Part shown: one piece after another, positions 1 through 64,000 of the stretch | How positions within the stretch are numbered: position 1 is the first letter of the stretch | How the letters are laid out: the number at the start of each line of letters is the position of its first letter | Assembly (NCBI GenBank): GCA_963675595.2 | Contig: CAXXLZ010000002.1 | Span: 1,536,001 to 1,600,000 of the forward strand | DNA from: Thermodesulfobacteriota bacterium | GTDB lineage: Bacteria > Desulfobacterota > Desulfarculia > JACQYL01 | Length of the DNA stretch: 64,000 nt | Direction: 5' to 3' | Position numbers and translations under genes: made by a program | The notes under the pieces: model-generated | The model's input: the letters and a program-made list of their open reading frames with translations, nothing else | Told to the model about the DNA's origin: nothing | The model's database searches: none

Positions 1-138
1 AAGATCGATCTCGTGATTCTGCTCGCCCACGAGGAGGGTCGTATCGAGCACGCTCTCTTCGGTCGCAGCAACGAGGAGATCATCCGGAAACTGCCTTGCT
101 CGACTCTCCTGGTAAAGCAGGAGCCGGGACCGGCGTAA
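1..138 (+). CDS. 3' end of universal stress protein (UspA family), partial at window edge
   Basis: Frame 1 reads KIDLVILLAHEEGRIEHALFGRSNEEIIRKLPCSTLLVK...TAA, matching the UspA C-terminal pattern (DLVI...LFG...PCS.LLVK). Confidence 0.8.
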   Translation, partial: KIDLVILLAHEEGRIEHALFGRSNEEIIRKLPCSTLLVKQEPGPA

Positions 139-381
139 GCGGCTTCAGCGAACCGACAGTTGGATGGAACCAAGGCGGGGAGCATCTTTCTCCCTCCAAC
201 AAGCACATTGACAAAGGCCGATCACTGCAGGCTGCTGAAAAACGATGAAATGCAAGGCGCGAAAATCCCGAGGAATGAGGAGTACATGGAGTGGTCACAG
301 TGACGAGGGATGAAGCAAAACGCCGCAGATCTCGTTTTTCAACAGCCTGTTAAACATTCTTTCACCTTATGGGTTGATGTC

Positions 382-2898
382 ATGGCAGGCGATCAGGACA
401 CGCGTTCCAATTCCACCGAAACCAATGTCGACGATCTCTCCACGGATCGTTTGTTTCGTGAGCTTTCTTCCGGCAAAGACGGCCTTTCCGGAGAGCAGGC
501 ACAAGAACGGCTCGAACAATACGGCCCCAATGCGCTGGAAGAAAAGCGGGTAAACCCGATTCTCAAATTTCTGGGGTACTTCTGGGGTCCCATACCTTGG
601 ATGATCGAGGCGGCGGCGGTGCTTTCCCTGGTGGTGCGACACTGGACGGATTTCACGATCATCATGGTGATGCTCTGCTTCAACGCCGTGGTGGGTTTCT
701 GGCAGGAGTATCAGGCGTCGGACGCGCTTGCCGCCCTTAAGAAGGAATTGGCCCTCACGGCACGGGTGCGACGCGACGGAAAATGGACCGACGTTCCCGC
801 CCGGGACCTCGTGCCGGGGGACGTGATCCGTCTGAGGGCCGGAGACATCATTCCTGCGGATGCCAGGCTATTTGACGGAGAGTACTTGACCACGGACGAA
901 TCGGCCCTCACCGGCGAGTCTCTGCCCGTGGCCAAACGGGTTGAAGACAAAGTCTACTCCGGTTCGGTGGCCAAACAAGGCGAAATGACCGCTCTGGTCA
1001 CGGGCACGGGTCAGAATACCTTTTTCGGGCGTACGGCCAAACTAGCCGAAAGCGCGGGAGCCGTTTCCCATTTTCAGAAGGCGGTGCTCGGCATCGGGGA
1101 TTACTTGATTTACCTGAGCCTGGGTTTGGCTGCGGTGCTCGTCATTACACAGTTGTTTCGAGGGGATTCTCCCCTGAACGTGCTTCAATTCGTGCTCATC
1201 CTGGTGGTGGCCGCCATTCCGGTGGCCATGCCCGCCGTACTGTCGGTCACCATGGCGATGGGCGCTCTGGCGCTCTCGCGGCGTAAGGCCATTGTATCTC
1301 GCCTGCAATCCATTGAGGAAGTGGCCGGCATCGATGTGCTCTGCTCGGACAAGACGGGTACGTTGACCCAGAATTCCCTGACCTTGGGGGAACCCGTTCC
1401 GTTCGACGCCGACGGGGCGGACGAATTGATCCGTACCGCCGCTCTCGCGTCCAAAGAGGAAAATCGAGACGCCATTGATCATGCGGTGTTTGGAGGCCTG
1501 AAAGACCCTTCCGTCCTCAAATCCTTCACGCAAACCGCTTTCGTGCCTTTCGACCCGGTGAGCAAACGAACCGAAGCCACGGTTACGGAAGGTGAAGATG
1601 AGTTCAAAGTGACCAAAGGCGCACCCCAGGTAATTTTCCAGCTCTGCGATCTGAAAGGCGAAGTGCGGGATAAAGCCTTGAAAACCGTGGACAAGCTCGC
1701 GTCGAAAGGCTTTCGAACATTGGGGGTGGCTCGGTCCGAAAAAGAAGGCGGGAACTGGCGTTTCTTGGGGATCCTGCCGCTGTACGATCCGCCGCGCGAA
1801 GACTCCGCGGAAACCATCAAACGAGCGGAAGAGCACGGCATCCGGGTCAAAATGGTCACCGGCGACAACGTGGCCATCGCCAAGGAAATTTCACAACAAC
1901 TGGGAATGAAGACCAATATCCTGTCCGCGGAAGAAGTTTTCTCCAAAGCCGACGATCCGGACAATTTGAGCGATGCCACCATGACCAAGATTGAAAACGC
2001 CGACGGTTTCGCTCAGGTATTTCCGGAGCATAAGTACGGTATCGTCAAGGTGTTGCAGGATCGAGGCCACCTGGTGGGGATGACCGGAGACGGCGTGAAC
2101 GACGCTCCCGCTCTCAAACAGGCCGAAGTCGGCATCGCCGTCTCCGGGGCGAGCAACGCTTCTCAAGCCGCCGCCTCCCTGGTTCTTGCCGCCCCCGGAT
2201 TGTCGGTCATTATCGAAGCCGTGGAGGAGGCCCGACGGATTTTCGAACGCATGAACAGCTACGCCGTCTACCGCATCACGGAAACCATCCGCATCATGTT
2301 CTTTGTGGTGGCCGCCATGGTGGTGTTCAACTTCTACCCGATCACCACGGTCATGATCATTCTGTTGGCGCTTCTCAACGACCTGCCCATTATGAGCATC
2401 GCCAAGGACAACACCTGGCTTGACCAGGACCCGGTTCGTTGGAACATACGCCGGGTTCTTACGGTGGCGACCGTGCTCGGACTCATCGGGGTCGTGGAGA
2501 CCTTCGGGTTGCTGCTCATCGCAAAAATGTGGCTGACCTTGAGTCTTGGGCAGCTTCAATCCCTGATCTATCTGAAGCTAGCCGTAGCGGGACATCTGAC
2601 CTTGTTTGTCGTTCGTTCGAAGAAACCGTTCTTTCGAAAGCCGTACCCCGCGCCCGTGCTTTTCACCGCCATCGTGGGCACACAGTTGGCCGCCGCCGCC
2701 ATCGTGGGCTTTGGAATCTTCATACCCAAGATTCCCTGGTCGTACATCGGTCTGATCTGGGGGTATTGTCTCGTCTGGGCCCTCATCGAGGACATTGTGA
2801 AGGTGTGCCTCTATGACCATCTGGAGCTGAAGGGAAAGCGACACCAAAATTTTGTCAAGCGCGTCCGGGGTTCGTTGCACCATCCGTTTTCCGTCTAG
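382..2898 (+). CDS. plasma-membrane proton-efflux P-type ATPase (P3A type)
   Basis: FWGPIPWMIEAAA, TGES, CSDKTGTLT, KGAPQ, MVTGD, GDGVNDAPALK, YRI and LLNDLPIM motifs. ATG 382 preferred to the ORF-track start at 310. Confidence 0.92.
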   Translation: MAGDQDTRSNSTETNVDDLSTDRLFRELSSGKDGLSGEQAQERLEQYGPNALEEKRVNPILKFLGYFWGPIPWMIEAAAVLSLVVRHWTDFTIIMVMLCFNAVVGFWQEYQASDALAALKKELALTARVRRDGKWTDVPARDLVPGDVIRLRAGDIIPADARLFDGEYLTTDESALTGESLPVAKRVEDKVYSGSVAKQGEMTALVTGTGQNTFFGRTAKLAESAGAVSHFQKAVLGIGDYLIYLSLGLAAVLVITQLFRGDSPLNVLQFVLILVVAAIPVAMPAVLSVTMAMGALALSRRKAIVSRLQSIEEVAGIDVLCSDKTGTLTQNSLTLGEPVPFDADGADELIRTAALASKEENRDAIDHAVFGGLKDPSVLKSFTQTAFVPFDPVSKRTEATVTEGEDEFKVTKGAPQVIFQLCDLKGEVRDKALKTVDKLASKGFRTLGVARSEKEGGNWRFLGILPLYDPPREDSAETIKRAEEHGIRVKMVTGDNVAIAKEISQQLGMKTNILSAEEVFSKADDPDNLSDATMTKIENADGFAQVFPEHKYGIVKVLQDRGHLVGMTGDGVNDAPALKQAEVGIAVSGASNASQAAASLVLAAPGLSVIIEAVEEARRIFERMNSYAVYRITETIRIMFFVVAAMVVFNFYPITTVMIILLALLNDLPIMSIAKDNTWLDQDPVRWNIRRVLTVATVLGLIGVVETFGLLLIAKMWLTLSLGQLQSLIYLKLAVAGHLTLFVVRSKKPFFRKPYPAPVLFTAIVGTQLAAAAIVGFGIFIPKIPWSYIGLIWGYCLVWALIEDIVKVCLYDHLELKGKRHQNFVKRVRGSLHHPFSV

Positions 2899-2925
2899 TC
2901 GAGCGCTTCGAGGAGACTTATTTTC

Positions 2926-3016
2926 GCCTCGGCCCCTCCGTCGAAGGCGGTGAAGCCTGTTTGAGATGTTTTGTCGGGGTGGCACGGGGGGGATTTTTAG
3001 AAGTCCCCCCCGTGAA
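2926..3016 (+). repeat. dispersed ~90 bp palindromic repeat (copy A), may double as terminator
   Basis: gcctcggcccctccgtcgaaggcggtgaagcctg...cacgggggggatttttagaagtcccccccgtgaa; aligns with the reverse complement of 11892-11982 and partly with 5502-5532. Confidence 0.75.
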
Positions 3017-3446
3017 TGCCTACGAATAATCCCCTCCTGAATGCCCGTGCTCCATGCATGTCGCCGTGGGTCAGGGAATGCACCGGTTCCACCATACGTC
3101 CCGGCGGGTTCACCCCGACCGGACGCGCCGCCGAGTTCCGCCGGCCGACGCTGAGCCCCGTCCGGAAGCCTTGCCGATCGGCCTGAAACGGCTTGATCGA
3201 ACGTATGCTTGTGGACGAAAGATCCGGATGAGCCAACAGGCTCTTTTCAACGGGCTGCCGACGATAACCCGTCACACGGCATGAAAAGATCGAGATGTCG
3301 GAGATTGATCTCACGGAAAAGATGAGACGAATGCGTCGAAAACGAAACCAATGAAGTCGCAAAAGTAAGACTATAGATATGTAGTTGGTTGCAAAAAGAA
3401 CCTTCCCTGTAATATGCGGCCTCTCCCTCCTTCCTTAACCTTAACT

Positions 3447-3459
3447 TAACCTATTGATA
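3447..3459 (-). promoter_or_regulatory. IHF-binding site
   Basis: Reverse complement TATCAA-TAGG-TTA is an exact WATCAA-N4-TTR match, about 40 bp upstream of a sigma54 promoter. Confidence 0.65.
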
Positions 3460-3498
3460 AATCATCATTTCCCATCGTCTTGCACTGTCATATGCGCA

Positions 3499-3513
3499 TG
3501 GCACGTATCTTGC
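3499..3513 (+). promoter_or_regulatory. sigma54 (-24/-12) promoter
   Basis: TGGCACG-TATC-TTGC is an exact consensus match, 28 bp upstream of ATG 3542. Confidence 0.8.
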
Positions 3514-3541
3514 CCATCCACACTGTATCGTGACGTAGGCG

Positions 3542-3880
3542 ATGAAAGCGGTTTCGACCGTCTGGAAGAACCGGAAATCTCCTGTCGCAGACCCGGACGG
3601 ACCCTTACGCCTGACCGGCAAACGCTGGAAGACGGTGGAAACGAGACCGAAATTCAACGGGGAACACATTAGACGGGCTGCGTTCGAAACGCACGCCTGC
3701 GCCGCCGTTATGGGGTGCGGGCCTTTTGCCGCAGAAAGGTTCATCGGCAAGAGAGCCCCGAGGGACTCCTGGAAATCACGGGAGAGACCAGCCTGGAGAC
3801 CGTGGGGAATTTCCTGAAGGAAGAAGCCCTTTGCGCCTTTCCTGCCGCGGAGAGGCTTCGGGACGCCCTCCACGACTTCA
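3542..3880 (+). pseudogene. degenerate NifB/NifX-family (FeMo-cofactor-binding-like) gene
   Basis: MKAVSTVWKNRKSPVAD resembles the family start MK.A..VW..RI.PVFD; AVMGCG follows; the similarity then shifts frame (ITGETSLETVGNFL). End coordinate approximate. Confidence 0.45.
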
Positions 3881-3914
3881 TGCCGCATCAAAACACCGGA
3901 ACGGGAGAAATGAT

Positions 3915-4511
3915 ATGTCGAACACCAGGAAGAAAATAGCTGTGAGTGCCGGCGGACCCACACTCGACGATACGATTGAACCACGATTTGGGCGGTGTCC
4001 ATACTTTTTGATCATTGATTCGGACAGCCTGGATTTCGAAGCCGTGGGAAACCCGAACATCACGCTGGGAGGCGGTGCCGGCATTCAGTCGGCCCAGCTC
4101 ATGGCGAACAAAGGGGTTTCGGTCGTTCTGACCGGCAATTGCGGCCCCAACGCCTTCAAAGTCTTCGGAGCTGCGGGAATCCAGCTGATAACAGGTGTGA
4201 GCGGGCAAGTCCGACAGGCGGTTGAGCGTTTCAAGGCGGGAGAGCTTGCACCCACATCGAGCCCCAACGTGGAGAGCCATTTCGGGATGGGCGGGGGCAT
4301 GGGCCGTGGCATGGGCGGAGGCATGGGCCGTGGGATGGGCGGAGGCATGGGCCGTGGGAGATTTTCGGCCGGCGGCGGAATGGCCGATCAGCCCGCCACC
4401 GGCTCTTCATCCCGAGAGGACGAGATTACACGTCTCAGACAACAGGCGGACCAAATGCGGAGGCAAGTTGAGTCCATCGAATCAAAACTCAAGGAAATCG
4501 AGGACAAATAG
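3915..4511 (+). CDS. NifB/NifX-family protein with Gly/Met/Arg repeat and DUF5320-like coiled-coil tail
   Basis: KIAVS...RFGRCPYFLI...GGAGIQSAQ...LTGNCGPNAF; GGAGA RBS precedes ATG 3915. Confidence 0.88.
   Translation: MSNTRKKIAVSAGGPTLDDTIEPRFGRCPYFLIIDSDSLDFEAVGNPNITLGGGAGIQSAQLMANKGVSVVLTGNCGPNAFKVFGAAGIQLITGVSGQVRQAVERFKAGELAPTSSPNVESHFGMGGGMGRGMGGGMGRGMGGGMGRGRFSAGGGMADQPATGSSSREDEITRLRQQADQMRRQVESIESKLKEIEDK
4287..4358 (+). repeat. intragenic 24-bp tandem repeat x3 (MGGGMGRG)
   Basis: atgggcggRggcatgggccgtggS repeated three times. Confidence 0.9.
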
Positions 4512-4528
4512 AGAGTGAGGAATGCGGA

Positions 4529-5035
4529 ATGGCCGACGGATTCGATGAATTTGCAAAAACACTACAGCAGCGGATCTATGAAGAGACAAGGGAGGCGTAT
4601 GGGCGCAAGGCTTTCGAAAGATGGCGGAGGCCTCTATACGTCGGAGCGATGCTCAATCCGGAAGGATATGGCCGTGTCAAGGGAACATGCGGCGATACGA
4701 TGGAAATTTTCCTGAGATTTGAGAGTGACAGGGTGAAGGAGGCGACATTTCAGACCGATGGATGCGGGTCCAGCACGGTTTGCGGTTCTTTCGCAGCCGA
4801 GCTTGCCCACGGCGGGACTCCCGACGAGGTTGCCGAGATTACGGGCGAAATGATCCTCGAAGTCCTTGGCGGTCTACCCGAGGAGGAGCGGCACTGCGCC
4901 TTTCTCGCCGCGGAAACGCTTCAGGTCGCCCTTGACGACTATATGAGGAAACAGCGTGAGGCAGCGAATCCCGGCACGAAAGACAACTCAAGAAAAGAGA
5001 CATGCATCGAGCCGATCAGGAACGACCCATCATGA
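4529..5035 (+). CDS. IscU/NifU-N-type iron-sulfur cluster scaffold protein
   Basis: Three conserved Cys in GTCGD, DGCG and HCA motifs. Confidence 0.88.
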   Translation: MADGFDEFAKTLQQRIYEETREAYGRKAFERWRRPLYVGAMLNPEGYGRVKGTCGDTMEIFLRFESDRVKEATFQTDGCGSSTVCGSFAAELAHGGTPDEVAEITGEMILEVLGGLPEEERHCAFLAAETLQVALDDYMRKQREAANPGTKDNSRKETCIEPIRNDPS

Positions 5036-5400
5036 TAAGCACAGCCGACGGTAAAGGAGCGGAGAAAGGCTGCGGCGAAGCGGTCGCCGATACGGCTCCG
5101 TCGGTCAAAGCCACTGTTCGCGCCCGGAATGCGATATAGAGAACCCCACGCCCCAAGTTCACATTGCAGAATGCATTCTTCTTGGGGAAGTAAAATGAAA
5201 TCCGCCGGCACAAGCCGATGCAATGGGTGCTGAAACCGTTGCCGGGCGATACTCGATTCGCCGCGCACTGGATTGATCCTCAGGGTGTGGTGCCGGGAAA
5301 CCCACCGGAACCGGCCATCTGCGAATCGAGGTGTATGCGCTCTCGGAAACCTGGCCGGAGGTGCCGGAGCACGTTGAAAACGGCTTGAAAAAGATACCGG
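5032..5400 (+). pseudogene. possible heavily eroded P-loop ATPase with 4Fe-4S domain
   Basis: ATGA-coupled MISTADGKGAEK resembles ISxASGKGGTGK; fragments CNGC, SGCGA and PEPAICE occur in mixed frames. Weak. Confidence 0.3.
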
Positions 5401-5501
5401 CCTTGGGCCCCCCGGCGTGCGACGAGCGCGAAGAGGAGCGCTTCCTTGACGATTCAGGCGAGTGAACGAACGCCGGCACCTTATGAGAAGGCTTGTTTTT
5501 C

Positions 5502-5532
5502 CCTCGGCCTCTCCGCCGAAGGCGGCGAGGCT
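5502..5532 (+). repeat. partial copy (B) of dispersed repeat
   Basis: cctcggcctctccgccgaaggcggcgaggct is near-identical to 2927-2957 and to the reverse complement of 11951-11981. Confidence 0.75.
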
Positions 5533-5554
5533 TCCGAATGTTACGGAACGGAGG

Positions 5555-6568
5555 TCATGATCGGTTCCAACGCCCCTTCGTCCGCCGTGTGCGCAGGGAA
5601 TAGACCGCGACACCCATCAGGCTGAGCACAAACAGGAGTTGCCCCCATTGAGACAACGTTGGAACTTCCTGCAGTGACAACAGCGTCCGCGGGCTCAACT
5701 GGATGACGACATTATCGAAGTAGTAACCCTTGCCGCTGTTCCCCGGGACGCCGCTCTGTCCGGAACTGAACACAAGGGTTTGTACCGGCACGCCAAACGG
5801 GTATGAAGTGGGATCTGCGGCCCGGAAGTAGTCTTCCCAAGTGGTACCGAGATGGATCAACTCGCCGTTGAGGTAGATCTTCACCACATCGTTACCGGGA
5901 CCGTCATAGAAATAAACGTCCAAAACCACATTATGCCAAGCCGTATAACTCAATCCGGCGGCAATGGTTATGGGGCCCACGAACCCCCCGGCGGCATCGA
6001 TATCGTAAGTCACCACGTCGATCCCGGTCCCGGAATCGACCAACTGTACATAGCCCATTCGTCCGCCGGCGCCGTTATCAGGACTTACGGAAACGGATAG
6101 ATCCTCTTGAGGGGCTCCGGTGGCGGACCGAAAATCAAAACTTGCAATAAAACGCCTATACTTGGCGGTCGTACTGGATTCGCCCGCAAACAATTCCGGC
6201 CGACCCAACACGGGGTTCGTGCTCGTATCAGCAGGGTAGTTGGGTATCCCCGCGTTTCTCGGCGCAAAGGGCATATCGTTCACACTTCCACTGCCGACCG
6301 CATTGGAGAACCGCCACACGTAGTTGCCGTCGCCGTAAAGGGTTACTTCTTCGTCCACCGTCACACTGGGAGGGGGAATCATTCCGATGCCCCAGCCGCC
6401 CTGTCCCTCCACGCTGACGCCGGTTGTAAACCCGGTAAAATCCGTCTGGCTGAGCAGCACTTTCCCTTCCGCGAAAACGGGCGGACTTGTTGCGACGAGA
6501 ACGACGAAAGCAACGACCAAGCCGAGTAACACGGCCTTGGCTCTGAGGATTCCCGCACCTTCTTTCAT
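5555..6568 (-). CDS. secreted protein with IPTL-CTERM sorting signal
   Basis: N-terminal signal peptide; C-terminal VPTLSQWG, hydrophobic helix, then basic RTRR; AGGAGGAG RBS. Confidence 0.85.
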   Translation of the reverse strand: MKEGAGILRAKAVLLGLVVAFVVLVATSPPVFAEGKVLLSQTDFTGFTTGVSVEGQGGWGIGMIPPPSVTVDEEVTLYGDGNYVWRFSNAVGSGSVNDMPFAPRNAGIPNYPADTSTNPVLGRPELFAGESSTTAKYRRFIASFDFRSATGAPQEDLSVSVSPDNGAGGRMGYVQLVDSGTGIDVVTYDIDAAGGFVGPITIAAGLSYTAWHNVVLDVYFYDGPGNDVVKIYLNGELIHLGTTWEDYFRAADPTSYPFGVPVQTLVFSSGQSGVPGNSGKGYYFDNVVIQLSPRTLLSLQEVPTLSQWGQLLFVLSLMGVAVYSLRTRRTKGRWNRS

Positions 6569-6689
6569 GATCGATTCTCCTCCTCTTCTTTGTGAGATTT
6601 GGTCGGCAGACTACAGACGGAAAGGGTCACGATAACCCTATACCCGGATGATGCGACGACTTTCTTAAACGTGAGCATTCAGAGGGATA

Positions 6690-6728
6690 TCCGAGGGAAC
6701 CCTTTTTGAAAAAAGGGGTTCCCTCGGA
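6690..6728. repeat. REP-like palindrome
   Basis: tccgagggaaccctttttgaaaaaaggggttccctcgga; a related hairpin lies at 13451-13484. Confidence 0.7.
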
Positions 6729-7136
6729 CTCCTTCAGAAAAACATTTGGCGTTCCAATAGGTTGGACGGAAATTGCTCCTCGTTTCGTGAATCGCGAAGG
6801 GGGGGTCCGGGAGGGGAGGCCATGGGTCCACCGGCAGGGTGTACGGGGGGACGGCGTTCCCTTGAGTCACACTCCGTGAATTGGTGCCTTTAAACAAAGG
6901 CTTCGCATGCTTCTTTCGATGTTCCCGCATTGGCGTGAAAGGTACTTGAAGCCGCTCAAAGCCCTTCTCCGATGCGACCTCAACCTTGTTTGGAGCCCCT
7001 TCCCCATGTTTATCAAAAATATTTCATTGGTCGGGATGCTGCAAGTATTTTTCCAGTGATTCTCGGGGCTGTGTTTTGGACGTCGTTAAGGAGCCATACC
7101 GTGTGGAGGGCGCGCCTATCCGTAGGACGTTTACCA

Positions 7137-8063
7137 TCATTTCACAAAGTTCTTGAAATCGAATACGTCCAAATAATGGCCCGCGTAGGCTCGAACTTCG
7201 CCCTTTTCAGCGTCGCTCAATTCATTGGCGGTATCCAGGTTTGCTTGCGAAGTCGCCTTTCGGATCGTCCCCCATGGGTAAACTTGTTCAAGCTCGGCGC
7301 CGTTCCACGTCGGTGTTTTCAAGGTATCCGACACGTCCAAAGACAGTTTTCGGCAGATTTCTCCCAGTGTTGTCCTCGAATCGCCGACGACATCTTCCAT
7401 CCGAACCATATGAAGCCGCTCAGGGTACAATTCTTTGAACAATAGGGCGTGATATTGGTTGGTCGCCCAAGCCCGCATATAGTCTTGCAGAGACATGGGA
7501 ACCGGGCGTTTCTTGGTGTCGGCATACGCCGACCACGGATTTCGCACAACATGAAGAACATGGGCCTGAGGCAGATCGTTCAGGATTTTGTCGGCGTCGA
7601 CCACCACAATGGGACTGTACCCGACATAAACAGCTTCATCGCCGCTGTGATGATAGTCTTTCCAGGCATCAAAAGTCGCTCTGAAGAACGCGGCGACATT
7701 ATTCGCTCGGGATCGCCCGGACGCTTCGATATAATCTACATAAAAAGCCTTGCGTTCATCATCGGAGAAATCAAAGGATACATGCCGGAATTTACTAACC
7801 CCGGGCGTACGTGCACGGACCTTACATTCTTCATCGATCATGGCATGGTAATCTTGCCGGGGAGTCGCATCCAGGGCAAATTTCGGCCATCGGTACTTCA
7901 CCGGGAACATGGATGCCATCGAATCAACAACCAGATGAGTACCCAGTTGTGATTCAAAAGGGTACACGAATAGTTGAGGGTGACCGTCAAAGAAACGCTG
8001 AACGACATTACCGCCGTTTTCGTACATCGCACTGATCATCAGAAATCGAAAATCATCGTTCAT
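7137..8063 (-). CDS. sulfotransferase-family protein
   Basis: MISAMYENGGN...FDGHPQL (5'-PSB-like) and HVVRNPWSAY (3'-PB-like). True ATG is 8063; the ORF-track extension runs into IS1634. Confidence 0.75.
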   Translation of the reverse strand: MNDDFRFLMISAMYENGGNVVQRFFDGHPQLFVYPFESQLGTHLVVDSMASMFPVKYRWPKFALDATPRQDYHAMIDEECKVRARTPGVSKFRHVSFDFSDDERKAFYVDYIEASGRSRANNVAAFFRATFDAWKDYHHSGDEAVYVGYSPIVVVDADKILNDLPQAHVLHVVRNPWSAYADTKKRPVPMSLQDYMRAWATNQYHALLFKELYPERLHMVRMEDVVGDSRTTLGEICRKLSLDVSDTLKTPTWNGAELEQVYPWGTIRKATSQANLDTANELSDAEKGEVRAYAGHYLDVFDFKNFVK

Positions 8064-8072
8064 AAATTCAAA

Positions 8073-9903
8073 CTCATCTTTGACAGTTGGAGGGTGAAAA
8101 AGTGGGCCTCTCCCGCCTAACTTACCGAAATGATTAGGCTGGCCTTTTTCCGAGGCTCCAAACGTAGTGCCAATATGTCCGATTTTTTCCTTGACTCCGC
8201 CGACCTGTATTCCGTACAATTTGTTTCATGTTTGCACGCGTCAAAAAGGTCAAAAGCGGCGGATCCGAGCATGAATATCTTCAGATCGTGGAGAACTATC
8301 GCCAGGATAAGAAGGTAAAACAGAAAGTTATATGCACGCTGGGCCGTCTCGACAGGCTCCGTGAATCGGGTGCCTTGGACGGAGTTCTTACCAGTCTCGC
8401 CAAGTTCTCCACCCAGAATCAGGTCATCAGTCTCTATAAGGAAGGTAGTGTCAAGGCGGACTGGGCCAAGTCCTGGGGAACCGTTTTGGTGATCGAGAAA
8501 CTCTGGAAGACCTTGGGGCTCGATGTGGTACTCCGATCTCTCGCTTCTCGCTCCGATTATCGCTTCGATCTAGAGCGCGCGGTCTTTGCCTGCGTCTGCC
8601 AACGCTTGGTCCGTCCGGGATCCGATCTCGCCGCGAGCCGTTGGATTCAGAACGTCCACGGTGAAGGCTTCGACGACCTGGAGCTTCAGCACCTTTATCG
8701 ATCCATGGACTTCCTGGCCGAGTATCAGCCCGAAATCGAAAAGGAACTTTTCCGTCGGGGCCGCGACCTCTTCGATTACGGGGTGGATCTCGTTTTCTTC
8801 GACACCACCTCGGTCTACTTCGAGGGCCGGGGGCCGGCCGAGTTGGCTCGATACGGGTTCTCCAAGGACCATCGTCCCGATCGGAAACAGGTGTTGGTGG
8901 GCGTCGTCATGTCCCGAAAGGGATATCCCCTTTCCTGTCAATTTTGGGAGGGCAACACGGCGGACGTTACCACCATCAAGCGCATCATCGCCCTGGTCAA
9001 GCGTCGGTTCTCCCTGAACAACGTGGTCCTGGTCTCCGACCGCGGTATGGTCGGCGTCGACAATCTGGTGGAACTGGAGCGTGCCGGTATCGACTACATC
9101 GTGGGCATCCCCATGCGCCGTTACCAGGATGTCCGAGGCCAAGTGGTGGACACTCCGGGCTACTACCAAGCGCTCACTCCCACCTTGTGGTTCAAGGAGA
9201 TTCATCTGAACGGATGCCGTTACGTCCTCTGCTACAACCAAGACCAAGCAGCCAAAGACGAGGCCACCCGATCGGCCCTTGTGGAAAAGTTGAAAACCAC
9301 CCTGAAAAAACAGGGGCCCCAGTCTCTGGTGGGAAACAAGGGCTTCAGGAAATTCATCAAACTCGACCGGGAAACCGTGCGCATCGATCCCGCCAAGGTC
9401 AAGGACGACGCCCGCTTCGACGGCAAGTATGTTCTCCTCACCAGTACCGACATTCCCGCCGATGAAGTCGCGGTCACCTACAAGCGACTGTGGCAGGTGG
9501 AAAGAGCCTTCCGGGACCTCAAATCCGCCCTGGAAGTCAGGCCCGTGTTCCATCAACGGTGTCAACGCGTTCAAGGTCACATTTTCTGCAACTTCCTGGC
9601 CCTATACCTGAAGATCGCGCTGCAGAAACAGCTCAAAACCAAAGAAATCGACATCCCTTGGGACCAGGTTCTGCTCGACCTCGACGCCTTCAAAGCCATC
9701 CATCTACAGGTCGCAGAAAAATCCTACCTCCTCAGAACGGAATTCCAAGGCGACGCCTACCGCATCTTCCAAGCCGTTGGCCTCAAACCGCCGCCCACTT
9801 TACAGACTCTCCAGGAGCACCAAAACGTAGTGCCATAAACCTTTCTTTTTCGTATAAGCAGCTGAAATTACTGCATTAGTTATTTTGAACTGTCAAAGAT
9901 CAG
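8073..9903 (+). mobile_element. IS1634-family element, copy 1 (1831 bp)
   Basis: TIRs CTCATCTTTGACAGTT / AACTGTCAAAGATCAG; 5-bp TSD TCAAA at 8068-8072 and 9904-9908. Confidence 0.92.
8228..9838 (+). CDS. IS1634-family DDE transposase
   Basis: FFDTTSVYFEG, GFSKDHRPD, VSDRGM and YKRLWQVERAFRDLKS motifs. Confidence 0.93.
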   Translation: MFARVKKVKSGGSEHEYLQIVENYRQDKKVKQKVICTLGRLDRLRESGALDGVLTSLAKFSTQNQVISLYKEGSVKADWAKSWGTVLVIEKLWKTLGLDVVLRSLASRSDYRFDLERAVFACVCQRLVRPGSDLAASRWIQNVHGEGFDDLELQHLYRSMDFLAEYQPEIEKELFRRGRDLFDYGVDLVFFDTTSVYFEGRGPAELARYGFSKDHRPDRKQVLVGVVMSRKGYPLSCQFWEGNTADVTTIKRIIALVKRRFSLNNVVLVSDRGMVGVDNLVELERAGIDYIVGIPMRRYQDVRGQVVDTPGYYQALTPTLWFKEIHLNGCRYVLCYNQDQAAKDEATRSALVEKLKTTLKKQGPQSLVGNKGFRKFIKLDRETVRIDPAKVKDDARFDGKYVLLTSTDIPADEVAVTYKRLWQVERAFRDLKSALEVRPVFHQRCQRVQGHIFCNFLALYLKIALQKQLKTKEIDIPWDQVLLDLDAFKAIHLQVAEKSYLLRTEFQGDAYRIFQAVGLKPPPTLQTLQEHQNVVP

Positions 9904-11110
9904 TCAAATCCCCTTCGATTCCATAGCTATAGTACAGGTTGCGTTCCTTTTCGATTGAACGGCGGGAACCCACCTTCGTTGGAAATCCCAATGTGAAGCC
10001 TGCATCCATGCCTTCAACAGAAAAGAGCTGGTTTCCAAACGGCCAGATCACACTACCGGTCACGCGGCCTGTAGATAGATCAACAATATGGATGCCGCAG
10101 ACGCTGGAGTCCATATCCACACCCGGGGCGTATTGTCGAAACCGGGGTGATACTCGAGATGTTCCAACAAACGCATACGACCCGATCATGTAAAGGCCGC
10201 GCGTCCATCCGGGAAGTTGGATAAAGGGTCGCCAAGCGCGATCTTCAACAAACCCCAATTCGCCGTAACCGCTGTTGTCCACCCAAATCCGCCCATGATG
10301 AATCCTGACTGAATGAGGGCGCGTCAGTCCCTTGACAATCGGTTCCCGGGTCATGCCGGAAAAAACGACCCCTTGTTTGTCGACCTTGAAGTTCTTGTGC
10401 CCCGGCCTGCGTGATGAGATTCGGTCGGTTGAAGCTGAAAAATAGGATGAGCCGATATCTGCTCCCGCGGCGATGGAATTGAGCTGTAGATAATTCCCAC
10501 CAAAGATGATCCGACCGTCCCTTTCGATGCATTTGGGCCACCAAACTCGTTGATAGCGCCCATCATCGGATATTCGAATCACCGCGTTGTGGCCCACGGC
10601 ATTTGCATGCAACTCCTGGCCGATAATCGCCAAATCGTGCAGATAGGTACAACCGGGGAAGAATTGACACCGAACCGGAACAAGTGGATTCAACGAAATA
10701 TAGGAATCCAACACACCGGGTTTGACATCCAAGCGGTCCAGAAATCCGGCTACCGGTTGAAAAGAAAAGACCTGATTGGGGTTGCGAGAGCCGGCGATGA
10801 ACAGCGTATTCTTCTCGGGGTGGAAAACCATCCCTGAAGGGTGAGGCAACGGATAGAATGAAACCCGGGGAGTTGACCCTACCACCCCGAACGCCAAGAT
10901 AAGATGTTCGTATTCCCTCGTGACGAACAGGGTGATTCCCAGTTCGGCAATCACCTGCCACCATTGTCCATGAATTCGGCATTCAAACAATTTGGAATCC
11001 ATGGAAGCAATGTTCGGGATTTGCGACGGAATTTCCAAAGGGTCGCGCCAAGCGTCCTCATGCTTCGAGCAAAGTCGGTCGGTCGGATTTTGTGGTTTCG
11101 AATCGGTCAT
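9893..11110 (-). CDS. TIGR03032/DUF4915-family beta-propeller-like protein (last codons supplied by IS1634)
   Basis: YLHDLA, LQLNS, GLTRPHS, DNSGYG, LPGWTRGL and FVGTSR motifs; ATG 11110 overlaps the GT2 stop (ATGA). Confidence 0.8.
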   Translation of the reverse strand: MTDSKPQNPTDRLCSKHEDAWRDPLEIPSQIPNIASMDSKLFECRIHGQWWQVIAELGITLFVTREYEHLILAFGVVGSTPRVSFYPLPHPSGMVFHPEKNTLFIAGSRNPNQVFSFQPVAGFLDRLDVKPGVLDSYISLNPLVPVRCQFFPGCTYLHDLAIIGQELHANAVGHNAVIRISDDGRYQRVWWPKCIERDGRIIFGGNYLQLNSIAAGADIGSSYFSASTDRISSRRPGHKNFKVDKQGVVFSGMTREPIVKGLTRPHSVRIHHGRIWVDNSGYGELGFVEDRAWRPFIQLPGWTRGLYMIGSYAFVGTSRVSPRFRQYAPGVDMDSSVCGIHIVDLSTGRVTGSVIWPFGNQLFSVEGMDAGFTLGFPTKVGSRRSIEKERNLYYSYGIEGDLTDL

Positions 11111-11802
11111 TTCCCGCCTTTTCGAGATTGAACCCACATCTTATAGGCCCCTAAATACAGATGTAACGCCGACTTCAGCCGGGTCGTGGATTTTCCGCCA
11201 TGCCGGCAGGAAGAAAGAATAGGCACTTCAAGCATCGGGTATCGGTATCGACGGCAAATCACACTAAATTCCAGATCGATCAAATCTCCATCCTGCGTAA
11301 GCTCCGACAACTGCTTGAAGCTGCGAGGAAAGACTTTCGGAGTACCGTTGATGTCCCAATAGGGCAAATCAAATAAAATCCTGCACTCCAGATTATACAA
11401 AAGCGACCCCACCCGTCGAAAAGCACTCTCTCGGATTTTCCGGTTGGCCTTGATGACCTTGTCGGCGTTCCTACTCCCGTACCGCAGTAAAAGGGCTAAG
11501 TCTCCGGCGCTGGTGCGAGCCGAGTTGGCGTAGCATAACAGGTCGCCTTGAGCGGCCCGCAACCCCGTCTTTACGGCCAAGCCCCAGCCGCCGGCTTCAA
11601 GATTTAGTGCCCGAACTTCCGAGAATCGCCGAGTGAGGGTCTTACAGACATCAAATGAAGCATCCTGAGAGCCATTGACCACCAACAAAATCTCATACTC
11701 GAAATCCACGGATTGCAGCGCCCGCAGGCAATCAATTCCGATCCGTTCAATGTGATCCGCTTGATTGTGCACGGGTAAAACAATGGAAACCAAAGGCGGC
11801 AT
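11107..11802 (-). CDS. glycosyltransferase family 2 (DPM-synthase-like)
   Basis: VSIVLPVHNQ...EILLVVNGSQD...GWGLAVKTG...DINGTPKVF. Confidence 0.85.
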   Translation of the reverse strand: MPPLVSIVLPVHNQADHIERIGIDCLRALQSVDFEYEILLVVNGSQDASFDVCKTLTRRFSEVRALNLEAGGWGLAVKTGLRAAQGDLLCYANSARTSAGDLALLLRYGSRNADKVIKANRKIRESAFRRVGSLLYNLECRILFDLPYWDINGTPKVFPRSFKQLSELTQDGDLIDLEFSVICRRYRYPMLEVPILSSCRHGGKSTTRLKSALHLYLGAYKMWVQSRKGGK

Positions 11803-11891
11803 AGGATCGAGTTCTCTTCGGAACGAAGTCGCGGTTCATCGTTCGAATTTAGGAATATACGGCATAATCTCGATTTCAAGGCGGGGAAGAG

Positions 11892-11982
11892 TTCACAGGG
11901 GAGGACTTTAGAGAAAGCCCTCCCCCGCGCCCCCCAAAGCACTTTGGACAGGCCTCACCGCCTTCGGCGGAGAGGCTGAGGC
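11892..11982 (-). repeat. dispersed ~90 bp repeat (copy D)
   Basis: Reverse complement gcctcagcctctccgccgaaggcggtgaggcctg...gggggagggctttctctaaagtcctcccctgtgaa matches 2926-3016. Confidence 0.75.
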
Positions 11983-12090
11983 CGCAGTCGGCTCACCTCA
12001 CCCATCTCCAACGTTCCTTACAGCTGCTGAATCCGCGAAGTTCCTCCCAAGTCCGACTTTGTCACGCGTCAGCGGGGCAAAGCCCGCGTT

Positions 12091-12150
12091 AGGGGGTCCG
12101 GGATGACGGTGTTCCCCCGGGGAACCAATAGAGAAGTTCCCCCCGTGAAT
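12091..12150 (+). repeat. repeat E (inverted partner of 13249-13316)
   Basis: gttcccccgg..aaccaatagagaagttccccccgtgaa. Confidence 0.7.
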
Positions 12151-12198
12151 GATTGCGGAAAAATCGCCCGGCCATGCAACCGGCCGCCCCGAAAATAC

Positions 12199-13233
12199 TT
12201 ACCCGTCTTCCTTCTTACGCGGCTCATCGAAAGAGATCCGACCTGCAGCCGCCTCTTCCCGGCGGGCGCAAAGTTGAAGGCCCTCCACAAAGCCGATCTC
12301 GCTTTGCCACCCCATTTTTTGAAAGGCCAATTCCGGATTTCCATACCAGTGCGGAAGGTCCCATTTTCGGGAGGCCATGGAATCGAATTCCGGCTCCGAA
12401 GAGAGGGCGAAGACTTTCTTCGCCGCCTCGGCCACATCCTCCAGCGTGGTTTCGACTCCCGAGGCAATGTTGACGGAGAGACCCGGGTCCGTTTTGGAGA
12501 TGGTGCACGCCGCCCTGGTGAACGCCCGCGTGACGTCGTCCACATAAACAAAATCCCGAGAAGTGTTCTTATGGGCGAAGGGGGGCCATCGGCCTTTCAA
12601 ACCATGGGAAACGAGCGTGGGGATCAGCCGGTCTCTTTCTTCCCACGGTCCGTACACGGAATAGAGCCGAAGTTGGACGCACGGTAGTTTGAGCACCTGT
12701 CCGTAGTACTTGATGAGGTATGAACAGGAGACTTTGGACACCGCGTAATCGCTGTTGGGAATCATCTCGCTCGATTCATCCGGACGGGAGCAGTTGAGTC
12801 CGTACTCCGAGGAGGAACCCGCATGGATCAGGGCGGAGCAGCCCACGTCGCGGAGTGCTTGCAGCACATTGGTCAAACCCATGTAGTTGGTTTCGTGGAT
12901 GGAACGCGCATCGGTCTGCCGGGGATAGGCTCCATAAGCGGCCAGATGAAACACTGTCCGGGGATGGATTTTTCGCAGCGTCCGTAATACCGCCCCGCCG
13001 TCGGTCACGTCCATGGAAACCAGGTCTTCGTCGGAAGCATGCCGCAGCCGCCAAGCCCCTTGCGGGCTCCTTGAGCAAGCAAAAACATCCGTTCGAATTC
13101 GCCTCAGGCTATGGAACAGATTGGCTCCGATAAAGCCGGAACCACCAATGATCAAGATGGGCCCCGGCACATTTCGAGCATCCTCCACGGCATTCTCGTC
13201 CCACATGTCGAACAGCAGGTCGGAGTTCAACAT
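12199..13233 (-). CDS. NAD-dependent epimerase/dehydratase (extended SDR)
   Basis: GGSGFIG, HLAA, GSSSEYG, YAVSK and LRLYSVYGP motifs. Confidence 0.92.
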   Translation of the reverse strand: MLNSDLLFDMWDENAVEDARNVPGPILIIGGSGFIGANLFHSLRRIRTDVFACSRSPQGAWRLRHASDEDLVSMDVTDGGAVLRTLRKIHPRTVFHLAAYGAYPRQTDARSIHETNYMGLTNVLQALRDVGCSALIHAGSSSEYGLNCSRPDESSEMIPNSDYAVSKVSCSYLIKYYGQVLKLPCVQLRLYSVYGPWEERDRLIPTLVSHGLKGRWPPFAHKNTSRDFVYVDDVTRAFTRAACTISKTDPGLSVNIASGVETTLEDVAEAAKKVFALSSEPEFDSMASRKWDLPHWYGNPELAFQKMGWQSEIGFVEGLQLCARREEAAAGRISFDEPRKKEDG

Positions 13234-13248
13234 AACCCTCTGTCACCC

Positions 13249-13316
13249 TTCACGGGGGGGAACTTCTGTATTGGTTTACACCGTCTCCGGGGGAACGCCA
13301 TCAGCCCGCCCCCCTG
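13249..13316 (-). repeat. repeat F (inverted partner of 12091-12150)
   Basis: Reverse complement gttcccccgg...aaccaatacagaagttcccccccgtgaa. Confidence 0.7.
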
Positions 13317-13450
13317 ACGCTGCCTTCGTAAGACGCAACGCTTTCGCCGACATATCCGTTGATTGCGGACGTGAAAACTTGTGCGGAGAGCGCCCTTGAA
13401 CTCGGTTGCGATGCGAAGGGAGCAACCCGCTCAACAAGTTGTGGGAAGGG

Positions 13451-13484
13451 TTCGGGAAACCCTTTTGGAAAAGGGTTTCCCGAA
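13451..13484. repeat. REP-like palindrome / possible terminator
   Basis: ttcgggaaacccttttggaaaagggtttcccgaa, a perfect 16-bp stem. Confidence 0.65.
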
Positions 13485-13508
13485 TACCCGGTGAACGAGT
13501 ACACCCGT

Positions 13509-14438
13509 CTATCCGTGCTGGCGACCTAATTCGTTCAATACGACGTCCGCCAAAGCCTCGGCGGATATGCCGTGCAGCTTCTCCATATAGCTTCTGCTTC
13601 CCGTCAACCCAAGCGGCGTCTTTCCGACGCCACACCGGACGATTCGGCATGGAATCCCTTCTTCGGCAATGATTTCGGAGACCAAAGAGCCCGCCCCGCC
13701 CACCCTGCCGTGTGCCTCGATGACGACTCCCAGGTCGAATTGCGAAAGAGTCTCGATGATCCGCTCTCTCGGGGGAGGAGATATGCAGGAAAGAAGCATC
13801 ACCGCGGGCCGGACTCCATGATTCGTCAGCATGTCGGCGGCCTTGAGGCCTTCAAGCACGGCGGCGCCCATGCCGATAAGAACAACGTCGTCGCCTTGTC
13901 TGACGACCTGTGCGTCTCCCAGGGCAAAACGTCCCTCCAATCCGGGAACAAGCACGGTCTCATCCTTGCTCAGCCTGTAATAGGTCGGGCCGTCAAGATT
14001 CCAGGTCTTTTCCAGGGCGGACACCGCTTGCTCGCAATCGCCGGGAGTCACAATGCTGAGACCCGGCAGGGTCCGCAAAATCCCGACATCTTCGAGTCCA
14101 TAATGAGTCGCCCCGGCACTGCCGTAATCGAATCCCCCGCCCACACCGATCATCCGTACCGCGAAACCGTGATGGACGGGGCCGTTTCTGATGAATTCGA
14201 AGGCGCGCATCGTGAGGAACGAAGCCATGGAGTACACGAAAGGAATGAAACCGGACTCCGCCATGCCCGTGGCAACTCCCACCATATTCTGTTCGGCGAC
14301 GCCCATGTTGAAATAGCGGTCCGGATGACGCTCCGCGAATGTTTCCAGTACGGTGTAGCCCACATCCGCCGTGAGAAGCACGATTCTATCGTCTGTCTCG
14401 GCCAGAGACGTCAACGCTTGAATGAACGGTCGTCTCAT
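13509..14438 (-). CDS. transketolase-like C-terminal subunit (pyrimidine-binding + C domain)
   Basis: LTADVG, NMGVAEQNMVG, GATHYGLED and YYRL motifs; ATGA-coupled to the N subunit. Confidence 0.92.
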   Translation of the reverse strand: MRRPFIQALTSLAETDDRIVLLTADVGYTVLETFAERHPDRYFNMGVAEQNMVGVATGMAESGFIPFVYSMASFLTMRAFEFIRNGPVHHGFAVRMIGVGGGFDYGSAGATHYGLEDVGILRTLPGLSIVTPGDCEQAVSALEKTWNLDGPTYYRLSKDETVLVPGLEGRFALGDAQVVRQGDDVVLIGMGAAVLEGLKAADMLTNHGVRPAVMLLSCISPPPRERIIETLSQFDLGVVIEAHGRVGGAGSLVSEIIAEEGIPCRIVRCGVGKTPLGLTGSRSYMEKLHGISAEALADVVLNELGRQHG

Positions 14439-15235
14439 ATCGAAAGTGCCGGTTCTCTCATCGCCGTATCAAATTCATCGTCGGACATGGGCCAATAATG
14501 CCACTTGATCCGCCGTTCCATATAGGAGACTCCCTTACCGGAGATGGTATGGGCGATGATGATTTTCGGTCTGTCCTGAATCGGCTCGATGCGATCAAAA
14601 CAATGGATCAAGTCTTCGGTGCTGTGACCATCGACCTCCGCAACGTGCCATCCGAAGGCCTTCCATTTATCACCCATCGGCGCCGGCGACAGCACGTCAT
14701 CCGTGTAGCCGAACGCCTGCTGACCATTATAGTCAAGAACGGCCGTCAAATTCGACAGCTTGTGGTGAGCGGCAAAAAGAGCGGCCTCCCAAATGGATCC
14801 CTCGTTGCACTCGGCGTCGCTGATGAGGACATAAACCCGGCGCGACGATTCCCGCAGCCCGGCCGCCAGCGCGGACCCTATGGCATAGCTCAAGCCGTGC
14901 CCTAATGACCCGGTTGAGAAGTCGATCCATTCGGCACGATGATCGGGATGTACGCCTAATAAACTTTCATCCTCACAGTATCGTGATAGTTCTTCCGACG
15001 AAATATGCCCTAACAGGTGAAGAATTGAGTACAGCGTTATGGCTGCATGGCCCTTGGACAGGATCAATCGATCCCTGTCATTGTCCTTAGGCGACTCGAT
15101 TCGTAGTATATTCCCATAAAGGACGGCCAAAATCTCCACAACAGACAGCGCGGATCCTATATGTCCAACGTTTGCACGCTTGCATTGCTCCAGGATTAGA
15201 CGTCGCACCTGAGCCGGCTTGATGTCGTTTTTCAT
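14435..15235 (-). CDS. transketolase-like N-terminal (ThDP-binding) subunit
   Basis: GHIGSALS, DRLILSKGH, STGSLGHG, SDAECNEGSIWEA and KGVSYME...WH motifs. Confidence 0.92.
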   Translation of the reverse strand: MKNDIKPAQVRRLILEQCKRANVGHIGSALSVVEILAVLYGNILRIESPKDNDRDRLILSKGHAAITLYSILHLLGHISSEELSRYCEDESLLGVHPDHRAEWIDFSTGSLGHGLSYAIGSALAAGLRESSRRVYVLISDAECNEGSIWEAALFAAHHKLSNLTAVLDYNGQQAFGYTDDVLSPAPMGDKWKAFGWHVAEVDGHSTEDLIHCFDRIEPIQDRPKIIIAHTISGKGVSYMERRIKWHYWPMSDDEFDTAMREPALSI

Positions 15236-15374
15236 CGGGCTCCCACCTTGTGGTTTCGCTAACCTAAAACTGACCCACCTGTGGAGGGAACGCTAACGGA
15301 AAATTGACCCACCTGTGATCAGGCCCTGATAAGTGGGATGAAGGAAGCAAAGACCGCTTGTCGGGGGTGAGGAG

Positions 15375-16880
15375 ATGCTGACGGTGGATCAATACGGCTA
15401 CGTTAGGACGGCACATCGGGTGTACGGCAAGGGGATCAGGGAGATCGCCCGAGAGACGGGGCACTCCAGGAACACGATCAAGAGAGCATTGCGGGAGGAG
15501 TACGGCGGTTACGGCGAGAGGCGACATCAGCCCTATCCTTCTTTGGGGCCGTTTCTCAAAACGATCGACGGTTGGCTGACGGAAGACCGGGAGCGGCCTC
15601 GGAAGCAGCGACATACGGCGGCGCGGATTTACCATCGATTGAGGAAGGAGCATGGATTCGAGGGCGGGGAGAGCACGGTGAGACGTTACGTGCGTGAAGC
15701 GCGAAGGCGGTTGGGCGTGGGTGAACCCCGGGTCTTTATTCCCCTTGAGCCCGATCTCGGTATGGAGGCCGAGGTGGATTGGGGCGGCTGCCACGCCGTT
15801 GTGGCCGGAGAGTGCGTGAAGCTCAAGCTGTTTTGCATGCGTTCCAAGGGCAGCGGCAAACCGTTTGTACGCTGTTTTCCATGCGAACGGCAACAGGCGC
15901 TGTTTGAAGGACACATGGAAGCCTTTGCCTTCTACGGAGGAGTCTTCCGGCGGTTGATCTACGACAACCTGACCACCGCGGTGGAGAGGGTGTTCAAAGG
16001 CAAGAAACGCAAGCTTCAGGAAAGCTTCGAGCGATTTCGGGCGTACTACGGCTTTGTGCCCCGATTCTGCAATCGCGGCCAAGCGCATGAGAAGGGAGGA
16101 GTGGAAGGACTCGTAGGCTATGCTCGACGGAATTTTCTGGTGCCCGTGCCGGAAGTGGGGAGCCTGGAGGAACTCAACGCGCAGCTCTTGGCGGAATGCG
16201 CCTCCTACGGAGACCACCGCATCACGGGTCGGGAAAAGACCGTCGAGGAGCTTTTCCAGGAGGAGAAAGGGCTTCTGATACCGCTTCCGGAGATTCCCTT
16301 CGCCAACGTGGAAGTCGTTTCCGGCAAGGTGGACAAGTACTCCACGGTGATCGTCGAGAAGAACCGTTATTCGGCGCCGCCTCGCTTCGTGGGTCTCATG
16401 ACTCGCGTGATGTTGTACGTGGACCGGGTGGAGGTTTTCTACGGAGGCCGAAGGATCGCCGTGCATCCTCGACATTACGGCAACAACAAATGGCGGCTCG
16501 ATCCCATGCACTACCTGGAGTTGCTGCATCGTCGTCCCCAAGCCTTCGCCGACGCCCGGCCGATCCGCCAATGGAGAGCCGTCTGGCCGCCCTCCCTGGA
16601 AAGACTCCTGGAACGATTTTGTGAAGCTCAGGGCGAAAATCGCGGGATCAAAGACTTCATCGGGGTGTTGAGGCTCTTCCGGGAACATGAGGAAAGGGAC
16701 GTGTTTGATGCCGTGGAAGCGGCCGTGGGAGCCGGAGTGAGTTCACGGGAGGCGGTGGAACACCTTCTGATCATGTCCGAAGGCAAAGATCACGCCTCCC
16801 GGCCCGCCTCCCTTGACGCGTGGCCGACGTTTTCACCGCCGGATGTTTCCGTGTACTCGCGGATCGGAGCGCTGTCATGA
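15375..16880 (+). CDS. istA: IS21 transposase IstA
   Basis: HTH start, AEVDWG, IYDNLT, HEKGGVEG and NRYS motifs. Confidence 0.93.
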   Translation: MLTVDQYGYVRTAHRVYGKGIREIARETGHSRNTIKRALREEYGGYGERRHQPYPSLGPFLKTIDGWLTEDRERPRKQRHTAARIYHRLRKEHGFEGGESTVRRYVREARRRLGVGEPRVFIPLEPDLGMEAEVDWGGCHAVVAGECVKLKLFCMRSKGSGKPFVRCFPCERQQALFEGHMEAFAFYGGVFRRLIYDNLTTAVERVFKGKKRKLQESFERFRAYYGFVPRFCNRGQAHEKGGVEGLVGYARRNFLVPVPEVGSLEELNAQLLAECASYGDHRITGREKTVEELFQEEKGLLIPLPEIPFANVEVVSGKVDKYSTVIVEKNRYSAPPRFVGLMTRVMLYVDRVEVFYGGRRIAVHPRHYGNNKWRLDPMHYLELLHRRPQAFADARPIRQWRAVWPPSLERLLERFCEAQGENRGIKDFIGVLRLFREHEERDVFDAVEAAVGAGVSSREAVEHLLIMSEGKDHASRPASLDAWPTFSPPDVSVYSRIGALS

Positions 16881-17653
16881 AACCGGCCGTTCAAGCCCAG
16901 TTAACGGCCAATCTGAAAATCCTGAAGCTCTCCGCCGTCCTGAGCCATCTGGAAACGCAGTTGCGCCAAGCGCGGGAAAACAAGGAGGATTATGCGGAGT
17001 TCCTCCTTGGACTGAGTGAACTGGAAGTGGCGGCTCGAATGGAGAACGGCTGCAAACGCCGGATCCACGACGCCCGTTTCCCGCTGCTCAAGCCCATGGA
17101 GAGCTTCCGGTTCGAGGCGGCACCGGAACTCGATGTGCGGAAAATCCGGGAACTTCTTGAAGGGCAATACATCCGGGAGGCCCGCAACGTCATCTTTCTG
17201 GGCCGGAGCGGCACGGGAAAGACCCACCTGGCCACGGCCCTCGGAATGGCCGCCTGCCGACAAGGAGTACGAACCCGATTCCTGACCGGCTGTTCCTTGG
17301 CCAATGAACTGATTGAAGCCCGGGACGAAAAGGTCCTGGGCCGGGTCATGAAACGATATGCTTCCTACGGTCTGTTGATCGTAGATGAACTGGGGTATGT
17401 GCCCCTGTCCAGGGAAGGGGCGGAGCTGCTTTTCCAGGTCCTTGCCGAGCGGCATGAAAAGAAGCCCGTGATCATCACGACGAATCTCGGCTTCGGCGAC
17501 TGGACGCAGATCTTCGGGGATCCGACCTTGACCGCGGCGCTACTGGACCGGGTGACGCACAAGGCCCACATTATTTCCTGTTCCTGGGAGAGCTATCGTT
17601 TGAAGGACACGCTCAAGAAAAGGCAGCCGCCTCAAGACCGGGTTCTCGGCTGA
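16877..17653 (+). CDS. istB: IS21 helper ATPase IstB
   Basis: GRSGTGKTH, LIVDELGY, ITTN and LLDR motifs; ATGA overlap with istA. Confidence 0.93.
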   Translation: MKPAVQAQLTANLKILKLSAVLSHLETQLRQARENKEDYAEFLLGLSELEVAARMENGCKRRIHDARFPLLKPMESFRFEAAPELDVRKIRELLEGQYIREARNVIFLGRSGTGKTHLATALGMAACRQGVRTRFLTGCSLANELIEARDEKVLGRVMKRYASYGLLIVDELGYVPLSREGAELLFQVLAERHEKKPVIITTNLGFGDWTQIFGDPTLTAALLDRVTHKAHIISCSWESYRLKDTLKKRQPPQDRVLG

Positions 17654-18338
17654 CAACTCCGGTCGCCTACGGCTTCCTCCGTTGTCAGCCGATCCAAGGC
17701 CCGATCAGGGAGGACGGCTGAGGAAACCCATAACCAAACCCAAGGGTGGGTCAATTTTCCGTGATCAAGGTGGGTCAATTTTGGATTGTCATTACGATCC
17801 TCCAACATCCCCGCCGTCCTCCCACATACCCACACCGATTCCACTCTTCGTTGCCCTTTCTTGAACGTCGCTCCCTGGCCCAGGAGGCCCGTTTTCCGGG
17901 TGCGGCCGGCGGCCATGCACGACACCTCGAAATCGGGGGAAATTGGGTGCGTTGTTGACTAACGTGACAAAGTCAATCAGCAGTCATTTTCCCTTTCTTG
18001 AGTTTAGAGGCATGCGAGGCACCCAAGTTTGTACACAAGGACATGGTTCTCCAAGACGGGTTGAATACCGTTGGTGTAAGGCTTTGAGATGATAGACCAA
18101 ACGAGGATATCAGGCGGCGCGCCCGAAGGCTTCTGGAGAATCGGTCAATTCCGGTTGGAAGTTTTTGGATTACCGGTTCCACATGGCTCGGACGTTTAAA
18201 TTGCCGAAAAGACGGCCGATGCGCTAATCTGGGGCCATCATACGAATTAAGTACTCATTCACAGGATTGCCGGGGGACCCATGAGTCCCCGATTCCCACT
18301 TCGTTCTTTCCTTTCCCGCCGACTGACGTTAAGAATTA

Positions 18339-19715
18339 TAGCGGTTTTCAAAATAACGTTCCGATAGCGGCGGTCCGTTTGACCCGATCGGGGTGGTTTA
18401 TGACATCGAGAATGGCGTGATCCAGCCGTTCGAGGAGCTTTTCAACCGTCTTGGAAACATAGTTATTGAACCACTTGGCTTTCATGGTGAGCCAAATTCG
18501 TTCGATGGGATTGAGGTCCGGTGAGTAAGGGGGTAGGAATAGAGGCTCCCATCCATTCCACTTGATGGACCGTTTTCTATGCCGGGCGGCGTTATCCGGA
18601 ACCGGAACGTTGCGGCGGTGCTGCAAAGGGACAAACCGTTCAGCCTCATCCAGGAAAGCCTGGATCGTCTCCGAATCGGAATAGGAGGCCTCAATGGCGA
18701 AGAATTCGCCGGATCGAGGGCAGACCATGCCCACCACGTCCATACGGAGGTGGTCTCCGTTCTTGGTGATCCGGGTTTTGTTGCCTCTTCGATCCCAGCG
18801 GCGCCTGGGTCCGGGGTCTCCTTCAAATCCGGATTCATCGGCAAACCAGACGTCCACGTCCGGATTCTCAAGGAGTTCGGCTATTTGTTTTCGAAAAGCT
18901 TCCCGTTGGGCTTCATCCTGACGGTCCGGCCAAGGTGGAGGCGTTTTCAGGGTGAAGCGGCTTTTATGGGAAAACCGAACGACCGTCTCATAACTGCATT
19001 GGATCTGGTAGCTGTCGCCGATGTGCCCGTGAAAGGCTTTGGCGGTCCAAATCGTTTGTTCGGCTTTTTCCGGTTGTTCGAGAAGCTCGACCAACTCCTT
19101 GGCTTGTTGCCCCCCAAGAATGGCGGTCCGCCCGGGGCGTTTCTTGAGGATGAGTCCGTCTATGCCGCTTTCATTGAAAAGTCCAATCCATTTTCGGAGG
19201 ACTCCCTCCGTCACCAACAAGGCTTCGACCACCTGATGGGTATAGAACGGCTCCACAAAGCTTGGGTCCCAATCATGGCTCCCACAGGGACGGGATTCCG
19301 GTTTCAAGGGAACAACGTGTGTCGGCTCCAGGAGTTCTCGCCGATGCCCTTGATGGTCTTTCCGACCCCCTTTTTTCGTTTGCTCTTTTTGGACTTTTTC
19401 TCAGGATTTTTGAACGAAGAGTCCGAGGACGGAGGCTTGTCGGAGTTCCGGGAATCTCGGTTCAGCCGCGCTTCTATTTTTTTCAATGCGCTGCTGTTTC
19501 CGCTCAAGCAGGCGTCCGTACTCGTCGATCACCTACTGAAGGTGCTCAATATATGGTCGTACCGGCTCGGGAGTAGCCGGCCGATCGGCATCAGAAAACG
19601 GTCTCCTGACTTCCATAAAGGAAGTCAGGCACAGGAAAGGCAAGAGCCTAGATTATGTTCAAATTATTTCAATAGGTTGTGTAGCGCCAGGCGCTTTGCA
19701 AAATCAACCGGTTAC
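18339..19715 (-). mobile_element. chimeric dead element: 5' part of an IS66 (ISBst12-like) joined to 3' part of an IS630
   Basis: GTAACCGGTT end at 19715; MEVRRPFSD...PEPVR, NSDKPPSSD (DUF6444-like) and CG...PFYTHQV (IS66) switch at ~19235 to WFADESG, DNA..H, LPPYSPDLNPIERIW (IS630), ending at TATAGCGGTTTTCA. Confidence 0.75.
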
Positions 19716-19789
19716 GCGAGCAACTCGGTTTCCCGTGAACAGGTACCACACTATAATTTGCTGGCAACCAACCCAATAACGGAGGCGAT

Positions 19790-21604
19790 ATGAAAACACT
19801 GAGAGCGGTTCCGGCCCTAGCTTTGATGTTCGGGGTCCTTTTGATGGTCCCCATGGGATGCAGCAACGGTGACGGTAATTCCCCTGTTACACCCGAGGTT
19901 TCAACTAGAATATATGTAATGACCATAGGATCGGGGGTGCTTGAGCCCGCTTCTGAAAGCGCCGGCGGGGTGACCGCCTCAGACTCCGGAGAGGATGGGG
20001 AATACTTCCTGACTCTAAATAACGTGAAGGAAGATGCTCTTTGGTACACCGACAGACCCGGACGAAAGGCGGGAGAAACATCTATCGGAGACTATGTTGG
20101 TTCGTGGGCCGATATTTATGGTGAAGTGGCTCCCAATACCGCTATGGATGGATACCTGACCGACGCCGTTCACGCCGGCTTGTATTTGAATTTGAAAGAT
20201 CCAATCTATGATTCGGAAACGAATAGCCTCGTGTTTCGGGTGTCGCTGCTTGCCTCTTCAATGGCCGATCCGTATCCCCATGATCCGGTGGCCTTTGACA
20301 ACATCAGGCTGACTGTGTTTGACGACACCCCCGAGGGACAAGTCAATTATTGGTCCTTTGCTCAGGTTGCCCTGGAAAGTGTTCTCGAAGCAACGGGGAC
20401 GGAGGGATTGTATAGGCTTACTTTGAAAGGGGCTTATCCGGAAGTGTTCCAGCTGCAGAATGCGCCGGGTACGCGTTATGAAGTGCTTGATCAAGCGTCT
20501 CTGGAATATAATTGGCCGACTTACTTTGGCGCACAGCCCCCGAACGCTTCTCTGACGGGCGTCAGCCTGGCCGATCCCGGTGCGTTGAAACTGGCCTTTC
20601 TGGAGCTTGACAACCCCTCCCATGACGGCACCAATGTTTACTATGATGCAAGAGCATTGGGCGGGGAGGACTTATCGAATGATTCATTATCCCATCCGGT
20701 ATTGCTGATCGATTCTCTGGACGGTCAGTATCCCGTGTGCCTCCAATCCGGCAATGAAGCCAAGTGTTACGGTAACTGTTTTCCCGATTCGACCAAACTA
20801 TGTTGTCCTAAGCCGGATGACCAGCCGGCTCCCGACTGTGGGAATCCGGATCAACAACCGGATTGGTATCTTTATACGCAATGCAATAACGACCAGAGCG
20901 CCATCTGTACGACTTATCGTCCGCCTACGGGTAAACAGACCAAACTGGTTATTCAGAATGATACGGCGAGCCCCGTGAAACTCTATTTGCAGGTAGGCAG
21001 TCCCTATGCCCAGGATGGCGCTTGCCCGGACTACTGGCCACCCCTTCAATTAAGTGATTATCCCCAATGCACGTCCGATAATATTACGGGGGAAGTTTGC
21101 GAAATGACACTGGCGAAAAAAGGCGACCCGGACGGCAAGGACAAGATTGAGATTCCGGGGGTGGATTACCGCTGCACAAACGGAACCATCACCTTTGAGA
21201 TGAACCCCAACGATACGTGCGGAATGTCTTTAGGGGAGTTCACATTGAATGTCGATCCCAATGCGAATCCGGTTTTGAAGGAAGGGGTCGACATAAGCCT
21301 CGTCAATGGAAATAACGGCAAAATAGTGGTGGAGATGAGCACTCCCGGGTGGCAGGTGCAGAATACATCCAGGTTTGTAACAAGCATCGAAAATTACGAA
21401 ACCGACGCTGAGAATCAAGGTCAAGACGGTGTGTATAACTATCTCTGCGACGCGTGTACCGATAGCCTCAACCCTCCCGACTGTTCAGGCCCATGGAATC
21501 AGAATTGTTCAGCCCAGGCGACATGTAATGTGCTTCGTGACGGAACACAGGAAGGCGGGACAGTGACCTTCCATTGGAAGGGAAATGACTGGAGCGCAAA
21601 CTGA
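19790..21604 (+). CDS. lipoprotein with duplicated N-terminal domain, Cys-rich linker and thaumatin-like C-terminal domain
   Basis: GGAGG RBS; lipobox-like VPMG-C; SLGEFTLN...VDISLVNG resembles thaumatin TLAEFTL...YDVSLVDG; many Cys. Confidence 0.7.
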   Translation: MKTLRAVPALALMFGVLLMVPMGCSNGDGNSPVTPEVSTRIYVMTIGSGVLEPASESAGGVTASDSGEDGEYFLTLNNVKEDALWYTDRPGRKAGETSIGDYVGSWADIYGEVAPNTAMDGYLTDAVHAGLYLNLKDPIYDSETNSLVFRVSLLASSMADPYPHDPVAFDNIRLTVFDDTPEGQVNYWSFAQVALESVLEATGTEGLYRLTLKGAYPEVFQLQNAPGTRYEVLDQASLEYNWPTYFGAQPPNASLTGVSLADPGALKLAFLELDNPSHDGTNVYYDARALGGEDLSNDSLSHPVLLIDSLDGQYPVCLQSGNEAKCYGNCFPDSTKLCCPKPDDQPAPDCGNPDQQPDWYLYTQCNNDQSAICTTYRPPTGKQTKLVIQNDTASPVKLYLQVGSPYAQDGACPDYWPPLQLSDYPQCTSDNITGEVCEMTLAKKGDPDGKDKIEIPGVDYRCTNGTITFEMNPNDTCGMSLGEFTLNVDPNANPVLKEGVDISLVNGNNGKIVVEMSTPGWQVQNTSRFVTSIENYETDAENQGQDGVYNYLCDACTDSLNPPDCSGPWNQNCSAQATCNVLRDGTQEGGTVTFHWKGNDWSAN

Positions 21605-21647
21605 GCGATTCCGTATAGTAAATCCACCTTTATAGTGAATCCTGTTT

Positions 21648-21689
21648 AGGGACTGTAAGGCAATGATGAATTATTGGTTTACAGTCCCT
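21648..21689 (+). terminator. long hairpin downstream of lipoprotein gene
   Basis: agggactgtaa...ttacagtccct 11-bp perfect stem plus inner caatga/ttattg pairing. Confidence 0.5.
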
Positions 21690-21735
21690 TCGCCTGGATT
21701 TAGGCGTCCGTTTATCGCCTTTTGTATCCAAGTTT

Positions 21736-23611
21736 GATGAGTTCGTAAAAACCTCTCCGTAAAGGTATCTAGTTGAAAATATGAATAAAAATGGCATTTA
21801 TGGGTTGACCTTTCTTTTGGGTCCTGTATGATAAGTATCTGACTTGATTAATAATATGGTCCTTAGGGGGGTTGTTTTGTTTCGGCCTAAGAGAACGCAA
21901 AAGACCATTTTCGACCACGATATTTGCCTTCCCGCAGACAGGATCGAGGCGTTGGAGAAGACGTGGGCCGGTCCGTTCCGGCGCCTGGTGCTTCCCATGA
22001 TCGATGAGGAGTCTTTCCGGCCTTTCTACTGTGAGGACAACGGCAGGCCCAACAGACCCGTGGCCATCCTTGTCGGAGCGTGTGTTTTGAAGGAAATGAA
22101 CAGCCTGACCGATGCGGAAGTCTTGGGCGCTCTGGACTTCGATCTGCGTTGGCAATATGCCTTCAACATCAACGCCTTTGAATCTCACGTCTGCCAGAAG
22201 ACCCTGCACAATTTCCGGACCTTGATTACCGACAACAAGCAAGCGCGGAGCCTCTTTACCGGAATCACGGACGCCATCATCGAGACGGCGGCCCTTAGCA
22301 CGGACAAACAGCGGTTGGACTCCACACAGATCACTTCCAACATGGCTCATCTGAGCCGTCTGGGGCTCTTTACGCGCACCATCGAGGCGTTCTTGAAACG
22401 GCTCCATAAGAAACATCCCAAGTTGTATGAGAAACTGCCCCGACTTTACGACAAGGCCTACTTGAAGCGCGCAGGCTATTTTGCCGATGCAAAATCATCG
22501 CGGGCCAAGCGTCGTCTGGACAAGTCCGCCCGCCATCTCGCCGACCTGGTGGACCGCTTCCGAGGTCATCCGGAAATCAGCCGAATGAAAGAATACCGGC
22601 TGATGGCCCGACTACTGTCGGAGCAATGCCGTTTCACCGAGGGAGATCCCGACAAAACAGAACTCGAGAAGCCCAAGGAAATCCCTGCGGACTCCCTGCA
22701 GAATCCTTCGGATCCCGACGCCACCTATGGGCGCAAGGGCAAAGGATATAAGGCTTCCCTCACGGAGACCTGCGTGAAGGAAAATCCCTTCCAGGTGATC
22801 ACCGATGTGGACGTGGCCCCGTCCTATGACAGCGACCAGAAAGACGTGATGCCCGTTATCGAACGCCTGGAGGAAACGGGCCGCAAACCCGAAGAGTTGT
22901 TCGCCGACGCAGGCTACGGCAGCGGCGAGAACATCCTTCAAGCTCACGAGCACGGAGTCGAGCTTACCGCTCCGGTGACTTGCGGAAAAGCGCCGGATCT
23001 CAATAAGATGCAGTTGAGTGACTTTGAAACGAACGAGGACTGCACCCAGGTCGTTTACTGTATCCGGGGGCACGCGCCACTTGAATGCAAGATCGTTGAC
23101 CGCGGCAAAGCGGTGGAAGCCGTGTTTTCCCGCGAGCACTGTCTCCTATGCGAATTTCTCCCCATCTGTCCGGTAAAACGGATCAAGGGCGGAAATTATC
23201 GACTGAAGTACAAGCGCAAGGACATGGCGACCTCCAAGCGCAGACTACAGCAGGAAAGCCATGATTTCAAAGAACGCTACAAAATCCGGTCCGGCATCGA
23301 GGCCACCATCTCCGAAGCGGATCGGGTCACGGGATTGAAACGATCGTGGACCCGAGGCAAAAAACGGGTCACCTTATCTGTTTTCATGAAGGCCCTGGCC
23401 ATCAACATCAAGAGGTTCGTCCAGAGCCGCCTTGATAAGGCCAAGAAGGCCCTTTCCAACTCGATAGAGGGAGGCAGCAACGATAATTTCCGTCGTCTTT
23501 GTAGCCTATGTCACGATGACAGTAACCTTGGCAGTGTTGCAATGGCCGCTTGAACTTCCAATGCTCCAAAAAACAGCCCTGTTCGTAAAGGGGGGTTCTT
23601 ACGACGGCATC
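21736..23611 (+). mobile_element. IS1182/IS5-like element (~1.88 kb)
   Basis: TIRs GATGAGTTCGTAAAAACC / GGTTCTTACGACGGCATC; AAGTTT duplicated at 21730-21735 and 23612-23617. Confidence 0.82.
21844..23553 (+). CDS. IS1182/IS5-like DDE transposase (DUF772 + DDE)
   Basis: GRPN, RLDSTQI, DPDATYG, ADAGYGS and YKIRSGIEATIS motifs. Start uncertain. Confidence 0.88.
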   Translation: MINNMVLRGVVLFRPKRTQKTIFDHDICLPADRIEALEKTWAGPFRRLVLPMIDEESFRPFYCEDNGRPNRPVAILVGACVLKEMNSLTDAEVLGALDFDLRWQYAFNINAFESHVCQKTLHNFRTLITDNKQARSLFTGITDAIIETAALSTDKQRLDSTQITSNMAHLSRLGLFTRTIEAFLKRLHKKHPKLYEKLPRLYDKAYLKRAGYFADAKSSRAKRRLDKSARHLADLVDRFRGHPEISRMKEYRLMARLLSEQCRFTEGDPDKTELEKPKEIPADSLQNPSDPDATYGRKGKGYKASLTETCVKENPFQVITDVDVAPSYDSDQKDVMPVIERLEETGRKPEELFADAGYGSGENILQAHEHGVELTAPVTCGKAPDLNKMQLSDFETNEDCTQVVYCIRGHAPLECKIVDRGKAVEAVFSREHCLLCEFLPICPVKRIKGGNYRLKYKRKDMATSKRRLQQESHDFKERYKIRSGIEATISEADRVTGLKRSWTRGKKRVTLSVFMKALAINIKRFVQSRLDKAKKALSNSIEGGSNDNFRRLCSLCHDDSNLGSVAMAA

Positions 23612-23788
23612 AAGTTTGTATTTCCGGGTATAGACCCCGCGCAAATGACGCATGCTTCTTGAAACAGGTCAAAAGAAGACCTTCCCTGTTGTTCTTATTC
23701 ATAAGCATGTTTCCGCTATATTTCACCCGAAATAACGCATTCTTATCATCCATAATGGGTCGTATGCCTGCCGTTGAGGAGGTCGGAT

Positions 23789-24610
23789 ATGAAAAAAGGG
23801 CTCATGCTTATGTCATTTCTTATGGTGTTCTCAGCTGTGCCGGGTCTTGCCGGTGCGCTGGGCAATCCGACGCAGTTAATCAAACAGAGCGAATTTGCTG
23901 TGGGGTTTCAGTGGAATTCCCGCTTCAAGCAGGGGTTTGAGGATTACCATCTCAACAGAACCTACTCCTACGGAACTCCGGACAGCGAGAGAAAAGGCGC
24001 TGATTTTGAAAACGACCGGTACTACATGGCCACCTTAACCTACGGCATTATCGACCGGCTCAATGTTTTCGCCAAACTTGGTGTTGCGGACGGCGGCACT
24101 TGGCTCGATTATTTTCCCGGCAACACTTGGAAAGGGGACCTGGAAAGTAGTTTCGTCTGGGCCGTCGGCGTCAAGGGAAAACTCTATGAGTTCGACAACG
24201 GCCTTGGATTCGGTCTGGGGGGCCAGTACCTGCGTTATGATAACCGCAAGGTGAACAACTGGCGGTGTACCGACACCGGGGAAACCGCAGCGGATCTGGG
24301 TTGGTCTACCGACGACAGGTTAGATTACTGGCAGCTCGACTTCGTGGCCAACGCCTACTGGACTTTTGGGGCCTTTACGCCTTATGCAGGGGCCGGCTAC
24401 AATTACTCCCATGTCGGCTTCAGCGGAAAATGGACCAACGAGGTCCCCTCTTACGGCTGGGTGAGTTATGATGCATCCTTCAGCAACCAGAATAATTTCA
24501 CGGCCTTGGTGGGCCTGGACGTGGATCTATGCACGAATTTCAGGGCGAACATCCAGGGCACCTTTGTGAGCAGCACCGACTTGGCCATTGGTATCAGCTA
24601 CTGTTTTTGA
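23789..24610 (+). CDS. outer-membrane beta-barrel protein
   Basis: GAGGAGG RBS, signal peptide, alternating aromatic strands (FTPYAGAGYNY) and C-terminal ISYCF (BAM-type terminal Phe). Confidence 0.78.
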   Translation: MKKGLMLMSFLMVFSAVPGLAGALGNPTQLIKQSEFAVGFQWNSRFKQGFEDYHLNRTYSYGTPDSERKGADFENDRYYMATLTYGIIDRLNVFAKLGVADGGTWLDYFPGNTWKGDLESSFVWAVGVKGKLYEFDNGLGFGLGGQYLRYDNRKVNNWRCTDTGETAADLGWSTDDRLDYWQLDFVANAYWTFGAFTPYAGAGYNYSHVGFSGKWTNEVPSYGWVSYDASFSNQNNFTALVGLDVDLCTNFRANIQGTFVSSTDLAIGISYCF

Positions 24611-24645
24611 GATGAAACACGATGCGGAAAATCAAGGAGGATCCC

Positions 24646-26556
24646 GTGAAAGTCAAAATTCTATTGTGCTTGTGCGCGGCATGGTTTGCGATGTTTGGAG
24701 CCGCATCCGCCGGTTCGCAAACCGTGATCACCGAGATTCCGCCTGAGGGCCTCGCGATTACGGAGTCCGGCACCTATTCTTTCGCCAATGACATCGCGTG
24801 GGCGGGACAGGAGTCGGCCCTGGCCGGGATCACTATTATTGACGCGGCGAATGTGGTTCTGGACCTGGGAGGGCACTGTTTATCGGCACCGCGAGATGTT
24901 CGGCTTTCCGGCACCTTCGGAATTGCGGCTCTCGCGGTCCAAAACCTGTCCATAAAGAACGGCACGATAAAGGGGTTCCAGCTGGCCGGCGTCGCTCTGG
25001 GATTATCAGCCGGCGTGACCCTTTCAAACATCGTCATCAGCGATATCGGAAACGGCGTTCCAGGCTATGCGCCCACAGGTCTTTCCGCGACGATGTGTCA
25101 AGACCTCACCTTTAACCAGGTTTCCGTGCTCAACGTCAATGGATCTTCCGAACCGGGCGGCTCCGGGATCGGGATCGTGGCGGGGGTTTCTCTGACTGAG
25201 TGCAAGAACGTTTACTTTGACGGCCGCGTGAGCGGCATAAACGGCTACTCGAGTTTGGTGAGCGGCGTTTTTGGACTCCTCTGTGACGGGATTTCACTGC
25301 AAGAGGCGGTGATCGAATCGGTCAACGGGAGCGCCGGCGCCGTGTCCGGCGCCTCTTTTTTGTTGAGCAGAAACATCAGCGTTGATAAGAGCCTGGTTTC
25401 GAACCTTCACAACGACGCCGGTGTCTGCAGCGGGATCGCCGGGGTCGACAGCCGGCAGATAAATGTCCTCGACACAACGGTCAGCCGATTGTCAACCGGA
25501 TTGATGCCGAACGAGAATGCTCCCGGTCATACCTGCATCGGCATGGTCTTCGCGCCGTTCACGGTCGTGGTGGGTGGCGTGCGCAAGATCAATGTCGTGG
25601 ATAGGGGAGCGCATTACAGCCAACTTCTGCTCCCCACGGTGAAGATCGCCCCCCCACTTGCCGGAGGGGAGACGGCGCACGGTTTTCCGCTTATCGACTC
25701 CGAAGGCGACCTCGACGGGGTCCTGATCCTAAGCCCCGGCTCGGGCTACGATCAGGCGCCGAAGGTGGAAATCGTCCCGAATCCCCTATGGACTGCCGGA
25801 ACCGGCGCAACCGCGACGGCGGAAGTCGGTCACTTCGTGGAGGTGGGCTCTGCCGGCGATATTCTGGTTGAAAAATGCACGATCAGCGATATTACCGGTT
25901 CCTGTGACGACGCACACGGCATCAGCCTTTTCGTGGTATCCAAGTCCACGGTGCGCGAGGTCACCGTGGAAAACGTGACGGACGGACGGGGTGGTCGCGG
26001 CGCCAAGGCCACCGGAATCGAGGTGTATGGCCTGATCAACAACTTGCCGAGCGACATCCTGGTCGAGAATTGCCGGGTACGAAACATATCGGCGATCAGT
26101 CCCGGCGATCTCCAGGCCGCGGGCTACTCCGTCGCGGGTAAGGGCGTAACTTTCTCCAACTGCGAAGCCGACAACATAACCGTCAGCGGGGTAAATCCCG
26201 TGCACCCGGAATCCCCCGGATACGGAATCGGCTTCGCCTGGGCGCCCGACATCCGTGAGCAATACCAATATCCGGCTCTTGATACCAGAATAGAGAACTG
26301 CACGGCGTCAAACTGCCGGCTCGGATTCGATACGTTCTACTTCCAGAATTCCACTTGGAGCAGGTTCAAATCAATCAATAACGGCAGACCTTATAGAGAC
26401 GAACCGACGGGCGCCCTCCGAGTGCTCTACTGCGACGGATGCTCCGAATGCCCCGACGCGCCTCAGAAATCACCGGAAGACTGGTTCAAAGAGGTTCCGC
26501 TGCAAAACACCGCCTCTGGAAACATCATAGAGATGGAGAAACCCAGGATCCGATAG
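24646..26556 (+). CDS. secreted parallel beta-helix (pectin-lyase-fold) protein
   Basis: AAGGAGG + GTG start, signal peptide, ITESGTYSF...NVVLDLGGH...NLSIKNGTIKG beta-helix cap and repeats. Confidence 0.78.
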   Translation: MKVKILLCLCAAWFAMFGAASAGSQTVITEIPPEGLAITESGTYSFANDIAWAGQESALAGITIIDAANVVLDLGGHCLSAPRDVRLSGTFGIAALAVQNLSIKNGTIKGFQLAGVALGLSAGVTLSNIVISDIGNGVPGYAPTGLSATMCQDLTFNQVSVLNVNGSSEPGGSGIGIVAGVSLTECKNVYFDGRVSGINGYSSLVSGVFGLLCDGISLQEAVIESVNGSAGAVSGASFLLSRNISVDKSLVSNLHNDAGVCSGIAGVDSRQINVLDTTVSRLSTGLMPNENAPGHTCIGMVFAPFTVVVGGVRKINVVDRGAHYSQLLLPTVKIAPPLAGGETAHGFPLIDSEGDLDGVLILSPGSGYDQAPKVEIVPNPLWTAGTGATATAEVGHFVEVGSAGDILVEKCTISDITGSCDDAHGISLFVVSKSTVREVTVENVTDGRGGRGAKATGIEVYGLINNLPSDILVENCRVRNISAISPGDLQAAGYSVAGKGVTFSNCEADNITVSGVNPVHPESPGYGIGFAWAPDIREQYQYPALDTRIENCTASNCRLGFDTFYFQNSTWSRFKSINNGRPYRDEPTGALRVLYCDGCSECPDAPQKSPEDWFKEVPLQNTASGNIIEMEKPRIR

Positions 26557-26593
26557 GCCGCTGAGGCCTGGGGGAATACCGGGGTCACAGGTA

Positions 26594-26620
26594 CCGGGCG
26601 GTTTTCAATTCCCCGCCCGG
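26594..26620 (+). terminator. probable intrinsic terminator
   Basis: ccgggcgg-11 nt-ccgcccgg followed by cttt. Confidence 0.45.
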
Positions 26621-26626
26621 CTTTAA

Positions 26627-28457
26627 CTGATCTTTGACAGTTCAAAAAAACTAATGCAGTAATTTCAGCTGCTTATACGAAAAAGAAAGGTTTATGGCAC
26701 TACGTTTTGGTGCTCCTGGAGAGTCTGCAAAGTGGGCGGCGGTTTGAGGCCGACGGCTTGGAAGATGTGGTAGGCGCGGCCCTGGAATTCCGTTCTGAGG
26801 AGGTAGGACTTCTCCGTGACCTGTAGATGGATGGCTTTGAAGGCTTCGAGGTCCAGGAGAACTTGGTCCCAGGGGATGTCGATTTCTTTGGTCTTGAGCG
26901 TTTTCTGCAGCGCGATCTTCAGGTATAGGGCCAGGAAATTGCAGAAGATGTGACCTTGAACGCGTTGACACCGTTGGTGGAACACGGGCCTGACTTCCAG
27001 GGCCGATTTGAGGTCCCGGAAGGCTCTTTCCACCTGCCACAGGCGTTTGTAGGTGACCGCGACTTCATCGGCGGGAATGTCGGTACTGGTGAGGAGAACA
27101 TACTTGCCGTCGAAGCGGGCGTCGTCCTTGACCTTGGCGGGATCGATGCGCACGGTTTCCCGGTCGAGCTTGATGAATTTCCTGAAGCCCTTGTTTCCCA
27201 CCAGAGACTGGGGCCCCTGTTTTTTCAGGGTGGTTTTCAGTTTTTCCACAAGGGCCGATCGGGTGGCCTCGTCTTTGGCCGCTTGGTCTTGGTTGTAACA
27301 GAGGACGTAACGGCATCCGTTCAGATGAATCTCCTTGAACCACAAGGTGGGAGTGAGCGCTTGGTAGTAGCCCGGAGTGTCCACCACTTGGCCTCGGACA
27401 TCCTGGTAACGGCGCATGGGGATGCCCACGATGTAGTCGATACCGGCACGCTCCAGTTCCACCAGATTGTCGACGCCGACCATGCCGCGGTCCGAGACCA
27501 GGACCACGTTGTTCAGGGAGAACCGACGCTTGACCAGGGCGATGATGCGTTTGATGGTGGTGACGTCCGCCGTGTTCCCTTCCCAGAACTGACAGGAAAG
27601 GGGATATCCTTTTCGGGACATGACCACACCCACCAACACCTGTTTGCGGTCTGGACGATGGTCCTTGGAGAACCCGTACCGAGCCAACTCGGCAGGCCCC
27701 CGGCCCTCGAAGTAGACCGAGGTGGTGTCGAAGAAAACGAGATCCACCCCGTAATCGAAGAGGTCGCGCCCCCGACGGAAAAGTTCCTTCTCGATTTCGG
27801 GCTGATATTCGGCCAGGAAATCCATGGATCGATAGAGGTGCTGAAGTTCCAGGTCGTCAAAGCCTTCACCGTGGACGTTCTGAATCCAACGGCTCGCGGC
27901 GAGATCGGATCCCGGACGGACCAAGCGTTGGCAGACACAGGCAAAGACCGCGCGCTCCAGATCGAAGCGATAATCGGAGCGAGAAGCGAGAGATCGGAGT
28001 ACCACATCGAGCCCCAAGGTCTTCCAGAGTTTCTCGATCACCAGAACGGTTCCCCAGGACTTGGCCCAGTCTGCCTTGACACTACCTTCCTTATAAAGAT
28101 TGATGACTTGATTCCGGGTGGAGAACTTGGCGAGACTGGTAAGAACCCCGTCCAAGGCACCCGATTCACGGAGCTTGTCGAGACGACCCAGTGTACATAT
28201 AACTTTCTGTTTTACCTTCTTATCCTGGCGATAGTTCTCCACGATCTGAAGATATTCATGCTCGGATCCGCCGCTTTTGACCTTTTTGACGCGTGCAAAC
28301 ATGAAACAAATTGTACGGAATACAGGTCGGCGGAGTCAAGGAAAACATCGGACATATTGGCACTACGTTTGGAGCCTCGGAAAAAGGCCAGCCTAATCAT
28401 TTCGGTAAGTTAGGCGGGAGAGGCCCACTTTTTCACCCTCCAACTGTCAAAGATGAG
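26627..28457 (-). mobile_element. IS1634-family element, copy 2 (1831 bp)
   Basis: Same TIRs as copy 1 in opposite orientation; TSD TTTAA at 26622-26626 and 28458-28462. Confidence 0.92.
26692..28302 (-). CDS. IS1634-family transposase
   Basis: 536 aa, 8 substitutions relative to 8228-9838. Confidence 0.93.
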   Translation of the reverse strand: MFARVKKVKSGGSEHEYLQIVENYRQDKKVKQKVICTLGRLDKLRESGALDGVLTSLAKFSTRNQVINLYKEGSVKADWAKSWGTVLVIEKLWKTLGLDVVLRSLASRSDYRFDLERAVFACVCQRLVRPGSDLAASRWIQNVHGEGFDDLELQHLYRSMDFLAEYQPEIEKELFRRGRDLFDYGVDLVFFDTTSVYFEGRGPAELARYGFSKDHRPDRKQVLVGVVMSRKGYPLSCQFWEGNTADVTTIKRIIALVKRRFSLNNVVLVSDRGMVGVDNLVELERAGIDYIVGIPMRRYQDVRGQVVDTPGYYQALTPTLWFKEIHLNGCRYVLCYNQDQAAKDEATRSALVEKLKTTLKKQGPQSLVGNKGFRKFIKLDRETVRIDPAKVKDDARFDGKYVLLTSTDIPADEVAVTYKRLWQVERAFRDLKSALEVRPVFHQRCQRVQGHIFCNFLALYLKIALQKTLKTKEIDIPWDQVLLDLEAFKAIHLQVTEKSYLLRTEFQGRAYHIFQAVGLKPPPTLQTLQEHQNVVP

Positions 28458-29185
28458 TTTAAGCTGATCGATGAGCTCTTTCGAAAAGTCCGACTTGAAT
28501 TCTAATAGGCTTGATTTGAACATTTCTCGGAAGTCCTCAAGGAGTTCTATTGCTTTCGATTGCGCTTCTCCTTGTGGAATAAGATACTCCACCTCAGTTG
28601 TGTCATTAGATAGGGCTCTATGACCGATAAATAATGCGCTTGGTCCTGTTTTTCCCTGACCCTCTGTGCCAATGAGAGTGAGACACCTACCCGTTGATAA
28701 ATTAGTGTAGGGCGGGTAGGAGATGGAGCATGATGAAGCACAGAGAGAAAGAGAATCCGGATGAGGGAATCGTGGTAACGGAGGGAGTCCGTAGGACGAC
28801 CGGAGTTACCACGATCGGGAAGCACGTCACGGTCCCCGACCCGGAGGTTCCAGAGAAGAAGCCTCGTCGCAGATTTACAGCCCGGTACAAGCTGAGAATC
28901 CTGGAGGAAGCCGATGCGTGTACTGAACCGGGCCGGCTCGGGGCTCTACTTCGGCGAGAAGGCCTGTATTCTTCGAGTCTGGCGACATGGCGTAGACAAC
29001 GTGACCAGGGGCAGTTGAGTGCGCTTGGGCCAAAGAAGCGAGGCCGGAAGCCCAAGCAGAAGAACCCTATGGCAGAGCGGGTGGCCCGGCTTGAAAGGGA
29101 GAACCGCCGTCTCGAGAATCAACTGAAACAGGCGCGAACCATTGTCAAGCCCCCAGTTTTTGGTCCAGGAGTTATGAGAGTTTTA

Positions 29186-30090
29186 TCATGACTCGCGGTT
29201 TTCCATCCCCGGCCCTTGGGGCCACGGCGAAGCCGAGCTGAGCGAGGCGGAGTCGAGGCCCCAAGGGCTCGCCGCGAACTGGGCCGGGGTCATGTAATTC
29301 AATGCACTGTGCGGTCTTTCCTCGTTATAGACTTTCCGCCATTTGGCGGCCAGAGTCTGCGCTTCCTTGATGTTGTTGAAAATTTCCATGTTCAAGAATT
29401 CATCCCGAAAACGGCTGTTGAAACTTTCCACGTACCCGTTCTGCCAAGGGGCTCCCGGCTCGACGAAAAAGGTTCCCACTCCCAGGTCTTTCAGCCAATT
29501 TCTCACCTTTTGGGCTATAAATTCGGGACCGTTATCCGATCGAATGCCCGTTGGAACTCCCCGCTCGCCCATCAATCGGCTCAGCTCGTTCAAAACGTCT
29601 TCACCCGTAATGGAGCGGTTGATCCTCAGGGCCAGGTTTTCCCGAGTAAACTCGTCGACAATGGCCAAGCACTTGAACTGACGGCCGTCGACCAAGCGGT
29701 CATGAATGAAATCCAACGTCCAGACATCATTTGCAAAAGCCGCCTTACGCTTGTTGCACGCATTGGCATCAACTCCCAGGAAGCGTTTCTTCTTGGCTTT
29801 TCGAGGTACCTTGAATCCTTCCTCTTTCCAAAGTCTATGAATTCGCTTGTAGTTTACCGCCCACCCCGCATCACGCAGCAGCCGAGTGATCCTACGGCAT
29901 CCAAAACGGGGATGTTCTCCAACCAACCGGTGAAGAGCCTTGATCAGTTCCACCTCATCGTCCCGTTCCTTCGGCTCATAACGTTGGGTGGATCGGTGTT
30001 GACCGGCTACGCGGCAGGCCCGACGCTCTGAAGCGGCATGTTCACTTCGAACATAATCAACCGCTTTCCTACGACGCGCCGGGCTTAGAA
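29186..30090 (-). CDS. nested IS3 OrfB (integrase core), expressed by -1 frameshift
   Basis: WTLDF, RSDNGPEF, PWQNGYVESFN and RPHSAL motifs; GGGAAAC slippery site at the end of orfA. Confidence 0.88.
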
Positions 30091-30366
30091 GTTTCCCTCC
30101 GCAAGATCCTTCAGCATTGCCTTGTCCAACATCAGATCGGCGACCAGCTTTTTTAAGCGTGCATTTTCCTTTTCCAGTTCTTTTAGCCGTTTGGCCTCCT
30201 CAGCCTTCATCCCCCCATACTGGTTTCGCCACCGGTGGTACGTCGCCTCGCTCACCTCCAGCGATTGGCAAACCTGCGCTATCGTCTGCCCTGCCGTCAG
30301 ACGACGGTCCGCGTCTTCAAGTTTCCGGATGATTTGCTCCGCGCTGTGTCTCTTTCTCTTGGCCAT
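30085..30366 (-). CDS. nested IS3 OrfA
   Basis: MAKRKRHSAEQIIRKL...YHRWRNQYGG...ENARLKKLVAD...GNF. Confidence 0.9.
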   Translation of the reverse strand: MAKRKRHSAEQIIRKLEDADRRLTAGQTIAQVCQSLEVSEATYHRWRNQYGGMKAEEAKRLKELEKENARLKKLVADLMLDKAMLKDLAEGNF

Positions 30367-30519
30367 GCAAAAAGTCTCCTTCCGTTCTTTGGGCATTCAG
30401 ACTCTCATTATACATGGACCAATTATCGGGGGGCATTCCACCATCATCGAAGTTCAAAAAAAAATCTCGGAGATACTGGGGATCGCTCAGCCGGACCTGG
30501 ACGACGACGGGAGCAGTTC

Positions 30520-31515
30520 ATGAGCGCGGCGATGGAGTTGCGCACCGAGGTAGGAACCGTGCAGGCATGTGGAGCCATGGGCCTGCCCCGTGCGAGTTTC
30601 TATCGCCTCCTGAAGCCGGCGGCGGCCCGCACACCGCGGCCGGCGCCTCCCTTGGCTCTGAACCCCCGGGAGCGGGAAACCGTGGTCGATCTGCTTAACA
30701 GCTCCCGTTTTCAGGATGATGCTCCCCGTCAGGTCTTTGCCGTCTTGCTCGATGAAGGACATTACTACTGCTCCATCCGGACCATGTACCGGATTCTCAA
30801 AGCGGAATCCGGTGATGTCAAAGAGCGAAGAAAGCAGGCGCGGCGGCCTGTCTATAAAAAGCCCGAGTTGCTTGCGACCGGACCCAACAAAGTGTGGTCC
30901 TGGGATATTACGAAGCTAAAAGGGCCTGTGAAGTGGACCTATTTCCATCTTTACGTGATCATGGACATCTTCAGCCGCTACGTGGTCGGCTGGATGGTGG
31001 CCCATCGGGAAAGCGCCGCTTTGGCCAGGCAGCTCATCGAAGAGACGTGCTTCAAGCAGGATATCAAGTCCGGCCAACTCATCATCCATGCGGATAGAGG
31101 CCCGGCGATGAAAGCGAAGTCCGTAGCCGAGTTCATGGGAGACATTGGAGTGACCAAGACCCACAGCCGACCCTATGTCAGCAATGATAACCCCTACTCG
31201 GAGGCGCAGTTTAAAACCCTCAAGTATTGCCCGAAATTCCCGAAACGGTTTGGATCAATCCAGGATGCCCGGTCTTTCTGCCGGGAGTTCTTCTCCTGGT
31301 ACAACCCCGAGCATCGGCATTCAGGCATCGGGTTGGTCACACCCGAACAGCTCCATTACGGACTCGCCCAGGACATTGTAGCGTGTCGCAGCCAAGTTCT
31401 TCGGGCTGCCTTCCGGAGCAACCCCAACCGTTTCAAAGGAAAGGTGCCACAGCCGCCAAAATTGCCCAAGGCCGCGTGGATCAACAAACCGTCGAGCGAT
31501 GACGTGAGAGTCTAA
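30520..31515 (+). CDS. outer IS3 OrfB (DDE integrase core)
   Basis: WSWDITKL, HADRG, SNDNPYSEAQFKTLKY and HRHSGI motifs. Confidence 0.9.
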   Translation: MSAAMELRTEVGTVQACGAMGLPRASFYRLLKPAAARTPRPAPPLALNPRERETVVDLLNSSRFQDDAPRQVFAVLLDEGHYYCSIRTMYRILKAESGDVKERRKQARRPVYKKPELLATGPNKVWSWDITKLKGPVKWTYFHLYVIMDIFSRYVVGWMVAHRESAALARQLIEETCFKQDIKSGQLIIHADRGPAMKAKSVAEFMGDIGVTKTHSRPYVSNDNPYSEAQFKTLKYCPKFPKRFGSIQDARSFCREFFSWYNPEHRHSGIGLVTPEQLHYGLAQDIVACRSQVLRAAFRSNPNRFKGKVPQPPKLPKAAWINKPSSDDVRV

Positions 31516-32368
31516 TTTCTGAAAACAGGTGTCTCATTTTCATTGACACATTCCGTGAATGAGTTTTTCAATAGCTCGTCCGGTTGAATAGGTGAGGTAG
31601 GACAATGGTAAATCAAATATGATCTGGTGAAGATTTTCGATGCGACCATATCGTTTCTCAAACTCATGTTCATCAAAACGTATTTCATGCCCTTGCCGCT
31701 TGATATGTGTACAGATGATATCTTCAATTTTCCATCGAAAGGTATTCGCGTCTGTAATGTCCGCACCTGAGAGATTCGCGCTCGAGAGATCGGCGTGCAT
31801 CAAGATTGCCTTTTGCAGATTGGCCTCACGCATATTGGATCCGCTCATGTTAGCTTCCGTCAGATTGCAGAAGGCGAGGTTGGCCTTTTGGAAATCTATC
31901 CTGCATAGATACTTCATGCTGAGGTCTTGCCCGCTAAGGTTTGCACCGGCAAGAATAGCTGTGTTCAGTTTCGTATTAGTTAGATTCACTCCTCTCAAGT
32001 CCACATCGCTGAGGACCGCTCCGCTGAGGTCAACCCACTCAAGTTTGCCACCCCTGAGGTCAGCACCAGTGAGGTCCGCGCCTCCAATATCCGCACCGCT
32101 GAGATTGGCTCCAATGAGGATCGCACTCCAGAGGGTCGCACCGATGAGATTCGCTCCGCTGAGATTCGTACCAATGAGATTTGCACCGCCGAGATACGCG
32201 CCCCTGAGATCGGCCCCAATGAGGACGGCCTCGCTTAGGATCGCATCGTTTAAGATCGCATCTGTCACCACCGGAATTAAATGTCATGTAAACGCCGGAA
32301 TGAAATGTCCTCCCAGATGAGCGAAAGGTATTACCTTCAGCGCAACGAGAAAGAGCTGGAGGTGGCCG

Positions 32369-33556
32369 ATGCTCAAGAAGGAGGACTGGGTGGAAATCAG
32401 AACACAAGTTGAGAGAGGCGTCTACAAGAAAGACGTGGCGGAGAAGCTGGGAGTGCATCCACGGACCGTCAGCAGGGCCCTGGAACGCGGAGGAGCACCG
32501 ACGGGAAGGAAAAGCGTCGTCCGAGGAAACAAGCTGGACCCCTTCAAACCGGTGATCGACGGATTGCTCCGGGAGGGCGTTTGGAACGCGATGGTGATTC
32601 TGCGAGAGATCCAGGCGCGGGGTTACAGAGGCGGCATCACCATTTTGAGGGCGTATATTCACCCGAAGCGTCCCTTGAGGCGGAGCCGGGCCACGGTACG
32701 ATTCGAGACCGGTCCGGGCGAGCAGCTGCAAAACGATTGGGGAGAGTTGATCACCACGGTGGCCGGAACTCCTCGAAAGGTCTTTTTCAACGTAAGCACT
32801 CTGGGCTTTTCCCGTCGCTTCTTTTTCTGGTGTTCGGAAAGAAACGATTCCGAGCACACCTACGAAGGACTGATTCGCGCCTTCGAGTACTTCGGCGGAG
32901 CAACCCGGGAGGTGCTGGTGGATAACCTCAAGGCGGCGGTGATCAGTCACAGGATCGGGGAGAGCGTTCGGTTCAATGAGCGATTCGTCGACTTGGCCGG
33001 GCACTATGGTTTCAACCCAAAGGCCTGTCGGCCTCGGAGAGCACGGACCAAAGGCAAAGACGAACGGATGGTGGGATATGCCAAGCACCACTTCTTTGTC
33101 CGTTACCGCGAGTTCGAGAGCTTCGACCAAATGAACGAGTTGGCCGAGCAATGGCTGAGAGACGAAGCCGACAAGAGGCTTCACGGTACGGTCAAGGAAA
33201 TCGTGATCGAGCGGTTCGGCCGGGAGGCGGAGCACCTCAAACCTCTTCCCGCCCGGCGTTATGACACTTCCTATGTGGAACACCGTTCGGTCCATTGGGA
33301 CGGCTATATCGACGTTCTGGGCAACCGCTACAGCGTGCCTTCCGAATATTGCGGTCAAACGGTGAGAATACGCATCGGCCTGAACGGAGAGCTTCGGGTC
33401 TATGCCGGGGAGTGCATGGTGGCCGAGCACACCCTGCGAAGCACCGCCGAGGGCTGGGTGAAGGTCCCCTCCCATCATGCGGAACTGTGGCGTGACGCTC
33501 TTCAAGTCCAACGAAGGGACCTCTCCGTCTATGAGGAGGTGGGCCGATGGAATTAG
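32369..33556 (+). CDS. istA: IS21 transposase IstA (short, IS100-like)
   Basis: RFETGPGEQLQNDW, LVDNLK, RTKGKDER and NRYSVP motifs. Confidence 0.92.
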   Translation: MLKKEDWVEIRTQVERGVYKKDVAEKLGVHPRTVSRALERGGAPTGRKSVVRGNKLDPFKPVIDGLLREGVWNAMVILREIQARGYRGGITILRAYIHPKRPLRRSRATVRFETGPGEQLQNDWGELITTVAGTPRKVFFNVSTLGFSRRFFFWCSERNDSEHTYEGLIRAFEYFGGATREVLVDNLKAAVISHRIGESVRFNERFVDLAGHYGFNPKACRPRRARTKGKDERMVGYAKHHFFVRYREFESFDQMNELAEQWLRDEADKRLHGTVKEIVIERFGREAEHLKPLPARRYDTSYVEHRSVHWDGYIDVLGNRYSVPSEYCGQTVRIRIGLNGELRVYAGECMVAEHTLRSTAEGWVKVPSHHAELWRDALQVQRRDLSVYEEVGRWN

Positions 33557-34335
33557 CCCGACTCCTCGAGAAAATGAAGATGGAGCACCTTCTGATGCAG
33601 ATCGACGCCGTATGTGAGCAGGCGTCCAAGAAGGACCTCCCTTACCGGGAGTTTCTCACCGAAGCTCTTCAGACCGAGTGGAGGGGTCGACGCACCAAGG
33701 CCGTGGAAGCCCGGCTCAAGATGGCGCGGTTTCCCTGGGTGAAGACCCTCGATCAATTTGATTTTCTCTTCCAACCAAGCATTGATCGGAAGGTGATTCG
33801 CGAACTCGGCGGACTCTCCTTCGTGGATCGGGCGGAAAACGTCATCTTGTTGGGTCCTCCCGGAGTGGGCAAGACCCACCTGGCCATCGCCCTCGGGGTC
33901 AAGGCCGTTGAGGCCGGCTATCGGGTCCTGTTCCTCACGCTGGAATCCATGCTGACCCGATTGAGCCGGGCCAGGATGGAGAACCGTGCGGAGAGGCAAC
34001 TCCAGCAGTTCGTCTATCCCAAGCTGCTCATCATCGACGAAATGGGATATCTGCCCATGAGCCGGGACGAGGCGGGGCTTTTCTTCCGGCTCCTCACCAG
34101 AAGATATGAGAGGGCCTCCCTGATCGTCACGTCCAACAAGAGCTTCGTGGACTGGGGAGAAATCTTCAACGATCAAGTCCTGGCCACGGCCATCCTGGAC
34201 CGGCTTCTGCATCACTGCACCACCCTCAACATCAAGGGGGAAAGCTACAGACTCAAGGAGAAGCGCAAAGCGGGCCTCGTGGGTTCCACACACGGCGCCG
34301 ACATCACGGAAGCTCAAACCTCCGACGCGGCTTAG
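33547..34335 (+). CDS. istB: IS21 helper ATPase IstB
   Basis: GPPGVGKTH, LIIDEMGY, TSNK and ILDRLLH motifs. Confidence 0.93.
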   Translation: MELARLLEKMKMEHLLMQIDAVCEQASKKDLPYREFLTEALQTEWRGRRTKAVEARLKMARFPWVKTLDQFDFLFQPSIDRKVIRELGGLSFVDRAENVILLGPPGVGKTHLAIALGVKAVEAGYRVLFLTLESMLTRLSRARMENRAERQLQQFVYPKLLIIDEMGYLPMSRDEAGLFFRLLTRRYERASLIVTSNKSFVDWGEIFNDQVLATAILDRLLHHCTTLNIKGESYRLKEKRKAGLVGSTHGADITEAQTSDAA

Positions 34336-35113
34336 CCGCATGGCGAGTAACCGACTCGCGGAAGGCGCGAAGCCGCAATGTCGGGCGAGCGGGAGAAGCG
34401 GCACCCCATAAGTGCCGCGCCGCTCGCGCAGAGACATTGCCGGCGGAAGCGCCGGGCGGTTCCCCGCTCTCAATGCCCGGCGAAGCAACCGCCATCCCGA
34501 GTCGTCGGACCCATATCAACCCAATGAAACCGTTGTTTAGTGGACAAAATCAGGTGGCCTTGACAGCATCGCTCAGATCGCCATTCCTTAAGCGCACCAA
34601 ACTAAGGTTTGCCTCGCTGAGATATGTTCTGCGTAAGTCGGCGCTCTCCATGTCCGCTCCTGCCAAGTTTAACCCGACGAGTTCTTTCCCGCGGAGGATC
34701 GCACCGCGGAGATGCCACAGCCCTTCCGGCATCGGTCCCTGAACGGCGCCTATCTCAACGAGTTTCCGCCAAGTCTCTTCTTGGGTCATGTCAACCACCC
34801 TGCGCCCTTGCGGTTGGGAAAAGATAAATTTGGCTAATTCTTAGCGCAATTCAACGGGAAAGGAAATAACGAATTGGGAATTGGGGAAATGGACGGAAGG
34901 GTGAAGTGGTGAAGAAAGCGGTGAGCAAAACGGGCCGAAGTTTCTCAAATCATCTGCCAAAAGTTCTCAAATTGGGTGCGGAACAACAGTTCACACCGAT
35001 TTAGACTTTTCTATAAATTTCATTCATTTTAAGAAAATAGTGCGGTTTTTGAGAAAACCGCACACCAGCACAAATAAAAAAAGGTCAGGAGGTCTCCTAA
35101 CCTATTGAAATCA

Positions 35114-35159
35114 TGGCGCGCCCGGCATGATTCGAACATGCGACCTACGGATTCGTAGT
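35114..35159 (-). other. 3' half of tRNA-Arg(ACG): integration (att) site remnant, not a functional tRNA
   Basis: Reverse complement CTACGAA-TCCGT-AGGTC-GCATG-TTCGAAT-CATGC-CGGGCGC-G-CCA; no D-arm or 5' acceptor strand; 155 bp from an integrase. Confidence 0.85.
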
Positions 35160-35313
35160 TCTTTTTTGATTGCATCACTCACCATCACGCGCCCTCCTAT
35201 AAAACACAAAAAACTTGCCATATCAATATATTAATGCTATTCAATGTTTCACTTGGAATCACTCAAGTTTGTCGCCTTCACATAAAAATGTGGGAGAGGT
35301 ATGGGAGAGAAAA

Positions 35314-36540
35314 ATGGCCGTAAAGTGGCTCGGCACAAGGTTTCCCGGAGTAAGATATTATGAGCATCCTGAAAGAAAACACGGGGTCAGGCGGGACAGG
35401 TACTATACCATCCGGCTCCGTGTGGATGGTAAAGCCACCGAAGAGGGCCTCGGCTGGGCCAGCGAGGGGTGGAGTGAGACCAAGGCAGCAACGGAACGCG
35501 CCCGCCTTCAGACGGCTCGGAAAACGGGTGAAGGCCCGGTAACCCTTTCAGAGAAGCGAAACGTTGCGAAGGCCAAGCGTGAGGCGCAGGAAGCACGGAG
35601 GCTCAAGGAAGAGAGGGAGCGAATCACCTTTCGTGACGTCTTCCTGGATCACTACTTCCCCGCCCAGCAGGGCAACAAGCATCCCAGAAGCATCGCCCGC
35701 GAGGAGCAATGTTTCAGGCTGTGGATTCTTCCCGCCTTCGGAGACACGGCCATGAAAGCCGTAACGCCCTTTGACCTGGAGCGGCTCAAGAAGCAAATGC
35801 TTGATGCAGGCCGCGCCCCCGCGACGGTACGATATGCCCTGGCAACGGTTAGGCAATGCTTCAACTTCGCTCGACGGCACGGTTTGATCGAGGTGGATTC
35901 GCCCACGGACAAAGTGAGGGTGAAGATGAACGACAACAGACGCCTCCGCTACCTGACCAAGGTCGAGGCCTCCCTGCTGATGGACCATTTGAAGGCTCGT
36001 TCTACGGAAACGTGGTGCGTCGCATTGGTTTCATTGCATTGCGGGTTGCGGTACGGCGAGATCAGGAATCTTTGCTGGTCGGACGTGGACACGGAACGGT
36101 CGTTCCTCACTATTCGCGACCCAAAGGGCAAGACCAATCGGACCGTTTACATGACCGAAGAAGTGAAGCGAATGTTTCAATCCAGGGCCCCTGGGAGCCC
36201 GTCGGACAACGTGTTCGAGGGGAAATCTCGCGGCGGCAAATCCCCCCAGGTTTCCAAGACGTTCAATCGGAGCGCTACGGAACTTCGCCTGAACGAGGGA
36301 ATCAGCGATCCCAGACAGAAGGTCGTGTTTCATACACTGAGACATACGTTTGCGAGTTGGCTTGCGGAGGCGGGAGTCGATATCTATACAATCGCGACGA
36401 TCTTGGGGCACAAGGAGTTGAAGATGACTCAACGATATTCCCACCTTGGGAATGGAGCCATACAGAGAGCGGTCTTAGCTCTTGAGAATGAGCTCGAACG
36501 GAATCGGTCGGGACCGGCAAAGACAAAAGCTGAAACCTAG
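35314..36540 (+). CDS. tyrosine recombinase / phage-type integrase
   Basis: CGLRYGE, PKG, HTLRH, LGH and TQRYSH catalytic motifs; N-terminal arm-binding-like region. Confidence 0.93.
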   Translation: MAVKWLGTRFPGVRYYEHPERKHGVRRDRYYTIRLRVDGKATEEGLGWASEGWSETKAATERARLQTARKTGEGPVTLSEKRNVAKAKREAQEARRLKEERERITFRDVFLDHYFPAQQGNKHPRSIAREEQCFRLWILPAFGDTAMKAVTPFDLERLKKQMLDAGRAPATVRYALATVRQCFNFARRHGLIEVDSPTDKVRVKMNDNRRLRYLTKVEASLLMDHLKARSTETWCVALVSLHCGLRYGEIRNLCWSDVDTERSFLTIRDPKGKTNRTVYMTEEVKRMFQSRAPGSPSDNVFEGKSRGGKSPQVSKTFNRSATELRLNEGISDPRQKVVFHTLRHTFASWLAEAGVDIYTIATILGHKELKMTQRYSHLGNGAIQRAVLALENELERNRSGPAKTKAET

Positions 36541-37080
36541 TAGGTGGCTCTGTGCATGTGTTTTTTTGGGGAAAGCGGAAAAGGAAGCTCCAGTTTCACC
36601 ACGAAATGTGAAGCATGTAGTGCGAAAGAAATGGAAGGACGAGCGCACCGCGCAGGCTCGGCTCGGAATGGCCTTCAAGCTGGTCTACCAGGCGAGCGTT
36701 ATAAGGAGCGATGGGTGCGTTCGAAGTCCTTCGATTGAGAACAACGAATTCTTCACGAAGGAAGTGATCAGGGTCTTCGAAGTGATGAACAAGATTGCGG
36801 AGCAGGTTGGAGTGGATGGGGGTGCCTCTGGGTGAGGGGCTTCGAAATTGAGCAAGGATGTCCATCCGACCAAGGAATCCATCTCGAGCAGGTACAGGAT
36901 GATCAGTATGATGGAATGCTTCAATTGGAAGCGGACCCCAAGGTTGGTACCAATTTAGCCCGAGAATAAGGTGTATCCTTTTGGGTTTGAGCCCGCCATC
37001 CGCATGGCGAACTTGGCCGGGCCGAGCGGGGCCTTGAGCCTCTCAGACGAGGCCAACCTTGTGGATGGTCGTATTTCCTT

Positions 37081-37512
37081 TCAATGGGCCGCTTCCCGCA
37101 CCATGTCCGTCTCCCGGCAGACTTCGGACGGAGTTTTTCCCTTGACAGTCTGATGGGGCCGGGGGTTATTGTGATGCTCGAAGTGGGTTCGCAATCCGTC
37201 CGGCAATTCCTTCATCAACTCGTGTTCTTTGATGTAGATGTCTCCGTACTTCAACGACTGCCAAGGACGCTCGATCATGATGTCGTCCGTGAACGCGGCT
37301 CCCGTGTATTGGGTGCCCTCGCTCGTATTGAAGATACCAGGCTTTCCATGGCGCCTCAATGCACGCTCCGAAGCGCTCGCGCAGAAGGAGTCGTCCACGG
37401 TCGCCGAAATCTCCAAGACAACACGCACCGGCTGTGCCGATCCAACACGGCGGACGGTCCGGCATCGGTGCATACGCGATATCGATCGCCTCCAGAGCCA
37501 CCTTTCTTTCAC
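37081..37512 (-). pseudogene. degenerate IS3-family integrase-core remnant
   Basis: KPGIFNTSEGTQYT, IERPWQSLKY and RPHQT..GKTP fragments with deletions and lost catalytic residues. Confidence 0.75.
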
Positions 37513-37657
37513 CTTGGGCCGTTCTCAGCCCTTGGTCCTATCTCAGAGGCCGCTTCCGAGTGCCCATGTTTCCTGGCCTGGAAATTGCCTAATGGGCTTA
37601 TCGAATCAAACGTTTTCCATGACTTAATTCCCACAGAGCGACCACATAATCGCTTTA

Positions 37658-40600
37658 ATGTTAACAAATCCGAAGAGAGATGGGCCTGTTATGCGGGGAA
37701 TGAAATTTAAGGGCTCCGGGGGAGTCGAATCACGAATCGGTCATCGGTCGAACGATGCGAATATCAAAAATGTAACAAGAGCCACGTCCGAGGGACGGCC
37801 GTTCAGCCGCCGACCATGGAGAGGATTCGGGATTTCATTCATTTCCGCGACGGTGCTGTTGCTGTTCTTGTGCGCCCATGCGGGAGCACAGCAGGCGGAC
37901 TATGTGGTCACGTTTCAGGAAAGCGACGTAAAATGGTCCGTGGTGGAAGGCTATGACCTTCTCGAGGTGGATCAGGATCGCTGTACCATGCAAGGCGAAA
38001 CGGGCAAACCCTTCCTGCCGGTGAAACTCATCTATGTGGCCATACCCTATGCTTCGAAGTTCGATTCGTTCACCATACAAAGCCGCGAAGAGACGGACCT
38101 CGGCTATTATCGGATCATCCCCACCCAGGCCACGGTGCGTCCGGGCCAAACCGCTCCGTTCGTTTATCCCGACGTGGAAACCTACGCTCTTTCCACCCGA
38201 TATCCGGCTTCTCCGGTGGAATTCGCCGGGGAAGGGGCCGTCAGGGAAACACGAATCGTCACGCTGAAGGTCTATCCGCTGCAGTACATACCGGCGACCA
38301 ACCAGGTGGTTTTCAATCGTGAGCTGGTCATCTCCGTGAAGTACACGGCGGTTCCCGAACTCGCTGCAACTTCCGCTTTCCGCGAAGACGATATGGTCAC
38401 CAAGATGGCTCGTGCTTTCGTGGACAATGCCCGCGCCGAGGATCAGGGAACACCCTTGAAGAGTCTTTCGGGAGCGTCCGGGTCCGTCGGTACGTCCCTG
38501 GTGCGCCCCATGGCGGACCCCTCGGAGATTCAATATCTGATCATCACCGGCGATGCGCTGAAAGACTCTTTTCAGCCCCTGGCGGATTGGAAGACCAAGA
38601 AAGGCGTTCCGGCCGAGGTGGTGACCACCTCGTGGATTTACGCCAATTATGAGGGCTCGGACAATCAGGAAAAAATCAAGCGCTGCATTCAGGATTACGT
38701 GACGCTGTATTCCACCTTTTTTGTGCTGTTGGGTGGGGACGACACCGTGGTTCCGGATCGGGATTGCTACACGTATGTGGGGTCCGACGTCGACGCGACC
38801 ATCCCCACGGACCTGTATTATGCGAGCCTGGACAGCATCAACTGGAATACCGGCGGAGGATACCCCTGTGAGCCGGCCGACAACATCGATCTGAATATGG
38901 ACGTGTGGGTCGGCCGCGCGCCCGTTCGAACGACGGCGCATGCCACCGCCTTCGTAAACAAGACCATTGCCTACGACAAGAACCCTGCGACCTCGGACTT
39001 CGCCGAAAAAATGCTTCTCATGGGCGACATGCTCTGGTCCTACATCGGAGACCAGTCCGATGCGTATGCAAAAACGGAAGCCATGTACGACGACTACATC
39101 GCTCCTTACTGGGACGGCACTGCGTACATGTTCTACGACACGGCCACCTCCTTTCCCGGAGGCGCCTCCTACGACCTTTCACCCACCAATATGATCACCC
39201 AGTTCGCCAACGGCTATAACTACATTTTCATGGCCACCCACGGCAACGCGAACATCTGGGCTACGGAGACGGGCGGTTATTTTTCTTCGACGCACGCTTT
39301 GAGCCTGACCAACGCGAGCAAACAGGGCCACGTGAATACCATCGCGTGCATTACGAACAAATTCGACGGGAGCCCCGACCCGTGCCTGAGTGAAGCTTTT
39401 CTCCGGAATCCCAACGGCGGCGCTGTTTCGTACGTTGGAAGCTCGCGTTACGGTTGGGGTTACGCCGGCACCAAAATTCATGGGCCGTCCTTCAAATACG
39501 CCGACCAGATTTATAAGATGAACTTCGACAAAACCAATCCCGCGTGGCCGTCCTGGTTGGGCGTGTCTTTCGCGTTCGGCAAGATGATCTTGATGGGATC
39601 CGCCGCATCCAACGGCGCATACCGTTGGCTCTATTTCTCCCTCAACCTTATGGGAGATCCCGAACTCTACGTGCACGACGAGGACCCCCAACCCATCAAC
39701 GCGGTGCATGCTCCGACCGTGGGTTTCGGTTCACAGACCTTTACGGTGAGCAACTGCCCGCCCGGAGCTTGGGTCTGTTTGTTAAAGGAAGGAGAAATCT
39801 ACGAGGCCGGTTTTGCGGACGACGCGGGTGTGTTTTCAAGGGCCATTACCCCGACTTCTCCAGGTACGTTTTACGTCACGGTGACCAATCGGAATTACAC
39901 CGCATATGAAGGAACGGTCGAAGTGTCCAGTCCCGGACCTCCGGTCGTGGCCGCCATAACGGATGATGAAGCCGAAGAGGGTCTGGGCTACGTCGGACCT
40001 ACTCCCGTGCTGGCCCAGGGTAGTTTTCCCATTACGTGGACCTTGTCTTCGGGTCCTGCAGGCATGACCATCGATTCGGCTTCCGGCGTGGTTTCCTGGG
40101 CGAATCCGGCGCTGGATGCGAGTCCGGCTTCCGTGACCATCAGGGCGACCAATGCCCTGGGATTCGATGAAGTGTCTTGGGCGATCACCGTGCGCATGGT
40201 GCCCCCGGTAATCTCGTCCATCGACGATCACAGCGTCATTGAAGGTCAGGCTTACACCGGCCCGACTCCTTCGCTGGTGTCGGGTTCCACGCCGATCACC
40301 TGGTCTCTGGAAGCCGGGCACGCGGATATGGCGATCAACGCGTCCAACGGCGTCGTCACGTGGGAAAACCCGGACAGTCTGGTCGGGTCGGTGACGGTTA
40401 CCATACGCGCGACCAACGACGGCGGGTACGATGACGAAACCTGGACACTGACCGTGGAGGAACCCCCTCCCGTTCTGTTGAGCACCTATGGGGCGCCGAC
40501 TCAATCGAGCACGTATACGAACGGTTCCTACCTGGCATCCGCCGACAAAGCCATAGACGCCGATACCGACGGTGATTTCTGGGGCGGCGAATCGGTCACG

Positions 40601-43207
40601 AGCACGCAATCCAACGCGCAGGCCTGGTGGGAGCTTGATCTGGGCGCCGAATCCAGGGTGCGGAAGATCGTCGTTTACAAACGTACCGACAATTACAGCA
40701 GTTTTCTCAGCAACTTCTACGTGTTGGCTTCGGCGGACCCTTTCGCTTCCAAGAGTTTGAGCTCTTCCCTTTCCCAAGCGGGCGTGTGGAGTCAATATAT
40801 CCCGGGAGAACCCGCCCGGCCTCTGGTGCTGAGCCTGCAGCAAAACGCACGGTACGTTCGGGTGCAGTTGAGCGGCACCGGCTACCTCCAGTTGGCCGAA
40901 GTGGAAGTCTGGGGACTCCCCGAGGACCCCAAGGTCCCGGTGATTATGCCCATGGATGACGGCACCGTTTCCGAGGGCTCATCTTATACCGGCCCCACGC
41001 CCGTTCTCGAAGAAGGCACGCCCCCCATCACATGGTCCCTGCGAGCGGGTCCTTCCGGAATGACCGTCAATGCACAGACCGGAGTGGTTTCCTGGTCGAA
41101 CCCCACAACGGCGGCGAGCCCCGGCTCCGTAACCATACGCGCGCAAAACGAGGCGGGATACGATGAGGCGAGCTTCACCGTTACCGTGGAGGAGCCCGCG
41201 CCCGACCCGGTGAACCTGGCGGGAAGCGGCAGTGTGTCTCAGTCGAGCACGTATACGAACGGTTCCTACCTGGCATCGGCCGACAAGGCCGTCGACGGCA
41301 ACACCGACGGCGATTTCTGGAACGGGCAATCCGTCTCGGGCACGCAATCCAATGCGCAAGCTTGGTGGGAGCTTGATTTAGGCGCCGAATCCGAGGTGCG
41401 CCAGATCATCATCTACAAGCGAACCGATGCCTACAGCAATTTTCTGAGCAACATATATGTGCTGGCCTCGGCGGACCCCTTTGTTTCCAAGAGCCTGAGC
41501 ACTTCCCTGTCCCAAGCCGGCGTGTGGAGTCAATACGTGGCCGGCGAACCTTCCCGGCCTCTGGTGTTGAACCTGGAACAAAACGTACGTTACGTGCGTG
41601 TTCAGTTGAGCGGTACCGGGTACCTTCAACTGGCCGAAGTGCAGGTCTGGGGGATTCAAGGCGATCCTCCGCCGCCTCCGGAACCTGAAGCACCCGTCAT
41701 CGGAGACGTCTCAGATGCCGTCATCCAGGCGGGACAAGCCTACACGGGGCCGACGCCCGCATTGTCTCAGGGAACGACGCCCATCACCTGGACTCTGGAA
41801 GAAGGACCCTCCGGCATGGTCATCAACGCGGATACCGGCGTAGTAACCTGGGCCTCTCCCGCAGTTCCGGCGGCAACCTCGGGCACGGAGCTTCCTCTCG
41901 ATCAAGGGCAATGCGCGGTCACCATCAGAGCGACCAACGAGGCCGGGTATGACGAGGAAACCTGGACCCTGACCGTAACCGATGAGGTGGTCGATCCCTA
42001 TAACGTCGCCGAAGGGAAAACGGCCCTTCAATCCAGCACTTATTCCGGAAGGGGGGTCACCACCTCCGCAGCCTTGGCGGTGGATGGCGACACCAACGGT
42101 GATTTCTGGAACGGTCTGTCCGTCAGCAGTACGCAGTCCAATACCAATGCTTGGTGGGAAGTGGATTTAGGGGAAGTCTGCGACACGGAAACGATCCGTG
42201 TGTACAAGCGAACCGACGCCTACAGCAATTTTCTGAGCAACTTCTACGTGATCGCTTCGGAAACGCCCTTTGACTCCTACGATCTGCAGGCCACTCTCAA
42301 CCAAGCGGGCGTGTGGTATCAGTATGTTTCCGGCGAACCGGCCCGTCCGCTGGTGCTCACGCTGAACCGATCGATCCGTTACATTCGCGTGCAATTGGCG
42401 GGTACTGGCTTCCTCCAGATCGCGGAACTGCAGGCCTGGGGCCTCCCCTCGGAACCGGGACCTCCGGTAAGTCCGATCATAGCGGACATTGACGACGCTT
42501 CGGTTGTAGAGGGCTCGGCCTACACGGGCCCCACGCCCTCACTGACCCAGGGCACCGCGCCCGTCACCTGGTCTTTGGATGCCGGTCCCTCGGGCATGAC
42601 CATCAATACCGCCACCGGCGTGGTCTCTTGGGCGTCTCCAGTCACGGACACCAACCCGTACACGGTGACGATCCGCGCGACCAACGACGCGGGTTCGGAT
42701 ACCGAGACCTGGAGCCTCACCGTGTCTGAGGCACCGCAAGAGCCACAGAACCTCGCAGAAGGGAAGAGCGCCTCCCAGTCGAGCACCTACACAAACGGAT
42801 CGTACACTGCGGATGCGGGCAAAGCCGTGGACGGAAACACGGGCGGTGATTTCTGGAACGACGCATCCACGACGAGTACCACGAGCAATACCAACGCCTG
42901 GTGGCAGGTAGACCTGGGCGGCTCCGGCAATCAGATCGAGACCGTCACGGTCTGGAAGCGAACGGACAAGTACAGCAGTTTCCTGAGCAACTTCTGGGTC
43001 TTTGTCTCCGACGTTCCCTTCACGTCCACCAATCTGCAAACCACGTTGAACCAGGCCGGTGTCTGGAAGCAGTACATTGCCGGGGAACCCAACCGTCCCC
43101 TGAACCTTTCACCGAACGTTGCCGGCCGGTACGTACGTGTGCAGCTGGCGGGAACCGGGTTCCTGCAGTTGGCTGAAGTCCAGGTTTGGGGTTATCCCGC
43201 GCCCTGA
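37658..43207 (+). CDS. secreted gingipain-like C25 cysteine peptidase with 5 Ig-like and 4 F-type-lectin-like domains
   Basis: C25 propeptide (GKPFLP), YLIIT...LADWKTKKG, PTDLYY, VGRAP, ATHG, IAC and LNLMGDP motifs; GP.GMTI...GVVSW Ig repeats; QSST...AVDG...WW.VDL repeats. Start uncertain (37700 or later). Confidence 0.9.
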   Translation: MLTNPKRDGPVMRGMKFKGSGGVESRIGHRSNDANIKNVTRATSEGRPFSRRPWRGFGISFISATVLLLFLCAHAGAQQADYVVTFQESDVKWSVVEGYDLLEVDQDRCTMQGETGKPFLPVKLIYVAIPYASKFDSFTIQSREETDLGYYRIIPTQATVRPGQTAPFVYPDVETYALSTRYPASPVEFAGEGAVRETRIVTLKVYPLQYIPATNQVVFNRELVISVKYTAVPELAATSAFREDDMVTKMARAFVDNARAEDQGTPLKSLSGASGSVGTSLVRPMADPSEIQYLIITGDALKDSFQPLADWKTKKGVPAEVVTTSWIYANYEGSDNQEKIKRCIQDYVTLYSTFFVLLGGDDTVVPDRDCYTYVGSDVDATIPTDLYYASLDSINWNTGGGYPCEPADNIDLNMDVWVGRAPVRTTAHATAFVNKTIAYDKNPATSDFAEKMLLMGDMLWSYIGDQSDAYAKTEAMYDDYIAPYWDGTAYMFYDTATSFPGGASYDLSPTNMITQFANGYNYIFMATHGNANIWATETGGYFSSTHALSLTNASKQGHVNTIACITNKFDGSPDPCLSEAFLRNPNGGAVSYVGSSRYGWGYAGTKIHGPSFKYADQIYKMNFDKTNPAWPSWLGVSFAFGKMILMGSAASNGAYRWLYFSLNLMGDPELYVHDEDPQPINAVHAPTVGFGSQTFTVSNCPPGAWVCLLKEGEIYEAGFADDAGVFSRAITPTSPGTFYVTVTNRNYTAYEGTVEVSSPGPPVVAAITDDEAEEGLGYVGPTPVLAQGSFPITWTLSSGPAGMTIDSASGVVSWANPALDASPASVTIRATNALGFDEVSWAITVRMVPPVISSIDDHSVIEGQAYTGPTPSLVSGSTPITWSLEAGHADMAINASNGVVTWENPDSLVGSVTVTIRATNDGGYDDETWTLTVEEPPPVLLSTYGAPTQSSTYTNGSYLASADKAIDADTDGDFWGGESVTSTQSNAQAWWELDLGAESRVRKIVVYKRTDNYSSFLSNFYVLASADPFASKSLSSSLSQAGVWSQYIPGEPARPLVLSLQQNARYVRVQLSGTGYLQLAEVEVWGLPEDPKVPVIMPMDDGTVSEGSSYTGPTPVLEEGTPPITWSLRAGPSGMTVNAQTGVVSWSNPTTAASPGSVTIRAQNEAGYDEASFTVTVEEPAPDPVNLAGSGSVSQSSTYTNGSYLASADKAVDGNTDGDFWNGQSVSGTQSNAQAWWELDLGAESEVRQIIIYKRTDAYSNFLSNIYVLASADPFVSKSLSTSLSQAGVWSQYVAGEPSRPLVLNLEQNVRYVRVQLSGTGYLQLAEVQVWGIQGDPPPPPEPEAPVIGDVSDAVIQAGQAYTGPTPALSQGTTPITWTLEEGPSGMVINADTGVVTWASPAVPAATSGTELPLDQGQCAVTIRATNEAGYDEETWTLTVTDEVVDPYNVAEGKTALQSSTYSGRGVTTSAALAVDGDTNGDFWNGLSVSSTQSNTNAWWEVDLGEVCDTETIRVYKRTDAYSNFLSNFYVIASETPFDSYDLQATLNQAGVWYQYVSGEPARPLVLTLNRSIRYIRVQLAGTGFLQIAELQAWGLPSEPGPPVSPIIADIDDASVVEGSAYTGPTPSLTQGTAPVTWSLDAGPSGMTINTATGVVSWASPVTDTNPYTVTIRATNDAGSDTETWSLTVSEAPQEPQNLAEGKSASQSSTYTNGSYTADAGKAVDGNTGGDFWNDASTTSTTSNTNAWWQVDLGGSGNQIETVTVWKRTDKYSSFLSNFWVFVSDVPFTSTNLQTTLNQAGVWKQYIAGEPNRPLNLSPNVAGRYVRVQLAGTGFLQLAEVQVWGYPAP

Positions 43208-43352
43208 GACATCGGCTGAATAGAGGGGAAAATCGAGACGAGGCGGTAACGGGTCGGGAGGAAAAGAGGGTATTGGCCCGGAAATACAGGAAGAATTGGA
43301 TTCGTGGTGAGGAAGAAAGTCCCCGGCAGGGGTCGGAAAGCCGGGAGGAAGG

Positions 43353-44444
43353 TCAGGTTCGCTCTACGACCCGATACACCGCCAGGGTTTGGAATGCGGT
43401 TGTATTCCAGTCATAGCGCTTGAGTCGTTCTTTGCCCGCTCGTATCAGGTTGTGCCGTAACTCGCGGGAATTGAGTACCTGAAGAACGGCGTGAGCCATG
43501 TTTTCCGGGTCCGACGGATCGAACCAGGCCGCAGCCTCACCCGCGACCTCGGGTAGGGCTCCAGCTCGCGCGGCCGCGATGGGCACACCCAAAGACATGG
43601 CCTCGAGAAGCGGCAGGCCGAATCCTTCCTCGAAGGACGGATAGATCAGCAGTTCCGCTTCGGCCAAGACGGCGCCCAAGTCCCGGGCTTGCAGGTACCC
43701 GGTAAAAATCAGCGTGCCTTCTTGAATGAAAGGGGCGGCCTCTCGGGCCGCTTCATCCGAAAGCGATTCGGGAGAACCTGTGACCACCATGCGTACCCCG
43801 GCGTCCCGGATCCGGGGAAACGCCTTGATCGTTCCCTGGAAATTCTTGTAGCTCACTCCCACCGAATGCCCTAGAAAGACGATGAAGGGGCGCCCAATTC
43901 CAAATCCCTCAACCGAATTCCACCGGTCTTCGGGAGCCTTTCGCAAAGGTTGGCCCGCCAGGTGGGTGACGTGGAGTTTCCCGCCGGAAACCGGATAGGT
44001 GCGCAAAACCGAGCGCCGGGTGAATTGGGAAATGCATACCACGCCGTCCAGTCGGGGAATTTCGTCCCGCAACAGGTTCCGTCTGCGAAGGGCGCCCGGC
44101 GTTTGAAACTCCGGATAGGTCGAGTCGAACAGCGTGTCGTAAACCGTCAGAATGCGACGATAGGGACCCGGAACGGGAACGAACCAAGCGGAATGCAATA
44201 GGTCCGGTTTCAGACGAAGGATAAGCTCCGACAGGGACTTTCGTTCATCGGGACTTTCGTTGCGAATGGGTGTACGAACCGTTTCGCCGTCTCCGTCATC
44301 GGGTTCCGCCCCTTGGATTCGGAGCTTGATATAGCGGTTGTCCGGATCAAGCTCGGGAAGCCGTCTGCCCAGTTCCCGGCAATAACAGGCCACCCCTCCG
44401 TTGGACAAGTCCGCGATGCGCAAGTCCAGGACGATGTTCTTCAG
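43353..44444 (-). CDS. glycosyltransferase family 4
   Basis: LTVYD, ISQFT, YKN and YPSFEEGFGLPLLEAM motifs. Start placed at a CTG overlapping the upstream stop. Confidence 0.88.
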   Translation of the reverse strand: MKNIVLDLRIADLSNGGVACYCRELGRRLPELDPDNRYIKLRIQGAEPDDGDGETVRTPIRNESPDERKSLSELILRLKPDLLHSAWFVPVPGPYRRILTVYDTLFDSTYPEFQTPGALRRRNLLRDEIPRLDGVVCISQFTRRSVLRTYPVSGGKLHVTHLAGQPLRKAPEDRWNSVEGFGIGRPFIVFLGHSVGVSYKNFQGTIKAFPRIRDAGVRMVVTGSPESLSDEAAREAAPFIQEGTLIFTGYLQARDLGAVLAEAELLIYPSFEEGFGLPLLEAMSLGVPIAAARAGALPEVAGEAAAWFDPSDPENMAHAVLQVLNSRELRHNLIRAGKERLKRYDWNTTAFQTLAVYRVVERT

Positions 44445-45163
44445 TTCCTCGTTCTCCTTAAGTAGCTGCGCAGGTGAGGTCTCAACGGTTTGGAAAACCC
44501 GAGAGCGCGCCTCGGCTGAGTCTTTGGGGTTCCAAGTCGGCAAAAAAAGTAGGCGGACTGGGTCAGGTGCTCCGGATACCTGCGACCGATACGGTTGAGG
44601 AGGGGCTGAAGAAAGGGATACAGAAACTGGGACCAGGCAAACAGACGAAGGCGGTTTCGACCCGTATATTCGCCCGAATCCTCGATGCCCACGCGGAGAG
44701 CATCCAACAAGAGCGTCACCACAATGGGAAATCCGCAACACCGATATTCGGCCCGGTCGATTGTGAAATGCTTGGTCAGCAGGGCTTCATATTCGGCCCC
44801 TTCGGCGCAAAGGCGATGGAACCCGTTGGTCACGGAGCGCCGATAGGTTCGGCTGATCCTACCGAGAAAGCGATTGGAAGCCGCCAGGGCGGCGCTGACG
44901 AGCACACGACAGCAAGGGGCCGCAACGCGGGCCAGTTCCGCAACCGCTTCGCTTTTGCCGTCCAGATGTTCCAGAACGTCGATGCATTCGACCTCCTGAA
45001 ATCGGTTGGATTTAAAGGGCAGAGCCCGCAGGTCCGCGGCCACATAAAGAAACCCCGGCCCGTTACGTTCTCGGTTGCGCCGGAGGTGCCGGAGAGAATA
45101 ATCCGTTACGACGACCTTTTCCCCCTCCACAAGCTGATTGCCACAACCTGCCACCAGCTTCAT
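44441..45163 (-). CDS. class I SAM-dependent methyltransferase (type 11)
   Basis: KLVAGCG, ADLRALPF and DVLEHL motifs; ATGA-coupled to the upstream gene. Confidence 0.82.
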   Translation of the reverse strand: MKLVAGCGNQLVEGEKVVVTDYSLRHLRRNRERNGPGFLYVAADLRALPFKSNRFQEVECIDVLEHLDGKSEAVAELARVAAPCCRVLVSAALAASNRFLGRISRTYRRSVTNGFHRLCAEGAEYEALLTKHFTIDRAEYRCCGFPIVVTLLLDALRVGIEDSGEYTGRNRLRLFAWSQFLYPFLQPLLNRIGRRYPEHLTQSAYFFCRLGTPKTQPRRALGFSKPLRPHLRSYLRRTRN

Positions 45164-47889
45164 TTTTCCGTCCCGGAGGTTTCCGCACAGGGTTTCAGCT
45201 CGACGGGCGGGTCTCCATGAAACAAGTTGTCGTCGCAATACTGCTTTCGTGAGCGGATACCGCATTGCCGGCAAAGCGGAAGGCAATCCCACGTTCCCTC
45301 ACGATGATGACGCCGGTACTCATGCAAAGCCTCCGAACGCCATACGTCCTCAATGGACCGCTCGGACAGGTCGCCCACCACCTGCGTTGCGTTCACATCG
45401 AAGCAGCACGTGGTGATCCGACCGTCCGCGTAGACGGCCAGTTCGTTCCAAAGTCCCACGCAGGGTGTGGGGGCCGAAGGTTTGGGAGACGACAGGGAAG
45501 TGGGCACGTTGCCGGCGAAATCCATAAAGGGCTTCCGAAACACCTTGATTCCGGCCGTATCTTTCAGCTTCTCCCGCCAGAGTGCCTCGAACGTGCGTAC
45601 CAGGGGCGCGTTTTCCTGGGTCTCAATGATCTGAATGGACACCTCGGGCTTGGAAGAACGACCCGACTCGGCGTAAAGGGAGACGAATCGTTCCACATTG
45701 CCGAGCACTTCATCGAATCGGCCGCCGATGCGGTTGTTCTCGTAGTCCGCCTGTTCGACGCCGTCCAGAGACAGTATCAGCCGCTTCAGGCCGGACTCGA
45801 TCAAATTGTGCGTCGCCTCACGGGACAGCAAGGTGCAATTCGTGCTCAGGCCCGGCAGAAGAATGGAGTTCGACGCGACCCCGTATTCCAGCATGTCGAA
45901 CAGATTGGGATGCATCAACGGTTCGCCGAACAGATGAAACCACGATTCCACCAAGCCGAAGCTTCGGATTTCGTCGTGGATACGCTTCCATAAATCTGAA
46001 TCCATGTGGCGAACAGGTCGCGTCATGGAGGAGCGGGGGCAAGTGCGGCATTTCAGGTTGCACGCATTGGTGACCTCGATGTCGATTCTGCGGGGAAACG
46101 GTGGGAGCTTGAGTTTCATTTGTTGAATCCCCGCGGATCGAACCCGCTGATACGCCTGCCGACTCGCCCACTTGATCGGGGACTCGGAAGGGCTCAGCAC
46201 CATAACGCGCCCCTGACCGTCGATGCGCACGGCCCTTCCCTCCGGCATGGCTTCAAGAGCCCACCGCTCCCAGTCCGTGGGGTCTTTGTTGTCGAGGGCA
46301 TCCCTCAACAACACCAACAGATCGGGACGATGGGATTCGAAAAACGTCCCCACGAAACCCGGTGTCGAACCGGCCGTCTCGTGCCCTTGGTTCACCAACG
46401 CCGAAGAGGAACCGTCGAGGGAACCACAAACCGGAATCATTGACGCATCGGGAAACAGGGTTCGCAGCTTGCCTTCCACGCGCTCCGCGATGTACGGAGG
46501 TGCGGTACGCAAAAGCAATATCTTCCGAACTTCCTTTTTGTCGAGCCCCGCGGCGAACACCTCCATGTCGTCGCGAAAGAACGTCGCCGCCCTGATCATG
46601 TCGCGCAGAACGGATTCCTCGTGTTCCGCCGTGTAAAGAATGTCCTGTTTGGGGTTTTCGATCCAGGCCTCGGAAGTCAAAAAGCCTTCCCGCAAGGCCT
46701 GTTCATAGATTTTGGTGCCCGGATAGACAATCATGGGACCGCCCGAAAATACATTGTCGGGCTGAAGGCGGGATAGAAAATCTCGCGTTTCCATGACGGT
46801 TTCATGGTCTTCGCCCGGGTATCCCACCAGGAGCAGGAAGAAGGCCTTCATATCCGCCTGTTTGGTCCATTGGAACGCTCGTTCCGCCTGGGTGAGCGAA
46901 AAGCTCTTTCCCATGCGTTTGAGCATTTTGGTGGAACCCGATTCGACCCCATAGAAAACCGCGAGACATCCCGCCTCGTTCATCCGGCGAAGCAGTTCCG
47001 AATTTACCGTATCCACTCGTGAGTAGGCGGACCAGGCGATGGACAGGTTCTTCCGTTCCAATTCATCGCAAAAGGCGTGAAGACGATCTTGGTTCAGCGT
47101 GAAGAGATCATCCAGGAATTCAAAAAAAGCGACTCCGTACCGGCCCTGAAGGAACTCGATTTCCTCAACGATGCGTTCCGGCGAAAGTGTGCTGCAGGTG
47201 TGTCCCCAGAAAGCGGAGGAGGAACAGAAACGACATTTGAACGGACACCCCCGACTGGTGACCATGGTCATTCGTTTGTACTGGGAAAGGGGTCGGCCCT
47301 TCCATTGAAAATGCTTATAGACCGGGGTCATCAATGCGTAGAGGTCCATATCGAACAAATGATACGGGATTCGAGGCGCATTCCCCGCCGACGAGACACG
47401 GAGCTTCGCACCGGATACATGCACATCCCCGTTGCTTCTGAAAGCGAGGCCCTGGATAAGGTCCGGTGATACGTCGTGGGACAGGGAATCAGCCAGTTCT
47501 CTGAAAGACTCGTCGCTCTCTCCCAGACAGATATAGTCCACTTGCGGGTAGCGGGTGAGAATCTGTTCCGCCAGGAAGGTGGCGTGGTGGCCGCCAAGAA
47601 CGATTTTGGCGGAAGGTTGCCACGATTTGATTCTGCGGGCCAGTTCGAACACCGTGTGTCGGGTGGTGGTCAGGCACGGAATGCCGACCAGATCAGGCCT
47701 AAAGCGGTGAACCACGGGCCAAAGCCGATACGTCACTTGGTCCCAAGACCCCAGATGATACAGGTCCTCGACGCGTACTTCGTGCCCGGATTGCTCGGCG
47801 ATACCTGCCAGCACGCCGACGCCCGTGGGAAACGCGGACAAGAAGAAATTCTTGGCGAAAAACGGAGGCAGAACAAAGAGGATTTTCAT
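45160..47889 (-). CDS. fusion: B12-binding radical SAM + second radical SAM/SPASM domain
   Basis: LGGHHAT and SRGCPFKCRFC in the first enzyme; EVTNACNLKCRTC, GEPLMHP and PC...CCFD...CLPLCRQC in the second. Confidence 0.92.
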   Translation of the reverse strand: MKILFVLPPFFAKNFFLSAFPTGVGVLAGIAEQSGHEVRVEDLYHLGSWDQVTYRLWPVVHRFRPDLVGIPCLTTTRHTVFELARRIKSWQPSAKIVLGGHHATFLAEQILTRYPQVDYICLGESDESFRELADSLSHDVSPDLIQGLAFRSNGDVHVSGAKLRVSSAGNAPRIPYHLFDMDLYALMTPVYKHFQWKGRPLSQYKRMTMVTSRGCPFKCRFCSSSAFWGHTCSTLSPERIVEEIEFLQGRYGVAFFEFLDDLFTLNQDRLHAFCDELERKNLSIAWSAYSRVDTVNSELLRRMNEAGCLAVFYGVESGSTKMLKRMGKSFSLTQAERAFQWTKQADMKAFFLLLVGYPGEDHETVMETRDFLSRLQPDNVFSGGPMIVYPGTKIYEQALREGFLTSEAWIENPKQDILYTAEHEESVLRDMIRAATFFRDDMEVFAAGLDKKEVRKILLLRTAPPYIAERVEGKLRTLFPDASMIPVCGSLDGSSSALVNQGHETAGSTPGFVGTFFESHRPDLLVLLRDALDNKDPTDWERWALEAMPEGRAVRIDGQGRVMVLSPSESPIKWASRQAYQRVRSAGIQQMKLKLPPFPRRIDIEVTNACNLKCRTCPRSSMTRPVRHMDSDLWKRIHDEIRSFGLVESWFHLFGEPLMHPNLFDMLEYGVASNSILLPGLSTNCTLLSREATHNLIESGLKRLILSLDGVEQADYENNRIGGRFDEVLGNVERFVSLYAESGRSSKPEVSIQIIETQENAPLVRTFEALWREKLKDTAGIKVFRKPFMDFAGNVPTSLSSPKPSAPTPCVGLWNELAVYADGRITTCCFDVNATQVVGDLSERSIEDVWRSEALHEYRRHHREGTWDCLPLCRQCGIRSRKQYCDDNLFHGDPPVELKPCAETSGTEK

Positions 47890-47971
47890 GGCCTTATTCG
47901 TCTTGAGCGGAAAGGGTTACCCGGGGTGACTCCCCGAGAATGATCGGCGAGGGATGATGGAAGAACACGAC

Positions 47972-48004
47972 GAAAAAGCGGGGCATTCCCACAGTCGCTT
48001 TTTC
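47972..48004. terminator. intra-operon hairpin (possible terminator/attenuator)
   Basis: gaaaaagcg...cgctttttc 9-bp stem. Confidence 0.35.
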
Positions 48005-48009
48005 AGCGG

Positions 48010-49128
48010 TTAAGATCGGACACCTCCCCCCAGTTCCAAAAACCCGGTGGAGGCGATGAAATCATCGGCGACAAAGCATTGGAAGGCGGGGGCCAGCACT
48101 TGCGGATCCGGCGGGGTCACGCCCGCCTTGGGGGGGCCGTGACGAATGTATTCCACGCTGCCATACTCGGACAGCAGTTCACTATGGGATTTCGCAAGCC
48201 ATCGATTGTGAAGATAACCCATGCCTCGGCACACACAATCCCACTCCTCTTCGGAACGCCCATACATGTCGAAGGGGTCCACCCCGTCTCGGTGCTCCCC
48301 CGGGTGGATATGATGAAAAAACCACCCTCCCGGTCCAAGTATACGCGTTTGCTCGCGAATGACCTCCCTTGGATCGGACACGTGCTCGAGCAGGTCGAAA
48401 CTGAACACATAGTCGAAACTGCGGTCGCGCAGCGGCATTTTCTCGGCGTTGAACGTTGCGAACACCACGCGTGAAGGATTGAATCGGACCCGGTCCGACG
48501 CAATGGAAACGACTTCTCTCATGGGTATGGGGAAAGTTCGACCACTGTTGCGGGTGTACTCACCCACGGCCCGATAGATCGTCGCCTTGGGCCGGGCATC
48601 GGGAAAGAAGATGCTTTCGTCGTCCAGGTTGCAGGCCAGGACCCGCGCTCCCATGCAAGCCATAAGGACGTCCACCGCCAGGGTTTGTCCCACGCCGATA
48701 TGAAGGACCCGTTTGTTCATCAGGCTTTCCCCCAACGAAGTCGCGAACCCGACATAAGTCTCGAATATCTTCAGGTAGTGTTTCAGATCGAATGTGAACT
48801 GGACGTCCAGGACGAAGTCCTTGAACGGCTCGAACCCCATTCGAGAGAGTTGCCGCACAATGCTTCGATACCATTGTGAACACACCACGATGAGTTCCGA
48901 TTCCTTTTTGGCTCGCAGCCGCTCAGGGGGAAAGACCTCCTGGTCATGAATGATGCGTCCCCACTTCTCGGCATCGTTGTCCACCACATATTGAACGGAC
49001 GCACGCCCCTCGGTCCGTTGGAGAAACGACCGCAATCCCCCGGAAGCGCCGAAGGCAATGATTGATCGCGACACGTTTCCATCCAAATTTCCGGAAAAGA
49101 ACGGCTCAATCTCCGGTTGAAGGCACAC
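48010..49128 (-). CDS. SAM-dependent methyltransferase with N-terminal Rossmann-like accessory domain
   Basis: IIAFGASG...VDNDAEKWG N-domain; VLHIGVG and MPLRDRSFDYVFSFDLLEHV; GGAG + GTG start. Confidence 0.8.
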   Translation of the reverse strand: MCLQPEIEPFFSGNLDGNVSRSIIAFGASGGLRSFLQRTEGRASVQYVVDNDAEKWGRIIHDQEVFPPERLRAKKESELIVVCSQWYRSIVRQLSRMGFEPFKDFVLDVQFTFDLKHYLKIFETYVGFATSLGESLMNKRVLHIGVGQTLAVDVLMACMGARVLACNLDDESIFFPDARPKATIYRAVGEYTRNSGRTFPIPMREVVSIASDRVRFNPSRVVFATFNAEKMPLRDRSFDYVFSFDLLEHVSDPREVIREQTRILGPGGWFFHHIHPGEHRDGVDPFDMYGRSEEEWDCVCRGMGYLHNRWLAKSHSELLSEYGSVEYIRHGPPKAGVTPPDPQVLAPAFQCFVADDFIASTGFLELGGGVRS

Positions 49129-50797
49129 GGTCTTCTCCCATCTCTCGCTTGATCGGCGGCAACGACTCGAAATCAATGCACGAGTTTTTCAGCCGGTCCA
49201 CGCTCCACCCCTCCAGGGCCGACGTGTCCCGGAACACCTCGGGTCGAATCGCCCGGTAAACCCGATAGCCGTCCACGGGAGCCACATTCTCGAGCAGTTG
49301 AAATCGTTTGGACAGCGCCGGTTCGGCTATGTGATGGTCCGATCCTCCCCGGTCCCGAAAAACGACCCCGTCGGGCGGCAGCACCAGATACACGGCGTGA
49401 TAACGAGGGTCGCACACGTAATAGTCGATGTATCGGCACAACATTTCCAGGGAGGCCTTCTCCAGCTCGATGGGAACCTGCCACGCCCCCGGATTCCAAC
49501 CGAGAGGCATGTAGTCGCGATACTTGAGCAGCAAGAGATCCGTGGGTTCCAACAGGCCTTCGAGCGCATCCGCCACCGGGCGCAGCGACTCGGGTTCCGG
49601 AGGTTCGGGCTCGTAAAGGATCATGGTGTCCGGCCCGTAGAACGCCCGCACCGAATGGACGGCTTCCCACACGAGGATCGCGAGGAACATGCCGATTCCT
49701 AAGGCATCCAGCCGCGCGAGCAGTAACACGGTCCAGGGAATGAAGCACGGCGCCAGGGTGCCGCCGGCCCGACTGGCGAAATGATAGTGTCGGCGCAGCA
49801 CGGCGAACAAAGCGATGAAGAGCGGCAAATAGACCACGCAGAACACCAAGACGGTCCGGTTCATCTCCGCCCCTCCGACAAAGAAGAACACGGCCATACC
49901 GGCAATCCCCAAGGGATGAAACCAGCTCAGGGAACGGAAAAGGCCGAACCGGTGCCGTGGGTTTAGAGCGGTGGCGAAACCTTGCCCAAGCAACTCAACG
50001 ATGGATTTCAATCGTGAGGTAAGTGTCCGCCGTCGGATTTCCTCGGGCGACACGCAAAGGCGTTCGTCTTCCCGGGTGTACCCGAAAGAACGGCATTGCG
50101 CCGTCAGGACCTGCAGAATCGTGTTCTTGCGCCCCGAAACCACATCCCACACGAGCGGCGCAAGGCCTAGCGAGAACACCACGGTTAATTCCCACAGAGA
50201 AAACCCGCCCAACACGGATGAGATGAGAATCGCCGCGCACGGAACGAATCCCGAACTTTTGATGCGAACGGCGAGAGCAGCAAGCAGGCCCAGGCACCCG
50301 GCCTGCACCCAGGAAGGGTCGCTGCCTAACGCGTTCAAGACCGTCAAAGCCGCAGTAACCACGACCATGAGCATCATGTCCGGGCTCACGATGACACTCA
50401 GGTACAGAAGCACCGGCGATACGCAGAAGACCCAGAAGGGAGCCCCGGCCCACGAAGGAGTGATGAGTCGGGAAAGCCCGTACGCGGTGAGTACGGCGAA
50501 CAACAACTGCAACGTCTGAGCCCCGCGGTGGGCAGGCAATCCGGTCCATCGCAGAAACCATCCCAACGCACGGATATACGCTGTATATTCGGTTGCTTCC
50601 AGGGGATGCTTCCGCCAGGAGGGATAGTGATCAAAAGGAACCTGCACGATTCCGCTGTCTCGAAACGTCATGGCCGCGCGCAGCAAGGCGGCCTGTCTGC
50701 AAGGATTGGAGAACCTCTTCCAGAGAACGAGCCGCGCGACGATCATGAAAAACGCGGGGATCAGGATTTCAAGCCGCACGTTGGGCGTGCCCCGCAT
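49106..50797 (-). CDS. polytopic membrane protein, GT-C (ArnT/PMT-like) glycosyltransferase candidate
   Basis: About 10 hydrophobic segments, SPD in a loop, LAALAVRIKSSG pattern and a soluble C-tail. Confidence 0.6.
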   Translation of the reverse strand: MRGTPNVRLEILIPAFFMIVARLVLWKRFSNPCRQAALLRAAMTFRDSGIVQVPFDHYPSWRKHPLEATEYTAYIRALGWFLRWTGLPAHRGAQTLQLLFAVLTAYGLSRLITPSWAGAPFWVFCVSPVLLYLSVIVSPDMMLMVVVTAALTVLNALGSDPSWVQAGCLGLLAALAVRIKSSGFVPCAAILISSVLGGFSLWELTVVFSLGLAPLVWDVVSGRKNTILQVLTAQCRSFGYTREDERLCVSPEEIRRRTLTSRLKSIVELLGQGFATALNPRHRFGLFRSLSWFHPLGIAGMAVFFFVGGAEMNRTVLVFCVVYLPLFIALFAVLRRHYHFASRAGGTLAPCFIPWTVLLLARLDALGIGMFLAILVWEAVHSVRAFYGPDTMILYEPEPPEPESLRPVADALEGLLEPTDLLLLKYRDYMPLGWNPGAWQVPIELEKASLEMLCRYIDYYVCDPRYHAVYLVLPPDGVVFRDRGGSDHHIAEPALSKRFQLLENVAPVDGYRVYRAIRPEVFRDTSALEGWSVDRLKNSCIDFESLPPIKREMGEDRVPSTGD

Positions 50798-52670
50798 TCC
50801 CGTCGTTGGACGATACAAGGTTATCCGCTTCCGACAACTGAAACCAGGTCTCCAATACGACCAAGTTCCAGAAGAAATTCGTCTCTTTCAACGTATTCTT
50901 TTCCCTTTTCAAGAAACGATCGAGTCTTGCGGTAATAGCGCCGTGACGGTAAATCGCACGCTGTTGAAACGCTCGGCGAGACAAAGGATCGGCTTCGGGA
51001 TCTTTCAGCAGTTCTTTGAGCCAACGTTCCAAAGGAACCGTGAAACCGTGTTTGCGTCGCCGGGCAATGGGCCGGGGAATCAGGTCGCCCAAGGATTCTC
51101 TCATGAGGGTCTTGGATCCTTGGAACGGTGCTCTCAAGACCAACGGCAACCGATGCACCAATTCCACCAGGCGGTAATCCAGATAGGGGGATCTGGCTTC
51201 AATGGAGGCGGCCATGGAACCCATGTCCATCTTGGCCAGCAGGTCGTTGGGCAAATACAAACGCGTGTCCACCGAAAGCGACCGTTCGAGAAAGCTTAAG
51301 CCCTCGGAGTCGGCATCGAACAAATCCTGCGGGCGGGTGCACACCTCCTTCAATATCTCCGGCACAAACATGCTCCGCAATTCACCGAACGTGGTACCGG
51401 ATTCCCACTCCACATAGGTCTCGTAAAAAGGAACATCCAGTCCTTTCATGAGCCGGCGGACGTCCCGGTGAAGTCTGCTCAGAGCCCGACTGGTTCGGGG
51501 GAAAGCCGCCGTGGGAGACCGCAGTAGGTCCAGCAATCGGGCCGCTTTGTTCTTTCGATATCCTCCAAACAGCTCGTCCGCCCCATCCCCGGTCAAGACC
51601 ATCTTGACGCTTTCACCGGCCAAAGCGCATACGTCGTAAGTGGGGAAGAAAGATGAATCGCCGAAAGGCTCACCGAATCTGTCCATCATGGCGGACATCT
51701 TGGCCTGGAAAGTATTCCCGACCTGCCGCACGTTGTGTTGCGACCCGAAAGTACGTGCGGCCAAGCCGGCATAGCGGCTCTCGTCCTGATCCGTGTCCGC
51801 GAACGAGGCGGTCAAGCTCCTCAAACCGGGTTGGAAGCGCGCCGCGGCGCCGAGCACGGCCGTGGAGTCCATCCCTCCGCTCAGCAGGACGCCCATGGAA
51901 ACGTCGCAGCGCAACCGAATCGAGACCGCGTCAAAAAACAGGTCTCGGAATTTCTCTTCAAATTTCTCAACATGGGCGTCACCGTCGGGTTTCGGGAAAT
52001 CCCAGAAGCGCCTGGATCGCATGTCGTGGGGACTCACGCTCAACATACGGCCGGGTTCCAGCTTCCAGACGTCTTTGTAGATGGTAAGAGGCGCGGGGAT
52101 GCATAGGAAGGAAAAGAGCGCAGCCAGGGCGTCGGGGTTCACGGCGCACGGCGAACCGGGGTAGTTCATCAAGGAGTTGAGTTCCGAGGCGAAGTAGAAT
52201 ACACCCGGTGCCCGCCGATAGTACAACGGCTTTTTTCCAAGACGGTCCCGCGCCAGCAGCAAGCGTTTGCGATTCCGATCGAACAGGGCCAAGGCGAACA
52301 TGCCGTTGACCGCTCGAATGAATTCTTCACCCCGCTCCTCATACAGGTGAACCAGAGTTTCCGTGTCGCTCAACGTGCGGAATCGGTGCTCTTTTTCAAG
52401 TCGTTCGCGCAGCTGGATATAATTGTAGATTTCTCCGTTCTGCATCACCACCATGGAACCGTCTTCATTCATCATCGGCTGACTGCCGCCCTCCAAATCC
52501 ACAATGGCCAATCGTCGAAACCCGAAAGCCAGCACGCCGCCGTCTTCCCGATGAACGTAGGTGCCTTCTTCATCAGGGCCCCGGAGATACATGGGGGCCA
52601 TCATGCGTCTCAGAACGCCTTCCACGTCATCAGGCGCCGGATCGGCGTAGAATCCACAAATACCGCACAT
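50769..52670 (-). CDS. asnB: asparagine synthase (glutamine-hydrolysing)-like amidotransferase
   Basis: MCGICG, RGPD, NGEIYN, LSGGMDS, TGDGADELFGGY and SIEARSPYLD motifs. Confidence 0.93.
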   Translation of the reverse strand: MCGICGFYADPAPDDVEGVLRRMMAPMYLRGPDEEGTYVHREDGGVLAFGFRRLAIVDLEGGSQPMMNEDGSMVVMQNGEIYNYIQLRERLEKEHRFRTLSDTETLVHLYEERGEEFIRAVNGMFALALFDRNRKRLLLARDRLGKKPLYYRRAPGVFYFASELNSLMNYPGSPCAVNPDALAALFSFLCIPAPLTIYKDVWKLEPGRMLSVSPHDMRSRRFWDFPKPDGDAHVEKFEEKFRDLFFDAVSIRLRCDVSMGVLLSGGMDSTAVLGAAARFQPGLRSLTASFADTDQDESRYAGLAARTFGSQHNVRQVGNTFQAKMSAMMDRFGEPFGDSSFFPTYDVCALAGESVKMVLTGDGADELFGGYRKNKAARLLDLLRSPTAAFPRTSRALSRLHRDVRRLMKGLDVPFYETYVEWESGTTFGELRSMFVPEILKEVCTRPQDLFDADSEGLSFLERSLSVDTRLYLPNDLLAKMDMGSMAASIEARSPYLDYRLVELVHRLPLVLRAPFQGSKTLMRESLGDLIPRPIARRRKHGFTVPLERWLKELLKDPEADPLSRRAFQQRAIYRHGAITARLDRFLKREKNTLKETNFFWNLVVLETWFQLSEADNLVSSNDGNAGHAQRAA

Positions 52671-52758
52671 CTCGTTGCCTTTGTCCGTAATGATTCAGGA
52701 GGTGCCGGTCACTAAGAGCCTCGGTACCGAGCCTCATAGGCTTGGGGGCTTCATCGCG

Positions 52759-54213
52759 TTATATGCAATTGAAAATGTTCTTCAGGTACGCGGACGTTTC
52801 CATCTTATTGAACAGCGCGTTGTATTCGGGCCGGTTCGTCAGCAACCCCGGACCACCCCACCCACTCCGGCGACAAATCAGTTCTCGATTCGGAAACGAG
52901 ATTACTTTCCCGAAATTGATGTGCTGTATCTGATCGTGCAGAGACAAGAACAAGTCTATATAATGATTAGGTGCAGGCCGTGATTTGTTGTCCTCTCCGA
53001 GTACCGACGTGGGGAAATCGTACCCGAACTCCACCATCAAATCCTCGAACCCCAACTCTTTTAGAATTGCAAGATGCTTCCCGTCTAAGTACTTTTCCCA
53101 CTTGCCCGAACCCGGCTTAAAGTAGTGTGCCTTGTTGCTCAGCGGTTTGAATCCCGTCTTCCGCCATATGGACATGATTGTATCTTCGGAGACCTTATCC
53201 AAACCGATAAAACCGGCTATGTGTTTCAGCATATCAAAAGGTTTGGATATCACATCCTCGTATTTCACGAGAAAAGCGTCTTTGACTTGAAAAAGATTAG
53301 AATAGAAACCGTGTATCGATTCGGCAATGTCGTGAAACCATTTGTAGTCATGGATTCGAGCGTGTCCCAGCATCGTTTTGAATTCACTTTGGCTTGAATC
53401 CGGTATGGTATCCGGATCAATGTAGACGGTCGTGTGCTCGTACTTAAAGGCGTTGGAGATAATGGTATCCAACGGATTCCTTATGGGAACGAGAATCTTG
53501 TAGCCCAGCTTTCTGTGTTCGTTCACAGTTTCGGGTTCGAAAAGATCATGTCGGCTACATATCTCTTCACTTAAATGGTGTTTCGTCTTGATATCGAATA
53601 TCCGAACAAATTCATCTTTTCTCGCCCCGGAATAGACAAACTTCCCCGTGTGGGTCAGGGAATCATGCCGGACCATCAAGTCGGAGCCGATAAACAGCGA
53701 GTCCAGCGTATTCAACAGTATTTCATGATGTTCCAGAGACAGCTCATGCATCAGAGACTGTACGGGTGTTGCGGCCGTATGGGTATGGGCGCATGAATTC
53801 AAGAATTCGCCCACGACGGCGCGCAATAGAACGTTTCCGGACCCTGGAAAGCCTGAGATATAGATTCTATCTGGGAATGTTACATTAATGAAGTCGGATA
53901 GTTTCACAGGATGCAGAAATCTGGTCCGATGTAGCCGCAGAAAATTGGTCGCATGCTGCAGGACATGTGCAAACCTGCTCTGGCCCGTCCTGCTGCGAGC
54001 AATAATGACCACCGGAATCGATTCGAAATCTTCAACTTTTCTTTTGTATTCATCAGGGGAGATTACAGTCAGACCCAGATAATGATCCGTATCACTGTAA
54101 CTGTCGATAATGCATTTGCAGTTGATCTTTGCATCATTCAACAGCCCGATATACGAGTCCGTATAGTCACCCAAGCCCCAGAGGATTACCTGTCCGGTCT
54201 TTTCGTTTCGCAC
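52759..54213 (-). CDS. sulfotransferase-domain protein with N-terminal Rossmann-like domain
   Basis: ISGFPGSGN, IRNPLDTIIS, VKYED and GSGKW motifs; visibly AT-richer than its neighbours. Confidence 0.8.
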   Translation of the reverse strand: MRNEKTGQVILWGLGDYTDSYIGLLNDAKINCKCIIDSYSDTDHYLGLTVISPDEYKRKVEDFESIPVVIIARSRTGQSRFAHVLQHATNFLRLHRTRFLHPVKLSDFINVTFPDRIYISGFPGSGNVLLRAVVGEFLNSCAHTHTAATPVQSLMHELSLEHHEILLNTLDSLFIGSDLMVRHDSLTHTGKFVYSGARKDEFVRIFDIKTKHHLSEEICSRHDLFEPETVNEHRKLGYKILVPIRNPLDTIISNAFKYEHTTVYIDPDTIPDSSQSEFKTMLGHARIHDYKWFHDIAESIHGFYSNLFQVKDAFLVKYEDVISKPFDMLKHIAGFIGLDKVSEDTIMSIWRKTGFKPLSNKAHYFKPGSGKWEKYLDGKHLAILKELGFEDLMVEFGYDFPTSVLGEDNKSRPAPNHYIDLFLSLHDQIQHINFGKVISFPNRELICRRSGWGGPGLLTNRPEYNALFNKMETSAYLKNIFNCI

Positions 54214-54396
54214 TCGCCGCCCCCATTTAATTTTTCCTCAAAACACAGGATGTCGAGCCTGTAATAGTTGGAACTTTTGACGAAAGCGTCCCAGTTGGAA
54301 CGCTCGGAATAGGCAAAAAAGCTCCCCGGATAAGAAAGCCCGGGGGAATGTCGTTCCTCCGGCGACCCTGTGAATGTGAATAAGCACAGCGTTTAT

Positions 54397-55653
54397 TCAG
54401 TTTTCAGCGTGTTTCATCATTCGGCCGCGCATTCCGAGACCACTCGATCCTTCGGACATGCCACGATTCGGTTGAAGGAGACTGCGCCCCGGCAGATTCG
54501 CGTCCGGAGAAATCCCCAGACCGTCCAACACGGTGGGAAACATATCCAGAAGCGAAATGGACCGGTCTTCGTTGGGTATTTCCAGGCCCTTCCAGGCCAC
54601 GACTCCTTTGGACGAGCCGTCCAGATAGCCGTGCATGCCCCGCACCGGTTGTCGTTGATAGTCATTGGGCAGGATGAGGGTTCCTTCTTCCACCACGGCG
54701 ATCAAATCTCCAAAACGCGCGTCAAGGCCTCCAAGACCGCCGGCTTCGCGGTCCTCGGGAGTCAGCAGGCGAGCTTCGAACGAGTCTTCCTTGATCAAAT
54801 CGGTAAGCATTCGCCCGACTTCCTCGTTTCGGACCCAAAAACGCGCCATGGTTGAATCGAGGAAAAAATCGAAATCCCTTCCCGGTATCAGGGGCCATTT
54901 CAAGATTCGTGTTTTCAGGTCGATGCATTTTCGGACCCGAGCCATACCGTGATCCGAATGCACGAGAAGACGGAACTTGATCCCCAGGCCCTCGAGGTCA
55001 CGGCAAAGAGCGGCGGTTTCACCGTCGATTTCGCGGACGAGACGCGCGATGACGGTGGAATCCGGTCCATGCTCGTGCCCCGTCGGATCGGGTTCGGGAA
55101 TGTGCACGAACACGTAATCCGGATGGGCCTTCAACAGACGGGTTAGCCTTTGGATGGGCCTTTGCGGGAAACGGGAGAAAGGCGGACCTTCGTAGTGAAA
55201 GCGGATTCCGTTCCATCGAAGATGATCGATAAGTGACGGGACCGGTCCCGGGCCTTTGAACGCGGTGAGTCTCCCGGACGTCACTGGGTGGTCGAATCGC
55301 CACAGCCTCTGAGCCGGGATGTTCTCAGGCATGGGGCAGGGATATCGAGAGAGCAGGCGCACCATCGCTCTGATCCCCGTACGCGCCCATGCGGTGTCCG
55401 GAAGCCGATAAGCCGAGAATCGTCTCAAGAATCGCAGTCTTGAATGGTGCGGGTCGCGCCAAAGGTCCGTGAAGACCTGGTTGGTTCCCGGGTAGGTGCC
55501 CGAGAAGACCATCCCTCTGGCTCCGAACAAGGATGGAATCTCCAAGGGACGTCCCGCGCCTTCTCCGATTCCTTCGGCCAGAAAGGGGGCATGGCGAAGA
55601 TACGACGCATCGAATCCGTCGAGCAGCAGATGGATCAGTGGTCCTCCGGACAT
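54397..55653 (-). CDS. alkaline-phosphatase-superfamily nucleotide pyrophosphatase/phosphodiesterase
   Basis: LLDG, PDPTGHEHGP, SDHGM and RGMHGY metal-ligand motifs. Confidence 0.85.
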   Translation of the reverse strand: MSGGPLIHLLLDGFDASYLRHAPFLAEGIGEGAGRPLEIPSLFGARGMVFSGTYPGTNQVFTDLWRDPHHSRLRFLRRFSAYRLPDTAWARTGIRAMVRLLSRYPCPMPENIPAQRLWRFDHPVTSGRLTAFKGPGPVPSLIDHLRWNGIRFHYEGPPFSRFPQRPIQRLTRLLKAHPDYVFVHIPEPDPTGHEHGPDSTVIARLVREIDGETAALCRDLEGLGIKFRLLVHSDHGMARVRKCIDLKTRILKWPLIPGRDFDFFLDSTMARFWVRNEEVGRMLTDLIKEDSFEARLLTPEDREAGGLGGLDARFGDLIAVVEEGTLILPNDYQRQPVRGMHGYLDGSSKGVVAWKGLEIPNEDRSISLLDMFPTVLDGLGISPDANLPGRSLLQPNRGMSEGSSGLGMRGRMMKHAEN

Positions 55654-55659
55654 GATCGC

Positions 55660-57213
55660 TCAGCCCACCTCCGCGACCAGTGTTTCCAGTCTGTCGAACA
55701 ACGGGTCGTGATGGAACGTCTGGTACCGTCGTCTTCGTCCCAGTACGGCCAGGCTGTAGACGTCGTTGAGAAGCTCCTGCAACTTGAGTTCGGGTACGGG
55801 CCCGAACAGATGATGCTTGAGTCGGTAGCTTCCCCATCGCCCCAACAAGCCGTACACCTTGCCTGCGAGACCGTCTTCCTCATAGACGCCGCCCACCAAA
55901 CCGAGGGCGCGAAGGTGTTGAATTCGGCGATCGTCTTCGGCGGACAGCCAGGGCACGTTCTGAGGAAATCGCTGTTCCACGCGAATCCACTCCACCAGCC
56001 TCCGCGGCGGGCGAAAACCCAGTTCCAGTCCTTCGTCGTAAAGTTCCGTTCCTGGGAAAGGAGCGTAAATGAAAAAACCGTAGGTGAACATCTTTCCGTG
56101 AAGGGCCTTCAGTTTGGACACCAAGTCCACGATATCCATTCGGTTCCGATGTGTTTCGCCCGGAAAACCGAAAATAAATGACCCATGGAACGCAATTCCG
56201 CAGTCCGTCACTTTCCGGGCCATGGCGAACACGTCTTGGATTACGATATCCTTCTTGATATGCCGCAGCATCTCCTCGCTTCCCGCTTCGACGCCGAAAA
56301 GGAGGCGGCGGCATCCCAACCTATACAGTTTCTTCAACGTGGAGGGCTTGATCTGCCGATGATAGTCCACGCGGCAACTCACTCCGTCCCAATTAACGGA
56401 AAGGCCTCGATCCAGAATGCCCTGACAAATGTCGTCCACGCGACGTGCGTCTACGAAGAAATTGGATTCCGTGCCGAAATTGATCACCAAATCCTTTCCG
56501 TAACGGCCGGCGGGGCCGTAGGCTTCCATGTATTGATCGATCAGCTCGAGAACACGACCCGCCGACAAGGCTCTCCAACGACGACCGTAATAAAAGTTGT
56601 TGAAGCAGAATCCGCATCGGTGTGGACATCCTCGACTGGTGATGAGCGTCAGCTTTGGGTGCTTGTCCGCCATGAACAGGGGGTCGAGATGAAAGGGCAG
56701 CAGCCCCAGGCGCTCCAAGTCCGGAGGAGGACCGCAGGGCTCGCCGACCACGGTCCCGTTTTCCCGCCGGTAAACTCCGGGAATCTTGAGTTCCTTCGTG
56801 TCCGAGTTTTCTATGGCACGAATGAGGGCGGGAAACGTCTCTTCCGCCTCACCCTTGACCACATAATCGATCCAGTGATGAGACGCGGCCTCCACGGGCG
56901 TCATGGACGAGTGAACCCCTCCCCAGACCACGGGTACGTCGCTGTTCTCCTTGACGATCTTGGATGCCTGCAGCGCAAAATAGATCTGAAGTCCCGTAAG
57001 GGAGGTGACGCCAACGCAGACCGGGTGATCCTTCAGCTCCTCCTTCAGGGTTCTTCGCCAGTCCGGATCGGCTTGTTGATTGATGATGCGCACCTCATAG
57101 CCCAGTTCCACCAGCGGCGCGCTGATGGACAACAAAGCCATGGGCGTGATGATTTCGTCCGGAGTGTATCGGTGTTCGCAAAACGTCGGTTGGATGAGAA
57201 TGACTTTTCGCAT
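55660..57213 (-). CDS. B12-binding radical SAM protein
   Basis: WGGVHSS, GEAE, TSRGCPHRCGFC, GVEAGS and PGTELY motifs. Confidence 0.92.
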   Translation of the reverse strand: MRKVILIQPTFCEHRYTPDEIITPMALLSISAPLVELGYEVRIINQQADPDWRRTLKEELKDHPVCVGVTSLTGLQIYFALQASKIVKENSDVPVVWGGVHSSMTPVEAASHHWIDYVVKGEAEETFPALIRAIENSDTKELKIPGVYRRENGTVVGEPCGPPPDLERLGLLPFHLDPLFMADKHPKLTLITSRGCPHRCGFCFNNFYYGRRWRALSAGRVLELIDQYMEAYGPAGRYGKDLVINFGTESNFFVDARRVDDICQGILDRGLSVNWDGVSCRVDYHRQIKPSTLKKLYRLGCRRLLFGVEAGSEEMLRHIKKDIVIQDVFAMARKVTDCGIAFHGSFIFGFPGETHRNRMDIVDLVSKLKALHGKMFTYGFFIYAPFPGTELYDEGLELGFRPPRRLVEWIRVEQRFPQNVPWLSAEDDRRIQHLRALGLVGGVYEEDGLAGKVYGLLGRWGSYRLKHHLFGPVPELKLQELLNDVYSLAVLGRRRRYQTFHHDPLFDRLETLVAEVG

Positions 57214-57245
57214 GGCGCCTTCTTTCCCTGCGGGCCGTTTAGTGG

Positions 57246-58676
57246 CTAAAATCGTACGTTGGCGTAGTGTCCAAAGAAACGGTTGACATAGCCGCGGGCG
57301 AAACCTTCGGCATAGGCTCTAAATCTTCCGGGTTGGGTGATTTCTTTGAGCCTTCGCCGAATGAATTCCGTGCGGAAATAGAACCGCCGGTAGGCTTTCT
57401 GAATGAAACGATTCATGTCCGCAGCCGACATGTCCGGAGGAAGCAGGTAACAGTCCGATTCACAGGCACGATCATCCAGGCATGCCTTCCAGAAATCCGG
57501 AGGATGGGTGCCCCGGGCCACTGCTTCGCGGTAGATTTCCGTTCCCGGTTTCATCATCAGAATGTTGAAATTCACCCAGTCGGGGTCGAGTTCCAACGCC
57601 CATCTTACGGATGCTTCCATTTCTTCCACGGTCTCACCGGGCAGACCGAGCATGAAATACGCATAGGTCTCCATGCCCACGGCTTGACAGGTGCGGAACG
57701 CGCGTCGAATTTGTTCAAGGGTCACCCCTTTCTTCAAGTTTCTTAGGTGCCGTTCCACACCGGTTTCCACACCGAAACGCATTTGCCTGCATCCTGCCGC
57801 TTTGAGGCTTCGAATCATTTCCCGGTCGATGGTGTCTACGCGAGCGCTCACCACCCAGCTCAGATCCAATCGTCGTTTCCGGATGAGGTCGCAAATCCGA
57901 AAAACCCGCTCCGGTTTCAGATTGAAGGTTTCATCGTAGATGTAGAATTCACGGGCACCGGCCGCACGGCAACGCTCCATTTCCTCCACCACCCATTCGG
58001 GCGAATGGTAGGTGACCTTTCGCCCCCAGAAGCCGTGGTCGCAGAAGGTGCATGTGAAAGGACATCCCCGCGAACTGATGAGGTAGGTCACCGGGTTCCG
58101 GCCCAACGCTGTGCGATAGGCGCGATTGGGGAACAGGGAACGGTCGGGATGCGGCAGTCGGTCCAGATCGTCCAGCCGCGGTTTCAAGTGCAAATTGCGG
58201 GTGTCGAGGCTCTCTTTGGACAATACTCCGGGGATCGCCTCCATGTTCTTGCCGTCGCGAATCGCTTTCACCAATTCGGGAAACGTCTGTTCTCCTTCCC
58301 CCACGACCCCAAAATCAAATGCGCCGCGTGCCAGCGTTTCCGCGGGATAAGTCGCCATATGTGCGCCTCCCAACACCGAAGTGGCGTTGGGCAGTACTGA
58401 TCGAACGATGTCGGCGGCCTCTAAGGCACCCCGCACGGCGTCCGTCATGGCGGTAACACCCACGACGTCGACGTCCCGGCCTTGCAAGGCGCGTTCGAAC
58501 TCGGCGAGAGTGCGCACTCGCACCAAGCTGTCCAGAACGTCCACCCGGAAGCCCTGCCGTTCCAAGCTCGCCGCGAGGTACGCCAAGCCCAAAGGAATGA
58601 GAGCGGAACCCGGCACGGCGTATCGGCCCGAAGGTCCGGCGGGACGGGGATGATGGCGGATAAGCAGAACGTTCAA
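57246..58676 (-). CDS. B12-binding radical SAM protein
   Basis: PLGLAYLAA, LGGAH, GEGE, SSRGCPFTCTFC and GLPGET motifs; TTG start. Confidence 0.92.
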   Translation of the reverse strand: MNVLLIRHHPRPAGPSGRYAVPGSALIPLGLAYLAASLERQGFRVDVLDSLVRVRTLAEFERALQGRDVDVVGVTAMTDAVRGALEAADIVRSVLPNATSVLGGAHMATYPAETLARGAFDFGVVGEGEQTFPELVKAIRDGKNMEAIPGVLSKESLDTRNLHLKPRLDDLDRLPHPDRSLFPNRAYRTALGRNPVTYLISSRGCPFTCTFCDHGFWGRKVTYHSPEWVVEEMERCRAAGAREFYIYDETFNLKPERVFRICDLIRKRRLDLSWVVSARVDTIDREMIRSLKAAGCRQMRFGVETGVERHLRNLKKGVTLEQIRRAFRTCQAVGMETYAYFMLGLPGETVEEMEASVRWALELDPDWVNFNILMMKPGTEIYREAVARGTHPPDFWKACLDDRACESDCYLLPPDMSAADMNRFIQKAYRRFYFRTEFIRRRLKEITQPGRFRAYAEGFARGYVNRFFGHYANVRF

Positions 58677-58767
58677 AAGATACTCGTCATAATTTCGGAT
58701 GATGGAAAAAGCGCCTGTCGAGAATTTTGGTAGCCCCTTCCTTGCCCGTGGGACGACCGTATCGGGT

Positions 58768-59946
58768 TCAAATTCGGGACGATACCGGAACTAGGCTTTG
58801 CCACCGTGCGTTGTCTCGTACGGCCTCCCGGACGCCGACAACCGGCTTGTGACCTGGAAACCATCCCATGATTTCATTGTACAGATGAACGGTTTCATCT
58901 TCGGTTCGGCGATGAAACCAGAGGCGTCCCAATGCCATCCAGGAAGCCCATATGCGCAGAAACGGCGGTTTCCGCAGTGCTTTCAGCAGGTACGCACCGA
59001 AGGGGCGTCCGCGCACAAGATTCCTGAAAGCAAAGGACGCACAATTACCCCAGAACGGACGGCCGAGCCGGAGATCGGGAAGCCTTCGGGCCATGATCTC
59101 CCATGAAAGGGCCTGAGAATCCCAATAGCGGGAAAGGTAGTGTCTCAGCCGCCGGTACAACCCCTCGACAACACTCTTCATTCGGTCCTCCAGGCCCGAC
59201 AAGACCGGCTTTCGTCCGCAGAGAGCCGATCGGGCGAAAACCAGGTCCTCCGACGAAATACCGCGACGCGCCGTGCTCCTATTTTCGTCGACCAAAACCG
59301 GAGATGCCCCTTCGTAAAGAGCGTGAGGATACGATTGGTGCCCGCCCTGATCGATGAGGTCGGACTCCAGACAGGCCCACACGGTTTTGGCCGTTCGGTG
59401 CGCCCACAAAATCTTATCGTTAATTGTCCAATATGCTTCTATCAGCCCCCAAAGGCGGTTGCACAGAAGCCGTAGCCCCTGGCCCGCACTCATGACTCCG
59501 GAGAACGAATGAGGACGACGCCCTTGGATGTCCAAACCCCAAATCGGGATTCCGGCGTCGAACAGGTTCCGATAATCCAGGATGTGCGGCAGGTGCGCGA
59601 GAGTTATGGGTGATTCCAGGGCCACGTCTACGTGCGCTCCATTGGGCAGTGACCACGACAGCTTGGAGCGTCGAAGTCGTTCCACAAGCAGACGTTGGGT
59701 GGGAACCACCGCCACGAGGTCGAAATCGCTGATAAAACGAATGACTCCCGATGCATCGCTAAACGCACAGAAGTCTCCTGTGCTGAAGCTGCCGTAAAGG
59801 ATCAGGGCCCGGAGACCTGGAATCCGTTTTCGGGCATCCTCTGCGATGCGCCGTAACGTGCGGACGATTTCATCACGCACTTCCGGCGCCGCGCACGCGT
59901 AAAATTCCGGAAGACGGACCCCGTGGGTCCCGATGGGTCCGTTCAT
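58768..59946 (-). CDS. Pol-beta-type nucleotidyltransferase domain protein
   Basis: LILYGSFSTGD...SDFDL...VDV (hG[GS]x9-13DhD-like with insertion), followed by a helical C-domain. Confidence 0.7.
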   Translation of the reverse strand: MNGPIGTHGVRLPEFYACAAPEVRDEIVRTLRRIAEDARKRIPGLRALILYGSFSTGDFCAFSDASGVIRFISDFDLVAVVPTQRLLVERLRRSKLSWSLPNGAHVDVALESPITLAHLPHILDYRNLFDAGIPIWGLDIQGRRPHSFSGVMSAGQGLRLLCNRLWGLIEAYWTINDKILWAHRTAKTVWACLESDLIDQGGHQSYPHALYEGASPVLVDENRSTARRGISSEDLVFARSALCGRKPVLSGLEDRMKSVVEGLYRRLRHYLSRYWDSQALSWEIMARRLPDLRLGRPFWGNCASFAFRNLVRGRPFGAYLLKALRKPPFLRIWASWMALGRLWFHRRTEDETVHLYNEIMGWFPGHKPVVGVREAVRDNARWQSLVPVSSRI

Positions 59947-61283
59947 ATGCTCAAAGGAGAGCCGTTCATGCAGGGCTCGGAAGAAGGTTGCTTCATCCCC
60001 ATCATGGAATCCGCCCGGCCGTGTCGAGCGTGACCAGAGCCTTCCTCGGCGGAGCGAAGCTCTTGATGTCCGGCTTTTCTAGCCTGGAGTACCGATGGCG
60101 CGTATCCCCGACGCAAAATCTGCGAGAGGCGGGCGAACAACCCCGAAGCAATTTGATTCATATCCCGTTCCGCCAGGATGTAAGCCCTTGCCGCCCGACC
60201 CATTCGTTCCGCCATGTGCGGGTCCTCCAGTACCGATTCCATAGCGGATGCGAGAGCCCGCACATTCCCTTCCGGAACCGGCCAACCGTTTTCTCCCGGC
60301 CGTACAACTTCACCGCGGGCGGGCCAATCGGTGGTAATGACCGGAGTTCCGCAGCTCATGGCCTGCAGCAAAGCGCTCGGCAAAGGATCGTAGCCGGTGG
60401 AAAAGGCGATAAACGCTCGAGCCCCGGCGAACAAGGCCGGCATTTGCGCCTCGGGAACGTTGTTTGTTATGCGCACGAATTCCGAGAGCCCGAGATCAAG
60501 CACCATCCTACGAATACGCGCCAGGTAGGAGGAATTATCCACGAAACCGACCAAGCTAAGTCTGAAAGGAAACTTTTTTTCCGCAAGGATACGCGCGGCC
60601 GAAACCACGAGGTGGAAGCCCTTCTCTGGTGAGAATCGTCCAACGGTGAGAAATTCCGGCACCTCCTCGATGCGTTCCACGGGCCGATAGAGGCTCGTGT
60701 CGACTCCATTGGGAAAAACGGCCGGCTGCGAGTCGAGATGAAAGAAGGCTTCCGTCATTCGAGCGTCGTTGAGGCAATTGGGGGCCACAAGCCGGGCGTT
60801 ACGCAGATTCCATTGCAGCAAAGGGCGACTGACGAGTTGGATGAAGCACTTGCGCAGGAAATTTCGCACACCGGTATTTAGATTCTTGAGATACCCGACG
60901 TTCAACCCTGGGACCAGATAGCCGTAGGAGACGTTTCGCCGGTTGATGAGGGGAAGTTCCCACACAAGAGGTGAGAGGCTGATCGCCCAATCGAAGGCGC
61001 GGGTCTTCAGCAGATTCTCCACAAGAGCGTAACGCCGGAGACTAAGACTGATACCTCGACGGTGGCCTCCAATGTGTGTCATGCTGAAGTAGCGATGGAC
61101 GTGCACCCCGTGGATTCGTTGCTCCGAAGGTTGGTCTTGGGTCTTTCGGGAGACCACGTGCACCTCGGCCCCTGCTCGAACCAACGCCCGGGACAGGTAG
61201 AGCGGAAAATACTGTCCACCGCAGAACAAAGGTTCGTCGTTCGACGCGGGATACGGATAGGCGCAAACGATCAGAAGCCGCAA
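59943..61283 (-). CDS. glycosyltransferase family 4
   Basis: PNGVD, VGRFSPEKG and LLQAMSCGTPVITT motifs; GGAGG + TTG start. Confidence 0.88.
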   Translation of the reverse strand: MRLLIVCAYPYPASNDEPLFCGGQYFPLYLSRALVRAGAEVHVVSRKTQDQPSEQRIHGVHVHRYFSMTHIGGHRRGISLSLRRYALVENLLKTRAFDWAISLSPLVWELPLINRRNVSYGYLVPGLNVGYLKNLNTGVRNFLRKCFIQLVSRPLLQWNLRNARLVAPNCLNDARMTEAFFHLDSQPAVFPNGVDTSLYRPVERIEEVPEFLTVGRFSPEKGFHLVVSAARILAEKKFPFRLSLVGFVDNSSYLARIRRMVLDLGLSEFVRITNNVPEAQMPALFAGARAFIAFSTGYDPLPSALLQAMSCGTPVITTDWPARGEVVRPGENGWPVPEGNVRALASAMESVLEDPHMAERMGRAARAYILAERDMNQIASGLFARLSQILRRGYAPSVLQARKAGHQELRSAEEGSGHARHGRADSMMGMKQPSSEPCMNGSPLSI

Positions 61284-62527
61284 GGGAACATCCTCCACGG
61301 ACCCGGCGTGTCTCGTTCCCCGGAGGCCTCCATCAAGTCCCGGTACAGATTCGTATATCGATCCACCACCTGTTCCCAACCGTATTCCCTGCGGACGCTT
61401 TCCACCGCGTTGCGTGAAACGCTCAATTGAACTTCCAGTCGCATTAGAACTTCGTCGACAGCTTCGGCCATGAGGTCCGGTCGATCTACGGGCGTCAAGA
61501 AACCGTTTTCGCCGTGTCTGATCAGGCGGCTCAGGTCCCCGGACTTAGCCGCGAAGACCGGTCGGCCGCAGGCCATGGACTCCGTGACCACACTGGACAC
61601 GCCTCCGATTTTTCGAAACGGAAAAACGCACAGGTCGGCTTTGGCGATCTCCCCGGCCAGGTCTTCATGGGCCATGGGCGGTAAGAATTCCACGGGAAGT
61701 CGTTTTTCCTCGGCTCGTGCTTTCATGGCCTGCAGCAAGGGTCCGTCACCCACCACGCGGGGCCGCAAAGACCTGCCTCGATCCCGAAGCGCCTCCAGGA
61801 TTTCAAGCAATTGGAGGGGACCGTTGGCCTCCGTGATGCGCCCGAAATACAACAAGCGGCTGGGGCGGCCGTTGCCCGTGGGAAGGCTTTCCACCTCGGG
61901 TTCCGGGGGTCTGAAAAGGGAGGTATCGACTCCCACGGGAATCACGTGAATTTTACGTGAAGGAATTTCGGCCCCGATGAGCTCGTCTCTTAAGTCCGAA
62001 CCGTTGACGATGACCGCATCGGCCGCTCTGAAAGCGAGCCGGGCCGGCCATTGAAAGAAGATGCCTTTGGTACGGTCGTATTTGTCTTCCACTTCACGAC
62101 GGCTCTCACCGTTTCGAAAGAGATTGCCTCCGAATCGGATCACCAGCTTATGGTTTCCCCCCAGGCGGCACCACGCGCCCACCAGGGCCGAGGAATGCAG
62201 GTCCGTATGGATGATTTCCGCCTTCTTAATTGCATGGGCCGCCCGTGTACTCAGGAACAGCGTGGTCAAACGCTCCCTGATGATTGCCGGAGTGACACGG
62301 TTGAAATCAACGGGAAAACGATCATAGGTTCGTATGGGATGGACGGGATAGGAGAAGCCTTTCCTGGACAGCCCTCTTTCCCAGATGAGGGGAAAGACGC
62401 GAGGTTTCCATTCGGGTCGCCGAGACAGATGATCCACTAGAGCCCTGTTTTGGATGGGTCCGCCCCCGAGCTTGGGATAGAAGTTGTCGAAAATGAAGCT
62501 GATTTCAGTTGTGTTGCAGTCTCGCAT
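61271..62527 (-). CDS. glycosyltransferase family 4
   Basis: FYPKLGGG, IPVGVD, YFGR, VGDGP and ESMACGRPV motifs. Confidence 0.88.
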   Translation of the reverse strand: MRDCNTTEISFIFDNFYPKLGGGPIQNRALVDHLSRRPEWKPRVFPLIWERGLSRKGFSYPVHPIRTYDRFPVDFNRVTPAIIRERLTTLFLSTRAAHAIKKAEIIHTDLHSSALVGAWCRLGGNHKLVIRFGGNLFRNGESRREVEDKYDRTKGIFFQWPARLAFRAADAVIVNGSDLRDELIGAEIPSRKIHVIPVGVDTSLFRPPEPEVESLPTGNGRPSRLLYFGRITEANGPLQLLEILEALRDRGRSLRPRVVGDGPLLQAMKARAEEKRLPVEFLPPMAHEDLAGEIAKADLCVFPFRKIGGVSSVVTESMACGRPVFAAKSGDLSRLIRHGENGFLTPVDRPDLMAEAVDEVLMRLEVQLSVSRNAVESVRREYGWEQVVDRYTNLYRDLMEASGERDTPGPWRMFPCGF

Positions 62528-63905
62528 ACCAATGATAAACCGCTTTTTTCACAGATGAGGGCACCAGGTGACGGACGGCGCCGTAACCTTCCGACAAGAC
62601 ATCGAATGTAAGCGCTTCCAGGGCCTTACGGCTCGATTGTCTCAGAAGCGTCCGATACCGGAACAGGAGACGATTGAACCGGATACGTCGGGACGACATG
62701 TGAGGGTAGCGCATGATGGAAACAAAACGGTGCGAACGCGGCAGGGTTCGATTCTTTATCCAGCCGTGTTCAAGGGAGTCTTTGTAGAGTTTTGTCCCAG
62801 GATAGGGTTGAAAGGTCGATACCTGTATGAAGTCCGGCTTTGCTCGTTGATTCAAGGCCACGGTGGCGGCGTAATCCGCCTCGGTCTCCGTGGGCACTCC
62901 CGTCATGTTGAAGGCATAGGTTCGGATACCGGCCTCCGCGGCCAGATGGAAGGCACGGATGATGCGCGCATCGGACACCTTGCGCCCCATGATTTCCCGG
63001 CGGATGCGGGGGGACCCTGATTCGATGCCCATTTGCAGTTCCACGCAGCCTGCGGCCTTCAAGGCCCGGATCACGCGAGGTGAAACCATCTCCGGGCGTG
63101 CGTTGCACACGAAAGGCAGTCCGATACGTCGAGGATAGGCTTCGGCGAATTCTTCAAGCCAGGGGATGGAAACGGCGAACAGGTCATTGACGAATTCTAC
63201 GCTTCGGACATCATGGTTCGCCCGGACCGATTCGATTTCGTCCAGAATGGCATCAACCGTCCGCATACGCACGTACGACCCGGTTCCGCTGTAAAACCCA
63301 TGCATGAAATGGTTGATGCAGTAGTTGCACCCGAAGGGGCAGCCTCGTCCCGACAACACGTCGAGACGCCCGTCGCGCGCGTTGAGGTATCGGTCCAGAT
63401 CGAACAGTTCCCGGTCGGGCAAAGGAATGGAATCGAGCCGTTTCGCCAAGGGCGCCGGAGCATTCAGCACGATTTCGTCGCGCCGTGTGTACCCGATGCC
63501 CGGCACTTGATGGATTTCGCCGTGACCGAAGGCATTGCAGAATTCCACGATGGTATGTTCGCCTTCTCCACGGCCGATGAAATCGACTCCGGGCCATCGG
63601 AGGACCTCCTGAGGCGCCACCGTGGCATGGACTCCTCCCACCAGCACGGGAAGATGGAACTTTTCCTTTGCACGACGTACCCATGCCTTGGCTCTAGTCG
63701 CTTCCGGACTTCGTATGGAGAAAGCGAGCAAATCCGGTTGTTCGGCCCTCACGCAATCTTCAAAGGCTTTTCGCCCGGGATCGAAGGTCCCGTCGAAAAG
63801 CGCGGTGCGGTGTCCTGCTTTCTTGAGAGCGGCGGACAAGTAGGCCACTCCCAAAGGGATGTATTCCTGATGGGTCGCGTTGAGATATACGAACAGCACC
63901 TTCAT
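62505..63905 (-). CDS. B12-binding radical SAM protein
   Basis: PLGVAYLSA, VGGVHAT, GEGE, SGRGCPFGCNYC, GIESGS and PYPGT motifs. Confidence 0.93.
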   Translation of the reverse strand: MKVLFVYLNATHQEYIPLGVAYLSAALKKAGHRTALFDGTFDPGRKAFEDCVRAEQPDLLAFSIRSPEATRAKAWVRRAKEKFHLPVLVGGVHATVAPQEVLRWPGVDFIGRGEGEHTIVEFCNAFGHGEIHQVPGIGYTRRDEIVLNAPAPLAKRLDSIPLPDRELFDLDRYLNARDGRLDVLSGRGCPFGCNYCINHFMHGFYSGTGSYVRMRTVDAILDEIESVRANHDVRSVEFVNDLFAVSIPWLEEFAEAYPRRIGLPFVCNARPEMVSPRVIRALKAAGCVELQMGIESGSPRIRREIMGRKVSDARIIRAFHLAAEAGIRTYAFNMTGVPTETEADYAATVALNQRAKPDFIQVSTFQPYPGTKLYKDSLEHGWIKNRTLPRSHRFVSIMRYPHMSSRRIRFNRLLFRYRTLLRQSSRKALEALTFDVLSEGYGAVRHLVPSSVKKAVYHWYARLQHN

Positions 63906-64000
63906 GCGCGTACGGCTTCCACGTAAATGTTCCGAGGTATTCCTCGGGCTGGTGAACGACGGATTTGGGTGACGGTGAAACCATTCCGTTTCAGCGTGCG
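63902..64000 (-). CDS. 3' end of upstream gene (possibly methyltransferase-like), partial
   Basis: RTLKRNGFTVTQI...NIYVEAVRA-TGA; its stop overlaps ATG 63905 (ATGA), so the operon continues beyond the window. Confidence 0.55.
   Translation of the reverse strand, partial: RTLKRNGFTVTQIRRSPARGIPRNIYVEAVRA

Follow-up and report, generated by a model that had tools for sequence, protein, structure and literature searches.

Five divergent B12-radical SAM enzymes among the glycosyltransferases of a tRNA-Arg integrative element: a candidate cassette for unusual cell-envelope glycans

What are several cobalamin-dependent radical SAM enzymes doing in a gene cluster rich in glycosyltransferases? The sugar-acting enzymes of this kind that we found in print belong to antibiotic and hopanoid pathways. 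The preliminary description of the 64,000-nucleotide stretch of DNA analysed here (the window) proposed a new system in which a glycan or glycolipid receives multiple radical C-methylations, possibly on an integrative island. Starting from the gene content, the boundaries of the element and the tie of its enzyme families to glycan loci, all of which are matters of observation, we come to favour, with real reservations, a related reading: the cargo of a tRNA-Arg integrative element includes a cassette for making or re-decorating a glycan of the cell envelope, which a GT-C candidate would deliver. The sugars that such a cassette places on the surface of the cell would most likely be of unusual chemistry.

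The 14 co-oriented genes first described are all present as minus-strand ORFs at 43353-63905, and they form the downstream part of a cluster of 26 co-oriented genes, which extends 11.7 kb and 12 genes beyond the window (window-equivalent numbers plus 1536000 give contig positions). They had been called mostly overlapping; with longest-ORF starts, 7 of 13 junctions do overlap, and the other six have gaps of 6-183 bp. At the head of the cluster, beyond the window, lie a winged-helix regulator (g26, ending at window-equivalent 75680) and an RfaH/UpxY-like antiterminator (g25), followed by a GT-B-like gene (g24), a methyltransferase (g23), a GT2 (g22), a GDP-fucose-synthase-like reductase (g21), a cytidylyltransferase (g20), a membrane-anchored GT2 (g19), a fifth B12-radical SAM enzyme (g18, window-equivalent 66988-68535), a GT4 (g17) and a deacetylase-like gene with a weak match (g16, E 0.0012). 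A methyltransferase (g15, minus strand) straddles the window end, at 63902-64000 and on to window-equivalent 65089. Within the window, all on the minus strand, come the B12-radical SAM g14 (62505-63905), the GT4 enzymes g13 (61271-62527) and g12 (59943-61379), the nucleotidyltransferase g11 (58768-59946), the B12-radical SAMs g10 (57246-58676) and g09 (55660-57213), an NPP-like member of the alkaline phosphatase superfamily that lacks a hydrophobic leader (g08, 54397-55653), a sulfotransferase (g07, 52759-54213), an AsnB-like glutamine amidotransferase (g06, 50769-52670), a multi-pass membrane protein (g05, 49106-50818), a SAM methyltransferase (g04, 48010-49176), the B12-radical SAM fusion g03 (45160-47889), a class I SAM methyltransferase listed as an ORF at 44441-45292, whose true start is probably near 45160 (g02), and a last GT4 (g01, 43353-44741).

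Most of the functions first assigned hold. Pfam gives the three GT4s, the sulfotransferase, the type I phosphodiesterase and two methyltransferases, with g15 as the third of the "2-3" first counted; the amidotransferase adds to its Pfam match a score above the TIGR01536 cut-off, and both B12-binding and Radical_SAM domains are found in all four window enzymes so named. The five CxxxCxxC motifs counted in these four proteins are there because g03 has a second Radical_SAM domain with a SPASM/twitch domain. Only g05 and g11 among these 14 genes have no Pfam match. Across the whole cluster there are seven glycosyltransferases, soluble or membrane-anchored, besides sugar-nucleotide enzymes and the GT-C candidate g05. 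In none of the 26 genes does Pfam find a flippase, a polymerase, an ABC exporter or a priming transferase, which counts against our reading, and the cluster does not have the make-up of a Wzx/Wzy- or ABC-type locus; such components are present elsewhere in the genome, which outside the cluster encodes six Wzx-family proteins, four priming transferases, APS kinase and CobS. A search for an STT3 oligosaccharyltransferase found none. The assignment of g05 as an ArnT/PMT_2-like GT-C is a lead: beyond its hydrophobic segments, one language-model search placed its nearest Atlas clusters among ArnT/PMT_2-type enzymes (score 0.99), and neither a Pfam match (PF13231 included) nor sequence relatives were found. 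A terminator-like hairpin at 54345-54324 precedes g07, whose GC content is low (0.47 vs about 0.57), and this suggests more than one unit in the cluster. Promoter and terminator counts are at chance level, and no ops-like motif was found upstream.

The guess of an integrative island holds, because 45-bp tRNA-Arg repeats bracket a 47.6-kb element with an integrase and a primase. The sequence of the left repeat (35114-35158) is that of the tRNA-Arg(ACG) 3' end, and a tyrosine integrase (35215-36540, plus strand, PF00589) is found just inside it; a primase-helicase (window-equivalent 79696-81597) precedes the right repeat (window-equivalent 82676-82720). The repeat has three copies in the genome, at 35114 and, beyond the window, at window-equivalent 82676 and within the tRNA at 176093-176168. 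An integrase and directly repeated copies of a tRNA 3' end together identify a tRNA-targeting integrative element. No excision joint was seen in the contigs of four runs, all from one study. The GC content of the element is close to that of the genome (0.566 vs 0.561), and composition therefore gives no sign of foreign origin.

In all five cluster enzymes an N-terminal B12-binding domain precedes a radical SAM domain that bears CxxxCxxC, above both Pfam cut-offs, and the predicted cluster-binding and cobalamin-domain motifs are kept in each. They are only 24-35% identical to one another and take five separate positions in a quick tree, and on these grounds we reject recent in-place duplication. 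Membership of known families with non-glycan substrates, which would have refuted the first proposal, finds no support among the families scored, since none of the five enzymes reaches a cut-off: the five score 105-190 bits against 577.6 for HpnJ (TIGR03471), and the best scores are 128 against 650 for HpnR (TIGR04367), 162 against 481 for BchE (TIGR02026), 135 against 600 for PhpK (TIGR04479) and 145 against 360 for the ladderane-type family (TIGR04072). The curated families TIGR04295 (B12_rSAM_oligo) and Sden_1168 are tied to oligo- or polysaccharide cassettes and resemble the five proteins in class, but all five score below one third of their cut-offs (best Sden_1168 score 120 against 575). 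The fusion of g03, in which a middle domain of about 150 aa separates the B12-radical SAM from the radical SAM/twitch domain, recurs in P0050 (52%) and P0051 (49%); the best matches of the twitch domain are to BtrN and to cytosylglucuronate decarboxylase, and the middle domain matches nothing, GT9 included. An Arg of TsrM type in the downstream cobalamin-binding motif occurs in g14, but in only 1/29 of its relatives, and g14 scores 38 against 500 for TIGR04428. The multiple radical C-methylations proposed earlier are unsupported as stated, because sequence does not separate methylases from non-methylases here. In PMC9204698, a single network cluster holds Fom3 and MoeK5 together with HpnJ, which contracts a ring. 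The same paper describes a Trp in the downstream cobalamin-binding motif of TokK/ThnK/CysS-type methylases, and we find it in 0/5 cluster enzymes.

The glycan role itself fares better, and it is genomic context that points to a glycan substrate. A GT2 or GT4 gene lies within 5 kb of all five cluster enzymes, against 2/24 other B12-radical-SAM-like ORFs of the genome and 429/5000 random genome positions; this proximity is not chance. Across the best relatives of g09, g10 and g14, the three enzymes that the neighbour count covers (g03 and g18 lie outside it), a glycosyltransferase stands within 1.5 kb at 7/29, 12/28 and 14/29, respectively. The total of 33/86 compares with 2/37 for the relatives of two other B12-radical SAMs of the same genome (2/29 and 0/8; Fisher p 1.4e-4, overstated by kinship). 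The relatives counted are only about 30-40% identical, and 53/86 have no glycosyltransferase at that distance. In 13 of the 14 flanked relatives of g14 the neighbour is a GT9 heptosyltransferase, and relatives of g09 are found in Wzy/Wzz/Wzx, GT9 and PMT_2 loci. Fusions tell the same story: one 3442-aa ORF (L084) joins a B12-radical SAM to a nucleotidyltransferase, a phosphodiesterase, a GT2, a methyltransferase and TPR repeats, and P0014 is a B12-radical SAM fused to a nucleotidyltransferase. The idea of a single conserved system is not borne out, given the divergence of the five enzymes and the absence of the gene set from the genomes searched, none of which holds a copy of the 26-gene arrangement; the cluster is a mosaic.

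The most conserved unit of this mosaic is the nucleotidyltransferase-phosphodiesterase pair, g11 and g08, whose members were both correctly named before and overlooked as a unit. In loci of the nucleotidyltransferase family, surveyed outside the three closest relatives of g11 (P0001-P0003), the phosphodiesterase is alongside in 72/90 and fused in 9, a GT2 or GT4 is nearby in 80/90, and a B12-radical SAM occurs in only 11/90. By motif, acidic residues and modelled fold, g11 is a Pol-beta-like nucleotidyltransferase: G52, D74 and D76 of the signature (Gly-Ser/Gly motif, DxD and a third acidic residue) are invariant and D107 nearly so over 21 rows. Its predicted fold, poor when modelled from the single sequence, aligns with 7uy4 (Z 11.0, rmsd 4.5, 214 aligned) and, by Foldseek, with ANT(4') (E 5e-7). 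It shares this predicted fold with the aminoglycoside nucleotidyltransferases (ANT(3'')(9)/AadA, ANT(4')), but identity to these is about 15%, and the g11 family is paired or fused in glycan loci. A word search with g11 gave no matches, nor did a search of plasmids with its relative P0011. For g08, identified by Pfam and alignment, the two-metal ligand set of the NPP family (D12, D189, H193, D234, H235, H341) is kept in 100% of 72 relatives, whereas at the position aligned to the ENPP Thr nucleophile g08 has Leu and those 72 have Gly (65), Ala (5), Leu (1) or Cys (1), by alignment only. Two residues further on, the alignment places a Ser, Cys or Thr in 48/72 relatives and a Gly in g08. Full-text searches returned no paper on this pair or on B12-radical SAMs in surface-polysaccharide loci, a weak negative in each case given that most subscription journals and supplements were not covered. 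A link to cyclic-phosphate O-antigens suggests itself as background, and the literature search lent it no support.

We posit that g19 would load a sugar on polyprenyl phosphate, that the GT4 and GT2 enzymes would lengthen the chain in the cytoplasm, and that soluble enzymes would tailor it by methylation, by sulfation and, through AsnB, with a carboxamide. A hydroxyl group of a sugar may receive a nucleotide monophosphate from the nucleotidyltransferase, and the nucleophile-less phosphodiesterase could resolve this to a phosphate-type group. Each B12-radical SAM would change an unactivated sugar carbon; some of them probably C-methylate it, and ring contraction or deoxygenation is also conceivable. 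The g03 twitch domain might oxidise or epimerise. A host flippase would then translocate the unit in trans, and g05 would pass it to an outer acceptor, either a surface protein or a glycolipid such as LPS.

Four other readings have to be weighed. The moe cluster, for one, has AsnB-like amidotransferases and GT4s, and the cassette might make a secreted, moenomycin- or aminoglycoside-like glycoside or phosphoglycolipid, its nucleotidyltransferase protecting the producer and its phosphodiesterase reactivating the product. Parts of PMC9204698 and PMC8950095 describe B12-radical SAMs acting on sugar carbons (MoeK5, GenK, GenD1) in just such pathways, and the closest solved relatives here are AprD4, BtrN and the aminoglycoside nucleotidyltransferases. 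This likeness is at class level, however: those pathways have one or two such enzymes and yield a secreted antibiotic, whereas the cassette has five divergent ones, a GT-C candidate, a sulfotransferase and an RfaH-like head. The enzyme pair occurs in Wzx/Wzy/Wza and archaeal glycan loci of many phyla, the 26 genes include no exporter or prenyltransferase, and the GT-C candidate and membrane GT2 indicate the envelope, so that we regard a secreted product as improbable. Somewhat less probable is glycosylation of a protein in the cytoplasm, in the manner of flagellin. In one genome (G234) relatives of g26, g24, g25, g22 and g20 adjoin flagellin-like genes (g24 65%, g22 66%; flagellin labelled by reading the sequence), but that context is a single genome, and g24 matched only 3/300 others. 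Transferases of TPR or Maf type are moreover absent from the cassette, whereas the genome has a locus of this appearance elsewhere, at contig 1775000-1818500, and g05 and g19 are membrane proteins.

We give about the same low weight to the view that the cluster merely accreted modules from several glycan loci, with some radical SAM genes as idle passengers rather than steps of one pathway. Five unrelated radical SAM lineages, the internal hairpin and low-GC genes, and an arrangement without a copy in the genomes searched would fit it; against it, all 26 ORFs are open, co-oriented and separated by short gaps, the predicted enzyme motifs are intact, and the g03 fusion recurs. The hopanoid module HpnI-HpnK-HpnJ has GT2 and deacetylase partners. 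Its B12-radical SAM remodels a glucosamine ring, according to part of PMC9204698, but that the cassette extends or remodels hopanoid side-chain sugars is very improbable, for although a GT2 and a deacetylase-like gene do accompany the B12-radical SAMs of the cluster, and the host has a squalene-hopene cyclase with no HpnJ above cut-off, the best HpnJ score here is 190 against 578, the element holds no hopanoid genes, and the cyclase is on another contig.

The envelope-glycan reading has a parallel too. Three-component periplasmic glycosylation systems (ArnC/ArnD/ArnT, GtrAB-type) are often found on mobile elements, and the cassette likewise has a membrane GT2, a deacetylase-like gene and a GT-C candidate on an integrative element, though with many more transferases and tailoring enzymes and no flippase. 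We would go further only tentatively, to a proposal that may well prove wrong: cobalamin radical enzymes could routinely tailor the surface glycans of prokaryotes, LPS core included, and have gone unrecognised in that role, and this cassette would join five of them with a nucleotidylate-then-resolve route leaving a phosphate or cyclic phosphate on sugar, so as to yield a B12-dependent, horizontally swapped coat of C-methylated or ring-altered sugars. Were envelope glycans also shaped in this way, a large group of enzymes so far unassigned, in anaerobes and uncultured lineages, would gain a substrate class, the supply of B12 could govern surface identity, and one would expect there to be new monosaccharides. 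Because the ends of the cassette are defined, cells with and without it are comparable, and the g11-g08 pair, small and apparently soluble, is amenable to direct testing. The same element also carries, convergent with the glycan cluster, the gene for an exported peptidase of the C25 family (37658-43207, plus strand, by Pfam), 1849 aa long and bearing F5/8 type C and Ig-like repeats.

The locus is real, larger than first reported, mobile, and linked to glycans through its context. All 14 genes claimed in the preliminary description at 43353-63905 are present on the minus strand by ORF calling, Pfam and curated-family scores, and include genes for three GT4 glycosyltransferases, two methyltransferases, four B12-radical SAM enzymes (one with a fused second radical SAM/twitch domain), AsnB, a sulfotransferase and an NPP-type phosphodiesterase; two of the 14 proteins have no Pfam match. 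Described as mostly overlapping, the genes do overlap at 7 of 13 junctions, but the other junctions have gaps of 6-183 bp. The cluster outruns the window, with 12 further co-oriented genes upstream, to window-equivalent position 75680, for a total of 26. These encode a methyltransferase, a deacetylase-like protein, a GT4, a fifth B12-radical SAM, a membrane-anchored GT2 and a cytidylyltransferase, followed by a GDP-fucose-synthase-like reductase, a GT2, a methyltransferase, a GT-B-like protein, an RfaH/UpxY-like factor and a winged-helix regulator. PKS and hopanoid genes, said to be lacking, are indeed absent from all 26, among which there is also no flippase, polymerase, exporter or priming transferase. 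A terminator-like hairpin (54324-54345) lies immediately ahead of the low-GC sulfotransferase gene (52759-54213), a possible module boundary.

The guess of an integrative island was borne out. A 45-bp repeat occurs at 35114, at window-equivalent 82676 and at the 3' end of a tRNA-Arg(ACG) gene (window-equivalent 176093-176168), with no further copies in the genome, and its first two copies bracket a 47.6-kb element holding a tyrosine integrase, a C25 peptidase, the cluster, an IS and a primase-helicase. The element has the average GC of the genome, and its in-window part has a single match, of 257 bp, in the four nearest genomes. Over 34500-54400, no indels or excision joint were seen in the contigs of four runs, all belonging to one study that is probably the source; they do not count as independent support. 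A second element of ~93 kb (window-equivalent 82676-176168; G000:C2:1618676-1712168 in the host genome) sits in tandem with the first at this tRNA-Arg and has an integrase-like ORF (174856-176070). Outside the element, minus-strand glycan genes broken by IS (7137-15235) encode a sulfotransferase, a DUF4915 protein, a GT2, an epimerase and a split transketolase pair, and 5555-6568 encodes a protein that is exported and bears an IPTL-CTERM sorting domain.

The proposed glycan role is supported by context, through links to glycan genes, but its chemistry is not assigned. We took the best match per genome (at most 29 loci per enzyme) from 300 same-phylum genomes for the B12-radical SAM g09 and 170 for g10, g14 and two control B12-radical SAMs of the host, leaving out g03 and g18. 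A glycosyltransferase lay within 1.5 kb on either side in 7/29 g09, 12/28 g10 and 14/29 g14 loci (13 of them GT9), and in 2/29 and 0/8 control loci, counts to be read with the kinship of the loci, which are not independent, with GT9 and export profiles seeded from the test loci themselves, and with Pfam coverage of 86/147 unannotated test ORFs versus 59/88 control ORFs. The controls' neighbours were mostly fatty-acid or polyketide genes. Of 20 wider regions around g09 relatives, some are Wzy/Wzz/Wzx, GT9 and PMT_2 loci, several hold many radical SAM genes, and some have no glycan gene. Relatives of g14 adjoin GT9 heptosyltransferase genes, often lying between them, at 13/29 same-phylum loci (L176-L178, L180, L181, L183-L186, L188, L190, L191 and L196), a flanking that suggests that LPS core synthesis includes a step by a B12-radical SAM enzyme. 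Elsewhere, loci L045-L047 (G311:C72:1-60000) have at least 10 B12-radical SAM matches in 60 kb, amid GT2, GT4, Wzy, Wzz and flippase genes.

The conserved core of the cluster is a pair of enzymes, the nucleotidyltransferase g11 and the phosphodiesterase g08, each the host's single gene of its family and lying 3.1 kb apart. A search of 1.8 billion representatives gave 25 g11 relatives, and a model built from 21 aligned rows (pLDDT 84) best matches aminoglycoside nucleotidyltransferases. Among 90 wider-family loci (8 from 400 same-phylum genomes, 2 metagenomic, and the top 80 of 367 from a scan of bacterial and archaeal genomes using an alignment without g11), a g08-type phosphodiesterase occurs in 72 (48 adjacent, 9 fused), and in 37/40 of the loci that span at least 19 kb; GT2/GT4 genes occur in 80/90, B12-radical SAM genes in 11/90, and Wzx, Wzy-type and export proteins are other common neighbours. 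At the same threshold, none of the 20 regions around g09 relatives had a phosphodiesterase of this type; another search gave two weak hits. Protein P0014 fuses a B12-radical SAM to a nucleotidyltransferase, and a single ORF in locus L084 joins both to a phosphodiesterase, two GT2 and two methyltransferase domains. That ORF (L084:4784-15112) and another at L085:3-9827, both of >3200 aa, combine domains of nucleotidyltransferase, phosphodiesterase, GT2, methyltransferase, TPR and radical SAM type. Six metal-ligand positions are kept in g08 and 72 relatives, but in none of these proteins is the residue aligned to the nucleophile Ser or Thr; because Ser, Cys or Thr stands two residues downstream in about two thirds of the relatives, a shifted nucleophile is possible.

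The most likely reading, which we hold to be rather probable, is of a mobile cassette that builds or re-decorates an envelope glycan. The membrane-anchored GT2 g19 would provide lipid-linked priming, extension and tailoring would proceed in the cytoplasm, a host protein would flip the product (six Wzx-family genes lie elsewhere in the genome), and the GT-C-like g05 might transfer it. The host, probably a Desulfobacterota-type anaerobe, also encodes APS kinase and CobS. That the product is instead a secreted glycoside seems improbable. Glycosylation of a flagellin-type protein, with which flagellin-like genes adjoining relatives of the head genes in genome G234 are consistent, is slightly less probable still, and we give the same low credence to an accretion of genes without one common pathway. 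The locus is a mosaic, one instance of a type that is widespread and uncharacterised. No description of B12-radical SAMs in surface-glycan loci, or of the nucleotidyltransferase-phosphodiesterase pair, was found in literature with partial full-text coverage, supplements excluded.

The locus would work like one for glycan conversion with MoeK5-, GenK- or HpnJ-type chemistry, but its five B12-radical SAMs belong to none of the named radical SAM subfamilies tested. They share 24-35% identity, occupy five separate places in a quick tree of 71 rows, and score far below the curated cut-offs for HpnJ, HpnR, BchE, PhpK, Sden_1168, ladderane-type and TIGR04295 enzymes; among the families tested, membership of characterised clusters with non-glycan substrates, such as HpnJ or BchE, was thus not found. 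Hopanoid tailoring, for which the host's squalene-hopene cyclase speaks, is highly unlikely. None of the five has the TokK Trp, and a TsrM-like Arg in g14 is common to only 1/29 of its relatives. According to PMC9204698, one cluster holds both methylases and the ring-contracting HpnJ, and because these cluster together the reaction of the five enzymes cannot be read from sequence; the multiple radical C-methylations proposed earlier are accordingly not sustained. Two other proteins carry the same fusion as g03, whose second domain has its best matches in BtrN and cytosylglucuronate decarboxylase; the middle domain of g03 (46100-46600), kept in protein P0050, has no match in Pfam or the collected loci. 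Elsewhere in the host, TPR-type glycosyltransferases, an AsnB fusion and a single B12-radical SAM occur in a glycosylation locus (G000:C2:1775000-1818500; L170, L008) that looks like a flagellin-glycan island, and a second group of five B12-radical SAM genes (G000:C1:451866-480980; L004-L006) neighbours polyketide-synthase-like and acyl-CoA-ligase-like genes, as labelled from sequence.
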